Part shown: piece by piece, positions 1 to 64,000 of the stretch | Layout of the letters: each line of letters opens with the position of its first letter | Numbering within the stretch: the first letter of the stretch is position 1 | Source of the DNA: Phallusia mammillata | Taxonomy: Eukaryota | Assembly: GCA_965637545.1 (NCBI GenBank) | Contig: OZ281494.1 | Coordinates: forward strand, 16,058,001 to 16,122,000 | Direction of reading: 5' to 3' | Length of the DNA: 64,000 nt | Position numbers and translations under genes: made by a program | The notes under the pieces: generated by a model | The model's database searches: none | What the model saw: only the letters and a program-made list of their open reading frames with translations | Told to the model about the DNA's origin: nothing

Positions 1-113
1 TGTGCGAGGATAAAAGGACATGTCTCATGCATTTTGGTAATCTTCTTTAAAATGATTTTTGTGCTATATAATTAGTTTATTTTTCATTTTAACTTGATCC
101 TTGTGTTGGCAGA

Positions 114-3100
114 GAGAGTATGAAGAACACAAGGAACAAAATAAACATATTATTTTGTTAAACTGCGGAGCAAACATAGATTTGCTAAACACCCTTGATC
201 CTTCAGAAGATGTGACATTTTATGTCATAGACAGGTTATATAATTATAATATAATGATATTATCATTAGTAAAGGTAAAAAAATTGGAAATTTATTTGCA
301 CTGATTACAATACAAATAATAAAATTGTTCAAACCTTCTTTGGGCAATGAACATTCCATCTCTTTGTGTTGTGTGTGTGTGTGTACTACGGTAAAAGCCA
401 AAAGCCAACACAATGTTAAAATTGCACCTAATAAATGTATCTGCGGCATGTTAATAAATACAAGGAAGGTAATAAACATACTTAACGGTAGCATAAAATT
501 TATACATGTTTTGACTCTAGTCATCGCCCAATTGATCTTGTCAACTTCTATTGTGAGCGACAAGTATACCTAATTTTGAAGCACAACCAACAAGAAATAG
601 ATGCTATTCCTGACTATGATGTGATCTACAGAGAATATGATGTAAGTGGTGGCAATCTTTTTTCATAATAATCTGTGTGAAAATTCAAATATGCATCTAA
701 ACCTCTTTTTTCCACAGTCAGATGAAGAAGAAAGTGAGGGTGATGATGACACAGAACAAGTTTCTAAACGAAGAAGATTTGATGAGGTAACTGCTGCTAA
801 ACAATCAATTGTCAGTTTAACATGTGCTGTTTATACCTGAGGGGTAAATTTTTAAATGTATTACTGTGAGAACTGTTAATTTTTTTGTTTAAAATGGTAT
901 GACTGAAGAATGATGATGAATGATGATGATGATGATGATATGACTTTTTGAAAATAAGATACATAAATTAAAAATATATATATGAGTCTTAAAGTTTATT
1001 ATTTTCTTAAGAAACATTGTTGTATTGAAGACATCCAACACGTAAAATATTTATTTGTTACTTACTGTTTTAAAGCAAACTGATATTTATTTGAGAGTCA
1101 GACGTAGTTATCATAAAAATTACGTCTGTGAGCCATAGGTTTCTGTTTTAGATCCTAAATTGCTAAATAATAGATATATAATTTGTGCAAAAATCATTTA
1201 GGCTTCGCTGATGAGAAAAAAGGAGAGGCGGGAGTGGGAAGAGAGAAGAAAAGAAATTATCTTTGACTATGAGGAGTTTTCCTATTATGGCACATGTGTA
1301 AGTCTAAATACACCTCTAAACAACTGCAACTAGCAGTTTTTACTTGCAAACATTTTTTGTATTGTGGTTAGATTAGTGTGTTAAAATTATGTGAATACAT
1401 AGGCATCATTGATTGTGTATGATCTTGCATGGAGAATGTCTAAAGACAACAATGAACTGTTATGGTGGGCAATTGCTGGAGTTACAGATCAATTTCAAAA
1501 CAAAAGGATCGGTCGTGACCGGTAAGTCACACTATCTCTCATACAGCATTTTGCTGCAACTGTTCTTGTGTTTATGGGTGGTAACAGGGTGACTAGAACT
1601 TTCTAATCTGAAGAGCTTTATCCTAAAGTTTAAGCAGTGTTTGTGTTGCAAATTAAATAAAGCTTAGTATTATGCATATGTTGTGCAGTACATTTTGATC
1701 TTAGATATGTTACTGGGGTTTTGGAATTGCAAGGACACATGTCACGTCTGAATCATGCAAATGAAGATGAAGACAATTCCAAATCAATTGACTGCATGAG
1801 AATAAATTTTGAACATGAGTAAGTTTCATTGTTTTACTCAAGTATATATGTGCTGCAAGCATAAAAGTTGTATCATTCACCTTTCCTTTGTTTGTTTTTA
1901 CAAACATGTTGACACAATTTACTGTGAATTTAGCATTTATATGTTTTTTCAGTTTGGACTTGGCCTTGTATCGCCATTGGTCATTGTTTGAAAGTCTGTG
2001 CCATTCTATTTCAACTGTGTCAGCATTCAAAGTGTGGACCAACATAGGAATGAAGAAACTTCATCAGTTTCTAGCAGAGATGGGGATTCCCCTCACACAA
2101 TGTAAACAAAAGTAAGAATCACTTTGTTGTTGGAATCCTGTGGGTTGCTGTTATGTTATTAGCATTCTTATACATAGAATATAATGAAATGAAGTTTAAA
2201 CCTTCATTCTTTTGTAATTTCTGTTACGTTCTGCTTAAACACCACCTTACCTTTCTTGGACTGGGAGATTTTAAACCTTTATGATTTTGACAAGAATGTC
2301 TGCTTTTTTGTAGCTATGAGTTCATGGACACTAAAATGCGAGACAATCTACAAACTCTTGTTGAAGAATCTGCTCTAAAGTTTGGATTGAAAAACCTGAA
2401 ATTCCAATCTTTCTCTGCACAGTATGGCTTCAACCACAAGGTATTTCTACATGTTTCTGTGCCAAATATACAAACTTTAACTTTTAATGTTTATTTTAGA
2501 TCTGTGCAAGTGATGCTGTCTACTCTGTGAATGCTTTACTAGAGAACATAGTAAGTCAGTTAACACAATTAGTCTTTCTAGCACATATTTAAAGCCTGTT
2601 TTTGGTAGAAGTTGACTGATACAAATGGCATGACTGATAAATCCAACTTTGTAGATGCATTGGAAGGTTTGTCAAGGTAAGTGCATTTGAACTACACTGT
2701 AAAAATATTGTTTTCTTGTTTTTTATTTGAACATATACACACAGGTAGGGTAGTCAATTGGGGTGTGATTATTTAGGCCTGAAAAACAGTCTTTTACCTT
2801 GGTATTTGGTTCATTGGTATCGCATAAAAAATAGGTGTAAGCTTTCAGAATTTCAGGATAACCAACTGCCGTTTAAATTTTTAACTTAGTTGTGCGTTTT
2901 AACAGGGTAGTTGTGCGTTTTAACAGGATATCAGCACCAAAAATGAAAGAAGGGCTGGAGTTGGCAAAGCTTCAACTCCAAGCAATCAGGAATAATGTAG
3001 GCACATTTATTGATGTTGGACAAGTGTTAAGCTATGGACCTTTCCTCTACACAAGTATTAAGGAGGTGGGAAATGACCCAAGCTTGTTTGTTTTACAAGA

Positions 3101-3846
3101 AATTAAAGATTATTTTTTTATTTTTTAGGGCAGTCCAGACTACAAATATTTCTCCCATCCAACTCATCTTAACCTTTTTTCACATTATTTACTTCAGTCC
3201 TATGTTAGATCACTAGGAAAGGTATGACAAAGACATATTTTGTTAATTTACAAAACAAAACAGGATCAACCTTAAGAAAGTGACCAGAAATAAACGGAAT
3301 GCGGAAAAACAAATTGACATGAAATGGTTAGTAATTCAAACAAAGGAAAACTCTTTTTTTTTTATAATCAGTCAAAGCGTGAAAAGGCCATACACCTACC
3401 ACTTGTGATTTGTGCACCTTGTGATATTGAGGAAGGAATTTCCATTATTGCTGGCATTCCTCCCCTTGCTGATGATTCAAGAAAAAAGTAAGTCAATTAA
3501 ACCATTTCAATCTTGCCGGAGACTTTTACACATTGTCCAGTGAAACTTAGTTATCAATTAAATTTTGACATTGGCGTATTTTCAACCGCGAGGTTTTTGC
3601 AGCTGTTTCCCGATTCCGTGGCGCTAGTGTAGTGTTTTCGTATTCCTATGCACCATTTTCATGCACGATTTCAAAATTAATACAATACAATTTGTATCTT
3701 ACAGTTTGTTTGGAAATGCATTTATTCACGCTGCCGAAAGAACTAAATCACGCACATCCCATGATTACTTTGACTCATCAATTATCACAATGAAAAACGA
3801 GGACCGGAGCAAGTTTATTGATGCGCTGATAACAATTATGACTTGA
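114..3846 (+). CDS. CDC45: Cell division control protein 45 (multi-exon; 5' exons lie upstream of the window)
   Basis: Exon peptides match CDC45: [85 protein letters not shown], and C-terminal [39 protein letters not shown]. Introns are GT-AG; stop at 3846. Confidence 0.95.
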
Positions 3847-4341
3847 AACCAAGTCTTAACTGTAACATTGCTCTTTTTGTTTCAAACTTTTTCTGTCTGT
3901 ATATCAGATTTTCTGCTACACTTGGAAGTTGTTGCTTTCCACATGTTTAACATTATTCTTTTCTACGTCTCTATTCCACAGTCCACCTTGCATTCTTGCT
4001 TTGTAGAAGTATTTTTATTGAACAATATAAATTCGCAAAAAGTGTTGCAACCGAAATATGCACTTTTTTGTGAAACAGACAGAATTAGCAAATGCTAGAT
4101 GATTTTGTACAGTTTTGCAACATGATGACATAAACAGGTAAAGGAACTGAGAAAGTTGCATCAGTAATGTTTCTGTGAACTTGGTGGAGAAGAGTTTACC
4201 ACAAAATATTAATGGGAAAGCAACACAAAAACTGTATTACAGAAAAAGGAATATCACAGTGAATTGGACAACAAAAATATATCTTACAGATTGTTTATTT
4301 TAGCACTAGTTGAAAAAATATTTACGATTTATTTTGTAGAT

Positions 4342-6366
4342 CTAATCACTGGAATCATCATCACTAAACTCTGTGCAAACTTGGTAATCTCTTTCTAAGG
4401 TTTGGAGTTTTTCTAAGGTCTCGTCCAAGTGTGATTCAGTGTCACTATTTCCCAAACGTGCATGCCATTTTCTCAACATAATACCTTGTTCATAACTTTG
4501 TTTCAAAAGTTGGCCAACAGATGTTGATGCCTCCAGCACAGTCATCATTGGTACACTAGACACACTGTTGGGCGATGCTTTGTCACCATGACCATTTTGT
4601 AACTGTTTTTCCGATGATGTTGTAGAGCTGTTACCATTCAACAAGAACTCTGTATATTGGTCTGAAAATTTTGAAGGCTTTTTCATTGTTGTGATACTGC
4701 CATCAAATTGAACACATTCAGAAAATATTTGTGGGTAAGGAGTTAATGTTTTCATTGCTTCCTCTACAACAGTCACTGAACATTGTGAATTCTGAAAGCG
4801 TTCTTTCATGTACATTTTGATCATTGCAGTTGGGTTTGAGCATTGATGTAATGCAGACTGCTCTGTCAAATGGGCTGGAGTCACAAATTCCAGAGAAGTC
4901 AATCCCATCAGTGAAACATTTTGTGAAAATGTTTTGACAACAGGCGAGGCAGCACTTGTGTATGGTGTCAGGGAATGGTAAAACATACTATCACTGTAGT
5001 CACACAAAAAGTCAGCAAAACATTCATGGCTGATATGGTCATACGGTAATGGAAGAGAACTTGATAATTCCAACAGTTTTCGGCTGCCAGAAACCATATT
5101 AACAACAATGTCAGATACAGATGATCTTCGGCTTCTTGACCTGTATGCCCTGGTCATACATTCTAGACTGGCTGCGAGCACTGCACTAGTATGATATTCC
5201 AATTGAGCATTATAAATTAAATGTGGGAAGCTTTTTGCCTTGGACTTGAAAAGTTCTTGACACACTGACAGAGGAACAACAAATCCACTGGTTTCAAGTA
5301 GACCTTCTAGGGTTAGAAGATTTGACAGTGAACGGTTTCTTAACTTTGAAACATTTGCCAAAGGTGAAGGTGGGTGTAGTACAGGGAAGCAAGCACATAT
5401 ATTTCTTCCGAATTCATCATTTATATACTCAGACACAGAGCAAGCCATGCCACCAAAGGCATCATCCATGTTGCACAAAATATGAAATCCCTGCAAGGCA
5501 TCACATTCCTCAGCAAAAAATCGTACTGACTCTTCAATTTCATTGAGCACAGTTCCAGTTTTGGCTTCCTCATAACCAAAATGAAAGCTTTCCAATTTAC
5601 TTTTGTCAACAGGGTTTGAATCAATGAGTATTGTAGTTCTGGGATGATAATGAATTCTTTTGTAATCAGACCATGTTGAAACAACCTTTTCAAATGCATA
5701 TGATTTTGGGTCACTGCTACAATTTGATGAATGACCATTTTGAAAACCATTGGTAGGTGCTTGAAGTTCTTCTTTCTGTAAGTCTTGAAGAAATTGGTTT
5801 TTAGGCAATGCCTTTGATTGATGAACATCCACACCATTGTCCCACAGATAATGCGCTGCAAAACAACAACCTGATTTATGTCATTATGCATTTGAACTTT
5901 ATCTAAATATACTGCCTGTTGTATTACATTTTACAACAGTTTTATTTGCCTGCAGCCGCAGACACCATTATTGGCATGACATTAAAAGCCTTTTTTTATC
6001 AATTTCAAAAAAAGTGCATGTGGAAAAAAGACGTTATGTGTATGGTTTTGTGCTACAATAACGTCATTCGTCATACTGTTAACAGAAAATCATACCGTCC
6101 TCTTCTCCATAGCTTTCCTCATTGTAAAGGGATCCTTGTGATGGCAAAGTGGCTAAGCTGTCTTTTGTGTCAACAAGTACAAGTCTAGGGGTAAAGGTAG
6201 TTTCCCCTCGTAAAGTTTCACCCTCTCTAAACATTGCATCGGGATCGGATTCCGATAATTCATCGCCATCTTGGTAAGCGAAAGCCGACTCTTGAATGTT
6301 CCACCAATGAGTGCCAACGTAATTTGCGTATCTACCCAGTTGGAGGGTTATAATTTCGTTTGGCAT
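4342..6366 (-). CDS. MSTO1: Misato homolog (tubulin/FtsZ-like), 2 exons: 6366-6096 and 5855-4342, 594 aa
   Basis: N-terminus MPNEIITLQLGRYANYVGTHWWNIQE..FTPRLVLVD; later EESVRFFAEECDALQGFHILCNMDDAFGG and YHTSAVLAASLE. One phase-1 GT-AG intron (5856-6095) joins the two ORFs in frame (1785 nt). Confidence 0.95.
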
Positions 6367-6956
6367 TGTTTAACAACTGCGATCTCCAACATGCATTAAG
6401 CAAAACAAAGCCACGCTGAAGTTTGTCTTTAATCCGCCCCACTAGGGCATGTTTGGGTAAATTTTTGAAAAGTTTTGTGCAATTATAACACAGAAAGTTT
6501 GCAAAAAGGAAAATCCTGATACATCCCTATAAGTTTTGTAGTCATTTTTCCAGTGTTAAGTGTCAGCCAAAATATTTTTGTCTGCAAAGTCTATCAGGTC
6601 TTCAAAAACATTACCATTACTACCGAAGTTACCTGTCCTGTCAACTGGAACTTTTAAACTGTGCCTGGGCTCGTGACACATTCAAACAAGCAAGCAAACA
6701 AACAAACAATCAGACATATCGATGTAATTTTTGTTTGTGTCGTGAAACACTGTGATAAAAAATACTTTTTCGGTCCGTTGTGGAAACGAAACGACCAATC
6801 TTTCACAAAAAATCAAAGCACATGTAAACTAAAATTTGAAAACTTAAAGAAATCCGTTATAGTTGGCTGCACGTCTAACTCCGATTTCAAATCGGTTACT
6901 CATTGTAAAAGGTTTCTTGTTTTCGTGCCGTACATCAGCACCTTTCGTTTTAAGGT

Positions 6957-9900
6957 TCAAGTTTCAGGACTTGGCTCTTGGTGGACATCTTGTGGTAGAG
7001 TGTCTACAAAATAAATATGTTAATGTGGATCTTGAAACCCTGGCACTATCGTGGGAAACTTTTGAAACTTACCGTTGCATCTGTACTGGAGATTAGACCA
7101 GATGACGTTTTCTTGACTAAAGCAGAAACAACCCAGTCTTCCTCCCTTCACTGTGTTGTCAAGGATTGTTCCAGTATCGGCAATAAGTGTCGAATGCTCA
7201 AAGAACTTTATTCTGTAAACAAAATGCAGCACGATATTTTTAAAGTGGGTACATGGAGTAGTACAATATTAAATAGAAATTGTAAAGTTTCCCCTTTTGC
7301 ATTTTTTTGAAAATGTAACAGATGTGAAAAACAACGAATTCCAAATAAAAGTAAAAGCGTCTTTTTTAAGCTATGACTTGCCTAATATAACCAACATGGG
7401 GTCTGTGTTGTAATTCCCATCTGTACGAGGTTCTGTCTTTCCATCCTTGTTCAATTGGGTCGCTCCACAAGACCGTAACTTCACCAGTAGTGTCCATATA
7501 ATGCCACAAAGCATTTCTCATTCGTTCCCCTGGACCCTTGGTAGAATGGACTGCCTAAAACATAAGGGTAACATTGTGAATCAATTTATTTACTTTTGAA
7601 AGACTTTCATTGTAGGTTTTAAAAGTCTTCTATCGCACCTTGAGTTGTAGTCCGGGCTTTGCCACAGCTCGGAAGGGCGTTGCTTGCCAATAAGTTTGTT
7701 CAGTTTGTTTCCACGTTACCACGTAGAACCTTGAACTACTCTGGTAACTAAAAATGAACCCAGCGTAGTCATCGTCGGTTGCTGTGTTAACAAAGAACGT
7801 TCCACTGAAGTCCACACCGTCGAACGAGTCGTACCCTAAATGGGTGACAAGACTTAAATGGATAGAAACTTCGAAAGCCAATTAACAATAGCCTGCATCT
7901 CACGAGGACAGCTGACAAAGTGAAACAACAGTATAACCGTCTTGTTTGGGTATAACCGATTTTGTCCGGAATTTAGCAAATTAACTCGCAAAAACATAAA
8001 GGAAGAGTTCATTTCCGTTAAAAGCAAAGAGCAATTTACGCACATTATTGTCAGTTGTCCTTGTTGCTTACGTCCCAATTTTATATGAAAACTCATTTAC
8101 ATTTTGTGCATTCTTAGAATTTAAGTAGTTTTTAACATACCGATTGCAAGCCCCGGATCGCTATTCTGCGTTTGTACGATTTCTCGTCCTTTGTTAAGGA
8201 CTACCCAGTTGGGGTCGATTTGGGCATCACCCCGGGGGTCAAGAATCACACTTTGGTAGGTTCGAAAATCAGTGGTCGCCACTTGGACGTTTTCTGGACA
8301 CGCGTCCTTCCAATCATGGACTTTGTCGCCATCCTATGGGCAAAAAAGTAATGATTTGGTCATGTTGGGATTTTTGGTGTGTTATTTGTATTAAAATTTT
8401 GCTTACTCGGTCGTTTTCACACACATCTCCAATACCGTTTTCATTTGTATCAGTTTGTTCTGGATTGAACACCAAACGACAATTATCGCCAGTTGTAGTG
8501 ATGCCATAGTCTGGAATCCCGTCGTTGTCGTCATCCTCGTCACACGCATCACCAACTCCGTCATTATCCTATAACATTACGTAAAAATAAAAAAGATTTC
8601 GTTTTATGTTGTCTTTTTCATGTAACGCCCATCACTCACTGTATCCAGTTGTGCACTGTTAATCACGTAGGGACAATTGTCGACGCTGTTTTGACGTCCG
8701 TCACCATCCACGTCCGCGTCATCATCGCATACGTCACCAACTAAATCGTTATCCGTATCGATCTGCGAAGAATCGAAAAGTGTCGTACAACAATACAAAC
8801 TGTGAATTACCAACGACTTGGCATGTAATATCCTATACCTGCATTGCGTTGCTCTGCGATGGACAGTTGTCGCATGCATCTCCAACTCCATCATTGTCCA
8901 TATCTCCTTGATCGTGGTTTGGCGTGTAATCACAGTTGTCCGACGTATTTGGAATTCCTGGTAAGTAAGACACTGAAAGTTAATCCACCAGAACCTAAAT
9001 TTGTGTATTTCTACATATATATGACATGTAACGATTTAAATTAGAAAAGTGAATGTGAAGAGAAGAAGAAAAGCAAGCTGGTACCGTCTCCGTCAATGTC
9101 ATCGTCGCAAACATCACCGACTCCATTCGTATCTTGATCCAACTGTTTGGAATTCTTCACGTTTGGACAATTATCACATGCATCACCGTGAGAATCACTG
9201 TCCGAGTTCTAAATAAGTGTAACATAATTATTGGAAAATGAACGCAAAAATATGTTTTTGCGAAAAAAAACTTCAATATGACCTTAACACTGGTTCTGAT
9301 CCCAGAGATTTCTTGGATAAGTATTGTACCAAACGTTGCGTTAATAGTACCTGTTGGTCTGCGTTTGGCACCAGAACACAATTGTCTTCCATGTTAGTGA
9401 CGTCATCGTTATCTGCGTCACCGTCGCATGCATCACCGATTCCGTCATTGTCGGAGTCTTCCTGACCACTGTTAGGTACGAACGGACAGTTGTCCTAAAC
9501 AGTTACCAACCAGTCACATTAAGTTCTGCTTACTATCTTTTCTGCACAAAGTACTTCTTGCTATACAGGAATACTTTAATGCTTAACAATAATCTTTCAT
9601 AAAACAGACAATGAGAGACACCAAATCAATTTATTGTCACCTTTAGGCAGGATTTTTCGTGACAAGGCAGTTTCTCGTCTGGCAATCCATCCTGATCCGA
9701 ATCATTGCCGCAAAAATATCCGGAGCCAGCGAATCCCACGTGGCATGTACATTTGTAGTCACGGTTCGTTCCGGTGACGTCACAATCAGCGTCATCGCTG
9801 CAAGGGTTAATTCCTACAAAAAAGATACTTTAAGCTTTTTTATGTAAGTTATGTGAAATATAACTTTTTCGGCTATTGAAAGAAAAAAATGCAAAATATT

Positions 9901-12900
9901 ATAATAATACCCCCGTCACTACACAATCGTAACTCCTGGCATCCAACAGTTTGATTGCCTTCGTAGCCGCCAATGCAGTCTCCGCACGAATACGAACCCT
10001 GTGGCATTGAATAAATGGCTACGTTAGTTTGCTGAAATCGAACGTAAGATAAACTAATTTACCTCTTCGTTTATACAGACAGAGTTTTTCACGCATTCAC
10101 CATTGCTAATTGCACATTCGTCTATATCGGTGCATGTCTGCAACAGAAAAACAAAGTTAAATGACAAAATCTCCCAGACCAGTGTTTTTTTTAATTACAT
10201 TGTAACATGTATTTTTGTAAGTTGGTAATTTTAGCTGTTTTAAAAAGGGGTGAAGAAAGTTGTCAAAGGGTATTGATAATTTAAAGGTTTACGACCATGG
10301 GCGTCGAAAAAAATTTATTTTCTGTATTGCCGAAATGTACCTGTTTTACGAAGTTGCGTATGGTGGTGTTTGATTCCACGTAACCTCGAGGACAAGGGGT
10401 GCAAAAATATCCCCCGGCAGTGTTGACACATGACGTCACAAGCGAGCACGGCTGGATGGTGTCACATTCATCAACATCCTCGCAAACCGTTCCGTTACCT
10501 GCAAGTCGAAGAACGAAAATGTTATTAGTGGAGATTGTAATATCATTTTTTTTCAATTCAACCAGTAACATTAACAAACATGTAACACACCGTGGTACCC
10601 TGCTGGACATTCGCCACATACGAAACCGTCGACGGTGTCTGTACAGTCCACATTGTCCTGGCACGGATTTTCCGAACACGTAACTTTCACATTGTTTTTC
10701 ATGTCATTGTAGCTATCTCGCGTCCCTGGGTGAAAAACATCACGTTAATACTTCCTTTTTGTGCAATTAGCCTGTCTCAACTTACCACAAATTGCGCAAC
10801 TGGAAATAGTATTTCGCAAAGTCCTCGACTCTACCACCTGATCTTTCATAACCTTATGTATGTCCTGTAGCACAGACGTAAGATCTAAAAACATTTTCAA
10901 TAATTTAAATACGCATGTCCCTGAGAAAAAAGCGCACATATTTTATGTTTGACAAAACAGCTCATTACGAGTTGTTTTAAGCTAATTATTTGCATTAATA
11001 AAATCAGGTTTTGTTACGGTCTGGTGCAAAATGTTTCTACAACAGCAGCCGATAGGTTCGTCGTTTTGGACACTTGTACATAACTCACCTGACAGCTGAA
11101 CCAGAAGTTCCGAAACTGGTTCATATTTGTTGATCATGTTAAAAAGTGACGATTCAGCAGTTTCGGGCCTGTCGGCTTGCGAACACACACTAACGTAATT
11201 GCGTCGAAGGAAAGCAAGACTTTTTCCGGGGATCATAATTGCTTGCTTTACGTGGGACTAAAATGTAAATGGTTATTATTCAGTAAAAAGATATGAATTT
11301 GATTGTTTTTTTGTACCTAATGTAAATATGGCGTTTTGTTGCAAAAAGCATGAAAGTGGTAAACCACACTCTGCTTGTTCAGGCATGGCATGTCAAAACT
11401 ATTGTACCTTAAAAAGTTAAATAAACGACTTGTTCTAAGGCTATCTAAGCAAACATGACATGGTTTCGTGTCATCACCTGCACGTTGTTTCTTCCCTTCT
11501 TTCCAATCTTTATCAATGGAGATAGAGTGTTGTTTTCTTGGTTCCCTGGTAGCCACGGATTAATTTCTTGATGTCCGTTTTCTACGCAATCAACCAACAG
11601 AGACACGCGTGCAACATTCGACCTGTAATAAGAATACAGTTTGGTTGGAAATAGCTAAGGTTTTTCATGCGACTGCCTGGCATACAAAGCTCGTGTTTCG
11701 CGACGCCGGCGTGCCGCGCGCGTTGGTGCAGCGGGTTCAGGCTGTGATCGTATAGTGGTTAGTACTTCACGTTGTGGCCGTGACAACCCAGGTTCGAATC
11801 CTGGTCACAGCAAGCTTTTTTACCTTATTACATGAATGTCGTCTAAATTTTAGGCTAATTAGGCTAAACACCACAGCATAAAAACAATTCTATTTTGTTC
11901 GTTTTTTTAGCAGGCTACGTTGCTACCTGCCTCTGTGTCAAACTGTACAGTTACTTAGTAATGCTATTGCTATGATGGCAAAATACCTATTTCTTAATTA
12001 TTCAAAAGTTTTTTCGCCTATTTGATTGCGACCATTACCATATTGCTTTGATCACTTTGCTATTTTGGGGCATTTTGAAATTACTGTCTTAGTTCTATAG
12101 TTCACATGGGGTTGTAGGAAACCAACCTTAAAAGTTTGAAGTGCAATAAGATTGTGTGCCACTTGTGGTCAGCAATCCAAATGTCACGAAATACATTCGT
12201 AAGCATTTCCCTTCTGTCCTCGGATGTGATTTTTATTGTCACTGAATTAAAAAGACATTTTTGTTAAAGTTTGTTTTACCTAGATTTACTACGCAAAAAA
12301 GGTACTTTTTGTTATTTTTCAAAAACATGTTAAACGGCGATATATGAAAGGTACCTCTTCCTTTGTGGCCATTTGCGGAAATTTCAAAATATTTTCGGCC
12401 TCTGCCTTCCTCTTCGTTTCTGTAAAGTGCTACTGAGATTGAATCGTCTCTTGACGGAATTTTAAGGTTGACGAAGAACGATACTGCGTCATCATGATGT
12501 AATGCTCTGTAGATTTTGTCCGATTCCCGTGCTTCATCGTTAACAAGTAGATTGATTTCTGTTTGAAAATTAATATGTTTGCTTTATAACTGCACAATTA
12601 TAATGATAACAGCAATAAACTGTTGGCTAAGCTTCACATTTAAAACGGGAAAATATCTAAATTAAGCGGAGGCTAGTAGTAATATTTGACTTTAGTAGCA
12701 TCTTATATTGTAGCCGTTACTATAAGTTTCGCTGCAAATCAGAGTTGTAGGGCGGGCCGGGTTCAAGCTAAGGTTTGGTTAACGAATTATTCGGGCCTGA
12801 CTTCACATTCCGTGTCCGTATTTTTTAATATAAATTATTCCTAGCTTAGTATAGTTAGTTGCTGGACTGAACCTAATAGCTCTAAACTGTTTAATTTAAG

Positions 12901-13263
12901 CCACTGTCTATTATTTTCATTATGTCTTCTTTATCCATCAAACTTTCGGCTATACAAAACAATGCGGGTTCCGGCAGGGCTTCGGGGTAGTACTTTCGAG
13001 TTTGGGTCGGGCCCGCCTACAACTCTGCGGCAAATAACTTATCCCGTTTAACCTTGAACGTTTCTGTAGTAAACTATAAACTACTGGGCTTCACAACGTA
13101 AAATGTGTCATTTGCTAAGCTTTAAACATCAGGACTACGTAAAACCGAAATTGTTAACTGTAAACTAAAAAATAGCTTTGTAACCGACATTTTGCTTACC
13201 AGAGGCTGAAACGCTGATGCTTAAATCCAAGACCAAGAGCAATAAAATTGTAAGAAGCTTCAT
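6957..13263 (-). CDS. THBS3/THBS4: Subgroup-B (pentameric) thrombospondin, THBS3/THBS4/COMP-like, with N-terminal LamG domain
   Basis: Signal exon [21 protein letters not shown] (13263-13200); LamG exons ([29 protein letters not shown]); coiled coil [33 protein letters not shown]; EGF repeats; type-3 Ca repeats ([25 protein letters not shown]); C-terminal domain ([58 protein letters not shown]); stop at 6957-6959. Confidence 0.93.
11741..11812 (+). tRNA. tRNA-His(GTG): tRNA-His(GUG), in a thrombospondin intron on the opposite strand
   Basis: GCTGTGA/TCACAGC acceptor stem, D arm ATCGTATAGTGGTTAGTAC, anticodon stem TCACG/CGTGA around TTGTGGC, T arm CCAGG-TTCGAAT-CCTGG, followed by an oligo-T terminator. 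Confidence 0.97.
12740..13027. mobile_element. hAT-type MITE in thrombospondin intron 1
   Basis: Imperfect TIR CAGAGTTGTAGG(G)CGGGCC; 8-bp TSD ctgcaaat/cggcaaat (7/8). Confidence 0.75.
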
Positions 13264-15435
13264 GGCTACAAGTTTAAAAATATATGTACAAATGAATTTC
13301 CCACATATTTATAAGTTGCACTGCTGGAAATTAGCACCAAAAGGTCGCTAAAACTGGCACTTTTAAACCGCGCAAATTTGGTCACCTTTTCATATCCGAC
13401 AGAAGACAACTGTGCCGCATTTTCACTTCGCACTGAGATTTTGAAAGCTTTAATGTTTTTATTCATTTTTAAACGTTTTAGTTGCAAGTGAGATCTTTAA
13501 ATCCGGTCAAACGTTGACATAACGTTATGAGGCGATAGTCTTTGACTTGACTGCTCTCACCTCGGTGTGTCATCGTAAAAGATATCCCTTAGTAAGTCAG
13601 AAACTGTTTTTTAAGCTGCTGTAAGATACAATCACTTTTGACAAAAAACGAGAATGCCGTAATTCCGTTTTTTTTAAGCAGAGTAACCGATAGCTTTAAC
13701 CTGGACTTCGCTAACTTAATTTACTTTACTACATTATGTACGCAGGCTCGTGATGCGATTGAAGTGACAAATTTAATTTGTATACCTAACACCTGCTTTG
13801 ACACACAATCATCCAAGACCTGCCGCTTCTTCGAGAAAGTAACCAAGTCTGTCTGACCTGCTGAACCTGATGGTGACAATGGTGCAAACCAGAAATGTCA
13901 AAGATTTGTGAATATTTCTTGTCACATTTGACAATGCTTCCTGAAATTTCAGTTAAAGAAACTCTGTGCATAATTAAGTATGTGCAACCGCAGTCTATTC
14001 GACAGACAATTTTATTGATTTAGTGTCCGCTGTTATGAAAAATTCCTATCGCTAATATTACAAACTTTCAAATTTAAAAATGTTTCCGAGAAACAAGACT
14101 TAAAACATTCCTATCACGGAAAATCAATCAACAAACTTTCAAATCCCATTACTGAGAAATTTAGGTATGGTTCGAGTTCTGCACTTTAACAGCAAAATAA
14201 GTCCAGGACCACTCAATCTTCAGGATTTGTAACCCGTTCACATTTTTTCCACCGATCTTGCGTTCTGCCAAACCAAGCGCGACGAATTAAATTTACGTCA
14301 TGCAGCAGGTGCCTTCGCCTCGCTTAGCTTGGAGACAATCGTAGCGCACTCAAGGCCACGTGGCAAGCACGGGTCCCGTAAATGATAATGTTACCGAAAT
14401 CGAGTTTGTGTTTTTCACATCTAGTTAACCCAATGTTTTCCAACGCGTTTAGTTGAGGCACACTTTGCGGACTAGAAACACAAAACAGATCCTAACATTG
14501 TTAATTTTCATTCACAGTATGAACCAATGTGTTTTCTGGGAGAAATGAGACATCGGCGTGTAACTTAAATACTTCAAAAAGATTATTTCAAACACATATT
14601 AGCCTTTCACTTTGACCGTATCTTAAACAATTGGTTGAAACTATTTCTAACACAGGATCTCAATATCTTTCTTCCTAGGCCCGTGCTGCGAAAATTCGTG
14701 TTTTTGCGTTTGTTTTTGTAGTTTTGTACAGAGAACGAAATGGAAATTGGTTATATTATTATACAATTGTTTCTGCAATACTTTTATTGTCATCAGTCAA
14801 ATTATCCACTCTATTGTTTTCTTAAAACTTGTCAGAAAACAATAACATACGACATTTATTCAATTAAGGGGCATACCTTATTCACAAGACGCCATTGAAT
14901 TTGAATTTTATTTGCATACAGACGTAACCACAATAAAAAAGTATGAAGTTGATGTTGCCATATACTACACAATTTTCCTACGGGAAAAATTCAAGCAATT
15001 CTCGTTCAGTTCCGTTTCCCAAAATGTTTTGTAACACCAGCGCGATTTACATCACCGACCGAGCACAATTACCAGGTCGAGAGGGTCAATATCCGATTAC
15101 CGGCAAAACACCAAACACGTGGGGCAACACAATCGTGTCACTGATGGAGTAGTTAGCTGTCTGCGTCCCTGATAGGGTGGTCCAATCGTAGTAAAGCCCA
15201 GTCATGTTTTTTTTCCGGTATTACAGTTGAACTTTTGTCGTCGATAGTGCTGTCAAAAAATTTCGATGGTTTTTGGCTGTTAAGACGAATTATAAAATTA
15301 CACATGCAACAGTCTTAAAGGCAAATGTAGACTTAAAAGTGTTCTATATGCTCCTTAACTCTAAAAGTTTTTTCAGCAAAAATATCATATATGTTTAGTT
15401 GCATTAAGGTTTTTTTAAAGTTGCATTCATTAGGC

Positions 15436-15864
15436 CAGTGCTCTTCAACATTTTTTGGTTTGGTGAACCCTTAAAGTTGTTGTGACGAACTCATGCACCC
15501 TGTTTACTTAAAAGGTAACTGAGATAAAAAGCGATATGAAAAATCGTTATGCATATCATCTTGTCAGTTAAGTCCAAGCGTATGTTCGCAAATTTTCTAT
15601 GAAACATCGGCGAAAAAAACAACACTCGATATCCTAACATCACCCGAATGTAACACAGACACTATCAAACCAGGCACGGGGATAAACCATTGAAAAAGTT
15701 TACCTGGGTTATACATAAGTTGAAACCTACATTTTTTTCTAATATCTTGAAAGTCAAATAATAATGGTTCATTAAAAGTTTGTGATGCACCCTTTTGTAC
15801 CTTTTCGTACTGGTGCACCCCATGCATATTTTGGTGCACCGTGCACACCGGTTGAAGAGCACTG
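15436..15864. mobile_element. hAT (Charlie-like) MITE
   Basis: 14-bp TIR CAGTGCTCTTCAAC; perfect 8-bp TSD cattaggc. Confidence 0.9.
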
Positions 15865-16469
15865 CATTAGGCTTCTCTAATTTTCACTAAGCCAAGTGAA
15901 ACGCATTTTACTGCTGACGTTTCCTCAATTGCTGTTATCATCAGTGCGAAGTGATAAGACATCAATAAGGCTTTATTTTATGTACTGCTGAGTTTGTCTA
16001 TTTGCTTGCGGAACAAACATTTTTTTCGCATGTATTGAGCATGTTGTCCTACGTTTTTTGTTTAACACCATTTTTAAAATCACGGACTGATTGGTGACAA
16101 TCCTAGTCGCAATTCCAACAATATACCAACCTTGGGATGTGTTATGAGAAACATACAATGTAATGAGGCAGATGTTATTTACAGACCGTCTGCTTAAATG
16201 ATTTAAGTAAACGTATTTGGGCTCATTTCACGTCGCTTACTTCACATAGAATGTCATGTTTCTATGTAAAAAAGTTGCAAACACGGTTATACTTTTACAA
16301 ATATACACATGTTATATACTGTGGAATACAAATGACTCAATGACAAAGCCTACCATTATACGAGTTTTTTGTACTTGCTTTCAGGTATAGGGAAAATATT
16401 TAGTGTCGTAATTGTTTTGAAATTCAATATAAGTAAAAATTGCGCCCAGAAAAGTCACTTGAGTGTTAA

Positions 16470-18453
16470 CTAGCCAAGCGAGCAAACAACACAACGGATC
16501 TCCCAACCAAAAACGTAAGGTTCACAAGGTACACTATAACCACATGTGTTTTCCACAACAAATAAATAAGCTCCATGTTGACTTCCTTTGGTTCCCGGAA
16601 CCACTTGTGGTGTGTCGTCCACACAAAGATGAATGGACGAATGTTTGGTCGTGTCGTGTGAGCCAGTCATAATGTATCCTGTGTATTCGATCGTCCAACC
16701 TTCGGGACATGTTTCACGGCTTGGAATCATAAGCTGAAAATTTTATAAAAATAATCATTACCGTTGCTTTGTTCCTACACTTAAGTCACGAAACATTAAT
16801 AATCCAGTCTAATAAGAATCCGCTTTGGAGGTCACGTCACGATATACATTAACCCTAATAGCACGTTACCTGTGTTGGACTTTGAACCAAGCAAATAGCG
16901 CATGGAACACCTTGATACTGAAGTGCTTGCTCCTCGATAAAAGACAAATCGAACAAAGGGTATTTACTTGGTCCATCTCGATACTCGGCTCCGTAAATAT
17001 AAGAAGGCCCTGTATGTGATGCACGGTGTTGTTATGTTATTTTTGGGAACCAATAAATGCTTTAGAGTATAAAATAAATAAATATTTACTGACCCTGTCC
17101 GCCATCCACATAATGACCTTCGGTATACGTCACGTTATGATGTAAACACAAAAAGTCCGATCCACCTCCAACATGGGAGTAATGCGAGCCCGCAGCATAA
17201 CCTATAGCCGAAAGGTACATTGAGCCTGAACCAAAATACAAATTAGTTACTTACCGTGGTACACCATGCTTGTTCCAGTCTTGATTGGGCAGTCACTTCT
17301 TCCCCACCGTATGTAAGTAGTACCTAATTTGACTTGTGTTACATTTACAATACATAGGATTTCGCACATTACTGAACTTTCCTAGCTATCTGCAGTATGC
17401 AATCAACTGGATTTTCTAATGTTTGCAGAAAGATTTGAAAAAAACACTGGTATAAAGCGCCTTTTGGGCATTGGGTTTGATAATTTCGATCAGTGAAAAG
17501 AAAATATATATAAATAGAAAATAATTATAAATTCGATCACGGCAGCGTTTGTGCAAACACTGAAGTGGTTTTCAAATTTTATTTTTGCCCTATGGAACTT
17601 TCTCAAGTATGCTTAAGCCCTACGTTGGACCCAAGTTCTTTTTAACATTTGTTGATGGACACAACCCACATATCCGGTTTTCGTTCCAATTACCAGCAAC
17701 GCAGAATCAAACTAAGTTGAAAACTGAATATTTATCATAAAAAACACTTAATTCAGTGAAATTTGCCCCCATCGCTGCTTATATGGGTCATAAATACCCA
17801 ATAAAAGGAATACATTTGACAAACTTAAGTTTGATGCTGAATCCTTTTCGTTTTTTAGAAGGCATTAAAGAATCATGGATTCAGAGTTACACTAAGTTAG
17901 CACCTACATTTTTGACGTCCTTGATTAAAGATTTATGTAACTTTTTTCTTGTAAGTTGTATTGAGATATGTGTTTGCTGCCATCATATTATGTTTTGCTT
18001 ATTCCTTTTGATAGTTTAAGAATAAAGTAATAACTATGTTGTTTACCTGTTCCGTAAGTTGTTATCACTGGAGAATCTTCTTCCTAAAAGAAAAGCGAGA
18101 AGCATACAATTACAGTAAAAGTTTATGTGATGCACTTTTTCTACTTACCAATGATCTTTTATGAACAATGTGTTGCAAGTGTTGCCAGTTTTGACCTTGA
18201 ACTTTCTTGACTCCAGATTCTTTTTCTGCCAAGTTTTCTAAACTGCAAATTTGCAATTGCACATTAGGAAAGTGAGTCCCAAGGAGCATATGAGTTTAAA
18301 TTATTATTTTTTAACTAACCGTTTTAGGTACATTGTAACCTGATGGACAACATTTCCAACGCAAAATAATGTCACCAAAAGCAAAAATGTTCCAAAAATC
18401 GGTGGTTTGTTTGAAATCTTACGAACAGAATTTCTGTAGCTTTGCAGTCGCAT
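16470..18453 (-). CDS. A1: type II membrane protein with spongin/short-chain collagen C4-type C-terminal domain, intact, 7 exons, 281 aa
   Basis: Exons 18453-18320, 18242-18149, 18083-18047, 17323-17255, 17201-17094, 17009-16870, 16733-16470 splice in frame (846 nt): MRLQSYRNSVRKISNKPP-IFGTFLLLVTLFCVGNVV(TM)..HIVHKRSLEEDSP..GTTYIRWGRSDCP..GYAAGSHYSHVGGGSDFLCL..YIYGAEY..VPCAICL..LMIPSRETCPEGWTIEYTGYIM..LCVDDTP..VENTCGYSVPCEPY..EIRCVVCSLG. These are the characteristic motifs of the spongin short-chain-collagen domain. Confidence 0.85.
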
Positions 18454-19309
18454 CTTTCTGATCAAGGCACTCAACGGAATGAAATACAACTTGTGATCAA
18501 ACTGGCATGTGAAGTCTCAGATTTGTAATTAATGTTAGTTTGCTATCACGATTTCATTATGACAATCTATCACATGACAAAATATCGATTAAAAAGTCAT
18601 GTTGGAATTTCTATTAAAGTGTAACCTGCATTTGTAAAGTAAAACTCATACCTAAAGTAATATATATGAAAATGGCAGTTTGCTTGTTTGGGGATAGAAG
18701 CTGGTGGTAACTTTGTTAAATTTTTTTCCATAGGTTTTTGTGTTGTTCAGATTTTTTCTTTCTTTTTACAATTTTACTTTAAGACATTGCGGAGAATTTC
18801 CACGACGTCATTTGCACTGCAAGCGGAGTCCAAGAAAAAGAAAATAGCAGGAAACGACACGGAGTAATTTTCGTTCAGTCTGCTAATGTGCTCAATGGTG
18901 TTAATTAAAAATCTGTTCGCTAAGAAAAGTTTTCTTACTCTTTTTCTGACTTACATTTTAAGCAAACAAACAAAACTTTCACAAAACATATAAGCGAACT
19001 CCAATAAAAGTAGGAGACTCGGGTTACGCCTAAAATGCTAGTTTCTTTCAAAACTTTGCTTGTTGAAAACAATAAACATAATTCTAATGATAAACTAAAA
19101 TAGACCAACACTGACCAGTGCATTAACCATGTTTAAATTTGCCATCAAGTGAAAAGCATTGGTGTTTTTGTTGTTTAACATTACGATAAATCTACATGAA
19201 GAAAGTATTCGTATAAAGTGAAGGTATAAAACATGGCATATGCAAAAATTTCAACACGAGTATTAGACCCTGCTGATAAGGTAAATGCTTGTTCATAAAA
19301 ATTGGTAAT

Positions 19310-19510
19310 AAAAGATGTTGGAGAAGTGTCCGCACAATCACGACATGAACATGTGTGATGTACCACAGTAAGTGGCTGATTTCCGTCTTAGTTGAGGCTG
19401 TTAGATCTAAAATATCACGATCGTTTTTGCTCATGTTGAAGGTGGATCCGAATGTTTGTGCTTACATCATAACGTGACGTACACCAAAGGTCAAATTATA
19501 TGGGCGGCAC
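19310..19510 (+). pseudogene. Inverted degenerate family-A fragment (exon 4 and exon 5 homologs)
   Basis: Aligns to A exons 4 and 5 (RCWRSVRTITT*TCVMYH|gtaag; ..GGSECLCLHHNVTYTKG) with an in-frame TGA; opposite orientation to A1. Confidence 0.7.
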
Positions 19511-20113
19511 TTAGGGTCAATATATACTTCATTAATTTGTCAGTACTTTTGTTTGATTTGTTTTCTATTAAACTTACATATCACGCACACCATTTCTAGG
19601 CCCACTTTCAATACATTTTATATTCTGCATTCGTGGGGAATAACGATTCATGTGTGTCTGCAAATTTTTATGTGCATTAAGTTGTGTTTGTGTACATTAA
19701 CCTACTGTTAAGTATAAAGATATTGCAGAAAGTAAAAAAAAGCCTGAGCTTGCTGATTTGATATGATGAGATCAAGTCCGAGTTTAATGGGAGACAAGCT
19801 CACACGCAATGCAGCATTTATGTGTCAGTGTTAAGACTGTTTCGTGTCTTCGATTTCGTTATAGTTAACAATACAAGTACTGTTGTGACGTGCCACTTGC
19901 AGTTTGTTTGTGTAATAAAGCTTTATTTCACATGAAATCTTATGCGGCTTTCATAGGAACTAATGTCATATTTTAAAGAAATATAGTTAAACTTGAAAGT
20001 ACGTTCTCACGAACTGTGTAACGTTTTTAACTTCTATATTAGTATAGTAATAGTTTGAAAAGCTTCGCGGCCCACCAGAAAGCACATCTTCGGGGCCCAC
20101 CGGTTGAAAAGTG

Positions 20114-20240
20114 CTGCCTTAAACCATATCGTGGCACTAATAAAATTCAGCAACAGATGCAATACATTGGCCCCAAAATATGGAAAAGTATTACACAAGA
20201 ACATACCAATACACATTCTTTAAGGCAATTTTTAACAATT
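20114..20240 (+). mobile_element. 3' fragment of CR1/L2-like LINE ORF2
   Basis: Peptide KPYRGTNKIQQQMQYIGPKIWKSIT..SLRQF resembles the T..S..Y.GP.LWN.LP...S...F tail of CR1/L2 ORF2. Confidence 0.5.
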
Positions 20241-21486
20241 ACAACTTCTTTTTTGTGTACATGATGTGATAGCAACAAAAAACTGGAATGTGGCCTTCTG
20301 GTTCTTAGCGAAGCGCTATTTTCAGTTTTCTGGTATGCCTCCACTCCACAAGGTTTCACTTATCAACGCATATTTGATAAACACATAATTTTTGGCCAAT
20401 TGCGGAATGTAACCTAGTATTTTTGTTACTAAAGTTGTCGACGTACCACAGATTTCACATTTGTCGTTTGTTTGTTTTTCATAAGACTGATGTCGCCTCT
20501 TAAAACGTTAAGGTTACGCCGCCTTGTGTATTTACGTTGCACTGCATGACTTAGTGCACTATTATAACACTTGAATATCACCCAGGAGTTTGCTGTGTTT
20601 TGTCACTTGTAATCTACACACCTACAATGTTTTTTTTTTAATGTAATAAAGCCTTGGGCTCTTGGTTCGATACTAAATAATTTTGGATATTGAACATATT
20701 GTGAAACTGGCCACATGATGCTGTTTCTGTTTCTTGTTACAAGGATATCTTATCCTTAACGCGTCTGTTGAACAACCCTCAGTGACTTCACGTGCTGGCA
20801 ATTGACTTCTATCCTGTGCTTTGTCCTTTTTTTTGTTTATTTATGTTCGTTGTTTTTTTCAGTTATGTGGTGAATTTGTGTTCCGTAATCTGCGAGGATT
20901 GTGCTAGATTTATTGCATCTACAAAAATCTACTTTCTACAGTATAAAGAAATCTTCTTATTTTTTTTACAACTGACAAAATATCAAACTTATTTGAATGG
21001 TCTTACTTTTGATCAATTTCGTAACCAGGCTGAGGCAGTTTCTTGTATCAGTCATAATATATCTGTGGGTTGTTTTTTTGTTTTTTGCCTTTTTTGAATT
21101 CCGCGTACTGATTGGTGGCAATTGTCGTTGCAAAAGAAACGCAACGCCAGCCTTGGGAAGTTATAACAGCAGCTTGTAAATTTAATAAAACAAATAAACA
21201 GGACTGGACTTTCGGCCTAAATAATAAAAGTAACGATGTGAGTTTGTTTTACGTTTGTTGGCTTCACATGGAATGTCGTGTTTCAGTATTTAAAATTTGA
21301 AAAATGCACTTTTACAAATATACACATGTTATATACTATGGAATACGAATGATTCAAAGACAAAACCTACATTTACATTCGTTACGTTTATGTTTGACTT
21401 GCCTTAAGTATCAGGAAAATGATAAGCATCTAACTGTTTTGAGACATAAGTAAAACTTGGCCCCAGAAAAGTCACTTGAGTATTAA

Positions 21487-23590
21487 CTAGCCAAGCGAGC
21501 AAACAACACAACGGATCTCCCAACCGTTAACATACGGTTCACAAGGAACACTATAACCGCATGAGTTTTCCACAACAAATAAATAAGCTCCATGTTGGCT
21601 TCCTTTGGTTCCTGGGACCACTTGTGGTGTGTCGTCCACACAAAGATGACTGGACGAATGCTTGGTTGTGTCGTAGGATCCAGTCATTATGTAGCCTGTG
21701 TATTCGATCGTCCAACCTTCGGGACACGTTTCGCGGCTTGGAATCATTAGCTGGAAAATTTAATGAAAAAATCATTACCGTTGCTTTGTTCGTGAACTGA
21801 AGTTGTGAAACATTAATAATAAAGTCTAATAAGAATTTGCTTTGGGGCTCACGTCAAGATGCTTGGATACATTAACTCTAATAGCACCCTACCTGCGTTG
21901 GACTTTGAACCAAGCAAATAGCACATGGAACACCTTGATATTGAAGCGCTTGCTCCTCGATGAAAGACAAATCGAACAAAGGGTATTTGCTCGGTCCGTC
22001 TCGATACTCAGCTCCGTAAATATAAGAAGGTCCTATTAGTGATCAGTGTCCTTAATGTTATACTTGGAAACCAACAAATGTTTTCGAAAACAAAATGGTG
22101 AAATATTCACTGACCCTGAGTGCCGTCCACATAGTGTCCTTCGGTATACGTCACGTTATAATGTAAGCACAAAAAGTCCGATCCACCTCCAACATGGGAA
22201 TAATACGATCCCGCAGCGTAACCTGGATAAATATATTTCAGTAGTACCATCCCCATCTAAGATGGAAGCCACTTACCGTGGTATACCATACTTGTCCCTG
22301 TCTTGGCTGGGCAGTCACTTCTTCCCCAACGTACGTAAGTCGTACCTAATTTGATTTGTAATTGGTTAGATTTGCAATGCTTGGATTTGGTACCTGACCG
22401 GACTTCCCTATTTATCTGCAGCATACGATCATTTGGATTCTAATATTATGTAAAATATTATCTATTGGTATGACGAATTTTAAACGTCTGGTGTAGGCAA
22501 CGGCTTTTTTGATTTCGATCAGAGAACATAAAATACATCTCATAAGAAAAACATGCTTTCGAGAGAAGCGTTTGTGCAAACGCTATAATACTAAAATGGC
22601 TCACAAACATTATACTTTCCCTTTGCAATTTTCTCAAAATGCTTAAGCCTTAAACCCTATACAATGGACAAATAAATAATTTAATGTTTGTTAAAATGCG
22701 TTGAATGTTTGGCACCATTAAACAATCTAGCAACAGAATCAAACTACCGTACATATTAATAAGCTTACACTCCTTTTTTTCAAAGTCATATATTATAAGC
22801 TGAGTACACATAAAACAAAACCTAATCACCAAAATTTTCCCCAACGCATTTCACAGTTAGAAATCGCTGCTTATGTGAGTCACAAAACAAACAGAACAAT
22901 AGAAAGGCTGAATTTGACAAATATTAACTTAGATCTTGAATTCCTTTTCATCTTTGTGAAGGCATCAAAGAAACAGAGATGCACTGCTGGTAACTACATA
23001 TTTCGACGTCAGTGAATATGGCATCGACACGACTTGATGTTTTGTTTTAACTTATAAGCATGCTTTATGCAATATTTTCTTTGTCAGTTGTATTGTATTG
23101 AGATATCTGTATGTCGCCATTATATTATGTTGTGCTTATTTCCCTTAATTGTTAAACTAAAAAAATATAATTGTATAGGTTACCTAACCCGCAAGTTGTT
23201 ATCACTGGCGAATCTTCTTCCTGTAAGAAAAGCGAGCAGCGTACAATTACAGTAAAAGTTTATGTGATGCACATTTTCTACTTACCAATGATCTTTTATG
23301 AACAATGTGTTGCAAGTGTTGCAAGTTTTGACCTTGAGTTTTCTTGATTCCAGATTCTTTTTCCGCCACCAGATTTTCCAATCTGCAAAAAGGCATTTGC
23401 ACATTAGGTTACTGAGTCTTAAGAAGCATATGAGTCAAAATTATTTATTAACTGACCGTTTTAGATAAATGGTAACTTGATGGACAACATTTCCAACGCA
23501 AAATAATGCCACCAAAAGCAGAAATGTTCCAAAAATCAATGGTTTGTTCGAAATCTTACGAACAGAATTTCTGTAGCTTTGCAGTCGCAT
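21487..23590 (-). CDS. A2: type II membrane spongin-domain protein, intact, 7 exons
   Basis: All seven exons are present with the same intron phases as A1, GT-AG sites and no stops (MRLQSYRNSVRKISNKPLIFGTFLLLVALFCV..VHKRSLEEDSP..TTYVRWGRSDCP..CVVCSLG*). Confidence 0.85.
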
Positions 23591-24577
23591 CTTTCTCATC
23601 AGGGCACTCAACAGAATGAAAAAAAACTTGTGATCGAACTGGCATGTGAAGTCTCAGATTTGTAGTTAATGTTAGTTTACTATCACGATTTCATTTTGAC
23701 AATCTATCACATGACAAAATATCGATTAAAAAGTCATGTTGGAATTTCCATTAAAGTGAAACCTGCATTTTTAAAGTAAAACTCTTACCTAAAGTAATAT
23801 ATATATAAATGGCAGTTTGCTTGTTTTGGGATATAATCTGGTGGTAACTTTGTTAATTTTTTTCCTTATGTCTTTGTGTTGTTCAGATTGTTTTCTTTCT
23901 TTTTACAACTTTACTTTAAGGCATTACGAAGAATTTCCACGACGTCATTTGCACTGGAAACGGAGTCCAAGAAAAAGAAAATAGCAGGAAACGACACAGA
24001 GTAATTTTCGTTCAGTCTGCCAATGTGCTGTGTGTTGTTAATTAAAATCTGTATGCTTAGAAAAGTTTTCTTATTTTTTTTCTGACTTACATTTTAACCA
24101 AACAAAATCTTTTACAAAACATATAAGAAAACTCCAATAAAAGTAGGAGACACTTTGGGTTACCCCTAAAATGCAAGTTTCTTTCAAAACTTTGCTTGTT
24201 GGAAACAATAAACATAATTCTAATGATGAACTAAAGTGGACCAACACTGAGCAGTGAATCAACCATGTTTAAATTTGCCACGAAGTGAAAATCATGTTTT
24301 TTTTACTTTCTACAATATCTTTATACTTCAGTAGGTTAAAGTACACAAACACAACTTAATGCTTATAAAATTGAATCGGTATTCCCCATGAATGTGGAGT
24401 ATAAAATGCATTAAAAGTGGGCCCAGAAAAGGTGTGCGTGATATGTAAGTTTAATAAAAACAAATAAAACATTTTTCAGGAAAATGATGCCACAAAAAGA
24501 AGCAAGATCAAAGAGAACTACTTTATATCTTTCCGGTTTTTATGTTTAAGTATTTACAAAATGATGAAATATCTACT

Positions 24578-25624
24578 GACCCTGTGCCGCCAATATAATT
24601 TGTCCTTTCATATACGTTACGTTTTGTTGTAAGCACAAAAAATCGGATCCACCTTCAACATGGGCAAGAAGCGATCCCGATCTTTTACATCTAACAGCCT
24701 TATCTAAGACAGAAATCAGCCAATTTACAGTGGTACATCACACATGTTCAAGTTGTGATTGTGCAGTCTCTTCTCCAACACATTTATTATCCATTTTTTT
24801 TATGATTAAGCATTTACCTTTTCAGCGGTGTCCAATACTTGTGTGGCAATTTTAGCATATACGATGTTTTCATATCCTCACTCTTTTTACATAGCATGCT
24901 TTCGTCATGTGAATTTATCGTAATTGAAACAACAAAAACTGCTTTTTATTTCATGTGGCAAATTTGGACACGGGTTTTGATAAAATTCCTAGAAAATAAT
25001 TATTCCATAGAAATAATTAAATCATTTCCTGAAAACATAATGCTTGGGTTGAGCCATGTTTTAACCTTATCATTTCTAACTGGCATTTTCAAAAATAATA
25101 TTAAAGAGGCTAACATTATTTCCGTCCATAAACGGGGTGATTGAAAGTTAGCATCCAACTATCGACCTATAAGCTTGCTCTCAAACCTTTCCAAAGTGGT
25201 AGACTGGCTAGTTTACAAAATGGTCTACTCATTTTTTAAATCTTTAAACTTCTTCTCCGACTGTCAATTTGTATTTCGAGAGCATCACTCAACAAGCCAT
25301 GTAACCACCAAATTTATATCTGAAGTGACTGAGAGTTTAAACTCAAAAAATCAAACATTGAATATATTCGAGCTTCCTTGTCTTTAGTTTCTTTTCCCCC
25401 ACCAAATTTTCTAAACTGAAAATTAGCAGTTGCACAAAAGGAGAGTTTATGATGCATATAGATACAAAATACAATTTTGCGTCCACTAACCGTTTCAAGC
25501 GAATAATTGCTTGATAGAAAAAAAATTCAACGCAAAATAATGCCACCAAAAGCGGAAATGTTCCGAAAATTAGTGGTTTGTTTGAAATCTTATCAACATA
25601 ATTTCTGTAACTTTGCAGTCGCAT
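24578..25624 (-). pseudogene. A-psi: degenerate fifth family-A gene (exon 1, part of exon 2, exons 4-5; LINE fragment inside; last two exons absent)
   Basis: Exon 1 MRLQSYRNYVDKISNKPLIFGTFPLLVALFCV..LKR|gttagt starts at 25624; exon 2 starts LENLVGEK and is then cut by RT sequence; decayed exon 4/5 homologs at about 24578-24790. Confidence 0.75.
25020..25345 (+). mobile_element. Degenerate CR1/L2-like LINE reverse-transcriptase fragment
   Basis: KEANIISVHKRGD*KLASNYRPISLLSNLSKVVDWLVY..CQFVFREHHST is the RT N-terminal NYRPISLL..K / QxGFR..ST motif, with an internal stop. Confidence 0.85.
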
Positions 25625-25959
25625 CTTTCTGATCAAGCACCTAATGGAGCAAAATAAAACTTGTGATCAAACTGGCACGTGTTACAGATTTGTAATTAAT
25701 ATTAGTTTGGTATCACCGTTTCATTATGGTAATCGATCATATAATAATATATCGATTATACATTCATACTGAAGTTTCCATTAAATAGAAACCATAAAGA
25801 AAAAGTACAATGTAAAGTATTTTAAACATATAAAATGGCATTTTGCTTGTTTAATGAATTTAAATTCTGGCGCGTCTTTGTCATTCTACTTTAACCAAAA
25901 TTGATTGTGTTACCTACATTTTCTGACCGTGATTTTCAGTTTAGCTATAATACACTACG

Positions 25960-26065
25960 TAGCAACTTCTATGACGTCTTTGAACTACCAACAGAGCCCA
26001 TGCAAAAATTAAAGAGAATGTCAGGAAACGACGCAGTGCTATTTTCGACCACTGCTAATCTACTG
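25960..26065. promoter_or_regulatory. Conserved segment between divergent A and B starts (homologs at about 18780-18900, 23920-24050, 34660-34770; reverse complement at about 31741-31830 and 43045-43130)
   Basis: Homologous block (gacgtc..caggaaacgac.cag..attttcg..ctgctaat) recurs upstream of A genes and upstream of B genes. The regulatory role is inferred only from position and retention. Confidence 0.4.
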
Positions 26066-26367
26066 TGCGTTGATTGAAAAACCAAGTATTCGATGGAGTT
26101 GGCAACCTTGTTTTGTCACCTCTATCGTCCACGTTTATCCCTTCTCATTGACTGCATCAGAGTTTCCGTTATTCAAACTTCATTTAAATTCTTACTACGT
26201 AAAGAAGCCTTGTGAACAAAGTAAAGACTTCAGATGCCCAAATACAGATTGATTGTCAGAATATCACCGCAAATGAAATAGACAGATAGATATGGCAAAT
26301 AAGAGAGGCATACTTTTATTCAATTGAGCTGACAAGTTTGTGGTTCATTTTCATTAAAGACATCAAG

Positions 26368-27598
26368 ATGCTTCAATGGACAACGACTTTAATTTTAAGT
26401 AAGGAAAATTCATTGCATAAGATGTTCATTTTTTCATCATGTATAAGATGTTCATTTTTCGGTTGTTTTTTAAGTCATGGCCCTAATGCAAGAAAGCGAT
26501 GGAGAAACTTGTCAGGTACATTTAAATGGATCACATGGATCTTTTTTGTACTCTGGAAACTCTTCTCAAATATGCACTTGGGTGTTTGGAAGTGAAACTT
26601 TGCGAAGTAATGTTATTTGTATCTCTTCAGTTTCAGTCTTTTATTGGCAAAGATGACTTCAACGTCAAGTTGCCAGACGGTAAGAGTTTTATTTACACCA
26701 AAATTTGAGGTTACAGATATATTCCACCTAAACGTTATTCCCAGCTCAATTATTTACAATTTTGGATCCTTAATTTAGATACCGATCTTAAAATTGCATC
26801 ATACAACACTTCGACATTCCCGGGACCTTGGTGTGGCCTTTATGTAAAAAAACAAAAAGGAAACGAAGTTAGTTGTCAGCCTGAAGTGGTGTTTGACAAC
26901 AAAATATGCAAAAACGAATCAATCACTAAAGAAAGTGTAAGTTGGCCTCCAAGGATGTACACAAGATTCCCGAAACAGGTTTTGGTGATAAGTTATGCAA
27001 TTTTGGATTGCCCAAACCATAGACTCCACCCATTCAGCACAACGCCAACGACAACAGGTGAGTATGTTTAATTGTAGAGAAGGAAAATAAGTCAAACTTG
27101 CAAAAGCAGCTCCTTACGAAAAATCTTTATGTTTCTGGCTGACAACAGAAATAATAATCAAAACACTATGTTTAAATTGAAACGTATTATTGCAGGTTCT
27201 TTTAAGCAAACCACAAAACAATATTCTTCTACCGAAAGAGATTTCTTTGACAAAAACGGAAAAACAATATTTGTTGTTGCAACAACATCGTTTGGTATTT
27301 TATTGCTGGTCGCTTTTTCAGTGGTTTTCTTGCTGTTAAAAAGAAACGCGTAAGTGTTTTTAAGTTGTGAATGAATTTTAAACATCCAATAATAAGGAAT
27401 TCAACACACAAAAAAGTCCACCAATTACTTTAACACTCTGTTTACATTTTGTTTGAGACAGGGTCGTTCTAAACTAGTTATTTTTCCACACGCAGGGCAC
27501 TGAAGCGCAAAGCGGTATTTTCGACACAAAGATCACAAATCTATGGTTTGGACACAGTGCACTACCATGCTTATTCATTGGCTGAGTCACAAAGATAA
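26368..27598 (+). pseudogene. B1: CUB-like type I membrane receptor, tail class IYGL..HYHAYSL; +1 frameshift in exon 2
   Basis: Exons 26368-26398, 26475-26679, 26779-27057, 27196-27349, 27496-27598. Signal MLQWTTTLILIMALMQESDG; TM IFVVATTSFGILLLVAFSVVFLLL; tail KRNAALKRKAVFSTQRSQIYGLDTVHYHAYSLAESQR*. gttatttgtatctcttcag has one extra base versus gttattctgtctcttcag in paralogs. Confidence 0.8.
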
Positions 27599-28689
27599 GC
27601 GTAATCTGTTTATATCAAAATAGGCTTTGTGGGTACTAAGCCTCTCGATATTTGTTGTTTTAACACGAATAATGAAAATATAGTTTGACAACACTACAAT
27701 GTAACGAAATAAATCCGCGGTTAATCTATCGTTGTATATTTCTTTTTTTTCCTTGTGGACTATTGTCCTCTAACGCTAAGGTTGCTGTGTATCCAACGTT
27801 TACTTTGTACATTTGTCGACCTGTCTTATACGCGCGCTTCTTTATTGCACTCTTCACACAGTATTGTATGATGTGCTTAACAACCTAACTTATATGTTGA
27901 TGAGGGGGTACGCAGATTGTTTTTTTGTGTTTTTTTTGTTTGATTGTACACCATCACTGTTTTTTTGTAGTTTCTGTTTTTTATTGATCATTTTTTTGTT
28001 TGATGAATTATTTACGCACTTAAAATATTCCATAGTTTCCAAGGTTTGTTTCAAACAAAGTAACTTTATTATGACGGTTGTATTTCTATTTATGTCACAC
28101 TCTTTACTTGTATTCAACATTGTTTTCACTTTGTATTAATAAATTTATCATTACACGCACACTTTTTCTCTTTAACATTATTTATGTTTGTATTTGGGTT
28201 TCATTCACTGGGACTCGCGAAGACCTTTCATAAACAATAAAATTGTAAAATGCATTCATTGACTAAAAAAACAGAGTTAAGAGTTTATTTCAATGATTAT
28301 AAAAAAATTGGAAATGTTATGAAGGGGGTGGCAAGTTACATTTCATTGCTAAAATGGCCACGGTATGAAAAAAGTTAAAAACCACTGGTTTAAAGCTACC
28401 GAATAAAAAAGTAGGACACAGATGCAATATTGCAACTTTAAACATGCGTTGGGTTAAAAGCACAACGAGGTTTTTATTTTGACACAAAGATGTTATTCAA
28501 ACGTCAATGCCAAGTGCTTACCTACTTTAAAGTGATCTTGATGGAGTATAGTTTTACCATCACACAACGAATGGCCCATTACTAATGGGCTAATGGGCCA
28601 TTAGAGTAAGATGTAGGATTAATTCGCTTTAAGTTGTTGACCATTTGCATTAAATTTACTATGAAAGTACGCTAATCATTTATGCCATG

Positions 28690-30690
28690 TTATGCATTGT
28701 TGGGAATTGGTCTCACGTTCATGTAAGTTGGATCTTCACTATTCGATGTCTTTCTTCCAGCTCTGCATATTTTTGAGTTAAAAATCTGAAAGTAGTCAAT
28801 GACATAAAAGACTTACCTCAGTTTAATGATCAGGGAGAAAATGACAACGAGAGCCAACAAAAGTCCAGTGCCCAACACTACTGCCACAATCGTCAAAATA
28901 TTTGTATTTGCAGCTGATTCTGTTCCAGTCGTTGTGGCTGTAAAAGACATAAGGTCAAGCACAGAAAAACATCTCAATAGTATAACCTACATTGTGTCCA
29001 AACATCATCCAATATAACCTCCCATTGATAGGGTGAAAAGTAGTAATGCACCGAACCTAACCGAACCCGCCTCAAAAAGGTTCGGACCGAAACCGAATAC
29101 AGTAAACTTTGGGTAATCCGGAACCGATTGGACCGGAAAATTATCCCGATTAGGCGAACACCAATGTCTTTTTTTCAGGCTTACGTTATCTAGGCAGTGG
29201 TTGATCGGTACAATCACCTTAATTGCGATCAACTTCCCTATAATGACAAAAATAATTGCGTTGGTATGTTGGTATTGAGTGCCTGAAAAGCATTGGGCAA
29301 AATTTTGTGCACTTGACTGTTCGTTCATACGCGGGGTTTCAATAGCGTTCAAATAACAAGTAGCTAACAGGAAGCAGTTATTATAAACTACAACGTCACT
29401 GCAACATGGTTTGTTATACAAATCTGCAATCGTAACGGAAAAAGTCCGGATGAAAATTTTATCCTGAATTTAGCGGTATCCGGATTAACCACAGTGTTGA
29501 GTAAACAAAGGTAATACAAACCATTTGTCCCTCAAGTTTTGCTCGAATTAGGCAAAGATCAGATTCCGGTTTAATCGACGTTTACTGTATTTGGCCATGA
29601 TGTCAACTAATTTGGGCCGAATAAAGCCAAACCTAAAATACCTCTTTTTGTTACATGTTTTCAACTGAAGTTTGTGTTGTTGATGCAGGCGAACTTATCA
29701 CATTCCAAAACAAAACACCTACTAATTGCAGACAACGTGGCTCGTGTTTTATAATGCAACAACTACATGATGTTTCAGATTGGCGATCATCAAGGTTTAT
29801 CTGTATTAATTTAACACATTAAAAGGGGGGTCTGTTCCGCCTATCAAAAGTTTCAAAAAAGGAAAGGAATCGAAGCAGCGTCGAAACGGAATATTCGGCA
29901 GATGTTTCGGCAAACCGAAACTTCGGTGCATCACCAAATGAAAGCAGCAGCTATCTTCTGTTGTAGCAAAAACTACTCATCTCCTTTGGCTTTTCCAAAA
30001 AGACATACGCACCTGTGGTTGTTGGCGTTGTGCTGAATGGGTAGAGTCTAAGGTTTGGGCAATCCAAAATTGCATAACTTATCATCGAAACCTGTTTCGG
30101 GAATCTTGTGTACATCCTTGGAGGCCAACTTACAGTTTCTTTGGTGATTGGTTCGTTTTTGCATATTTTGTTGTCAAAGTCCACTTCAGGCTGACAAACA
30201 ACTTCGTTTCTTTTTTGTTTTTTAACATAAAGGCCACACCAAGGTCCCGGATGTGTCGAATTGTTGTCTGATGCAATTTTAAGATCTGTGTCTAAAACAA
30301 GGGTCTAAAATTGTAAATAATTGAGCTGCGAATAACGTTTAGGTGAAATATATCTGTAACCTCAAATTTTGGTGTAAATAAAACTCTTACCGTCTGGTAA
30401 CTTGACGTTGAAGTCATCTTTGCCAATAAAAGACAGGAACTGAAGAGACAGAATGACATTACTTCGCAAAGTTTCACTTCCAAACACCCAAGTGCATATT
30501 TGAGAAGAGTTGCCAGAGTGCAAGAAAGATCCATGTGTTCCATTTAAATGTACCTGACAAGTTTCTCCATCGCTTTCTTGCATTAGGGCCATGACTTAAA
30601 CAACCACCGAAAAAATGAACATTTGCTCAATCCTATACATTGCACTGAATTTTCCTTACTTAAAATTAAAGTCGTTGTTCATTGAAGCAT
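28690..30690 (-). pseudogene. B2: CUB-like type I membrane receptor, tail class EDPTYMNV; nonsense at codon 4 (TGG>TGA)
   Basis: Exon 1 reads ATG CTT CAA TGA. The remaining exons are open: ETCQVHLNGTHGSF..WCG..WPPRMY..DCP; TM ILTIVAVVLGTGLLLALVVIFSLII; tail KLRAGRKTSNSEDPTYMNVRPIPNNA*. Confidence 0.78.
29041..29936. mobile_element. Old hAT-like non-autonomous element forming most of B2 intron 3 (homologous sequence in B3 intron 3)
   Basis: TIR-like ends tagtaatgcaccgaa / rc tggtgatgcaccgaa (13/15); subterminal CCGAA/AACCG motifs; TSD is poorly preserved. Confidence 0.45.
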
Positions 30691-31204
30691 CTTGATGTCT
30701 TTAATGGAAATGAACCACAAACTTGTCAGCTCAATCGAATTAAAGTATGCCTCTCTTATGTGTCATATCTATCTGTCTATTTCATTTGCGGTGATATTCT
30801 GACAATCAATCTGTATTTGGGCATCTGAACTCTTTACTTTGTTCACAAGGCTTCTTTACGTAGTAAGAATTTGAATGAAATTTGAATACCGGAAACTCTG
30901 ATGCAGTCAATGAGAAGGGATAAATGTGGACGATGGAGGTGACAAAACAAGGTTGCCAAATGATTATTGTTGAGTTCACTGTGCTTAAAATGAGATTGAA
31001 ATGAGAAAAAAATGTATTAAATTAAAAAGTAAGAAACTAATGTATATTGTATATAATAACACGAAATTTAATACTAGCAACCTATTTTTATTTCTCACAT
31101 ACTTTCACGGTGATTTATCGACACTATATTTTTGTGTAATCCAAAAAGCATAATATTTCAAAAATGGTTCCTAAAGCTCCACAAGTATATGGAAGGGTAT
31201 AAAG

Positions 31205-31704
31205 CAGGGGTGTGCAACCCGCGGCCCGCGGGCCACAATCCGGCCCGCCAAGCCATTTAGTGTGGCCCTCAACAACACTCTGATTCTCTGATTAGTTTTC
31301 GGTAAATCTCCTAAGTTGCTATACGTAACAAGAATAAGCTAAACCAGCGCATGAAACTTAATACACCCAGACCTATGGTCTTCTATTCGCACTAGGTGCT
31401 TGTTGCGTATCTATACCGAATGTGACGTAATATACCTCTTTGTCTAGTAAACAATTACTTTGTTGTGAAAGGCAGTGTTGCGACGAAACCTACTTGCACC
31501 TAACATTTTAAAGTTGATTTTAAAAGCAAAATAAAACAAAACGCAGGGGTGTGGAAATAATATCGACATGATATTATAATGCAAGCCGCACAAACAGTAG
31601 TGTAAAAAAGTGTAAATACGGTACATGAAAAAAACTGTGTGGCCCTCGCTTGATGTCCGAAATTGGTTATATGGCCCACCGCCGAAAAAGGTTGCACACC
31701 CCTG
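31205..31704. mobile_element. hAT (Charlie-like) MITE
   Basis: TIR CAGGGGTGTGCAACC; perfect 8-bp TSD gtataaag; CGGCCC subterminal motifs; absent from the paralogous flank at about 43015. Confidence 0.92.
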
Positions 31705-32466
31705 GTATAAAGTAATACTTAGTGTTGCAATGAACACATAGTAGATTAGCAGTGACCGAAAATGGACTGCGTCTATTTCTGCCATTTTCTGTTTTTGCAT
31801 GGGCACTGCTTGCAATTAAAAGCGACACAAATTGTTACATAGTGTATTAAAGTAAAACTGCAAAAACAGTCAAAAAATGCAGGTAACACAATGAAGTTTG
31901 GTTAAAGTAGATTGACAAAGACGCCCCAGGATTCAAATTTTTGAACAAGCAAAATGCCATTTTATATACTTTACATTGTACTTTAATGGAAATTTTAGTG
32001 TGAATTTGTAATCACCCCATCCGTTTACTTTTAGGCGCTTGAAACTGTCGAATTTTGAATAATCCCAGACTTTTATGCTGTCGTAATGTATTACATAGTA
32101 TGGACCTGCGCTTTAAGCGACATGGTAGCCTATGCTATGGATATTACGAACAGCGTTGGGGGTTACCCATTGTTTTGTTTTCGTCGGATTGCGGCTGTTA
32201 GATGACAAATTAAACACGCTGAAGTGAACCTCTCAATGCGGTAGGAAGTTGGAAGTTTGATCACTGGCTTCAGTTTATTGTTGTTGTTTTTTTTGCTAAA
32301 AGTCAGGGGTAAGTTAACTTTAAGTTATTTGTAAGAAATAGAAAACAATGTGAAATAGGAAACGCATATCACATTACTTTTTGTTCAACCCTTATTTAAC
32401 ATCCTGACTGATGATGGCAATTGTAGTAGCAATTAAATAAGAAGCCAAACCTGGGATATTATAAAA

Positions 32467-32651
32467 CAGGGGTGGGCAACCCTTTTTTCTACCGTGGACC
32501 GTTTTTGAAATTAAAATTTTATCGCGGACCGGCCTTTAAAAAACTACAAATCTTTAGCAACGAAACGCCTGAATTAGTTTATCATCCCCGGTATACATAG
32601 GCAAAATGATTTCAAACATTTATACGGCCCGGTAAGCGGTTGCCGACCACA
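32467..32651. mobile_element. Short hAT MITE at the same position as the 43784-43980 copy
   Basis: CAGGGGTGGGCAACC start and decayed GGTTGCCGACCAC end; same flanks as the 43784 copy, so it predates the A3/A4 duplication. Confidence 0.7.
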
Positions 32652-32977
32652 TTAGAGACCTTTGCAATTTAATAAAGCAAATGGGAGTTCAAAACACCAG
32701 AACTTAGTGATTAAATGATTTCATCCAACGTATTTGAGCTTGTTTAAGATTATTTTGTTTACGTAAAATGTCATGTTTCTATGTTTTAAAATGAAAAAAA
32801 GTTGCAACACATTTACAAATATACACATGTTATCTATAGCATACAAATGACTCCATGGCAAAGCTTACTATTATACTCTTTTTGACGTAATGGCTTGTTT
32901 TGGAAAAAATAATTATTATTGTAATTGCATTGAGACATTATTGAAACTTTGACCTAGCAAAGTCACTTGAGTGTTAA

Positions 32978-34324
32978 CTAGCCAAGCGAGCAAACAACAC
33001 AACGGATCTCCCAACCAGAAACATAAGGTTTGCAAGGAACACTATAACCACATTTGTTTTCCACAACAAATAAATAAGCTCCGTGTTGGCTTCCTTTGGT
33101 TCCTGGAACCACTTGTGGTGTGTCGTCCACACAAAGATGACTGGACGAATGCTTGGTCGTGTCGTGGGATCCAGTCATTATGTAACCTGTGTATTCGATC
33201 GTCCAACCTTCGGGACACGTTTCGCGGCTTGGAATCATTAGCTGGAAAATTTAAAAAATAATTATAACTTTGCTTTGTTGCTGAATTTTTTTCTGCATGG
33301 AAGTCACGAAGCACTAGAGAGTCACAAGAACCCGATTTTGGACAAACGTCCAAATATAGATTTACAACATCGCTAATACCACGTTACCTGTGTTGGACCT
33401 TGAACCAAGCAAATAGCGCATGGAACACCTTGATATTGAAGTGCTTGCTCCTCGATGAAAGACAAATCGAACAAAGGGTATTTACTCGGTCCGTCTCGAT
33501 ACTCAGCTCCATAAATATAAGAAGGCCCTGTTTGTGATGTACAGTGTGTTAAATGCTTTATTTAGTAACTAACAAATCCGTTTCTGTGCAAAAAGATGGA
33601 ATATTTAATGACCCTGAGTGCCGTCCACGTCACGTTGTGATGTAAGCACAAAAAATCTGATCCACCTCCAAGATGCGCGTAATACGATCCGGCAACATAA
33701 CCTGGATAAACATATTTTAGGAGTACCAGGCACAACTAAGACGGATATCAGCCACATACCGTGGTACACCATACTTGTTCCAGTCTTGACTGGGCAGTCA
33801 CTTCTTCCCCAACGTACGTAAGTAGTATCTAATTTGATTTGTGATTGGTTAGATTTGCAATACCGCCTACCTATCTGGATTTTTCCTGTTTATTAGCAGC
33901 ATGCGATCAAGAGAGACTAAGAAAAAATAATTTACCTATCCCGTAAGTTGTTATCACTGGAGAATCTTCTTCCTATAAGAAAAGCGAGAAGCAAAAATTA
34001 GAGTAAAAGTTTATGTGATACAAATTTTCTGCGTACCAATGATCTTTTATGAACAATGTGTTGCAAATGAATTTCCTTGACTCCAGATTCTTTTTCAGCC
34101 ACCAAGTTTTCTAAACTGCAAATTTGCAATTGCACATTAGGAAAGTGAGTCCCAAGGAGCATATGAGTTTAAATTATTCAATCAACTGACCGTTTTAGGT
34201 AAATGGTAACCTGATGTACAACATTTCCAACGCAGAATAATGCCACCAAAAGCAAAAATGTTCCAAAAATCAGTGGTTTGTTTGAAATCTTACGAACAGA
34301 ATTTCTGTAGCTTTGCGGTCGCAT
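32978..34324 (-). pseudogene. A3: family-A gene with a 19-bp frameshifting deletion in exon 5
   Basis: All 7 exons are present. Exon 5 reads aacgtgacgtggacggcactcagg versus aacgtgacgtataccgaaggacactatgtggacggcactcagg in A2 (19 nt lost). Exon 2 also has an in-frame deletion. Confidence 0.78.
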
Positions 34325-35064
34325 CTTTCTCATCAGGGCACTCAACGGAATAAAATAAAACTTGTGATCAAACTGGCATGTGAAGTCTCAGATTTGTAAG
34401 TTTAATTAATGTTAGTTTGCTATCACGATTTCATTTTGACAATTTATCACATGACAAAATATCGATTAAAAAATCATGATGGAATTTCCATTAAAGTGAA
34501 ACCAGCATGTGTAAATTAAAACTCCCACCTGAAGTAATATATATACAAATGGCAATTTGCTGGTGTAGGAAATTGGACCCGGTGCTGACTTTGTTAATTT
34601 ATTTTCCCTCAGGTCTGTATGTTGTTAAGATTTTTTCTTTGTTTTTACAATTTTGCTTTAAGACATTGCGGAGAATTTCCACGACGTCATTTGCACTGCA
34701 AGCGAAGTCCAAGAAAAAGAAAATTACCGGAAGCGACGCAGAAAAATTTTCGTTTTGCTCTTATGCTGTGTGTTGTTTATTCAAAAAAAATATATTTGCT
34801 AATAATTTTTTCACTCTTTGTTTGACTTACATTTAATAAAAAAACATTTTTTTTCAATATTTGTATCTAAAAAGCCTTTTACAAAACTTCTAAGAAAACC
34901 ACAATATACTTAGGGTTACGTTTAAAAATGCTATTTGTGGTCTATCATAAACTTGACTTGTTACAATTTTACATTCTTAAAAAAAAATTACATTCTTATT
35001 TCAGATGCCCATCTTTAAATTGCATCACACAACACTTTGACATATCTGGGACCTTGATGTAGAC

Positions 35065-35583
35065 CCGGGTCTCAAACTCAAACTGTTTTGGGGGGCAAAA
35101 ACAAACTTTTGAGTAAGTCGAGGGCCGCACTATCGATATCGAACAAAAATATGGCAAGATTAAAATGTAAAATGTTCATGTATTCTATTAGCTACATTAA
35201 AAAGCAATATTGTAAAAAAACAGATATACAGGGTAGCAAAGTTGAAGAGTCAGCTGTACTTTATTGCTTTGTATGGAAACATTGGCTTACAATGACACAA
35301 TGTATAAAATATGACGCAACAATCGCAATTGCTGATTTTAAAAAATGTGCCAGTTCAATCATCCTATAAAAACGTTGCATATACCACCAATAGAAAATGA
35401 TCGTATCATGTTAATTCACTGGTTTGACAGGGTATTCCGCCTAAGTGAAACACATAAGTTCTAAAAGTTACTTCCCGGGCCGCACATAGACCGTTGGAGG
35501 GCCGCACATAGACCGTTGGAGGGCCGCACATAGACCGTTGGAGGGCCGCATGCGGCCCGCGGGCCGCGTGTTTGATACCCCTG
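35065..35583. mobile_element. hAT MITE between the divergent A3 and B3 starts
   Basis: Ends ccgggtctcaaac / gtttgatacccctg; TSD atgtagac/gtgtagac (7/8). Confidence 0.8.
35477..35550. repeat. 22-bp tandem repeat (3 full copies plus a partial) inside the MITE subterminal region
   Basis: gggccgcacatagaccgttgga x3 followed by gggccgca; no spacers. Confidence 0.95.
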
Positions 35584-36091
35584 GTGTAGACCTTATGTTA
35601 AAAAAAGGTTTCAAAAAAGTTACCCTAAGTTTCTTGTCAAGTGTGAAATTCCAAAGTAAAAAGTATATAAAATACTGTATATAAAATTGCGTCTCGCTTG
35701 TTTAACAGACTTAAATCCTGTGACCTTAACACTAAGTATTTGGCAACGTTTCATCTCTACCGTCCACGTTTATCCTGTCTTTATCACAGTTTCCGTTATT
35801 CAAATTTCTTTTAAATTCTTGCTACGTAAAAAAGCATTGTGAACAGAGTAAAGAGTTCAGATGCCCAAATACAGATTGTTTTCTTTTTTCTGAGTGTTAC
35901 CGCAACATAAATAGACGCAGTTTCAAGACGATAGACAGGGTTGCCATACCGTCCGTTTTTAAGATTTGGTTGTCCTTATTTTGGAGTCCATGTCAATGAC
36001 AACCCTGACTATAGACATGAAAATAAGAGAAGCATAGTTTTGATTGGTCTGAGCTGGCATGTTTATGGTTTATTTTTATTAAACCATCAAG

Positions 36092-38479
36092 ATGATTCAA
36101 TGGACAACTATCATAAGTTCAAGTAAGTGAAATTCATTACAGTGCATAAGACTGAGCTTATTTTCATTTTTTCGGTTGTTGTTTAAGTCATGGTTAGGGC
36201 TGTTATCAAATAAATTATTATTTGATTATTTGAATTTATTAAATACTTGGAAATTTATCAAATCTTTTTTACACAATTTCAAACAGTCAAATGATGTTTT
36301 CGGTGCAGAAAACCTGAATATAAGTGCAAAATCATTTTAATTAAACACATTTGTGGGTATGAATTTGAGAATTAACAGCAGCATGTGTTTTCAGCCATAA
36401 ATACACATTTCCCAAAAAATTTTGGGCAAAAAAGCATAGTAATTTAGTCCACATTTCGGTATCAATTACACTCAGTAGCAATTAAGGTTATTCAAGCAAG
36501 TGATTAAAATGTTAAAGACCATAGTTCATTTAACCAAGTGTTCAATAGAAAGGTATTAACAAAGTGAAAAAATACACATTCACACATGGTTTTTACGGAG
36601 AATAAGATTTAATGACTAATAGCACAGCCACATTACAATTTTTGGTTAATGACTTTAAAATATACTTGTTAATAACGGCTCTGTGCCGTACAGAAATTCA
36701 GGAATTTAAAATTATTTGAATTTTTTGTTTGTTTGATTTGAAAGCTAAAAAACTACTGATCATTTGAAAATTTCAAAACATTTATTTGATAACAGCCCTA
36801 GTCATGGTCCTAATGAAAGAAAGCGGTGGGGCTAAAATTTGCCAGGTACATTTAAATGGAACACATGGATCTTTTTTTTACCATGGAAACTCTTCTCAAA
36901 TATGCACTTGGGTGTTTGGAAGTGAAACTTTTCGAAGTAATGTCATACTATCTGTTCAGTTTCTGTCTTTTATTGGCAAAGATGACTTCAACGTCAAGTT
37001 ACCAGACGGTAAGCGTTTTATTTACATTAAACTTTGGCGTTACAGATTTATCTTACCTAAACATTATTCGCAGTTAATTTCTTTACATTTTTACAACCTT
37101 GTTTTAGACACCGATCTTAAAATTGCGTCAGACAACAATTTGACACATCCCGGAGCTTGGTGTGGTCTCTATGTTAAAAAACAAAGAGAAAACGAAGTTA
37201 CTTGTCAGCCTGAAGTGGACTTTGACAACAAAATATGCAAAAACGAACCAATCACTAAAGAAAGTGTAAGTTGGCCTCCAAGGATGTACACAAGATTCCC
37301 GAAACACGTTGTGGTGATAAGTTATGCACTGATGGATTGCCCAAACCATAGACTCTACCCAGTCAGCACAACGCCAACAGGTGAGTATGCTATTGTAAGG
37401 AATCCAAAGAATTAATTTTTGCTTCAACAGAAGATAGCTGGTGTTTTTAAGTTTGGTTTGCCGAAACGTTTCGACCGAATATTTCGTTTCGACGCTGTTT
37501 CGATTTTAGTCCTATTTTTGAAAAAACAGGCAAAAGCAACCTATTTTTGTTTGTTAAAATAATACTAATAAACCTTCATTATCGCCGATTTAAAACATTA
37601 TGTAGTTGTTGCATTTGAAAACACGATCCACGTTGTCTGCAATTATGTGTTTTGTTTAAACTTACGTATTAAAGAACTGTTTTGCAATGTCATTAATAAG
37701 TTCACCTGCATCAACAACAACAAACTTCAGTTGAAAACATCTTTTAGAAAAGGATATTTTAGGTTTGGCTTTATTCGGCCCAAATAAGTTTACAGCATGG
37801 CAAAATACAGTAAACGTCGGTTAAACCGGAATTGGATCTTTGCCTAATTCGAGCAAAATTTGAGGGATAAATGGTTTGTATTACCATTCTTCACCAAACA
37901 CTTCGATTAATGCGAATATTCGCTAAATTCAGGAAAAAATACGCTTTCTTTATTTCCTAATCCGGATTCATTACGTTGCAATTTCGGATTTCTGCACCAA
38001 ACCATGCTGCGGTAACGTACTGGTAGTTTATAATAACTGCTCCCTGTTAGTTACTTGTTGCTCTGTAAAACATAGATTATGCCATTACAGTGTTGTGGTT
38101 TCTGTGCTTTACCTTAAGCTTTTTTATAGCCACAACGGCTGAAACAACAACCACAACGGCTGGGACAATAGCCACGACGGCTGGGACAATAGCCACGACG
38201 GCTGAAACAATAGTCACAACGAATGGATCAGAATCATATGCAAGTACACAAATTTTAACGGTTATAGCGGTGCTGCTTAGCACTGGACTTTTGTTGGCTC
38301 TCGTTGTCATTTTCTCCCTAATCATTAAACTGAGGTGAGTCTTACATGTCATTGACTATAATTGCCGATTTTAATTAAAAATATGCAGAACTGGGAGGAA
38401 GACATCGAATAGTGAAGATCCAACTTACATGAACTTGGGACCAATTCCCAACCATGCAGAACTTAACGCAAACAATTAG
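36092..38479 (+). CDS. B3: CUB-like type I membrane receptor with Thr-rich repeat stalk and EDPTYMNL tail; apparently intact
   Basis: Exons 36092-36122, 36802-37008, 37108-37380, 38130-38334, 38389-38479. Signal MIQWTTIISSIMVLMKESGG; TM ILTVIAVLLSTGLLLALVVIFSLII; tail KLRTGRKTSNSEDPTYMNLGPIPNHAELNANN*. Intactness depends on use of the AG regenerated at 36800-36801. Confidence 0.75.
36195..36800. mobile_element. Young hAT MITE (606 bp) inserted at the B3 exon-2 splice acceptor
   Basis: Perfect 21-bp TIR TAGGGCTGTTATCAAATAAAT; perfect 8-bp TSD gtcatggt (36187-36194 and 36801-36808). Confidence 0.95.
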
Positions 38480-40574
38480 CGTACTTTCACAGTAAACATA
38501 ACGCAAATGGTCAACAACTTGATGCGAAATATTTCTCCATCTTACACTGATAGACAATTTTGTTGTGTTGTGGCAAAACTATACTCCACCACAATTACTT
38601 TTAAAGCAGGTAAGAACCTGGCTTTGACGTTTGATATCATGTTAGTGTCGAAATAAAAATACTCGTTGTACTTTTGTCCAACCGCATGTTAAATTTTGCT
38701 TATTGATGTGTACTTTTTATTCCGTATGTTGAAAAGTGTTAGTGAAAAGTTATCGTTGCAAATATTTGTTGTTGACCACGTCGGTAGGTGAAAATTTTTA
38801 TCCCTTGCTGTCCATTACAAACGGTCACATTTCATTTTAAAGGGTGGTCTCACTTTAAAATCGCTAACTTTGTAATGTCCAGGCTTAGTAATTGTTTATT
38901 GACAATGAGGTGATGGGATAGGCTTAGTGATTGTTTTAATGCTATTATGTCGCTATGTTCACTAAGCGAAATACACTCATCCCATCATCTCATTGTCAAT
39001 GTAACAGAAAATAGTTAGGTAAACCCGCATTCGGTCTAGGATTTCAGGGAAAGGGGAATCGGTTGACTTTATCTTACCAATTGAAAGGTCTCTTATCCAA
39101 CCCTAAGCTCACTTATACCCGGATCAATACCCTTAACTTGGTACGTCTCATCCATGGCCTTAACGGTAAACCGACCTGGTAAATACCAGATTCCCCTGCA
39201 CGGCTTGCCACCAAAATCAAAGTTAGATGGTCACACAGAAAAGGACTTCAGCTAAAAAAAGTTTAATAAAATATACTTATGCGAATAAGCAAAGCAACTT
39301 CCAAAGCTAAACATGACACAACACAACACAACACCACACTACCAAGTTTTCAAACAGTTCGAACAATACGAATTTCCAAGAGAGAACTGTCTGAAATCTA
39401 GAACGGAGCAAGGTAGCAAGGCAACGTCAAAATAATTGGTGCGAACGGTAAATCAAATGTAGCGGTACTGAAAACGAAACCCAAATATCAATATACGTTG
39501 TGTTAAACGAGACAAAGTGTGCGTGTAATGATAAATTACATAATATAAGGTGAAAACAATGTTAAAAATAAAAAAGAGTGTGTGGGACACTAATAGAAAT
39601 ATACCGGTAAAATTAAAGTTACTTATAAACAAACCTAAGGCACGAAATATTATGCGTGAATAATCAAAGTAAATAGATTTGATTCATGAAAAGCGTAAAC
39701 CTATGTAAAAAGAAAACTAAATTAAAAATACAGCGATGGTGTACAATCAAACAAAGAAAAAGCAATTCGCTCATTACGGAATATATATCATCACATGGTT
39801 ATGCACAATGTAAGTTATGATACAACGTGAAAAGTACAGTAACAACATTGCGCAAAAAGGTCGCAAAAATACAAAGCAAACGTGGAATGCAAAGCCCTGC
39901 AACAATAGAGAACAATAGCCCAAAAGAAGAAAACAAACAACGATAGATTAACTTTATTTGGTCATATAGTAGTGTTCTTAAACTTTATTTTCATTTGCCA
40001 TTTTAAAACATCAAATATTGAGAGGCCCAGTATCCAAGCCTGTGAAACCTGTTTTGATACGAACACATAAAAAGAACACTTATCTTCGTGACTCAGCTAG
40101 TGAATAAGCCTGGTAGTGCAGTTCTTTCACTGTGTCCAACCCATATATTTGAGATGTTTGTGTCGAAAATGCCGCTTTGCGATTCAATGCCCTGCTCGTG
40201 TTCAAACATACAAATTCAGAACAAGCCTCCCTCAAACAAAATGTAAACAGTGCTAAACGTATTGGTAGACTTGTTGGAACCCTTATTATTGGTCGTTTAA
40301 ACTTGATTCAGAATGTAAATAACTTACGCATTTCTTTTTAACAGCAAGCCAACAACCGAAACAGCTGCCAGCAACAAGAGACCAAAAGATGTTGTTGCAA
40401 TAACAAATATTGTTTTTCCATTTTCCTCAAAAAAATTTCTATCAGTAGAAGAATCCTCTGATTGATTCAAACAACCTGCAGAATGCAAAAACTTCGTTTT
40501 AAATTAAACCTCCGAAAATTCAAATTACCATAATCAGACAAACAATTTTCTGTTTAGATAAATATATACTGTTG

Positions 40575-41205
40575 CTGTCAGACATAATGTATCAACAAAA
40601 TTTCAGCTCTTCCGGCAGTTTTTATTCTAATATGCCAACATTTCGATGTCCCATACGAAACACCTTCATCAGGGTAATGACATAAATTGCAAACACAAGT
40701 ATTTATAAAGCGAAAAGGGCGGCGAAACACACACACAAAAAAGGGGCGGTGATAAAAAAACGCAGTGCGCACCAATGGTCGAGTGATAACACCTAGCTCA
40801 ATGGTGCAAAAGCGACCGATGAGTTATCGGCATTAGAACGTCCGTTTTAACGTTCATCGTGTTGGTGTGGGAATGTATGTTCCACGACTCCTGGAAACCT
40901 CGCTTGTGAAAGTCGGTTTCTCTCGCTAACACCTGGGCGGCAGAAAAGTTTATGGTGTGATTGAGGACAGTAGCATGTTGTGCTAATGCCGACTTTTTGG
41001 CATCTTTTTCGGCTACATCCCTTTCAAGTTCTTTGCGGCGCGTATTGAAAGATCTTTCCGTTTCGCCAATGTAAATCTCGTTGCACTGTTCACATGGGAT
41101 CGCATACACCGCACCCCTTGCCGCGTTTCTGTTTAGATGTTTAGGTGTTTTTTTTGTGAAGTTACCGCCAAAAGCAAGTTTCATGCAGTTGAAAGCAGGA
41201 GGCGT
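40575..41205 (-). mobile_element. 5'-truncated Penelope-like retroelement: GIY-YIG endonuclease ORF plus 3' region
   Basis: ORF 41184-40798: GAVYAIPCEQCNEIYIGETERSFNTRRKE..SALAQH..HTINF..QVLARE..KRGFQESWNI is a typical PLE GIY-YIG C-terminus. Boundaries are estimated from loss of homology to paralogous introns. Confidence 0.88.
40625..40685 (-). ncRNA. Degenerate minimal hammerhead-ribozyme motif in the Penelope 3' region
   Basis: Minus strand: CTGATGA-A-GGTGTTTC-GTAT-GGGACATC-GAAA-TGTT. Core boxes plus an 8-bp stem II (with G-U pairs); the ACGT palindrome is altered to ATGT; stem I is imperfect. Confidence 0.55.
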
Positions 41206-42065
41206 TTTTGTTGTAGCAAATGCTTAACCCCTTTTGCTTTCCTAATTTTATACGCACCTGGGGCTGCAAGCGTTGGCCTGACTGTGTGACGTCAACGTTG
41301 TGGGCAATCCAAAATTGCATAACTTATCACCACAATGTGTTTCGGGAATCTTGTGTACATCCTTGGAGGCCAACTTACACTTTCTTTAATAATTGGTTTG
41401 TTTTTGCATATTTTGTTGTCAAAGTCCACTCCAGGCTGACAAGTAACTTCGTTTCCTTTTTGTGTTTTTACATAAAGACCACACCAAGGTCCCGGATGTG
41501 TCGAATTGTTGTCTGATGCAATTTTAAGATCTGTCTAAAACAAGGGTATAAAATTGTAAATAATTGAGCTGCGAATAACGGTTAGGTGAAATATATCTGT
41601 AACCTCAAATTTTGGTGTAAATAAAACTCTTACTGTCTGGCAACTTGACGTTGAAGTCATCTTTGCCAATAAAAGACAGGAACTGAAGAGACAGAATAAC
41701 ATTACTTCGCAAAGTTTCACTTCCAAACACCCAAGTGCATATTTGAGAAGAGATTCCAGAGTACAAAAAAGATCCATGTGTTCCATTTAAATGTACTGGA
41801 CAAGTTTCAGCTCCACCTCTTACTTGCATTCGGACCATGATTTAAACAAGAACCGAAAAAATGAACATTTGCTTAGTCTTATACATTGCAATGATTTTTC
41901 CTTACCTAAAATGACCGTTGTCCGTTTAAGCATCTTGATGTCTTAGTAGAAATAAGCCACAAACTTGTCAGCTCAATCGAATAAAAGTATGCCTCCCTTA
42001 TTTGTCATCTCTGTCTGTCTATTTAATTTGCGGTAATATTCTGACAATCAATCTGTATTTAGGTA

Positions 42066-42646
42066 CAGTCAAACTTCGATACTATGTCACCCTTTGGGAC
42101 CTAGAGAAAGTGGCATAGTAGCGAGGGTGGCATAATAGCGAGGGTTGGTTGTAAAAATAGCCTTGTGACGTGACAATGTACTGTAATGCCACGTTGTATT
42201 GTACGATTGTAATTTATTACAGTAGGCCTATACAGTATAAGGTACAGTATACAGTATAATTTATTACAAAAAAACGGATAGATCGTGCATAGAACAAACA
42301 GGATCTGTTAGTTTTGTCGTGACACAAGCACGGAACGGCGTTTACATAACTCGCTGCAAAGCCGTGAAACGTCTTAACATGACCACGTTTGTTTACTCAA
42401 CGATTTGTTTTTCATGTTTTCTTTGTTTTATCATGAGCTCAAACCGAAAATTGTCAGAAGGTCCAATTTTCAATCCGGAACCAGACCGTTAATACAGTAA
42501 TACTGTACTCTCATGTGTCATAGTATCAAGGGTAAGGGGTGGCATAGTAAATATATTTTCTATTGAATTTAGTTGGTGACGATCAAAAGTGGTATAGTAT
42601 CGAGGGTGGCATAATATCAAGGTGGCATAGTATCGAAGTTTGACTG
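42066..42646. mobile_element. Tc1/mariner (pogo/Tigger-like) MITE upstream of B4
   Basis: 26-bp TIR CAGTCAAACTTCGATACTATG(T/C)CACC with one mismatch; TA TSD; subterminal GGGTGGCATA repeats; empty site in the B2 flank. Confidence 0.9.
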
Positions 42647-43783
42647 TATCTGAATTTTTACACTGTTCACAAGGCTTCTTTGCGTAATATGAATTTAAAT
42701 GAAATTTAAATAACGGAAACTCTGATGAAGTCAATGAGAAGGGATAAATGTGGACGGAGGAGGTGAAAAAATTAGGTTGTCAGATCGTTATTAATAAGGT
42801 CACTGTGCTTAAAATGAGAAGAAAAACAAAAATTGAATTAAATTGTAAAGTAAGAAACTTCTGTATGTCGTATATAACAACACGAAATTAAAAACAAGCA
42901 AACCTTTTTATTTCTGACATACTTTCACGGTGATGCTATGTTTTTATGTAATCCAAAAAGCATAATATTTCAAAAATGGTTCCTCAAGTTCCACAAGTAT
43001 ATGGACGGGAAGGGAATGGAGTAATAGTTTTTCAATGAACGCGTAGTAGATTAGCAGTGATCGAAAATGGCACTGCGTTGTTTTCTGCTATTTTCTGTTT
43101 TTGCATGGGCTCTGCTTGCAATTTAAAAACGTCAGAAATGGCTACGTAGTGTGTTAAAGTAAAACTGAAAAAAACAGTCAGAAAATGCAGGTAACACAAT
43201 AAATTGGTAAAAGTAGATTGACAAAGATGCCCCAGGATTCAAAATTTTTGAACAAGCAAAATGGCATTTTGTATATTTTACATAGTACTTTTACTTTATG
43301 GTTTTCACTTTCACTAACGTAATTTTCTGTGTGAATGTGTTCACCCGATCCCTCTACTTGTATACAAACTGTCGAATTTTGGGTAATAGGCTTTTATGCT
43401 GTCGTATTATACTACATGGTAGGGACCTACGCGCTTTAAGCGACATGGTAGCCTATGCTGTATGGATATTACGAAGCTTTTGGGGTTACCCATTGTTTTG
43501 TTTTCGTCGGTTGCGGCTGTTAGATGACAAATTAAATAAGCTGAACTGAACCTCTCAGTGCGGTAGAAAGTTGGAAGTTTGATCACTGGCTTCAATTTAT
43601 TGTTTTTTTGCTAAATATCAGGGGTAATTTAACTTTTAGTTTTTTTTGTAAGAAATAGAAAACAATGTAAAACAAGAAAGGCATATCACATTGCTTTTTG
43701 TTCAACCCTTATTTAACATCCTGACTCTTGGTGGCAATTGTAGTAGCAGTTAAACAAGAAGCCAAACCTGGGATATTATAAAA

Positions 43784-43980
43784 CAGGGGTCGGCAACCTT
43801 TTTTCTACTGTCACCGTTTTTAAAATTGAAATTTTATCGGGAACCGGCCTTCAAAATACTACAAATATTTAGCAACGAAACGCCTGAATTAGTTTATCAT
43901 CTCCGGGATACATTAGCAAAATGTTTTTAAAAATGTACCCTGAAAAATTATACTGCCCGGTAAGCGGTTGCCGATCACTG
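43784..43980. mobile_element. Short hAT MITE (197 bp)
   Basis: Ends CAGGGGTCGGCAACC / GGTTGCCGATCACTG; TSD ttataaaa/ttataaga. Confidence 0.8.
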
Positions 43981-44308
43981 TTATAAGAGGCACTTGCAGT
44001 TTAATGAAGCAAATGGGACTTCAAAACACTACAACATTCTGATCAAATGATTTCATTCAACGTGTTTGAGCTTGATTAAGATTCTTTTGTTTTCATAAAT
44101 AGTCATGTTTCTATGTTTAAAATGAAAAAACGTTGCAACACATTTACAAACATATACATGTTATCTGTAGCATGCAAATGACTGAAAAACAAAGCTTAAC
44201 ATTATACTCTTTTTTGACGTAATGGCTTGTTTTGGAAAAATAATTATCATTGTAATTGCATTGGAACGTATTTGAAACTTTGACCTAGGAAAGTCACTTG
44301 AGTATTAA

Positions 44309-45698
44309 CTAGCCAAACGAGCAAACAACACAACGAATCTCCCAACCGTTAACATACGGTTCACAAGGAACACTGTAACCGCATTGGTTTTCCACAACAA
44401 ATAAATAAGCTCCATGTTGACTTCCTTTGGTTCCTGGAACCACTTGTGGTGTGTCGTCCACACAAAGATGAATGGACGAATGTTTGGTCGTGTCGTAGGA
44501 TCCAGTCATAATGTATCCTGTGTATTCGATCGTCCAACCTTCGGGACATATTTCACGGCTTGGAATCATTAGCTGGAGAATTCATAAAAATCATAACTTT
44601 GCTTTATTGGTGAATTTTTTTCTGCAAGTCACGAAGCACTAATAATCCAGAGTCACATAAGAACCTGATTTTGAGCCCAGGTTTCAGATGTTGACTTACA
44701 ACATCGCTAATAGCACGTTACCTGTGTCGGACTTTGAACCAAGCAAATAGCACATGGTACACCTTGATATTGAAGTGCTTGCTCCTCGATGAAAGACAAA
44801 TCGAACAAAGCGTATTTACTTGGTCCGTCTCGATACTCAGCTCCGTAAATATAAGAAGCCCCTGTTAGTGATATACAGTGTGTTAAATGTCATATTTAGG
44901 AACCAATAAAAGTTTTCCAGTGCAAAATGATGAAATATTAACTGACCCTGAGTGCCGTCCACATAATGTCATTCGGTATACGTCACATTATAATGTAAGG
45001 ACAAAAAATCTGATCCGCCTCCAATATGGGAATCATATGATCCCGCAGCATAACCTGGATAATCATATTTTAGTAGCACCATCCCCATCTAAGATGGAAG
45101 CCATTTACCGTGGTACACCATACTTGTTCCAGTCTTGACTGGGCAGTCACTTCTTCCCCAACGTACGTAAGTAGTAGGCTACCTATTTTGATTTGTAATT
45201 GGTTAGATTTGCAATACTGCCTACGTATCTGGACTTTCTGTTTATTAGCAGCATACGATCAAGAGAGACTAAGAAAACAAATAGTTTACCTATCCCGTAA
45301 GTTGTTATCACTGGCGAATCTTCTTCCTGTAAGCAAAGCGAGAAGCATACAATTACAGTAAAAGTTTCTGTGGTGCAAATTTTGCACGTACCAATGATCT
45401 TTTATGAACAATGTGATGCAAATGTTGCCAGTTTTGACCTTGAACTTTCTTGACTCAGATTCTTTTTCTGCCCTCAAGTTTTCTAAACTACAAATTTGCA
45501 ATTGCACATTAGGAAAGTGAGTCCCAAGGAGCATATAAGTTGAAATTATTTTTTATCAACTGACCGTTTTAGGTAAATGGTAACCTGATGGACAAAACTT
45601 CCGACGCAGAATAATTCCACCAAAAGCAGAACTGTTCCAAAAATAAGTGGTTTGTTTGAAACCTTACGAACAAAATTTCTGTAGCTTTGCGGTCGCAT
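44309..45698 (-). pseudogene. A4: family-A gene with a 1-nt frameshift in exon 2
   Basis: Seven exons are present. gaatctgagtcaag versus gaatctggagtcaag in A1/A3 shifts the frame and gives a stop in exon 3; also Glu in the TM segment. A single-base loss could be an assembly error. Confidence 0.65.
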
Positions 45699-45774
45699 CT
45701 TTCTCATCAGGGCACTCAACAGAATGAAATAAAACTTGTGATAGAACTGGCATGTGAAGTCTCAGATTTGTGAT

Positions 45775-46848
45775 TGTTGTGGTCAAGATGCAGTGAAGCG
45801 TGTCAATATCGATTTCTATTAGTTGTGGCGTGGTGATTGTCGTGTCTCGTGTCGTTTACGGTAGATACTTTAACACCAAAAACTAGCGGCACTGGAGTCC
45901 GGTTCACTTTAGGTCAATAAGGTAACGTCAGGTCAAATGTTGAAAAATGCTTGTTTTTAACGGTATTTATGATTTTAAACCTTCACCTGACCCGAATAGC
46001 CCTAACCGCCGGCATTTCTACAAGTCTGCAAAATAACGAGAAAAAAAAGATAAAAATTAAATGGGATTTGAACCCAAAAATCATGCGTATGAGGCATTGT
46101 TTTTTCCACTACACTACAGAAACACTTGCATTCTAATAGTTTAAACAACACTTATAAACTATCATAAACTATTTGTCATTTGACCTGAAGTGAACCGGAC
46201 TCCAGTGCCGCTAGTTTTTGGTGTTAAAGTATCTACCGTCGTTTACCGTACGTTTTACACGAGGCAGCTTACAGTTATTGCGTAATTCCTTTTTGTGTCA
46301 GTTTTTGCAGTGCATAGGACTGTTAATTAGCATTGTATAAGGTTTATTATTGTAAAGGTAGTTATGTGTAAGGTAACTACAGTGGATTAGAGTGTACTAG
46401 TTGATGTATGGATAATTTAAATGTGTGTGATAATCTGACCATGCTAGTCGTGTATACCTTTTATCTTTTTCTCGTGTTAGTAGCTTAACTAAATTCTCTA
46501 TTTTGTATTTCTATTTGAATAAGACACTAAGCAATGTAAATCTGTGTGGGAGCTGCTAACGCAGAAATCTGCTCTGTTGTAGACTGTTCTGATCTGTTTC
46601 TGTCATCAATCTGTTCTGTACTGAATGTTTTGTACCTACTGATCTGACTGACTGTACTAATCTGTACTGTTATGAACTGTCCAGTTTCGTTGTACTGTGG
46701 TACTCGGTATTGGAATACAGCCTTCGTTTTATTGTTGCAACGTATCAGTGTGACAGACAGCATTTGGCGGTGCAAGTAGCCCACACAGTGGCCAGTTAGA
46801 AAGCTAGCTGGGACGTGGAATCAGAACCAAAGGGTTTTGTATTCTACA
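45775..46848. mobile_element. Solo LTR (about 690 bp without the nested insertion) just upstream of A4
   Basis: TGT...ACA termini; 5-bp TSD gtgat (45770-45774 and 46849-46853); paralogous A promoters show the empty site (tcagatttgtaattaatgttagt). Confidence 0.8.
45860..46237. mobile_element. Mutator-like (MULE) MITE nested in the solo LTR
   Basis: 58-bp TIR starting GGTAGATACTTTAACACC (one mismatch); perfect 9-bp TSD gtcgtttac. Confidence 0.88.
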
Positions 46849-48595
46849 GTGATTGGTATTAGTTTACGATCACGATTTCATTATGACAATCGATTATATG
46901 ACAAAATATCGATTAACAAGTCATGTTGGAATTTCCATTAAAGTGAAACCAGTATTTGTAAAGTAAAACTACCTCAAGTAATATATATAAAAATAGCAAA
47001 TTGCTAGTGTAAGAAATTGGATCCGGTGGTGACTTTGTCAATTTATTTTCGCTCAGGTCCCGCGGGCCGTAGTTTGCCCACCCCTGGTCTACAGCTTAAT
47101 GCAAAATAATCCCCCATCTTCAAACATTTCCATATTTTTTATTTTTCTGAAACAAACTCTTGCTTTCGGGAAAAAAGATTGAAGGATGGAAACTTGCTGG
47201 TCCTTTCGGTTTTCGTGTTTTTAATGTCTGTTAAGGCATTCGTTTTTCCACGCAAATTGACACTTGCATTGAATTATCTCTTTTACGTATTGACGTAATA
47301 ATTAATGCATTTGTTTTTGTTGTACTGGTCACAATGTAACCCAAAGTAATTTTAAATAAAATGGTTTCACTCTTTTATTGCTTATAAACGTTTCTACTGT
47401 TTTTTGTAATAAATGGCATTTTACAATTTTATTGTTTATGAAAGGTCTTCGCGAGCCCCAGTAAATCGGAAAAGAACCCCCACCGAGGTCGCGACCTATA
47501 GGTTGAAACCACTTCTGCAAACAAAAGGGTATTGTTGCCACATTTTAAAAGGCAGGCCTCACTTAAACACCCATAGGTTTGCATTTACAACACTTATATA
47601 CAAATCTGTAATTTATCACCCCATAGTTTACATTAAAAACTGTAATTTTTAGTACTTAAAACTAAAAGCATGGTCTCACTTTTACACCGCTAGCTTGGTA
47701 GTGACCACATTTTTCGTAATCGTGGTTTGTGAACTAACAGTGTAACGAAGCATGTAGCGGTACGTAAAAACGCGTCATTATAAAATTGGTTCACACCCAA
47801 ATACAAACATAAAATAAAGTTAGAGACAAAGTGTGCGTGTAATGATAAATTGATTAACACAAAGTGAAAACAATGTTGAATATAAATAAAAAGTGTGACA
47901 TAAATAGAAATATAACCGTCAAAATAAAGTGTAAGTGCGTAAAAAAAAAAATGATTAATAAAAATACGAAAACTACAAAAAAAGCAATGATGGTGTACAA
48001 TCAAACGAACAAACAAACAAAAACAATGTGCGAACGCGCTCATTAACATATAAGTTAGGTCAATGTTTTTCAACTTTTTTTGAGCCACGAAACACTTTAC
48101 GCATTAAAATAATTTTGCTGAACACCAAACGAAATTTTGATGCAATGAAACAACTAGGCTCTGACACTAAAACGCAAAATCGTGGAAACCGCTAAATCGC
48201 ACATCACGTAATCACCGATACTGATGAAAACGATCATATAGCGCTATTAAAGTTGGGAAAAGGTTTTATGAAAACGTAACATTAAAACTAGTATTTGTAA
48301 CTAAATACAATACTCCCTAGCACTGGCTGTTTCGTGATTCATCATGATTCATGATTCATGGATCTCGTTTCGGCTGAGACAGGGTTTAAATGTTACATTA
48401 TTCCTAAAGCTCCCCCAAAGCTAAATTGCACTAACTGTCAGCAATTTACCCTCGATTCAGCTATTTTATTGATAGACAACGAGTCTTTTTATTACACAAC
48501 AATAAATGAAGCCAATCACTATCGAACATTTAAGCTGGTGGTGGCGGATAAATACTTTCATAAAAGTAAAGCCATTTCCGCCCATTGTGTTAAAC

Positions 48596-48750
48596 CAGTG
48601 ATTTTCGACCGGTGTTCGAGAAACACTAGTCAAACCATAGAAGTCTAAAACATTAGAATCCTATATTCAATACAGCAAATTTCTCGCGGAACACCTGACT
48701 ATCTTTCAAGGAACACTAGTGTTCCGCGGAACACCGGTTGAAAATCACTC
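48596..48750. mobile_element. Small hAT-like MITE remnant
   Basis: CAGTGATTTTCGACCGGTGTTC / GAACACCGGTTGAAAATCACTC inverted ends; no clear TSD. Confidence 0.5.
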
Positions 48751-48855
48751 AGTTAGGTTGTTAATCACACAATACTGTGTGAAGAGTGCATTAAAGAACC
48801 GCGCGTATAGGAAAGGTCGACAACAGTACAAAGGTTACGCTTAAATAGGTTACGC

Positions 48856-50126
48856 TTATCTTTGTGACTCGGCCAATGAATAAGCATGGTAGTGCAACTG
48901 TTCCACTGTGTCCAACCCATATATTTGAGATCTTTGTATCGAAAATACTGCTTTGCGCTTCTGTGCCCTATGTGTGGGAAAATAACTAGTTTAAAACGAC
49001 CCTGCATCAAACAAAATGTAAACAGAGTGTTAAAGTATTTGGTGGGATTTTGTGTGTGTTGAATCCCTTATTATTAGATGTTTAAATTGGATTTACAACA
49101 CAAAAATACTTACGCGTTTCTTTTTAACAGCAAGAAAATCATTGAAAAAGCGGCCAGCAATAAAATACCAAATGATGTTGTTGCAACAACAAATATTGTT
49201 TTTCCATTTTCGTCAAAGAAATCTCTATCGGTAGAAGAAACTTTCTTTGAAGTGGATTGCCTCGAAAAATCTGCAATTGAAACCTTCCGATTTCGCTTAT
49301 TTGAGCAAACCATTTTCTGATTGAGTGTTTTGATTATTATTTCTGTTGTCAGTCAGAAACATAACGATGGTTCGTAAGGAGTAACGATGGTTCGTAAGAA
49401 GTTTGACTTATTTTCCTTTTCTACAATTAAACATACTCACCTGTTGTCGTTGGCGTTGTGCTGACTGGGTTGAGACTATGGTTTGGGCAATCCAACAGTG
49501 CGTAACTTATCACCACAACGTGTTTCGGGAATCTTGTGTACATCCTTGGAGGCCAACTTACACTTTCTTTAATAATTGGTTTGTTTTTGCATATTTTGTT
49601 GTCAAAGTCCACTTCAGGCTGACAAGCAATTTCGTTTCCTTTTTGCTTTTTTACATAAAGACCACACCAAGGTCCCGGATGTGTCGAATTGTTGTCTAAT
49701 GCAATTTTCAGATCGGTGTCTAAAACAAGGTTGTAAAAATGTAAAGAAATTAGCTGTGAATAATGTTTAGGTAAGATATATCTGTAACCCCAAATTTTGG
49801 TGTAAATAAAACGCTCACCGTCTGGCAACTTGACGTTGAAGTCATTTTTGCCAATAAAAGACAGGAACTGAAGAGACAGAATAACATTACTTCGCAAAGT
49901 TTCACTTCCAAACACCCAAGTGCATATTCGAGAAGAGTTTCCAGAGTACAAAAAAGATCCGTGTGTTCCATTCAAATGCACCTGACACGTTTCAGCTCCC
50001 AAGCTTTCTTTCATCAAGACCATGACTTAACAATATAAAAAAATGAATAAATTCTCAGTCTTGTACACAATGTACAGTATAATGAATTTGCTCACTTGAA
50101 ATGAAGATGGTTGTCCATTGAATCAT
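48856..50126 (-). CDS. B5: CUB-like type I membrane receptor, tail class IYGL..HYHAYSL; apparently intact
   Basis: Signal MIQWTTIFISIMVLMKESLG; ectodomain ORF 50023-49427; TM IFVVATTSFGILLLAAFSMIFLLL; tail KRNAAQKRKAVFSIQRSQIYGLDTVEQLHYHAYSLAESQR*; all splice sites GT-AG with paralog-matching phases. Confidence 0.8.
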
Positions 50127-51012
50127 CTTGATGTCTGATTAGAAACAACCCATAAACATTCCAGCTCAGTCGAATACAAGTACGCCTCTCTTATTTTTCA
50201 TCTCTATTGTGATGAAACTGGGTCTATTTTATTTGCGGTAACAATCAGACAAACAACCCCTATTTGGGCATCTGAACTTACTCACAAGGCTTCTTTACGT
50301 AATATGAATTTGAATAAAATTTGAATAACGGAAACTTTGATGAAGTCAATTAGAAGTGATAAAAGGACGGTGGAGTGAAAAAAAAAACGTTGCCAAATAA
50401 TTAATGTAAGGGTCACTGTGCTTTAGGAAATAAGATTGGAATGATAATAATTTTTCTATTAAATTAAAACATTTTTTTGGAACAATTGAAGCTTTTGTTT
50501 CCTAAATTGCAATATACATTATAATTAGGGCGATTATTTTTTGACCTAAAAAACGAAAAATTTGACCTACAAATTGAAAATTTTGACAAATTTTGACTTA
50601 TTTGTTAAATCAAACTTGTTGGCTAGCATTTTGCTTGGGCTGAAGTTTTTGATTTAGCGCGGACAGCGACATTTTTGTGAAAACCAAATTGAAAAAGAAT
50701 AATTACAAAGTTTAGGAATTACCATTGAGACTTTTTAACAAAAAAAAACCCACCAAACTGAGTTAGCTCAATTGTATACAATAACCTTTGAGTGCCTTGA
50801 GAGCATTACGCCCTACGTGCATGTGATTTCCGTCATTCAAATTTGTTTATGCGCGACGGAAATATTTCATGGGAAGTGTGAAAAGTTCAGGCAAAAAAAG
50901 GTAATCAATAATCGAATACATATAAGTTACTATAAGGTTGCGTGAAATGCATGGGCATTTGGGAAAAGTATAGCAAACAAAAACTTTTTTTATTGATCAA
51001 CCTGAACATATT

Positions 51013-52296
51013 ATGCTTCATCTTACATCTTCAACATGGATTATAGGTCAACTCGTGATTTCAGGTGAGTGTATATTGCAGTGTATATAAGACTCAGAAT
51101 TTGTTTCATTTTGACTGTTATAGGCATTATCAAAGGAGAAGTTCAATCCAATAGTTGCCCAGTACATTTGAATACAACACATGGATCCTTAATGTACACT
51201 GCAAACTCATCAGAAATATGCAGCTTCATATTCGGAAATAAAAATGTGCGAAGTGATGTTATCCTATCTCTTCAGATTCCCTCGTTCATAGGCAATGTTG
51301 ATAAATTCTACGTCCATTTGCCAGATGGTGGGTTGCATCAAGTTTGTTGATTTTTGCTTTGACGTTTCTTGCAAAAACGTTTTGCTAGCTCCAAGTTTTA
51401 AGTAATATTAGAGAAATCACTTTAAAAACTAGGTACCTGTTTTGCTACTCATTAATATTTTTTCCGTCGTTGTTTTTAGATCATGTTCTTAAAACCGTAT
51501 CAGGCAACACAACTCCTGCGGACTTTTGGTGTGGTCTTTACGTAAAAAGTCGAAACAGAAACGAAGTTACTTGTCAACCTGGAATAATGTACGATAACGG
51601 GATATGCGAAAACAAACCAATTACTTCAGAAAGTACAAACTGGCCGCCGCGGATGTACACGAGCTTTCCAAAAAGTGTCGTGGTGATAAGTTACGCGTTC
51701 CTGGAGTGCCCGACTCACAAATGTAATACTTTATATTAATTAAACAAAGTTTCAAACCAAAAAAAGAACCAGTGTGTCAATGTAAATGTATTGAATGCAT
51801 ATAACCATGAAGTAATATACTGTTTTAATTTTGCCTGTTTAACTATACAAAAACTATATGTCTTATATTTAACGCTAAGCTGTCCTTTATGATAAAAATA
51901 TTATAAACAAAAGTTTCTATTATATTTTAAATTTTTTTGCAAACATTTTTTTGCAGTAACTACAAAAATTGCAAGCGACTCAGCTGCAAATACAAACGCT
52001 TCCAGGGCCGTAGCAGTTGTATTTGGTATTTTCTTTTTGCTAGCCCTGATTGTTATTTTCGCCCTTGTCACTAAAGTCAGGTAAGCCTTTTTGACTCTTT
52101 TAAATTCATTAGTATTTGCCTTTTTTACACAATAATATGCAGAAAGGAAAAGAACTCGAACATTGAGGATCCAGTGTATGTGAACATGCGACCTATTCCC
52201 AACAATCATCAGTGTGAAACTTCAAACGCAACAGAACCATCAGCACACTCTCCATTATCTGTGCAACAACAAGATACCTCCTGTCAACTTACGTAA
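51013..52296 (+). CDS. C1: divergent CUB-like type I membrane receptor with EDPVYVNM tail; apparently intact
   Basis: MLHLTSSTWIIGQLVISGIIKG; SCPVHLNTTHGSLMY..ICSF..FWCGLYV..TCQP..ICEN..WPPRMY..ECP; TM AVAVVFGIFFLLALIVIFALV; tail TKVRKEKNSNIEDPVYVNMRPIP..CQLT*. The 3' end could extend if cttac|gtaag is a donor. Confidence 0.78.
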
Positions 52297-53399
52297 GATC
52301 AATCCGTTGCTTACAAATTCACGGAAAATTGCTGGTACGCATACCAATGTTGGGGAACCAATTAGCAACTGTAGAAGTGGTTACGAACGAAAGTAAAAAA
52401 TGATGCTTTTTATTTCCATGTCTTGTTGAACCCAGGCCTATTTGTTAAACCTTTATTAATAGTGTTAAAAGATGTACATTTTTTGTAGTAATTACTTGTT
52501 GGATTTGCAGGCTTTGACTTTGGTTCTGAAACGGCTCTTTAGGTACTAAAAGTTTACGTATTAAATGTGCTGTGACGTTTTCTCCGTGAAATCTTTTTCT
52601 GATACTAAACCTCCATGTTTATGTGGATCGAAATACAATACATGTTAAGCGTTAGACTACTTTTTCAAGCAGCACGAGGCTTTCTTTTTTGTGGAAGTAT
52701 ATGCTTACTTTTCGCTTGCAAAGCTCATAATCATTTAGCAAACCATGAAACTATTAGTTAACCTCTGCTGTTACTCTGTGCATACAAAGATTTAATGAGC
52801 TTGAGGTGAATAGAAAACACACATAACTGGATTTTCATGTTTATTATTGTATAGTTACTGCTTGAATTACCGCTTAGATTAATTTAGCAAGCACGTTTAG
52901 ATTAAAGCTTTAGCAGACTGACAACCACAAAAATAAAATCTATTAAACATTTTGAAACATTTAACCACATTGGTTGGTTATTAACAAGAAAAGGCATGCC
53001 CGAAATAAACAACCAATAAAAAACCTTATGAGGACATATATGAATCAAACAACTTATCAGGCGCTATTGTTTAGAAGGAATACTAGGTATCTACTTAAAA
53101 AGTATGGTTTCGTCAAAAACATGACTGTGGTATTAAAAACAGCGATATTCATTACATGCAAGCTATTTGATAACTGATGTTAAAAAGTTAAAAAAAATTA
53201 ACGTTGACAGGTAGCCTACATTTTTGTTGTTCGCTTGGTCTTAAAGTTGCAGTTGAAGCCGAAGCTTCAGTTGTTCAATACTAAAAGCCATAATAGCAGC
53301 CACATTTTAACAAAAAAGATTATGTCAAGGACCACAGGGGCAGCCATCTAAATATCGTCCTTATGTCTAAAACGTCTACCGATAGGCTATATGACCCGG

Positions 53400-54320
53400 A
53401 CTGAAGTTCAGTCCGTCACTGAACGTATTTTTTTAAAACAAATCCGAATCGTGATCCAAAGTCTGTGGAAACGCGGCAAAAATGATGCCGAGTGTAATTA
53501 TGGCAGGCCCGAATCAAGTCCGTTTTATTGAAACTCAAGTCCGAACCCGGTATGAATTCTAACCCGGCCCTAAAAAATGTTTTAAGGTTGCACGAGTACG
53601 ACGCACTACTGTTGGCCGTCAAAAGATTACTTTTATGTTAACAATTTTCGATTTTCGTGTTTCTTTTAAATTTCCTTAAATCTTAAATTTCTTTGGATAT
53701 TGATGTAAAGTCTTTTGCACTCGATAAAGCATTTGGCTAAAACTGCAAGTTCGCTATCAGGTAATGTTGTTTTATTGTTATGGCGTCATTTGACGATTCA
53801 GCCTGGCTGCAATGTTGTACAGCCAAGTGGCAGACAAAACAAGTTTTTAAAAAACATCCGCATGCAAAGTTGGATCTGGATAAACAAGGAAGTAAAAATA
53901 ATGTGTTGGTCCTTATCCACTGATAACATTTAAACACACTCGCCAATTGACAACCATCTGACTTTTTAACAGAGTTTTCTATATTTGGAATATATAGTGC
54001 TTTTGATTAATTAAATCCAGGTCTTATTATATGGACAAGAGCCTCAGGCTGTTAACATTCAGCAAGTTGTGTAAAATATGAATATGAAAAGCTTTATGCA
54101 TACGCCAACAAATACGATGTTGAAATAACACTAGAAACTAACAATAAATATTAAAAAGGAGAAAAAAGCTGTCTGGTGTTTTCTGCAATTTGAGATTTGG
54201 GGTTAATATGTTAAAATTATAGGCAGAATAGGAAGAAAACCAACGCGTTGATTAAGATTGTCACGATGAATTTCTGCTTCAGGAAGTACGCACAAGTTTC
54301 TACAAATGATGAAGTACTAA
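53400..54320 (+). repeat. About 0.8-0.9-kb non-coding segment present three times (also about 58965-59705 and about 63205-64000)
   Basis: Shared colinear blocks gaaactcaagtccgaac, ttatggcgtc, aagttggatctg, tatccactgataacatt, gcatacgccaac, aatatgttaaaattatagg. Confidence 0.9.
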
Positions 54321-54422
54321 TTGTTTTGGCCTGCTAGGCCTTGGTCAAGAAGAAACTTTAGTTGTTTAAAATATTCTTTTAGATAAGAGGTTGCTGTCAT
54401 TGGCTTATCGTATTATAATACG

Positions 54423-55936
54423 ATGTACAAGTGGATCGCAATGTTTCTGGTTGGTAAGGCAACTTATTTTATAACATAAGTGTAATTAAACGGAGCATAC
54501 TAATTTCATAGTTTCAGGTGTGACCCAACAAAGAGTTTTTGCCAGATGTCCAACTGGTATCAATCAATCTCACGGTGTCGTGTATTACACCAGCAGATAT
54601 ACGCTTAGTAAATACAGCAGATATATGCTTAATGAAAAATGTAATTGGATTTTCATGATGGGCGCCAACCTAAAAAGCGATGTTATGCTCTCTGTTCAGT
54701 TTCTCCATTTTTACACCTACATGCTGGGTTACGTCTCGTTACCAAATAGTAAGTAAAAATTCATAGGAAACTGAATGTTTCGTCTCAATGAAATTTAAAA
54801 ATATGTGTCATGTTTTTTACAATGGCCATTATGTTTCGTAGACCAAAGTATGAACACTAGCTACATATCTTCAAGTGACGACCCATGGTGTGGAGTTTAC
54901 GTGAAGCAAAATGACTTAAACGAAACAACCTGTCGAGCTGGAATTAAGTTAATAGGAAAATGTCAAAATCAACCCGAGACAGCAGTCAGTAGATATTGGC
55001 CTCCTCGCATGACAACAACAAGAGTGTGGAAAATCACTGTTTCTTATGGAGTTTTGGAATGTCCACAAGCTAGTAAAATTTATCCACCCATGACAACAGG
55101 TCGGCATAAAAAATGACTACACACTCCTCAGTTAGTTAGGTTGCTTTTATTTTGTATAGTTCACTATGACTGCTATTTTTGATATTGTTTCTCGTGAAAA
55201 AGCTTTTTACAGCAAAAAGGAAAAAAATCGACCTTAGATATATTTACAGAAGCTTCACTCACCACAAACCGGTTAGCATCTACATCAGGAACAAGCACCA
55301 GCATTGATCAATGCCAGGAGTCACACATGGCAACAATTGTGGCAATTACACTTGGTGTTTTCCTGGTTATGGCACTAATTGTCATTTATGTTCTTTTTCG
55401 CAAAACCAGGTATGTATAATTGTGGTGGTAAAGAGTAAACGTAACAATTGGCGTCTTTCTATTTAGCGGCCAAAAGATTCGCATAACCCCTATATACTTT
55501 ATTAAACCAAATATACTAAACAAAAAGTACCCGGAGAGCAAGCAAATTAGATGCATGAAAAGTAACAATTTAGACAGGTTTTACTACTGAAAGTAACCTC
55601 GCATAATATTGCTTTTTGATACATAGCCACTAAAACGCTGCCGACAGTCACGTACACGTTCGTCACAGTTATGCCAAAAAACGGTCGTTTTGACGAACAC
55701 TAGCTGTTCTCACTTGTTATGGACTCAGGCTTAAAGCTTGTTTATTCTAGTTTTGTGGTGACCAATCGCATATTAAGTTATATAACACGATTTCCCCATG
55801 TAAACGTTTTCATAGGACAAGAAAACCAAACATCGATACAATATATGCTGAGGTTGCAGCCGTCGCAAACAGGCCACAGAGTAATGAAGTGATTAACAAC
55901 GAGATTTATGTTTCCGCCGAAGCGGTTGGGCTATAG
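54423..55936 (+). CDS. D: most divergent CUB-like type I membrane receptor, with ITSM (TIYAEV) tail; apparently intact
   Basis: MYKWIAMFLVGVTQQRVFA; RCPTGINQSHG..KCNWIF..PWCGVYV..TCRA..KCQN..YWPPRM..ECP; TM IVAITLGVFLVMALIVIYVLF; last exon 55816-55936 RTRKPNIDTIYAEVAAVANRPQSNEVINNEIYVSAEAVGL*. Same 5-exon phase pattern as B and C. Confidence 0.78.
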
Positions 55937-58900
55937 ATAACTTCTTGCACAATTGTGAAGTGCAAATTGATTGATAAATTAACTACTTCAAATTATAATG
56001 CAATGTATTCTATACAGGTAAGTATGGCAGACCTGGGTTAAAATGAATGTTTACTGTTTATGCTTTATTATGAAACGTTTTGAAACTGAGTTTGTATGTT
56101 GCATTCATTTAATAATGTGTCATAAAGTCACTTTCTTTTGTTTTGTTATGATGCTCTGAAATATTAGTACTTCGAAAAAGCGATTCTTAACATAAGTAGC
56201 TTTACCATCTGAATCCTTGTTTGTAATTTGACTTGATGCGCTTAGTTGCTAACAAGGAAGTAAACTTTGATTGACAACTGAATAGCAAATTTTCAAAAGT
56301 TCTTTTTTCGGTTCATATCGCTCTGCAGCATTTATTAATTGATGTCATCGTTTGTCAACTTGGAACACAACGAGAACATCTTTTTTGTAACACACAAGTC
56401 ATAGAAACACAAGTCACAACAAATGTTTTTAAAAGCACTTACTTATTATAAATGTAGTTTATAAGCAAGTTTTGGTAATGTGCCGATTTAACAGATTATA
56501 AGTTACATACCAGTTTTTGTTGTATTTCTGTTGTCAAGTTTGTGTTTACCGATTAGTCTTTTTCGGTTCTTCGTATTTTTTACGATTTTACATGTCGTGC
56601 ATTGGTTTGTTTGATCCGTTTGCAAACACTACATAAAATAGTTTCAGTTTTGGGATTAGTTTAGCGAACATTCTCCACTTTTCAAAGTGGATAAATTAGT
56701 GTTACTCAGATCTGTTATCTTTGCAATCAATTGGTTGCAAATTGTGTTTTAAATTTCAATACGATAACAAAATTTTTGGAAACTAGGATTAGTATTTTTT
56801 TTGAAGTATAGTATTGTTTCTGTGACGTGCATGCCATTGTATGCGCCATGCGTAGTTTTTTCTCGTGTAAAAAATTGTTCTGCAACAATTCAAGTCGTAT
56901 CTTGAAGCTGGTTGATTCCGAGCATATATGTCTTTTTAACGAATGTCGCATAGGTCTCTCATTTACCTTGCTTTTTTGTCCTAGTGATTTTGAATGTCAA
57001 TTTCAAACGAAACAGGTAAAAAAAGATCCTTTGACTAAAGTTGTATTAACTTTAATGCTAGAGCTATAGAGGAACTATGATTTTTTATTACAGATTCGTG
57101 TTGTTGTATAATTTTAAAGAGCATAAAACTGAACTGTCCAGCATGCTTTTTACAATTTTGGCTTTTAGCCTTATTTTTTAATTTGTAGTTTTATCGAGTA
57201 TGAAAGTCTTTTACATCATTAAACCTACATGGTGTCTGTATTAAAAATGGGGAATATTTTATTATTTTCTTCTCTGATCTATCTGATTAAACTATTCTTT
57301 GTGAAAAAAACTTTTACAGTAAAGTAGCAGTGGCTTACAACCTGGAGTAAATACACTTATAAAAGGTAAACTGGAAATGCATCTTTCTTGCATTTTGTTA
57401 TTGGGACCAAATGTTTTAAGAACAATAGATCTTTAACGTTTTTACCCCCAGCATCATAACAAACATGCTATTTGTTTGCAAACAAGTTTGGATGGTGACG
57501 ATTTTGTCGTGTAGATTTTTATTGTTTAATTGTGTGATATCACTATCGGTCAATGAAACAAACCGATTTTTTTTCGAAAAACTTTTGATTGTTCATCTCA
57601 ATGTTCAAACTTTTTTACAAACTGTTGGTAAATCTGTTTTACAATCTTTGTATAAATTCTGCTTACTGAAGATGATGAAAAATTCCATGTAAAAGCAAGT
57701 TGGCATATCTTGTATTAACCTATTACGCATTTACAGGCAAAAAGTGAAAATTTTGGGTTTCTTTGATAAGCATTTTTAGTTTTCTTTGATTCATTCTTAT
57801 TTTGGTTATTTCTTAAACTACATATTATAGCAGTATATGTGTATATATAATCAATCAAACATTCAGCGTTTTTTCAGTCATTCGTCCATGAAAATGACCA
57901 CCATTCATTTGCCAGATGTTATAGGCATCATCCCACAGTGTTTGTCAAAGTCTCTTGTCCAAGGTTCTAACATCGCTTGGGTCAAACCTGCGTACGCGAA
58001 AAGTAAATGTCATTGAAATTTTAATTCCAAAGCAATCTTTTGTGAGTTTACCCTTGTAGCGATCGTCAAGACAGCAACAGAAATGACAAGAGTAATAATC
58101 ACATGAACAAGCATATTGGGCTGGATTTTGACATGAGATTCCGGTGAGATCGAGACACGGAGGAACTTCAAGTAGAGGCTGATACAAAGAATCCGCACTT
58201 TCTCTTTTTCAGGAAATGTATTAACTATTTTATGTGCCATTCGTTACTTACGTCCATCTGATGTACGAGGCTTGCCACTTTGGCAAAAACACCGAACGCC
58301 ACTTCGCATATCCTCTCAACCATTTAGTCGAAATCTGACTTCTGGTGTTATTAACGACGAATTCTGTGATTAAGCATAGGGCAAGTAGAAATGCTCGACC
58401 ACACAAAAACAATCAGCAAGCAAAAAATATTCAAGCAATTTTAACAATTTGGTACTGTTGGTTTTTTGACATTGTCCACTTTAAATCAATTGGCAAAACT
58501 TGTTTTATACGCTACATGCTTAAAAATGATTGTTTGCTCCGTTTCATTCCAATGTTTTTATGTTTGATAAATTAAACTTATTGTGTTATAAAGTGTAGCG
58601 ATCGACCAAAGTTCCATTGATATTACGGGAAGTCAATAACTTAGATAGCATTTTGTTGTCCATTGTCTTTGTGTCCAATAAAGTTGAAAAAAAGAAAGGA
58701 CAAACAACTTTTCTTGGCCTCATCCGACCGGTGAGCGATAGTTTGCTTACGTCCGGCAAATATTTACAAGTAAAAAGAATGCCTTTTTGGTAAATTAAGT
58801 AAAATAGGTGATACTTACTTGGACAAGAAGAAATCTCCAACAAAGCGACAGAATCCAAAGTCACTTGCTTAGCTTGTTGTACGTAGCGGAAGAGTTCGGG

Positions 58901-60989
58901 GTGAAAGTAGCTCAGATAATAAATAGGACGTTCCAGGTAAAGTTAGGCACGAATCACGTTCGTTATATTGAAACTCAAGTCCGAACCCGGTAGGAATTTA
59001 AACCCGCCCCACAAGTACGAGGCACTACTGTTGGCCGTCAAACGCTCGTTTTTGAGAACACTTTTTATGTTAACAATTTTCGATTATCGTGTTTCTTTTA
59101 AATCTTAATTTTTTCTGAGATATTGATTCAAAATCTTTTGCACTCGATAAAGCATTTAGGTAAAACTGCAAATTCGCTCTCAGGTAATGTTGTTCTTTTT
59201 GTTATGGCGTCGTTTGCCTACCCAGCCTTTCTGCAATGTTGTACAGCTAAGTGTCAGACAAAACATTTTTTTAAATAAACATGCGCATGCAAAGTTGGAT
59301 CTGCATAAACAAGGAAGTAAAAATAATGTGTTGGTCCTTATCCACTGATAACATTTAAACACACTCGCCAATTGACAACCATCTGACTTTTTAACAGAGT
59401 TCTCGATATTTGCGATATATAGTGCTTTTGATTAAAGCCAGGTCTTATTATATGAACAAGAACCTCTGGCGCTGTTAACATTCAGCAAGTTGTTTGAAAT
59501 ATGAACATAAAAAGATTTAGGCATACGCCAACCAATACGGTGTTGAAATAACACTTTCATTAAAGAAAAACTAACAATAAATTTTAAAAAAGAAAAAAAC
59601 TAAACAGTCAGGTGTTTTCTGCAAATTGAGATTTAGTGTTAATATGTTAAAATTATAGGAAGAATAGGAAGAAAACCAATGCGTTGATTAAAATTGTCAC
59701 GAGGAATTTTCTTTAATTTTTGTAACTCAAAATTGTAAAATGAACAAACTGTTAGCAAATCATTGATTGTTTTTATTGTATCATAGGAATTGGTTTCATT
59801 TGCGGGTAGCGATTCGAACTTACCCTCGAAAATTCAATTTCGGCCCAAAAAGAGGCGTTTGATACACTATTACTTAATTGTTTGTCGCATTCCCATAACT
59901 TGCAGCTTTCGACGTATCAAATACCATGTGGACATTGTTGGACTGATGTAAATATAAATTTCAGTGCATTTGAAAACGATCTCCGATGTATAAAGGATCT
60001 CCAAAACACACTCAGAGTTGCCACCAACTAAAGCAATAGCATGTAAAATAGCATTTGGACGAAATTGGTTACAATATAAAGTGTATTAGGTAAGCGACAG
60101 GCCGTGCACACTGTTTCGATCCATAAGTTCTCATCCCTGCTGCCGGTGACAATACGTTGGTCGTTTGGACAAGTGTAATCGAGGCGTTGGATAACAAAAA
60201 AGCAACCGGGAGGATATTCAGTTGAAACACACAGTTCAGTGACAAGGGATATTGGACATATCTTAAATACAAGCAAATTAGGTGTAACGTTTACTTAACA
60301 ACGACTACTTCCAACATGGAACTTCATTCGACGTACATTCACCTTAAACATCATATTTTTGATTAGGGAGGGAAATTTAAAATTAACAAGCTGTTGAATA
60401 AAAAAGTTTCTGAAACAGTGTCTGGAGTCCTTGCTATACATATTTTCACTCATTGAGCTTAAACTAATTCTGCACGCTGTTTGTTGGAAATAGGATCACC
60501 CGTAAACCTCAATAATCAACTCGTATTTGTTAAATCAGGCTTGTTGGCTTGCATTTTGCTTGTGCTGAAAGTTTTTGAATTTACCGTGAACAGCGACGTT
60601 TTGTCAAAAACATATTGAAAAAGAATAATTACAGAGTTTAGGAATTACCATCTAGACTTTTAAACCTTTGAAACACACAAAACCGCGTTAGCTTATTGGT
60701 TTACAATACCCCTTGTGTGACTTGAGAGCTTTTCGCCTACGCGCATGTGATTTCCGTCATTCAAATTTGTACACAATATAAGCGACGGCAATATCTCATG
60801 GGAAGTTTAAAAGTTCAGGCAAAAAACGTAATTAAAAATTGAATACAAATAAGTTAATGTAAGATTGCGTTAATTGCATGGGCATTTGGGGAAAATATAG
60901 CAAACCAAAACTAGGAATTGATTTGTTGACCTCATTTGCTAATTGTTTGTGTTTTTTAGTATGCTTTTTAATATCAACCTAAACATATT

Positions 60990-62161
60990 ATGCTTTATCT
61001 TAAATCTTTAGCATGGATTATAGGTCAACTTTTGATTACAGGTAAGTGTATAGCTGTGTATAAGACTCTGAATTTGTTACATTTTGGCTGTTTTAAATCA
61101 TAGGTCTTTTAAAATGAGCCGTTCGAGCTGAAAGTTGCCCAGTACATTTGAATACAACACATGGATCCTTAATGTACACTGCAAACTCATCACAAATATG
61201 CATCTTCATATTCGGAAATAAAAATATGCGAAGTGATGTTATCCTATCTCTTCAGATTCCCTCGTTCATAGGCGATGTTGATAACTTCTACGCCCATTAG
61301 CCAGACGGTGGGTTTGTCAGTCTTTTTTTGTATTTTCTTGCAGAAACATTTTGCTAGCTCCAAGTTTTTAATAATATTAGAGAAATCACTTTATAATGTG
61401 GTTTGCTTTTTTTGCTACTCTTAAGTATTTTTTCCATCGTTGTATTCAGATCATGTTCTTAAAACCGCACCATGCCTGCAGGCAACACAACTCCTGCGGA
61501 CTTTTGATGTGGTCTTTACGTAAAAAGTCGAAACAGAAACGAAGTTACTTGTCAACCTGGAATAATGTATGATAACGGGATATGCGAAAACAAACCAAGT
61601 ACTTCAGAAAGTTCAAACTGGCCGCCGCGGATGTACACGAGCTTTCCAAAAAGTGTCGTGGTGATAAGTTACGCGTTCCTGGAGTGCCCGACCCACAAAT
61701 GTAATACTTTATATTTGTTAAACAAAGTTTCAAGCTGTCCTCTATGATAAAAATATTATGAACAAAAGTTTCTATTAGTTTCTGTTATTAGTTTTACTTT
61801 TTTGCAAACATTTTTTTGCAGTAACTACAAAAATTGCAAGCGAATCAGCTGCAAATACAAACGCTTCCACGGCTGTAGCAGTTGTATTTGGTATTTTCTT
61901 TTTGTTAGCTCTGATTGTTATTTTCGCCCTTGTCACTAAAGTCAGGTAAGCCGTTTTGGCTCTTTTAAATTCATTAGTACTTGCCTGTTTTACACAATAA
62001 TATGCAGAAAAGAAAAGAACTCGAACATTGAGGATCCAGTGTACGTGAACATGCGACCTATTCCCAACAATCATCAGTGTGAAACTTTAAACGCAGCAGA
62101 ACCATCAGCACACTCTCCATTATCTGTGCAACAACAAGATACCTCCTGTCAACTTACGTAA
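60990..62161 (+). pseudogene. C2: duplicate of C1 with at least three in-frame stops
   Basis: Colinear with C1; AAA GGA>AAA TGA, CAT TTG>CAT TAG and TGG>TGA in the WCG motif; TM and EDPVYVNM tail exons are still open. Confidence 0.85.
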
Positions 62162-64000
62162 GGTCAATCCGTTGCTTACAAATTCACGGACAATTGCTGG
62201 TACGCATACCAATGTTGGGGAACCAATTAGCAACCGTAGAAGTGGAACTTACGAACAAAAGTAAATAATGAACTTTTTATTTCCATGTCTTGTTGAACCC
62301 CGGTCGATTTGCTAAACCTTTATGAATAGTGTTAAAAGATGTTAAAAGATCATTTTTTATAGTGATTCTTTGTTGGATTTGCATGCTTTGACTTTACTGT
62401 GTCGTTTTCTCCGTGAAATTCCGTGAAAAATCTCCTTTTTCTCATACTGAACATCAATGTTGTGAATCGAACAATACACATACATTATTCTACGTTTCCA
62501 AGCAGAACGAGGCTTTGTTTTGTGTGGAAGTGTATGCTTATTTTTCGCTTGCAAAACCACCTGCAAAGCTCATAATCATAGCAAACCATGGAACTATACC
62601 AGTTAACCTTTGCTGTTACTCTGTGCATACAAAGATTTGCACAATTTAAAGAGAATATAAAACACACACAACTGGACTTTTCATGTTTAATAATGTCCAT
62701 TTACAGCTTGAATTAACGCTTAGATTAATTTAGCAACCATTTTTGGATCAAGGCTTGGGCGCGTTGGCAACTACATTTTTTTTAAATCGTGGATATAATT
62801 AAATGCGGGCATGTTTAACCAAATCGGTTGCTTATTAACAAGAAAAAGCATAGCTGTGGTATTAAGAACAGCGATATTTATTACATGCAAGTTATCTGAT
62901 AACAGGTGTTAAAAAGTTAACGTTTAAAAATATTCAACGTTTACTGGTAGTCTATCATTTGTGCGTTGCAGTTGTATCCGAAGTTTCAGTTGTTCCATCA
63001 CTAAAAACCAAAAACATTTTAACAAGAATGATTGTCTCGTCTTCACCATATGTGAATCCGTTTCCGCGAAACCTGATGTCCCATTCATACCACCTCCTAA
63101 ACTGTTGAACTGGCAGGTTTATACACTTTGCGTTTTCATGGCAAGTACCACAAGTGCGCCGTCTAAAAAGCGACCTTATATCATGTCTAAAACGCCTACC
63201 TATGATTAGATCCGGACTAAACGTTATTTTTTTGAAACAAATTCGAATCATGATCAAAAGTCTGTGAAAATGCGGCAAAAATGATGCCGAGTGTAAAGCC
63301 ATGCCGGAATCAAGTCCGTTTATTGAAACTCAAGTCCGAACACGGCCTGATCCAAACCGGCCCTTAAAAAAGGTTTAGGGTTACACGCGAGTACGACGCA
63401 CTCGCTTTCAGGTAATGTTTTTTTTTTTATGGCGTCGTTTGACGCTACAGCCTTGCTGCAATGTTGCACAGCCAAGTGTCAGACAAAACAAGTTTTCAAA
63501 AACATGCGCATGTAAAGTTGGATCTGGTTAAACAAGGAAATAAAAGTTATGTGTTGTTCCTTATCCACTGATAACATTCAAACATACTCGCCAACTGACA
63601 ACCATCAGTACTTTTTTAACAGGGGTCTCTGTATTTGGGATATATAACCCAGGGCTTTTGATTAAAGCCAGGTCTCATTATACGAACAAGAGCCTCAGGC
63701 GCTGTTGACGTTCAGCAAGTTGTTTGAAATATGAATATGAAAAGCTTTAGGCATACGCCAACAAACACGATGTTTAAATAACACTTCCTTTGAAGAAAAA
63801 GTAACAATAAATATTAAAAAAGAAAAAAAAGCTGTCTGGTGTTTTCTGCAAATTGAGATTTAGTGTTAATATGTTAAAATTATAGGCAGAATAGAAAGAA
63901 ATTCAACACGTTGATGGTGAGCGTCACAAGGAATTTCTGCATTAGGAAGTACGCACAAGTTTCGACAAATGATGAAATGCCAACTGTTTTTGTCCGCTTA

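What the first reader, a model, noticed from the sequence alone, without database searches (positions are those of the whole stretch)
16470..62161. Candidate undescribed recognition locus: spongin-domain type II proteins linked head-to-head with CUB-like tyrosine-motif receptors
Seen: two unrelated membrane-protein families are interleaved over about 46 kb. A-psi and B1 diverge with 743 bp between start codons, and A3 and B3 diverge across about 1.8 kb that includes a MITE. The same promoter-like block is found upstream of A genes and, reverse-complemented, upstream of B2 and B4, so the ancestral unit looks like an A<- ->B pair. A has no signalling tail and a possible shedding site; B carries cytoplasmic tyrosine motifs. 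Known analogies: linked receptor-ligand pairs such as NKR-P1/Clr, and tandem paired immune-receptor clusters. Inference: a co-regulated ligand/receptor or receptor/co-receptor system for self/non-self or pathogen recognition in an invertebrate.
Basis: partly seen in the sequence, partly recalled or inferred. Interest (0 to 1): 0.85.

Follow-up and report, generated by a model that had tools for sequence, protein, structure and literature searches.

The report
Sea-squirt gene cluster: NC1-like and CUB-like genes
This 46-kb stretch of a sea-squirt genome is a half-decayed cluster made by copying one ~11-kb block that held two unrelated genes (a collagen-less, cysteine-rich surface protein and a small CUB-fold receptor with tyrosine motifs in its tail); nothing I could test shows that the two work together.

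Summary
Family A has 4 full copies plus fragments, all on the minus strand. Family B has 8 copies, not 4. The 743-bp and ~1.8-kb head-to-head spacings hold, as do the reused upstream block, the MITE and the tail tyrosines.

New here:
- A conserved intron splits the B "ORF".
- Only A1, A2, B5, B6 and B7 are clean. B3 carries a MITE at a splice acceptor. A3 has a 19-nt exon deletion. A4, A-psi, B1, B2, B4 and B8 are broken.
- The interleaving comes from a threefold tandem copy of one ~11-kb unit, A(-) B(+) B(-). It therefore reflects one ancestral adjacency, not several.
- B is an ascidian-restricted, uncharacterised family (Clavelina, Phallusia). A modelled homologue's ectodomain matches CUB domains (Z 7.3-8.7).
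- A has no Gly-X-Y. Its only PDB matches are collagen IV NC1, and they are non-significant.
- Linkage is not conserved. Six A-anchored and six B-anchored loci from other assemblies each lack the other family.
- Copies evolve under purifying selection.
- RNA evidence is minimal.

Earlier notes of this scan report the same CUB-like receptor family in other clusters of this genome and mention no A genes there. The ligand/receptor reading is unsupported.

The parts
16470..18453 (-). A1: 7-exon gene, 297 aa, open frame. It uses the second Met because the first ATG is ATA here.
   Evidence: canonical GT-AG at all junctions. Exons 18320-18453, 18149-18242, 18047-18083, 17255-17371, 17094-17201, 16870-17009, 16470-16733.
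19127..19741 (+). Inverted duplicate of 24297-24973 (the 3' part of A-psi).
   Evidence: 80-83% identity, reverse orientation.
21487..23599 (-). A2: 7-exon gene, 301 aa, open frame.
   Evidence: Exons 23457-23599, 23286-23382, 23184-23220, 22277-22393, 22115-22222, 21893-22032, 21487-21750.
24419..25633 (-). A-psi: old, degenerate A copy. Only exons 1-2 (25347-25633) and a piece of exon 5 (24594-24680) are recognisable.
   Evidence: about 70% identity to the other A 5' regions, with many stops.
25789..26090 (.). A-type upstream block in the A-psi/B1 intergenic region. Inverted copies lie at 31714-31984 and 43027-43304.
   Evidence: 79-80% identity over 270-290 bp. It also matches the upstream regions of A1, A2 and A3.
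26368..27598 (+). B1, tail type 1. Pseudogene: frameshift in ectodomain exon a near 26613.
28690..30690 (-). B2, tail type 2. The ectodomain exons are open, but codon 4 of exon 1 is TGA (TGG in the other copies), so it is a probable pseudogene.
31714..31984 (.). Inverted remnant of the A-type upstream block, upstream of B2.
32978..34333 (-). A3: 19-nt deletion in exon 5. The frame is kept only by a cryptic donor 24 nt downstream, which replaces the conserved YTEGxYVDGxQ loop. Probably damaged.
35917..36010 (.). Small (~95 bp) TIR-bearing insertion in the A3-B3 intergenic region.
   Evidence: insertion relative to the four other B upstream regions.
36092..38479 (+). B3, tail type 2, 268 aa, open frame. 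A MITE is inserted exactly at the exon-a acceptor, and the target-site duplication recreates a tag| acceptor.
   Evidence: Exons 36092-36122, 36802-37008, 37108-37380, 38130-38334, 38389-38479.
36195..36800 (.). 606-bp MITE with TIR TAGGGCTGTTATCAAATAAAT and 8-bp target duplication GTCATGGT.
40080..41933 (-). B4, tail type 1. Pseudogene: exon-a acceptor AG>AA, 2-nt deletion at the start of exon b, premature stop, and foreign DNA after 41270. The ends given are approximate.
43027..43304 (.). Inverted remnant of the A-type upstream block, upstream of B4.
44309..45707 (-). A4. Pseudogene: 1-nt deletion in exon 2 and 5-nt insertion in exon 4. A 1.1-kb insertion separates it from its upstream block (46849-47059).
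48856..50126 (-). B5, tail type 1, 261 aa, five exons. All junctions are canonical and the frame is open.
   Evidence: Exons 50096-50126, 49819-50025, 49441-49719, 49114-49270, 48856-48967.
51013..52296 (+). B6: divergent ectodomain (about 55% aa identity to B5), tail type 2, 258 aa, open frame. It lies head-to-head with B5, with ATGs 886 bp apart.
   Evidence: Exons 51013-51064, 51124-51327, 51480-51722, 51957-52080, 52143-52296.
54518..55936 (+). B7: most divergent copy (about 31% aa identity to B5), third tail type (..TIYAEV.. and ..NEIYVS..). The frame is open from exon a onward. The first exon is not resolved.
   Evidence: Exons 54536-54748, 54842-55099, 55250-55409, 55816-55936.
60990..62161 (+). 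B8, a copy of B6. Pseudogene with nonsense codons in exon a (..FYAH*) and exon b (..ADF*CGLY).

Best explanation
This is a lineage-specific birth-and-death gene cluster in an ascidian genome. It holds two unrelated families that became neighbours once and were then copied together.

Family A. The proteins are about 300 aa. They have a basic 20-residue N-terminus, a 20-residue hydrophobic anchor (type II, or an unusually long signal peptide), a spacer, and a 10-cysteine, two-part C-terminal domain. That domain most resembles the NC1 domain of spongin or collagen IV, but the protein has no collagen repeat.

Family B. The proteins are about 260-270 aa type I membrane proteins. They have a signal peptide, one very divergent CUB-fold ectodomain (signature WCG..YV...C...C...WPP...SY..L.C) and a Thr-rich stalk. 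These are followed by a TM helix and a 30-50-aa tail with conserved tyrosines. There are three tail types:
- type 1: ..IYGLDTV...HY.AYSLAE..
- type 2: EDPxYxNxxPIPN
- B7: TIYAEV

History. An ~11-kb unit, A(-) B(+) B(-), was tandemly triplicated (21.0-31.7, 31.7-43.0, 43.0-50.5 kb), and A1 was added. An older run of B genes (B6-B8) follows. Half of the copies have since decayed.

Mechanism I commit to (inferred, not shown). B proteins are cell-surface receptors whose CUB domain binds an extracellular partner. They signal through phosphorylation of the tail tyrosines. YxN would be a Grb2-type SH2 site and TxYxxV a SAP/SHP-type site. A proteins are surface or matrix proteins that act independently of B. 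Physical proximity reflects duplication history, not an obligate pairing.
For: - Gene models with canonical GT-AG sites and open frames exist for A1, A2, B3, B5 and B6, and for B7 from exon a onward.
- The B intron has invariant GT/AG in all 8 copies. The 'stops' of B1/B2/B4 and a B4 frameshift fall inside it. The spliced homologues P0007 and P0013 lack those ~33 residues.
- The self-comparison shows the three units and the inverted remnants of the A upstream block.
- Selection is purifying. dN/dS is 0.17-0.26 for the A coding sequences and 0.07-0.20 for the A last exon. It is 0.26-0.51 for the B2/B3/B5 ectodomains.
- B relatives: a profile search of 1.84 billion representatives gave 11 hits (two of them low-complexity repeats). 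The named ones are Clavelina lepadiformis XP_076815627 and a Phallusia mammillata protein named after Ciona LOC101242234. Both are 'uncharacterized'.
- An AF2 model of the Clavelina homologue has ectodomain pLDDT mostly 62-88 (one block 53). The top 19 VIA matches are all CUB domains (Z 7.3-8.7, rmsd 2.5-4.7 A, 95-108 residues). Most of the top Foldseek matches are also CUB.
- Linkage is not conserved. Six A-anchored loci show the same exon structure and tandem A copies but no B. Six B-anchored loci, including a Clavelina array of at least 4 tandem B genes, show no A.
- Earlier scan notes list other B-type arrays in this genome and mention no A genes there.
Against: - Transcription is barely documented. 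In four runs only guessed to be RNA, contigs at 85% likeness or more touch the A3 last-exon bins at depth 1.6-5 in three runs. They touch a B2 ectodomain bin at about 1.5 in two runs. There are no splice joints.
- The NC1 assignment of A is not statistically supported. Pfam gives nothing. The PDB matches have E 0.55-2.9. An AF2 model of the last exon is unusable.
- The CUB assignment rests on a homologue about 30% identical to B and on middling Z scores.
- Absence of linkage was tested only within +-10 kb, in loci whose species are mostly unknown.
- CUB domains do bind collagen-family proteins, so a functional link between A and B is not excluded.
Confidence: 0.6

Rival explanations
1. A and B are a co-regulated ligand/receptor (or receptor/co-receptor) pair driven by a shared bidirectional promoter, and they serve self/non-self or pathogen recognition.
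For: - Two head-to-head A/B arrangements exist (744 bp and 1.76 kb), and remnants of the same intergenic block lie beside B2 and B4.
- B has a receptor architecture with Tyr motifs.
- Several solved CUB complexes are with collagen-family partners, including PCPE-1 with the procollagen C-propeptide and MASP-1 CUB2 with the MBL collagen-like domain. Both are among the fold matches.
- Low-depth contigs touch both A and B bins in the same two runs.
Against: - All adjacencies derive from one ancestral unit.
- No head-to-head A/B pair has two undamaged genes.
- The clean A1, A2, B5, B6 and B7 have no partner of the other family.
- The other family is absent within +-10 kb in 12 loci from other assemblies.
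- The A domain is highly conserved between paralogues (dN/dS 0.07-0.2), unlike polymorphic recognition ligands.
Confidence: 0.12
2. B genes alone form a 'paired receptor' system. Near-identical ectodomains are joined to alternative TM/tail modules that signal differently, as in vertebrate KIR, LILR or SIRP clusters. A is a passenger.
For: - B1 and B2 share 969 bp (promoter through exon b) at 92% identity. The homology stops about 11 nt past the exon-b donor, and unrelated TM/tail modules follow, type 1 versus type 2.
- Each duplicated unit carries one gene of each tail type: B1/B2 and B4/B3.
- The type 2 motif EDPxYxNxxPIPN is conserved between B2/B3 and the much older B6/B8.
Against: - Neither TM helix has the charged residue typical of activating partners, and neither tail has a canonical ITIM or ITAM.
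- In the B1/B2 and B3/B4 pairs at least one member is broken.
- An earlier follow-up on another cluster of this family reported that the inhibitory-versus-activating split did not hold (not checked by me).
Confidence: 0.25
3. The whole cluster is a decaying, functionally irrelevant segmental duplication (a pseudogene field).
For: - Six of 13 copies carry frameshifts, nonsense codons or lost splice sites, and two more are blemished: A3 (deletion) and B3 (MITE).
- Transposon insertions are frequent.
- RNA contig depth over exons is very low, while neighbouring repeats are deep.
Against: - Five genes keep complete open frames and canonical splice sites.
- dN/dS is well below 1 at dS 0.15-0.38.
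- Tail motifs are conserved between old paralogues.
- Homologues are annotated as expressed genes in Clavelina and Phallusia.
Confidence: 0.1

Closest known systems
Spongin short-chain collagens / collagen IV NC1 domain (Exposito 1991 and Aouacheria 2006, as cited in PMC5395295)
   Same: - A has a C-terminal Cys-rich domain with CPxGW..Y.GY at the start of its last part. Collagen IV NC1 chains are the only PDB sequences matched by A1 and by the homologue P0002, in the right register.
- A has 10 cysteines from the DCP motif onward, equal to the 7 shared plus 3 spongin-specific cysteines described in PMC5395295.
- The spongin family is reported from tunicates (PMC5395295).
   Different: - There is no Gly-X-Y collagen stretch in the window or in six homologous loci.
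- A has an N-terminal membrane anchor instead.
- Pfam C4 does not match.
- The PDB matches are non-significant (E 0.55-2.9).
Single-pass CUB-domain receptors (neuropilin, Kremen, Neto, CDCP1)
   Same: B has a type I topology and an ectodomain with the CUB beta-sandwich fold, shown on the homologue model. It also has a cytoplasmic tail with tyrosines.
   Different: - B has one CUB-like domain only, of about 140 aa with six cysteines.
- There is no Pfam CUB match.
- The tails are very short.
- The family has been found only in ascidians.
- It forms large tandem arrays.
Genetically linked receptor-ligand pairs (NKR-P1/Clr; by my own knowledge also Ciona s-Themis/v-Themis and Botryllus fuhc/fester)
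   Same: Two unrelated membrane-protein genes are interleaved in one cluster, some of them head-to-head.
   Different: Linkage is not conserved in the other assemblies tested. There is no evidence of binding, polymorphism or diversifying selection. The adjacency derives from a single duplication unit.
Paired immune-receptor clusters (KIR, LILR, SIRP)
   Same: Evolution is by birth and death. Near-identical ectodomain cassettes are joined to different TM/tail modules, with the breakpoint in the intron after the ectodomain.
   Different: The ectodomain is CUB-like, not Ig or lectin. There is no charged TM residue and no canonical ITIM or ITAM.

Membership tests
Spongin short-chain collagen | Short collagenous (Gly-X-Y) domain N-terminal to the NC1 domain | tested here: not met
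   no run of 5 or more Gly-X-Y triplets in any frame of the window or of homologous loci L001-L006. The A gene models contain none.
Spongin short-chain collagen | C-terminal domain homologous to collagen IV NC1 | tested here: inconclusive
   Collagen IV NC1 chains are the only PDB hits for the A1 last exon (E 0.83) and for homologue P0002 (E 0.55-2.9), aligned at CPxGW..GY. The profile search, P0004 alone and Pfam C4 gave nothing. hhalign between the two halves of the domain gave E 0.086. The AF2 model of the last exon has pLDDT 40.
Spongin short-chain collagen | Ten cysteines in the NC1 domain (7 shared with collagen IV plus 3 spongin-specific; PMC5395295) | tested here: inconclusive
   A1-A3 have 10 Cys from the DCP motif to the C-terminus. 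Only the count agrees. The positions could not be aligned to a spongin sequence.
CUB domain | CUB beta-sandwich fold | tested here: met
   The model of homologue P0007 (E 7e-13 to the B profile) has ectodomain pLDDT mostly 62-88 (one block 53). The 19 best VIA matches are all CUB domains, Z 7.3-8.7. Most of the top Foldseek hits are CUB, E about 2e-3, prob 0.97-1.0 for the first five. This was tested on the homologue, not on a window protein.
CUB domain | Sequence match to the Pfam CUB profile | tested here: not met
   no CUB hit at E up to 10 for the B exons, P0007, P0013 or P0009.
CUB domain | Calcium-binding acidic/Tyr residues of ligand-binding CUBs | not tested
   No residue-level superposition was made.
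Linked receptor-ligand locus (NKR-P1/Clr type) | Linkage of the two families conserved between species | tested here: not met
   Six A-anchored loci (three ENA assemblies) lack B. Six B-anchored loci, including the Clavelina chromosome locus L007, lack A. Only +-10 kb was tested.
Linked receptor-ligand locus (NKR-P1/Clr type) | Physical binding of the two products | not testable with these tools
   The spliced proteins could not be handed to the fold tools, and no multimer tool is available.
Linked receptor-ligand locus (NKR-P1/Clr type) | Co-ordinated expression | tested here: inconclusive
   only low-depth contigs over the A and B exon bins, in runs merely guessed to be RNA, with no joints.
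Paired immune receptors | Similar ectodomains on different TM/tail modules | tested here: met
   B1 and B2 are 92% identical over 969 bp, ending about 11 nt past the exon-b donor, followed by unrelated tails of type 1 and type 2.
Paired immune receptors | One partner with an ITIM, the other with a charged TM residue and adaptor use | tested here: not met
   The TM helices of B3, B5 and B6 have no charged residue. The tails read IYGLDTV / HYHAYSLAE and EDPTYMNL, and neither fits the ITIM or ITAM consensus.

The most novel reading that the evidence does not exclude
The anchored, collagen-less NC1-like A protein is the cell-surface ligand or cis-partner of the neighbouring CUB-fold B receptors. 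This would be a new use of the known CUB-to-collagen-family recognition mode (PCPE/procollagen C-propeptide, MASP or C1r/s with collagen stalks). The pair would have been born as a divergent gene pair and then amplified as a cassette in one ascidian lineage.
Probability: 0.08. Interest if true: 0.8.

Novelty: new variant of a known kind. Interest (0 to 1): 0.35.

Why it matters
Ascidians are the closest invertebrate relatives of vertebrates, and they lack Ig-based adaptive immunity. Large, fast-turnover families of surface receptors are candidates for their recognition systems.

This window documents two things. One is an undescribed, ascidian-restricted family of single-CUB-fold receptors with modular tyrosine-motif tails. 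The other is a collagen-less, apparently membrane-anchored relative of the spongin/collagen IV NC1 domain.

The analysis also removes an attractive but unsupported idea, that the two form a linked ligand-receptor pair. The interleaving is the footprint of one duplicated block. Exact exon coordinates and the list of intact copies now make expression and binding tests straightforward.

Tried and rejected
- Word-indexed protein search with the 198-aa B ORF found nothing. With the family alignment it returned only P0007, P0013 and one fragment.
- Pfam scans of A and B exons and of their homologues gave no relevant family.
- A profile of the A last exon against PDB gave no hit. P0004 alone gave none.
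- The AF2 model of the A last exon with 10 sequences had pLDDT 40 and was unusable for a fold search.
- I tried stacking the A N-lobe exons onto the C-lobe to build a repeat profile. MAFFT misaligned them, so I abandoned it. hhalign of the C-lobe against exon 5 gave E 0.086.
- tblastx to find B tail exons was uninformative. The tails were defined from DNA alignments instead.
- RNA: the four runs laid are Logan contigs only guessed to be RNA. Coverage fell mainly on transposon-like repeats, and there were no A or B splice joints.
- Aouacheria 2006 is not held. Paper searches for 'short-chain collagen C4-like' together with tunicates found nothing.
- I first counted the stops TKI* and LQF* and a B4 frameshift as pseudogene lesions. 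I rejected that once the conserved intron was seen.
- I first counted B2 as intact. I rejected that after finding TGA at codon 4 of exon 1.
- I considered 'tail swapping' between units. The pattern is explained more simply if the B3-B4 pair is an inverted copy of the B1-B2 pair (B3 matches B2, B4 matches B1).

Full report
**What the window is.** The sequence is eukaryotic, 32-41% G+C, with no N runs. Exon-sized ORFs recur in it. The closest named relatives of its genes come from ascidians, so I treat it as a sea-squirt genome. The species name is coded in the run table.

**Family A.** The 86-aa last exon occurs four times, all on the minus strand. I projected exon boundaries across the copies and read the alignments.
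- This gave a 7-exon gene with canonical GT-AG junctions.
- A1 (297 aa) and A2 (301 aa) are open.
- A3 has a 19-nt deletion in exon 5. A frame survives only through a cryptic donor 24 nt downstream.
- That donor replaces the loop YTEGxYVDGxQ, which is conserved in homologues from other assemblies. I therefore regard A3 as damaged.
- A4 has a 1-nt deletion in exon 2 and a 5-nt insertion in exon 4.
- A-psi (24.4-25.6 kb) keeps only exons 1-2 and a piece of exon 5.

The protein has four parts. It starts with a basic 20-residue N-terminus. Then come a 20-residue hydrophobic stretch, a spacer, and a domain with 10 cysteines from the DCP motif onward.

A2 has KSK and A1 has neither.

**Is A a spongin/NC1 domain?**
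- Pfam finds nothing in any exon.
- phmmer against PDB returns collagen IV NC1 as the only hit for the A1 last exon (E 0.83).
- It does so again for the homologue P0002 (E 0.55-2.9). There TCPTGW..YTGY aligns to the CPxGW..GYSF that opens each NC1 subdomain.
- A profile of ten sequences and P0004 alone found nothing.
- hhalign between the two halves of the domain gave E 0.086.
- The AF2 model was unusable.
- The cysteine count (10) equals the 7+3 described for spongins, and spongins are reported from tunicates (PMC5395295).
- No Gly-X-Y run exists in the window or in six homologous loci.

My reading is that the domain is probably NC1-like (about two in three, partly from my own knowledge of 'short-chain collagen C4-like' proteins). 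By definition it is not a short-chain collagen.

**Family B.** tblastn finds eight ectodomain copies. An alignment of all eight shows an invariant GT and an invariant ..TAG flanking a ~105-nt segment. That segment varies in length in B6-B8.
- The in-frame stops of B1, B2 and B4, and a B4 frameshift, lie inside this segment.
- The spliced homologues P0007 and P0013 lack the ~33 residues it would encode.
- So the ectodomain is split by a phase-1 intron, and the 198- and 209-aa 'ORFs' are read-through accidents.
- Exon 1 encodes about 10 residues of signal peptide.

Full models with canonical junctions are open for B3 (268 aa), B5 (261 aa) and B6 (258 aa), and for B7 from exon a onward.

The lesions are:
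- B1: frameshift in exon a.
- B2: TGA at codon 4.
- B4: lost acceptor, 2-nt deletion and premature stop.
- B8: two nonsense codons.
- B3: a 606-bp MITE exactly at the exon-a acceptor, whose 8-bp target duplication recreates a tag| acceptor.

**B tails.**
- Type 1 (B1, B4, B5) ends ..SQIYGLDTV(EQL)HY.AYSLAES.R.
- Type 2 (B2, B3, B6, B8) carries the conserved EDPxYxNxxPIPN.
- B7 has TIYAEV and NEIYVS.
- None is a canonical ITIM or ITAM, and no TM helix has a charged residue.

**What B is.**
- The word-indexed search found nothing.
- A profile built from the eight copies was run against 1.84 billion representatives. It gave 11 hits, two of them low-complexity repeats.
- The named hits are Clavelina lepadiformis XP_076815627 and a Phallusia mammillata protein named after Ciona LOC101242234. 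UniRef labels an identical-length member of the Clavelina cluster 'CUB domain-containing'. All are uncharacterised.
- An AF2 model of the Clavelina protein, with 19 family rows, is an all-beta ectodomain with pLDDT mostly 62-88 (one block 53).
- Most of the top Foldseek hits are CUB domains, with E about 2e-3.
- The exhaustive VIA search returns only CUB domains in its first 19 rows (Z 7.3-8.7, rmsd 2.5-4.7 A, 95-108 residues aligned across model residues 16-170).
- The Z values are middling by the tool's own caveat, but the list is homogeneous.
- Pfam CUB does not match.

'CUB-like' is therefore supported at the fold level, on a homologue.

**Architecture of the locus.** The self-comparison shows three tandem units.
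- Unit 1 (21.0-31.7 kb): A2, A-psi, B1(+), B2(-).
- Unit 2 (31.7-43.0 kb): A3, B3(+), B4(-).
- Unit 3 (43.0-50.5 kb): A4 and B5(-). The plus-strand B has been lost.
- Units 2 and 3 are 85% identical over 2.8 kb across their junction.
- B3 matches B2 and B4 matches B1, so the convergent B pair is inverted between units 1 and 2.
- The 270-290-bp A-type upstream block sits beside B1 (25789-26090). It also sits, inverted, beside B2 and B4. These are remnants of the same divergent intergenic region.
- A1 is an extra tandem A copy, with an inverted A-psi fragment behind it.
- B6, B7 and B8 follow on the plus strand without any A.
- B5 and B6 are themselves head-to-head, 886 bp apart.

The 'interleaving' is therefore one ancestral adjacency copied three times.

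**Tests of the pair hypothesis.**
1. *State of the pairs.* In A-psi/B1 both genes are broken. In A3/B3 both are blemished. The clean genes A1, A2, B5, B6 and B7 have no partner of the other family.
2. *Conservation, starting from A.* The A last exon finds six exon-sized ORFs at 51-60% identity in ENA assemblies. Their loci L001-L006 show the same exon structure and tandem A copies. They show no B by tblastn or by profile HMM, while the window control scores E 1e-25 to 1e-54.
3. *Conservation, starting from B.* The Clavelina locus L007 holds at least four tandem B-like genes on one strand, and L008-L012 hold one to three. None has an A-like exon within +-10 kb.
4. *Selection.* dN/dS is 0.17-0.26 for the A coding sequences and 0.07-0.20 for the A last exon. 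It is 0.26-0.51 among the B2/B3/B5 ectodomains, at dS 0.15-0.38. This is purifying selection, with no sign of diversification between paralogues.
5. *Expression.* Two DNA runs hold the stretch. Runs guessed to be RNA hold 0-3% of its words. I laid them on 28401-34400 at 85% likeness.
   - Contigs pile on transposon-like repeats (29.4-30.0, 31.2-31.8 and 32.47-32.6 kb).
   - They only graze the A3 last-exon bins (depth 1.6-5 in X3, X7 and X8) and a B2 ectodomain bin (about 1.5 in X3 and X7).
   - There are no A or B joints.
   - This neither shows nor excludes transcription.
6. *Earlier notes of this scan.* They list at least four other clusters of the same CUB-like 'WPP' receptor family in this genome (about 25, 13 and 8 copies). 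'Spongin' is noted only in this window. These are unchecked leads, but they agree with B arrays existing without A.

**Conclusion.**
- The domain labels are reasonable. B's CUB fold is supported. A's NC1 likeness is suggestive only, and A is not a collagen.
- The functional inference of a linked ligand/receptor system is not supported by the tests available.
- What remains of interest is an undescribed ascidian family of modular single-CUB receptors, already met elsewhere in this genome by the scan. There is also a collagen-less, anchored NC1-like protein subfamily.

Noticed in passing
window 26099-27067 and 30003-30959: B1 and B2 form a 969-bp inverted repeat at 92% identity, higher than any other B pair. 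The homology ends about 11 nt past the exon-b donor. This suggests gene conversion of the promoter-plus-ectodomain cassette between convergent neighbours that carry unrelated tails.
   Followed up: partly
window 4342-5832 (-): A 496-aa ORF with a Tubulin_3 domain (E 2e-21), misato/DML1-like. It is an ordinary flanking gene, seemingly in one long exon.
   Followed up: partly
window 10281-10679 (-): An ORF with a calcium-binding EGF domain (E 6.5e-10). It is probably an exon of a multi-EGF gene in the left flank.
   Followed up: no
window 40798-41184 (-): A 128-aa ORF inserted behind the broken B4 ectodomain. It has a ..YIGET.RS...R..E.. stretch that reminds me of GIY-YIG endonuclease modules of Penelope-like elements. 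Pfam gave no hit.
   Followed up: partly
window 29400-30000, 31200-31800, 32467-32608: These stretches collect many contigs at 85-95% likeness and high summed depth in all four runs laid, with loose ends on both sides. They are dispersed repeats (transposon fragments) present in many transcripts or loci.
   Followed up: no
window 53505-54335, 58945-59709, 63402-63998: A ~0.8-kb block at 83-85% identity follows each of B6, B7 and B8. The older B genes were therefore also duplicated as gene-plus-block units.
   Followed up: no
L007 (Clavelina lepadiformis OX392444.1, 14.71-14.73 Mb): The tandem B-like genes lie inside the span of a gene annotated with an 8972-aa product on the opposite strand. 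The array is nested in a giant gene.
   Followed up: no
window 18083-17371 and 23220-22393: Intron 3 of A1 and A2 is 680-790 nt, against 52-65 nt in A3 and A4. This is an insertion shared by the two intact copies.
   Followed up: no

Follow-up and report, generated by a model that had tools for sequence, protein, structure and literature searches.

The window analysed, a 64-kb stretch of Phallusia mammillata DNA (contig OZ281494.1), contains a cluster of related genes on both strands. The motif WPPRM occurs eight times in these 64 kb, and tblastn searches with exons 2 and 3 and each of the tail exons recovered exactly eight copies in the window, each with one tail module and with no orphan tail exons. 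The preliminary description of this DNA had listed eight five-exon genes; the number stands, but no copy other than B5, C1 and D is cleanly intact. Six cysteines and the WCG and WPPRM motifs, which it had given as common to the family, occupied invariant columns in our exon alignments. Exon junctions are GT-AG, the exon 2 acceptor having been lost in B4 and C2, and the B genes and D share intron phases of 1,1,1,2, the C genes having 2,1,1,2. The predicted receptor would begin with a signal peptide encoded partly by exon 1, of 28-31 nt, and partly by the first stretch of exon 2. Exons 2 and 3 would encode a single divergent CUB-like beta-sandwich of ~155 aa with six cysteines, exon 4 a Thr/Ser-rich stalk and one uncharged transmembrane (TM) helix, and exon 5 a tyrosine-motif tail 25-50 aa long. 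By this architecture the eight copies are type I membrane-protein genes, predicted to specify small cell-surface receptors with a CUB-like ectodomain. Exons were searched singly, and the contiguous two-exon references were the in-frame read-through ORFs of B3 and B5 only. No transcript-derived P. mammillata protein was present in the protein collections searched, and literature searches returned no description of the family.

The tail classes assigned to each gene beforehand were all recovered: EDPxYxN in B2, B3, C1 and C2 (N class), IYGL..HYxAYSL in B1, B4 and B5 (Y class), and TIYAEV in D. B1 (26368-27598, plus strand; exons 26368-26398, 26475-26679, 26779-27057, 27196-27349 and 27496-27598) has a Y tail and is a pseudogene as assembled, with a +1 frameshift in exon 2 near 26615. 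B2 (28690-30690, minus strand; exons 30690-30660, 30594-30391, 30291-30013, 28937-28817 and 28762-28690) has an N tail (EDPTYMNV) and a TGA as the fourth codon of exon 1, the rest being open. B3 (36092-38479, plus strand; exons 36092-36122, 36796-37008, 37108-37380, 38130-38334 and 38389-38479) has the N tail EDPTYMNL; every exon ORF is open, intron 2, 99 nt long, keeps the reading frame, and exon 4 (38130-38334) encodes an expanded Thr-rich stalk together with the TM segment. A 605-bp MITE (36195-36799, unstranded) has inserted within exon 2 of B3, a few bases from its start, flanked by a 9-bp target duplication (AGTCATGGT, at 36186 and 36800) and bearing terminal inverted repeats of ~21 nt (TAGGGCTGTTATC...). 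The end of the element provides a cryptic acceptor in frame with the exon (36795/36796), and B3 would be rescued only if this MITE-derived acceptor is used. B4 (40080-41933, minus strand; exons 41933-41906, ~41822-41634, 41530-41258, 40475-40328 and 40191-40080) is a Y-tail pseudogene in which the original exon 2 acceptor AAG has become AAA and exon 3 contains an in-frame stop close to its 3' end. Intron 3 of B4 opens with an N-type start (~67 nt), followed by a retroelement fragment and then by the Y-type exons; a 128-aa ORF (40798-41184, minus strand), located precisely between that start and those exons, resembles by visible motif the GIY-YIG endonuclease end of a Penelope-like retroelement, and gave no match in a Pfam search.

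B5 (48856-50126, minus strand; exons 50126-50096, 50025-49819, 49719-49441, 49270-49114 and 48967-48856) is an intact Y-tail gene (IYGLDTVEQLHYHAYSL). C1 (51036-52296, plus strand; exons 51036-51064, 51098-51327, 51480-51722, 51957-52080 and 52143-~52296) is intact, with an N tail that includes a YxNM motif (EDPVYVNM), and D (54423-55936, plus strand; exons 54423-54453, 54518-54748, 54842-55099, 55250-55409 and 55816-55936) is intact and the most divergent copy. C2 (61013-62161, plus strand) is an N-tail pseudogene with a TGA in place of the tryptophan of WCG near 61500, an indel in exon 3 and loss of the exon 2 acceptor; its tail exons are 95-96% identical to those of C1 at the protein level.

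Disabling lesions are thus present in four of the eight copies as assembled (B1, B2, B4 and C2), and the cluster has probably evolved by birth and death, with duplications both tandem and inverted, insertions of transposons and the loss of these copies. Since the N tail is represented among the B copies only by B2, with its stop codon, and B3, with its MITE, this haplotype may lack a functional B pair. Exchange of tails and gene conversion, for which evidence is given below, could be side effects of rearrangement while a transposon-rich cluster decayed, its chimeras never having formed a functional set, an account with which the dead copies, the interruption of B3 by a MITE and the retroelement at the B4 junction are consistent. 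However, B5, which joins a Y tail to a B ectodomain, is intact with canonical splice sites, and its ectodomain gave a dN/dS of 0.26 against that of B3, the other open B copy. Moreover, the Y-tail exons are open in all three Y copies, pseudogenes included, and tail motifs have been conserved over a dS of ~1. We consider neutral debris a very improbable explanation of the cluster as a whole.

The ectodomain had been proposed to be CUB-like from the spacing of its conserved residues. PF00431 gave no match at E <= 10 with the window exons, the read-through ORF or the homologues from Clavelina, Phallusia and Ciona, and weak Pfam matches to the exons, the read-through ORF and the homologues were rejected as reflecting stalk and TM composition. 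PDB profile searches based on the alignments of exons 2 and 3 returned nothing, and DCN1, found in a PDB sequence search, was discarded as spurious since it fell inside intron-derived residues. An AlphaFold model of the B5 read-through ORF (33 intron-coded residues, 10-row alignment) had a pLDDT of 28 and was unusable. The fold was examined on an AF2 model of residues 22-172 of a Clavelina homologue, P0001, which is ~28% identical to the window proteins (pLDDT 80, pTM 0.78). Nineteen of the top 20 structural matches to this model were CUB domains, among them those of neuropilin, Neto2, Kremen and cubilin, with Z of 7.3-8.5 and rmsd of 2.3-3.2 A over 93-102 residues, whereas non-CUB jelly rolls reached Z <= 6.5; a Foldseek search of the PDB with the same model gave no significant match. 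The first cysteine pair (C-x20-C-x-W) lines up with C1-C2 of CUB domains, and WCG resembles the CUB 'fCG'. With respect to the four-cysteine CUB pattern, the usual third cysteine is absent and three additional cysteines follow. The proposal is thus supported at the level of fold, with middling Z scores obtained on the model of a distant homologue, and we refer to the ectodomain as CUB-like.

CDCP1 and DCBLD1/2 are single-pass CUB-domain receptors whose tails carry tyrosine motifs. The predicted proteins share with these, and with neuropilins, Neto and Kremen, a type I topology and an extracellular CUB-type beta sandwich. Those receptors, however, are conserved, single-copy, multi-domain proteins that Pfam recognises as containing CUB domains, whereas the present family is single-domain, fast-evolving, apparently restricted to ascidians and missed by Pfam, has an extra cysteine-bounded insert and occurs in large tandem arrays.

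We compared the B genes along their length. In agreement with the preliminary description, exon 3 of B2 and B5 differs at 11 of the first 80 residues; over the whole exon 77 of 92 residues are identical, and the exon 2 and 3 peptides of the B genes are 83-91% identical to those of B5. Between tail classes, DNA homology runs from ~270 nt upstream of the genes to ~40 nt into intron 3 and then ends. In B1 (plus strand) the sequence common to all of the B genes stops ~10-40 nt into intron 3, at 27058-27100, and the equivalent breakpoints lie at ~30003-29973 in B2, ~37397-37420 in B3 and ~49422-49400 in B5. Within a tail class homology spans the whole gene: B5 and B1 align contiguously over 1575 nt, and the B3-B2 alignment continues through intron 3 and the tail exons. 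Across the N and Y classes, DNA identity among the 5' modules of the B genes is 80-92%, and that of B1 (Y) with B2 (N), 92%, exceeds that between any 3' modules of the same class (72-83%). A maximum likelihood tree of the ectodomain module, an analysis that had been suggested as a check, paired B1 with B2 with support of 96/95, and an AU test on the 5' module rejected monophyly of the Y class (delta lnL 29, p = 0.0011). This conflict between tree and tail class, together with the AU rejection, indicates that either tails were exchanged or ectodomains were homogenised by recombination. B2 is a mosaic, nearest to B1 at 26240-26600 and 26900-27060 and nearest to B4 at 26600-26900, these segment boundaries having been chosen post hoc.

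The N-class and Y-class TM and tail exons could not be aligned, in agreement with the earlier claim: blastn gave no HSP, BLASTP of exon 4 gave E = 49, and Smith-Waterman comparison of exon 5 gave z < 1. D had been taken to represent a third unrelated module, which proved incorrect. The fourth exons of D and of the N class are homologous (BLASTP E = 3e-8, 39% identity over 38 aa), leaving two types of TM exon and not three unrelated modules, and D differs from the N class in its last exon alone, besides ordinary deep divergence. Alternative 3' exons that would provide one gene with two tails were ruled out, because each 5' module is followed by one same-strand downstream tail module and orphan tail exons are lacking. 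These comparisons indicate that near-identical ectodomains have been recombined onto two unrelated membrane-and-tail modules. The 5' module, from the promoter to ~40 nt into intron 3, has probably been kept similar by gene conversion or recombination in all five B copies, and recombination in intron 3 would have attached a foreign 3' module (Y-type exons 4-5) to it on one occasion at least, and probably on two.

The N tail core, EDPxYxNxxPIPN, is ~74% conserved between the B and C genes, the ectodomains of which are 51-59% identical with a dS of ~1. Conservation of the tail while the ectodomains diverged to this extent points to constraint on the tail. The N tail itself carries YxN(M), and this would be a Grb2/PI3K-type site, like those of CD28 and DAP10. 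Other outputs may be provided by the two-tyrosine Y-type tail and by the ITSM-like TIYAEV of the older paralogue D, which lies at 55841-55855 and fits the ITSM pattern TxYxx[VI] as a pattern match only; a second tyrosine in the D tail, in NEIYVSA, lies 21 residues downstream. The tyrosines are presumed to be phosphorylated docking sites, and the swap of tails may alter signalling output. We consider it probable that the locus is an ascidian-specific receptor cluster in which a shared, presumably ligand-binding ectodomain has been recombined, in intron 3, onto different predicted cytoplasmic docking motifs.

Homologues were found in Clavelina, Phallusia, Ciona and ascidian-like metagenome contigs, with profile E-values of 1.5e-13 to 2e-4, and include Clavelina lepadiformis XP_076815627, Phallusia mammillata CAB3263081 and Ciona intestinalis XP_002123649; among the homologues found, the family appears to be confined to ascidians. 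P0006 and P0009, also among the matches of the homologue search, were discarded as low-complexity repeats. A word-index protein search with the B3 read-through found no match. Searches of the same kind with Clavelina P0001 and the family alignment, in which candidates were swamped by Thr-rich words, recovered only known Clavelina and Phallusia proteins and one short Clavelina-like fragment. The homologues share with the window genes the cysteine pattern, the WCG and WPP motifs, the position of intron 2, a Thr-rich stalk, a single TM segment and tails with tyrosine motifs. They differ in that identity is only 22-33% and the tails are of other sequence and length; a function has been described for none of them. 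Tails of a Clavelina tandem array include VLYQPI, VIYQPL and ILYQPV, which fit the ITIM pattern, TEYSEI, which fits the ITSM pattern, and a Y-type tail. Homology of the last to the Y tail of the window was rejected, as BLASTP gave no alignment and the likeness is a pattern seen by eye. The presence of mixed tails on one ectodomain family in Clavelina paralogues suggests that mixing of tails is a trait of the family.

Tyrosine motifs may also act in sorting, and the genes could encode endocytic, scavenger or adhesion receptors whose tail classes differ in trafficking. YMNL, YMNV, YVNM and YAEV fit the YxxPhi signal for AP-2-dependent endocytosis when read from sequence, the tails are very short with the tyrosine ~15-20 residues from the membrane, and endocytic and matrix receptors often contain CUB domains, for example cubilin and neuropilin, both found among the fold matches. 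However, the EDPxYxNxxPIPN flank, with its invariant asparagine at +2, is more specific than YxxPhi requires, YGLD and YSLA of the Y tail do not fit, and the Clavelina paralogues repeatedly end in ITIM and ITSM patterns. Sorting thus seems an unlikely primary explanation.

The preliminary description had read the cluster as one of paired receptors. Its structural part is borne out by the breakpoints and the tree conflict, since the B genes carry related ectodomains on different TM and cytoplasmic regions within one cluster, but activating/inhibitory pairing is unsupported. No ITIM, ITAM or hemITAM was found in the B and C tails, where [ILVS]xYxx[ILV] is absent, and no K, R, D or E occurs within the TM helix of any TM type; without a charged TM residue and an ITIM/ITAM split the classical pairing lacks support here. 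Among the eight copies only D has the ITSM-like TIYAEV, and D is the near-identical partner of no other copy. Receptors paired in the vertebrate sense would deliver opposing signals in immune or allorecognition cells, their B ectodomains being matched by selection. Near-identical ectodomains on non-homologous tails, homogenisation across tail classes and a birth-and-death cluster would be expected of such a system, YxN/YxNM resembles the costimulatory sites of CD28 and DAP10 (compared as a class in PMC12582321, section 13), and ITIM or ITSM patterns occur in D and the Clavelina paralogues. Against it stand the lack of an ITIM, ITAM or hemITAM in the B and C tails, TM helices free of charged residues, a Y tail with no recognised motif, and the broken or interrupted state of the N-tail B copies. 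Pairwise dN/dS of the ectodomains (0.26-0.7, approaching ~1 only in comparisons with pseudogenes) also gave no signal of positive, diversifying selection. We therefore regard pairing of this kind as improbable, and favour the recombined cluster with different predicted docking motifs.

This cluster resembles the KIR, LILR, SIRP, Siglec, Ly49 and PILR families in being multigene and clustered, with birth-and-death evolution and pseudogenes. As in vertebrate paired families, similar ectodomains are placed on different TM and cytoplasmic modules with the module boundary in an intron, and gene conversion or recombination has made the ectodomains more uniform. Vertebrate paired families, however, use Ig or C-type lectin domains and here there is one CUB-like jelly roll; their pairs combine an ITIM tail with an adaptor-dependent partner with a charged TM, and no such member is found here. 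The predicted tails are YxN(M), an unclassified two-tyrosine type and an ITSM-like type, unlike those of the vertebrate families. To our knowledge, paired and multigene immune-type receptors, which arise repeatedly, have almost always done so on Ig or C-type lectin scaffolds. A family of a chordate lineage on a CUB-like scaffold would be a new and tractable case of paired-receptor convergence, because clean breakpoints show one recognition domain rewired to different tyrosine-motif tails.

The Fester family and FcoR of Botryllus schlosseri are likewise tunicate-specific, clustered and highly variable, with intergenic recombination, and their tails alternate between tyrosine motifs (ITIM, hemITAM and core YxxI/L/V) (PMC12582321). 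They have Ig-like and Sushi domains and long tails, switch motifs through alleles and alternative splicing, and in FcoR YxNM was reported to be absent (PMC12582321). Here, in contrast, the domain is CUB-like and the switch would be genomic recombination between paralogues. A broader reading, which we regard as speculative and rather doubtful, is an ascidian paired or multi-output surveillance system on a CUB-like domain in place of Ig or lectin domains, with a recognition domain matched across tandem arrays by gene conversion and joined by intron 3 recombination to costimulatory-type YxN(M), inhibitory or switch ITIM/ITSM, or Y-type tails. If true, chordates would have invented the logic of paired receptors independently here, possibly for self/non-self or microbial recognition. 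With half of the copies here dead, the findings will be of limited practical use before expression and ligands have been established. The analysis does provide testable motifs, and names for 'uncharacterized' proteins of Ciona, Phallusia and Clavelina. One member of the Clavelina cluster, CAK8680512.1 (UniRef100_A0ABP0FPZ6), carries the UniRef name 'CUB domain-containing protein'.

Motif scans and tblastn searches of the window, the GC content of which (32-41%) is that of AT-rich animal DNA, identified one gene family in exactly eight copies between positions 26368 and 62161, namely B1 (+), B2 (-), B3 (+), B4 (-), B5 (-), C1 (+), D (+) and C2 (+). Three-frame reading and alignment gave all eight the same five-exon plan, with GT-AG at every junction. 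Exon 1 contributes 28-31 coding nt; exon 2 completes the signal peptide and encodes the first two cysteines; exon 3 encodes the WCG motif, three more cysteines and the WPPRM motif, exon 4 a Thr/Ser-rich stalk with a single transmembrane (TM) helix, and exon 5 the tail. The B genes and D have intron phases of 1,1,1,2, and C1 has 2,1,1,2. The scans and exon alignments bore out the preliminary description of eight five-exon copies sharing six cysteines, WCG and WPPRM, all of which were invariant, and its count of 11 differences over 80 exon 3 residues between B2 and B5 was exact (77 of 92 residues are identical over the whole exon). Intron 2 of B3 and B5 is 99 nt long, stop-free and in frame, and exons 2-3 read through as single ORFs of 209 aa (B3, 36796-37380) and 198 aa (B5, 49441-50025), so that gene calling from ORFs would wrongly place 33 extra residues inside the domain. 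The stalk exon of B3 contains an expanded Thr-rich repeat at 38130-38220 (TTAETTTTTAGTIATTAGTIATTAETIVTT) not present in B2; the repeat is probably mucin-like length variation adjoining the membrane.

The copies differed in their tails. Exon 5 reads (S/N)x(E)EDPxYxN(V/L/M)xPIPN in B2, B3, C1 and C2 (N type), SQIYGLDTV(xxL)HY(H/Q)AYSLAE in B1, B4 and B5 (Y type), and TIYAEV followed 21 residues on by NEIYVSA in D. The N and Y modules (exons 4-5) were unrelated at the DNA level, and the statement that their TM and tail exons cannot be aligned was confirmed on comparison of exon 4 (BLASTP E = 49) and exon 5 (alignment z <1). The claim of three unrelated TM/tail modules was too strong, since exon 4 of D is homologous to N-class exon 4 (E = 3e-8), as was also seen by tblastn. 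The ectodomain of D is 30-40% identical to those of the other copies, with dS saturated; D is simply the oldest paralogue, and its last exon either diverged or was replaced. No charged residues were found inside the TM helices of any TM type among the copies. The N-tail core is better conserved between B and C genes (~74%) than the ectodomain is (51-59%), at a dS of ~1, and dN/dS between intact B copies was 0.26, which argues that both tail and ectodomain are under constraint.

We then compared the B genes at the DNA level. Across tail classes, homology began ~270 nt before the ATG, covered exons 1-3 and stopped 10-40 nt into intron 3, with breakpoints at 27067-27100 (B1), 30003-29973 (B2), 37397-37420 (B3) and 49422-49400 (B5). 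Genes of one class stayed homologous beyond this point, over intron 3 and the two 3' exons and into the 3' flank. For the ectodomain, C1 and C2 are an outgroup to the B genes; they have N-type exons 4-5 (~69% DNA identity), and the TM exon of D is also of N type. It follows that the TM exon found in D, the C genes and the N-class B genes is ancestral in the cluster, as is the N tail for the B and C clade, and that the Y module was introduced into the B lineage.

B1 (Y) and B2 (N) form a convergent inverted pair whose 5' modules, spanning the promoter region to early intron 3, are 92% identical over 970 bp, while no same-class 3' modules exceeded ~83% identity. Informative sites paired B1 with B2 and B3 with B5; a maximum likelihood tree of the 5' module joined B1 and B2 with support of 96/95, and a Y-class clade was rejected by the AU test (p = 0.0011). 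B2 is itself a mosaic, nearest to B1 at both ends and to B4 in a stretch between late exon 2 and the first part of exon 3, with segment limits that were chosen after inspection. Intron 3 of B4 consists of ~67 nt of N-type sequence, then a retroelement fragment, and then leads into Y-type exons, an order that suggests a second, separate N/Y junction. At this junction lies a GIY-YIG-like ORF of 128 aa (40798-41184, minus strand; motif ..AVYAIPCEQCNEIYIGET..), present as a single copy in the window. A Pfam search with this ORF gave no match; it resembles the endonuclease end of a Penelope-like element truncated on its 5' side. Taken together, these comparisons show recombination or gene conversion by which ectodomains are kept alike across tail classes, the feature that marks paired receptors structurally.

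Four of the eight copies are dead as assembled. In B1, exon 2 contains a +1 frameshift, outside any homopolymer; codon 4 of B2 is changed from TGG to TGA; in B4 the acceptor of exon 2 is lost and a stop lies close to the end of exon 3; and in C2 the tryptophan of WCG is replaced by TGA, in addition to an indel and a lost acceptor. B5, C1 and D were clean. In B3, a MITE of 605 bp (36195-36799) is inserted within exon 2, a few bases from its start. The target duplication is 9 bp long (AGTCATGGT), and the terminal inverted repeats measure ~21 nt and begin TAGGGCTG; the element looks hAT-like, and the AG at its end is a predicted in-frame acceptor. Segmental duplication units alternate with the B genes, with 85% identity over 2.7 kb (31720-34397 and 43025-45771; also 16054-19169 and 21074-24303). 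These contain 86-aa ORFs on the minus strand (32978-33238 and 44309-44569) with a Cys-rich CPEGW..YTGY motif; Pfam searches with their single exons gave no match, and to us they recall collagen IV NC1 or spongin-type domains.

Sequence searches were run exon by exon. No Pfam model matched any exon of the window copies, PDB sequence searches with the exons were blank, and a word-index protein search was likewise empty. To place the protein, an exhaustive profile search was therefore run, with a query built from window references only (the B3 and B5 read-through ORFs and single exons of the other copies). Two of its 12 hits were low-complexity junk. Three were named, uncharacterised ascidian proteins, from Clavelina lepadiformis (XP_076815627), Phallusia mammillata (CAB3263081) and Ciona intestinalis (XP_002123649), and the other seven were unnamed fragments from metagenome, ENA or Logan contigs; an ascidian-like tandem array lies on at least one of these contigs. 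Every real relative recovered by the profile search was an ascidian protein, in keeping with a sea squirt genome, and the ascidian homologues share the cysteine pattern, WCG/WPP, stalk, TM helix and Tyr-rich tails. Another member of the XP_076815627 90% cluster, CAK8680512.1, has the UniRef name 'CUB domain-containing protein'; Pfam CUB did not match the Clavelina, Phallusia or Ciona homologues.

An AlphaFold model of the Clavelina ectodomain, built with the family alignment, was all-beta and confident (pLDDT 80, pTM 0.78). Foldseek gave no significant match to this model. In an exhaustive structural search, CUB domains took 19 of the 20 best places (Z 7.3-8.5 over 93-102 residues at 2.3-3.2 A), among them those of Gpr126, neuropilin, PCPE-1, cubilin, TSG-6, C1s, MASP, Kremen and Neto2, and non-CUB jelly rolls ranked below them. 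The CUB-like assignment initially proposed therefore held at the level of the fold, in a homologue, and we read the predicted structure, which is the homologue's and not that of a window protein, as a divergent version of a CUB-like fold that carries an additional insert bounded by Cys.

In Clavelina lepadiformis, at least six members of the family form a tandem array on one strand at 14.71-14.73 Mb of OX392444.1, within a huge gene call on the opposite strand. C-termini vary between neighbours in the array, with VLYQPI, VIYQPL and ILYQPV following the ITIM pattern and TEYSEI the ITSM pattern. Tyrosine tails of mixed kinds on one ectodomain family are therefore a general trait of these receptors. 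The Clavelina homologue P0001, in the same array, has a Y-type tail that ends in NMYQGD..GYHNMAL, with a spacing like that of the window Y tail (Y-x2-D, a second tyrosine ten residues past the first, then H); BLASTP did not align the two tails, and the resemblance is only a lead. Three tandem family copies were also found on a metagenome-derived contig (ENA/JGI contigs, 55-58 kb, 41% GC), with a tail, PLSFENKTFEDG..DHYHNLDE, clearly like the Clavelina Y-type tail. These contigs are presumably ascidian host DNA from a microbiome sample.

With respect to signalling, pYxN is a Grb2 SH2 site, YxNM (the CD28/DAP10/ITT type) also binds PI3K p85, and TxYxxV is the ITSM pattern. The window Y tail did not fit any known motif, and the tyrosine motifs of the N- and D-type tails fit YxxPhi sorting signals too. 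YVNM in the C1 tail fits the YxNM pattern, given as a CD28/DAP10/ITT-type class in PMC12582321. The paired-receptor signature proposed in the preliminary description stood as far as near-identical ectodomains on N and Y modules are concerned, but there is no dichotomy between ITIM and charged-TM forms, and the classical activating/inhibitory pairing is therefore unsupported here. The genes are best read as an ascidian-specific CUB-like receptor family, in which a recognition module has been recombined onto alternative putative docking tails. A description of the family was not found in the literature. The nearest tunicate analogue is the Fester family and FcoR allorecognition receptors of Botryllus schlosseri, which are Ig/Sushi-based (PMC12582321), whereas the window family is CUB-like.
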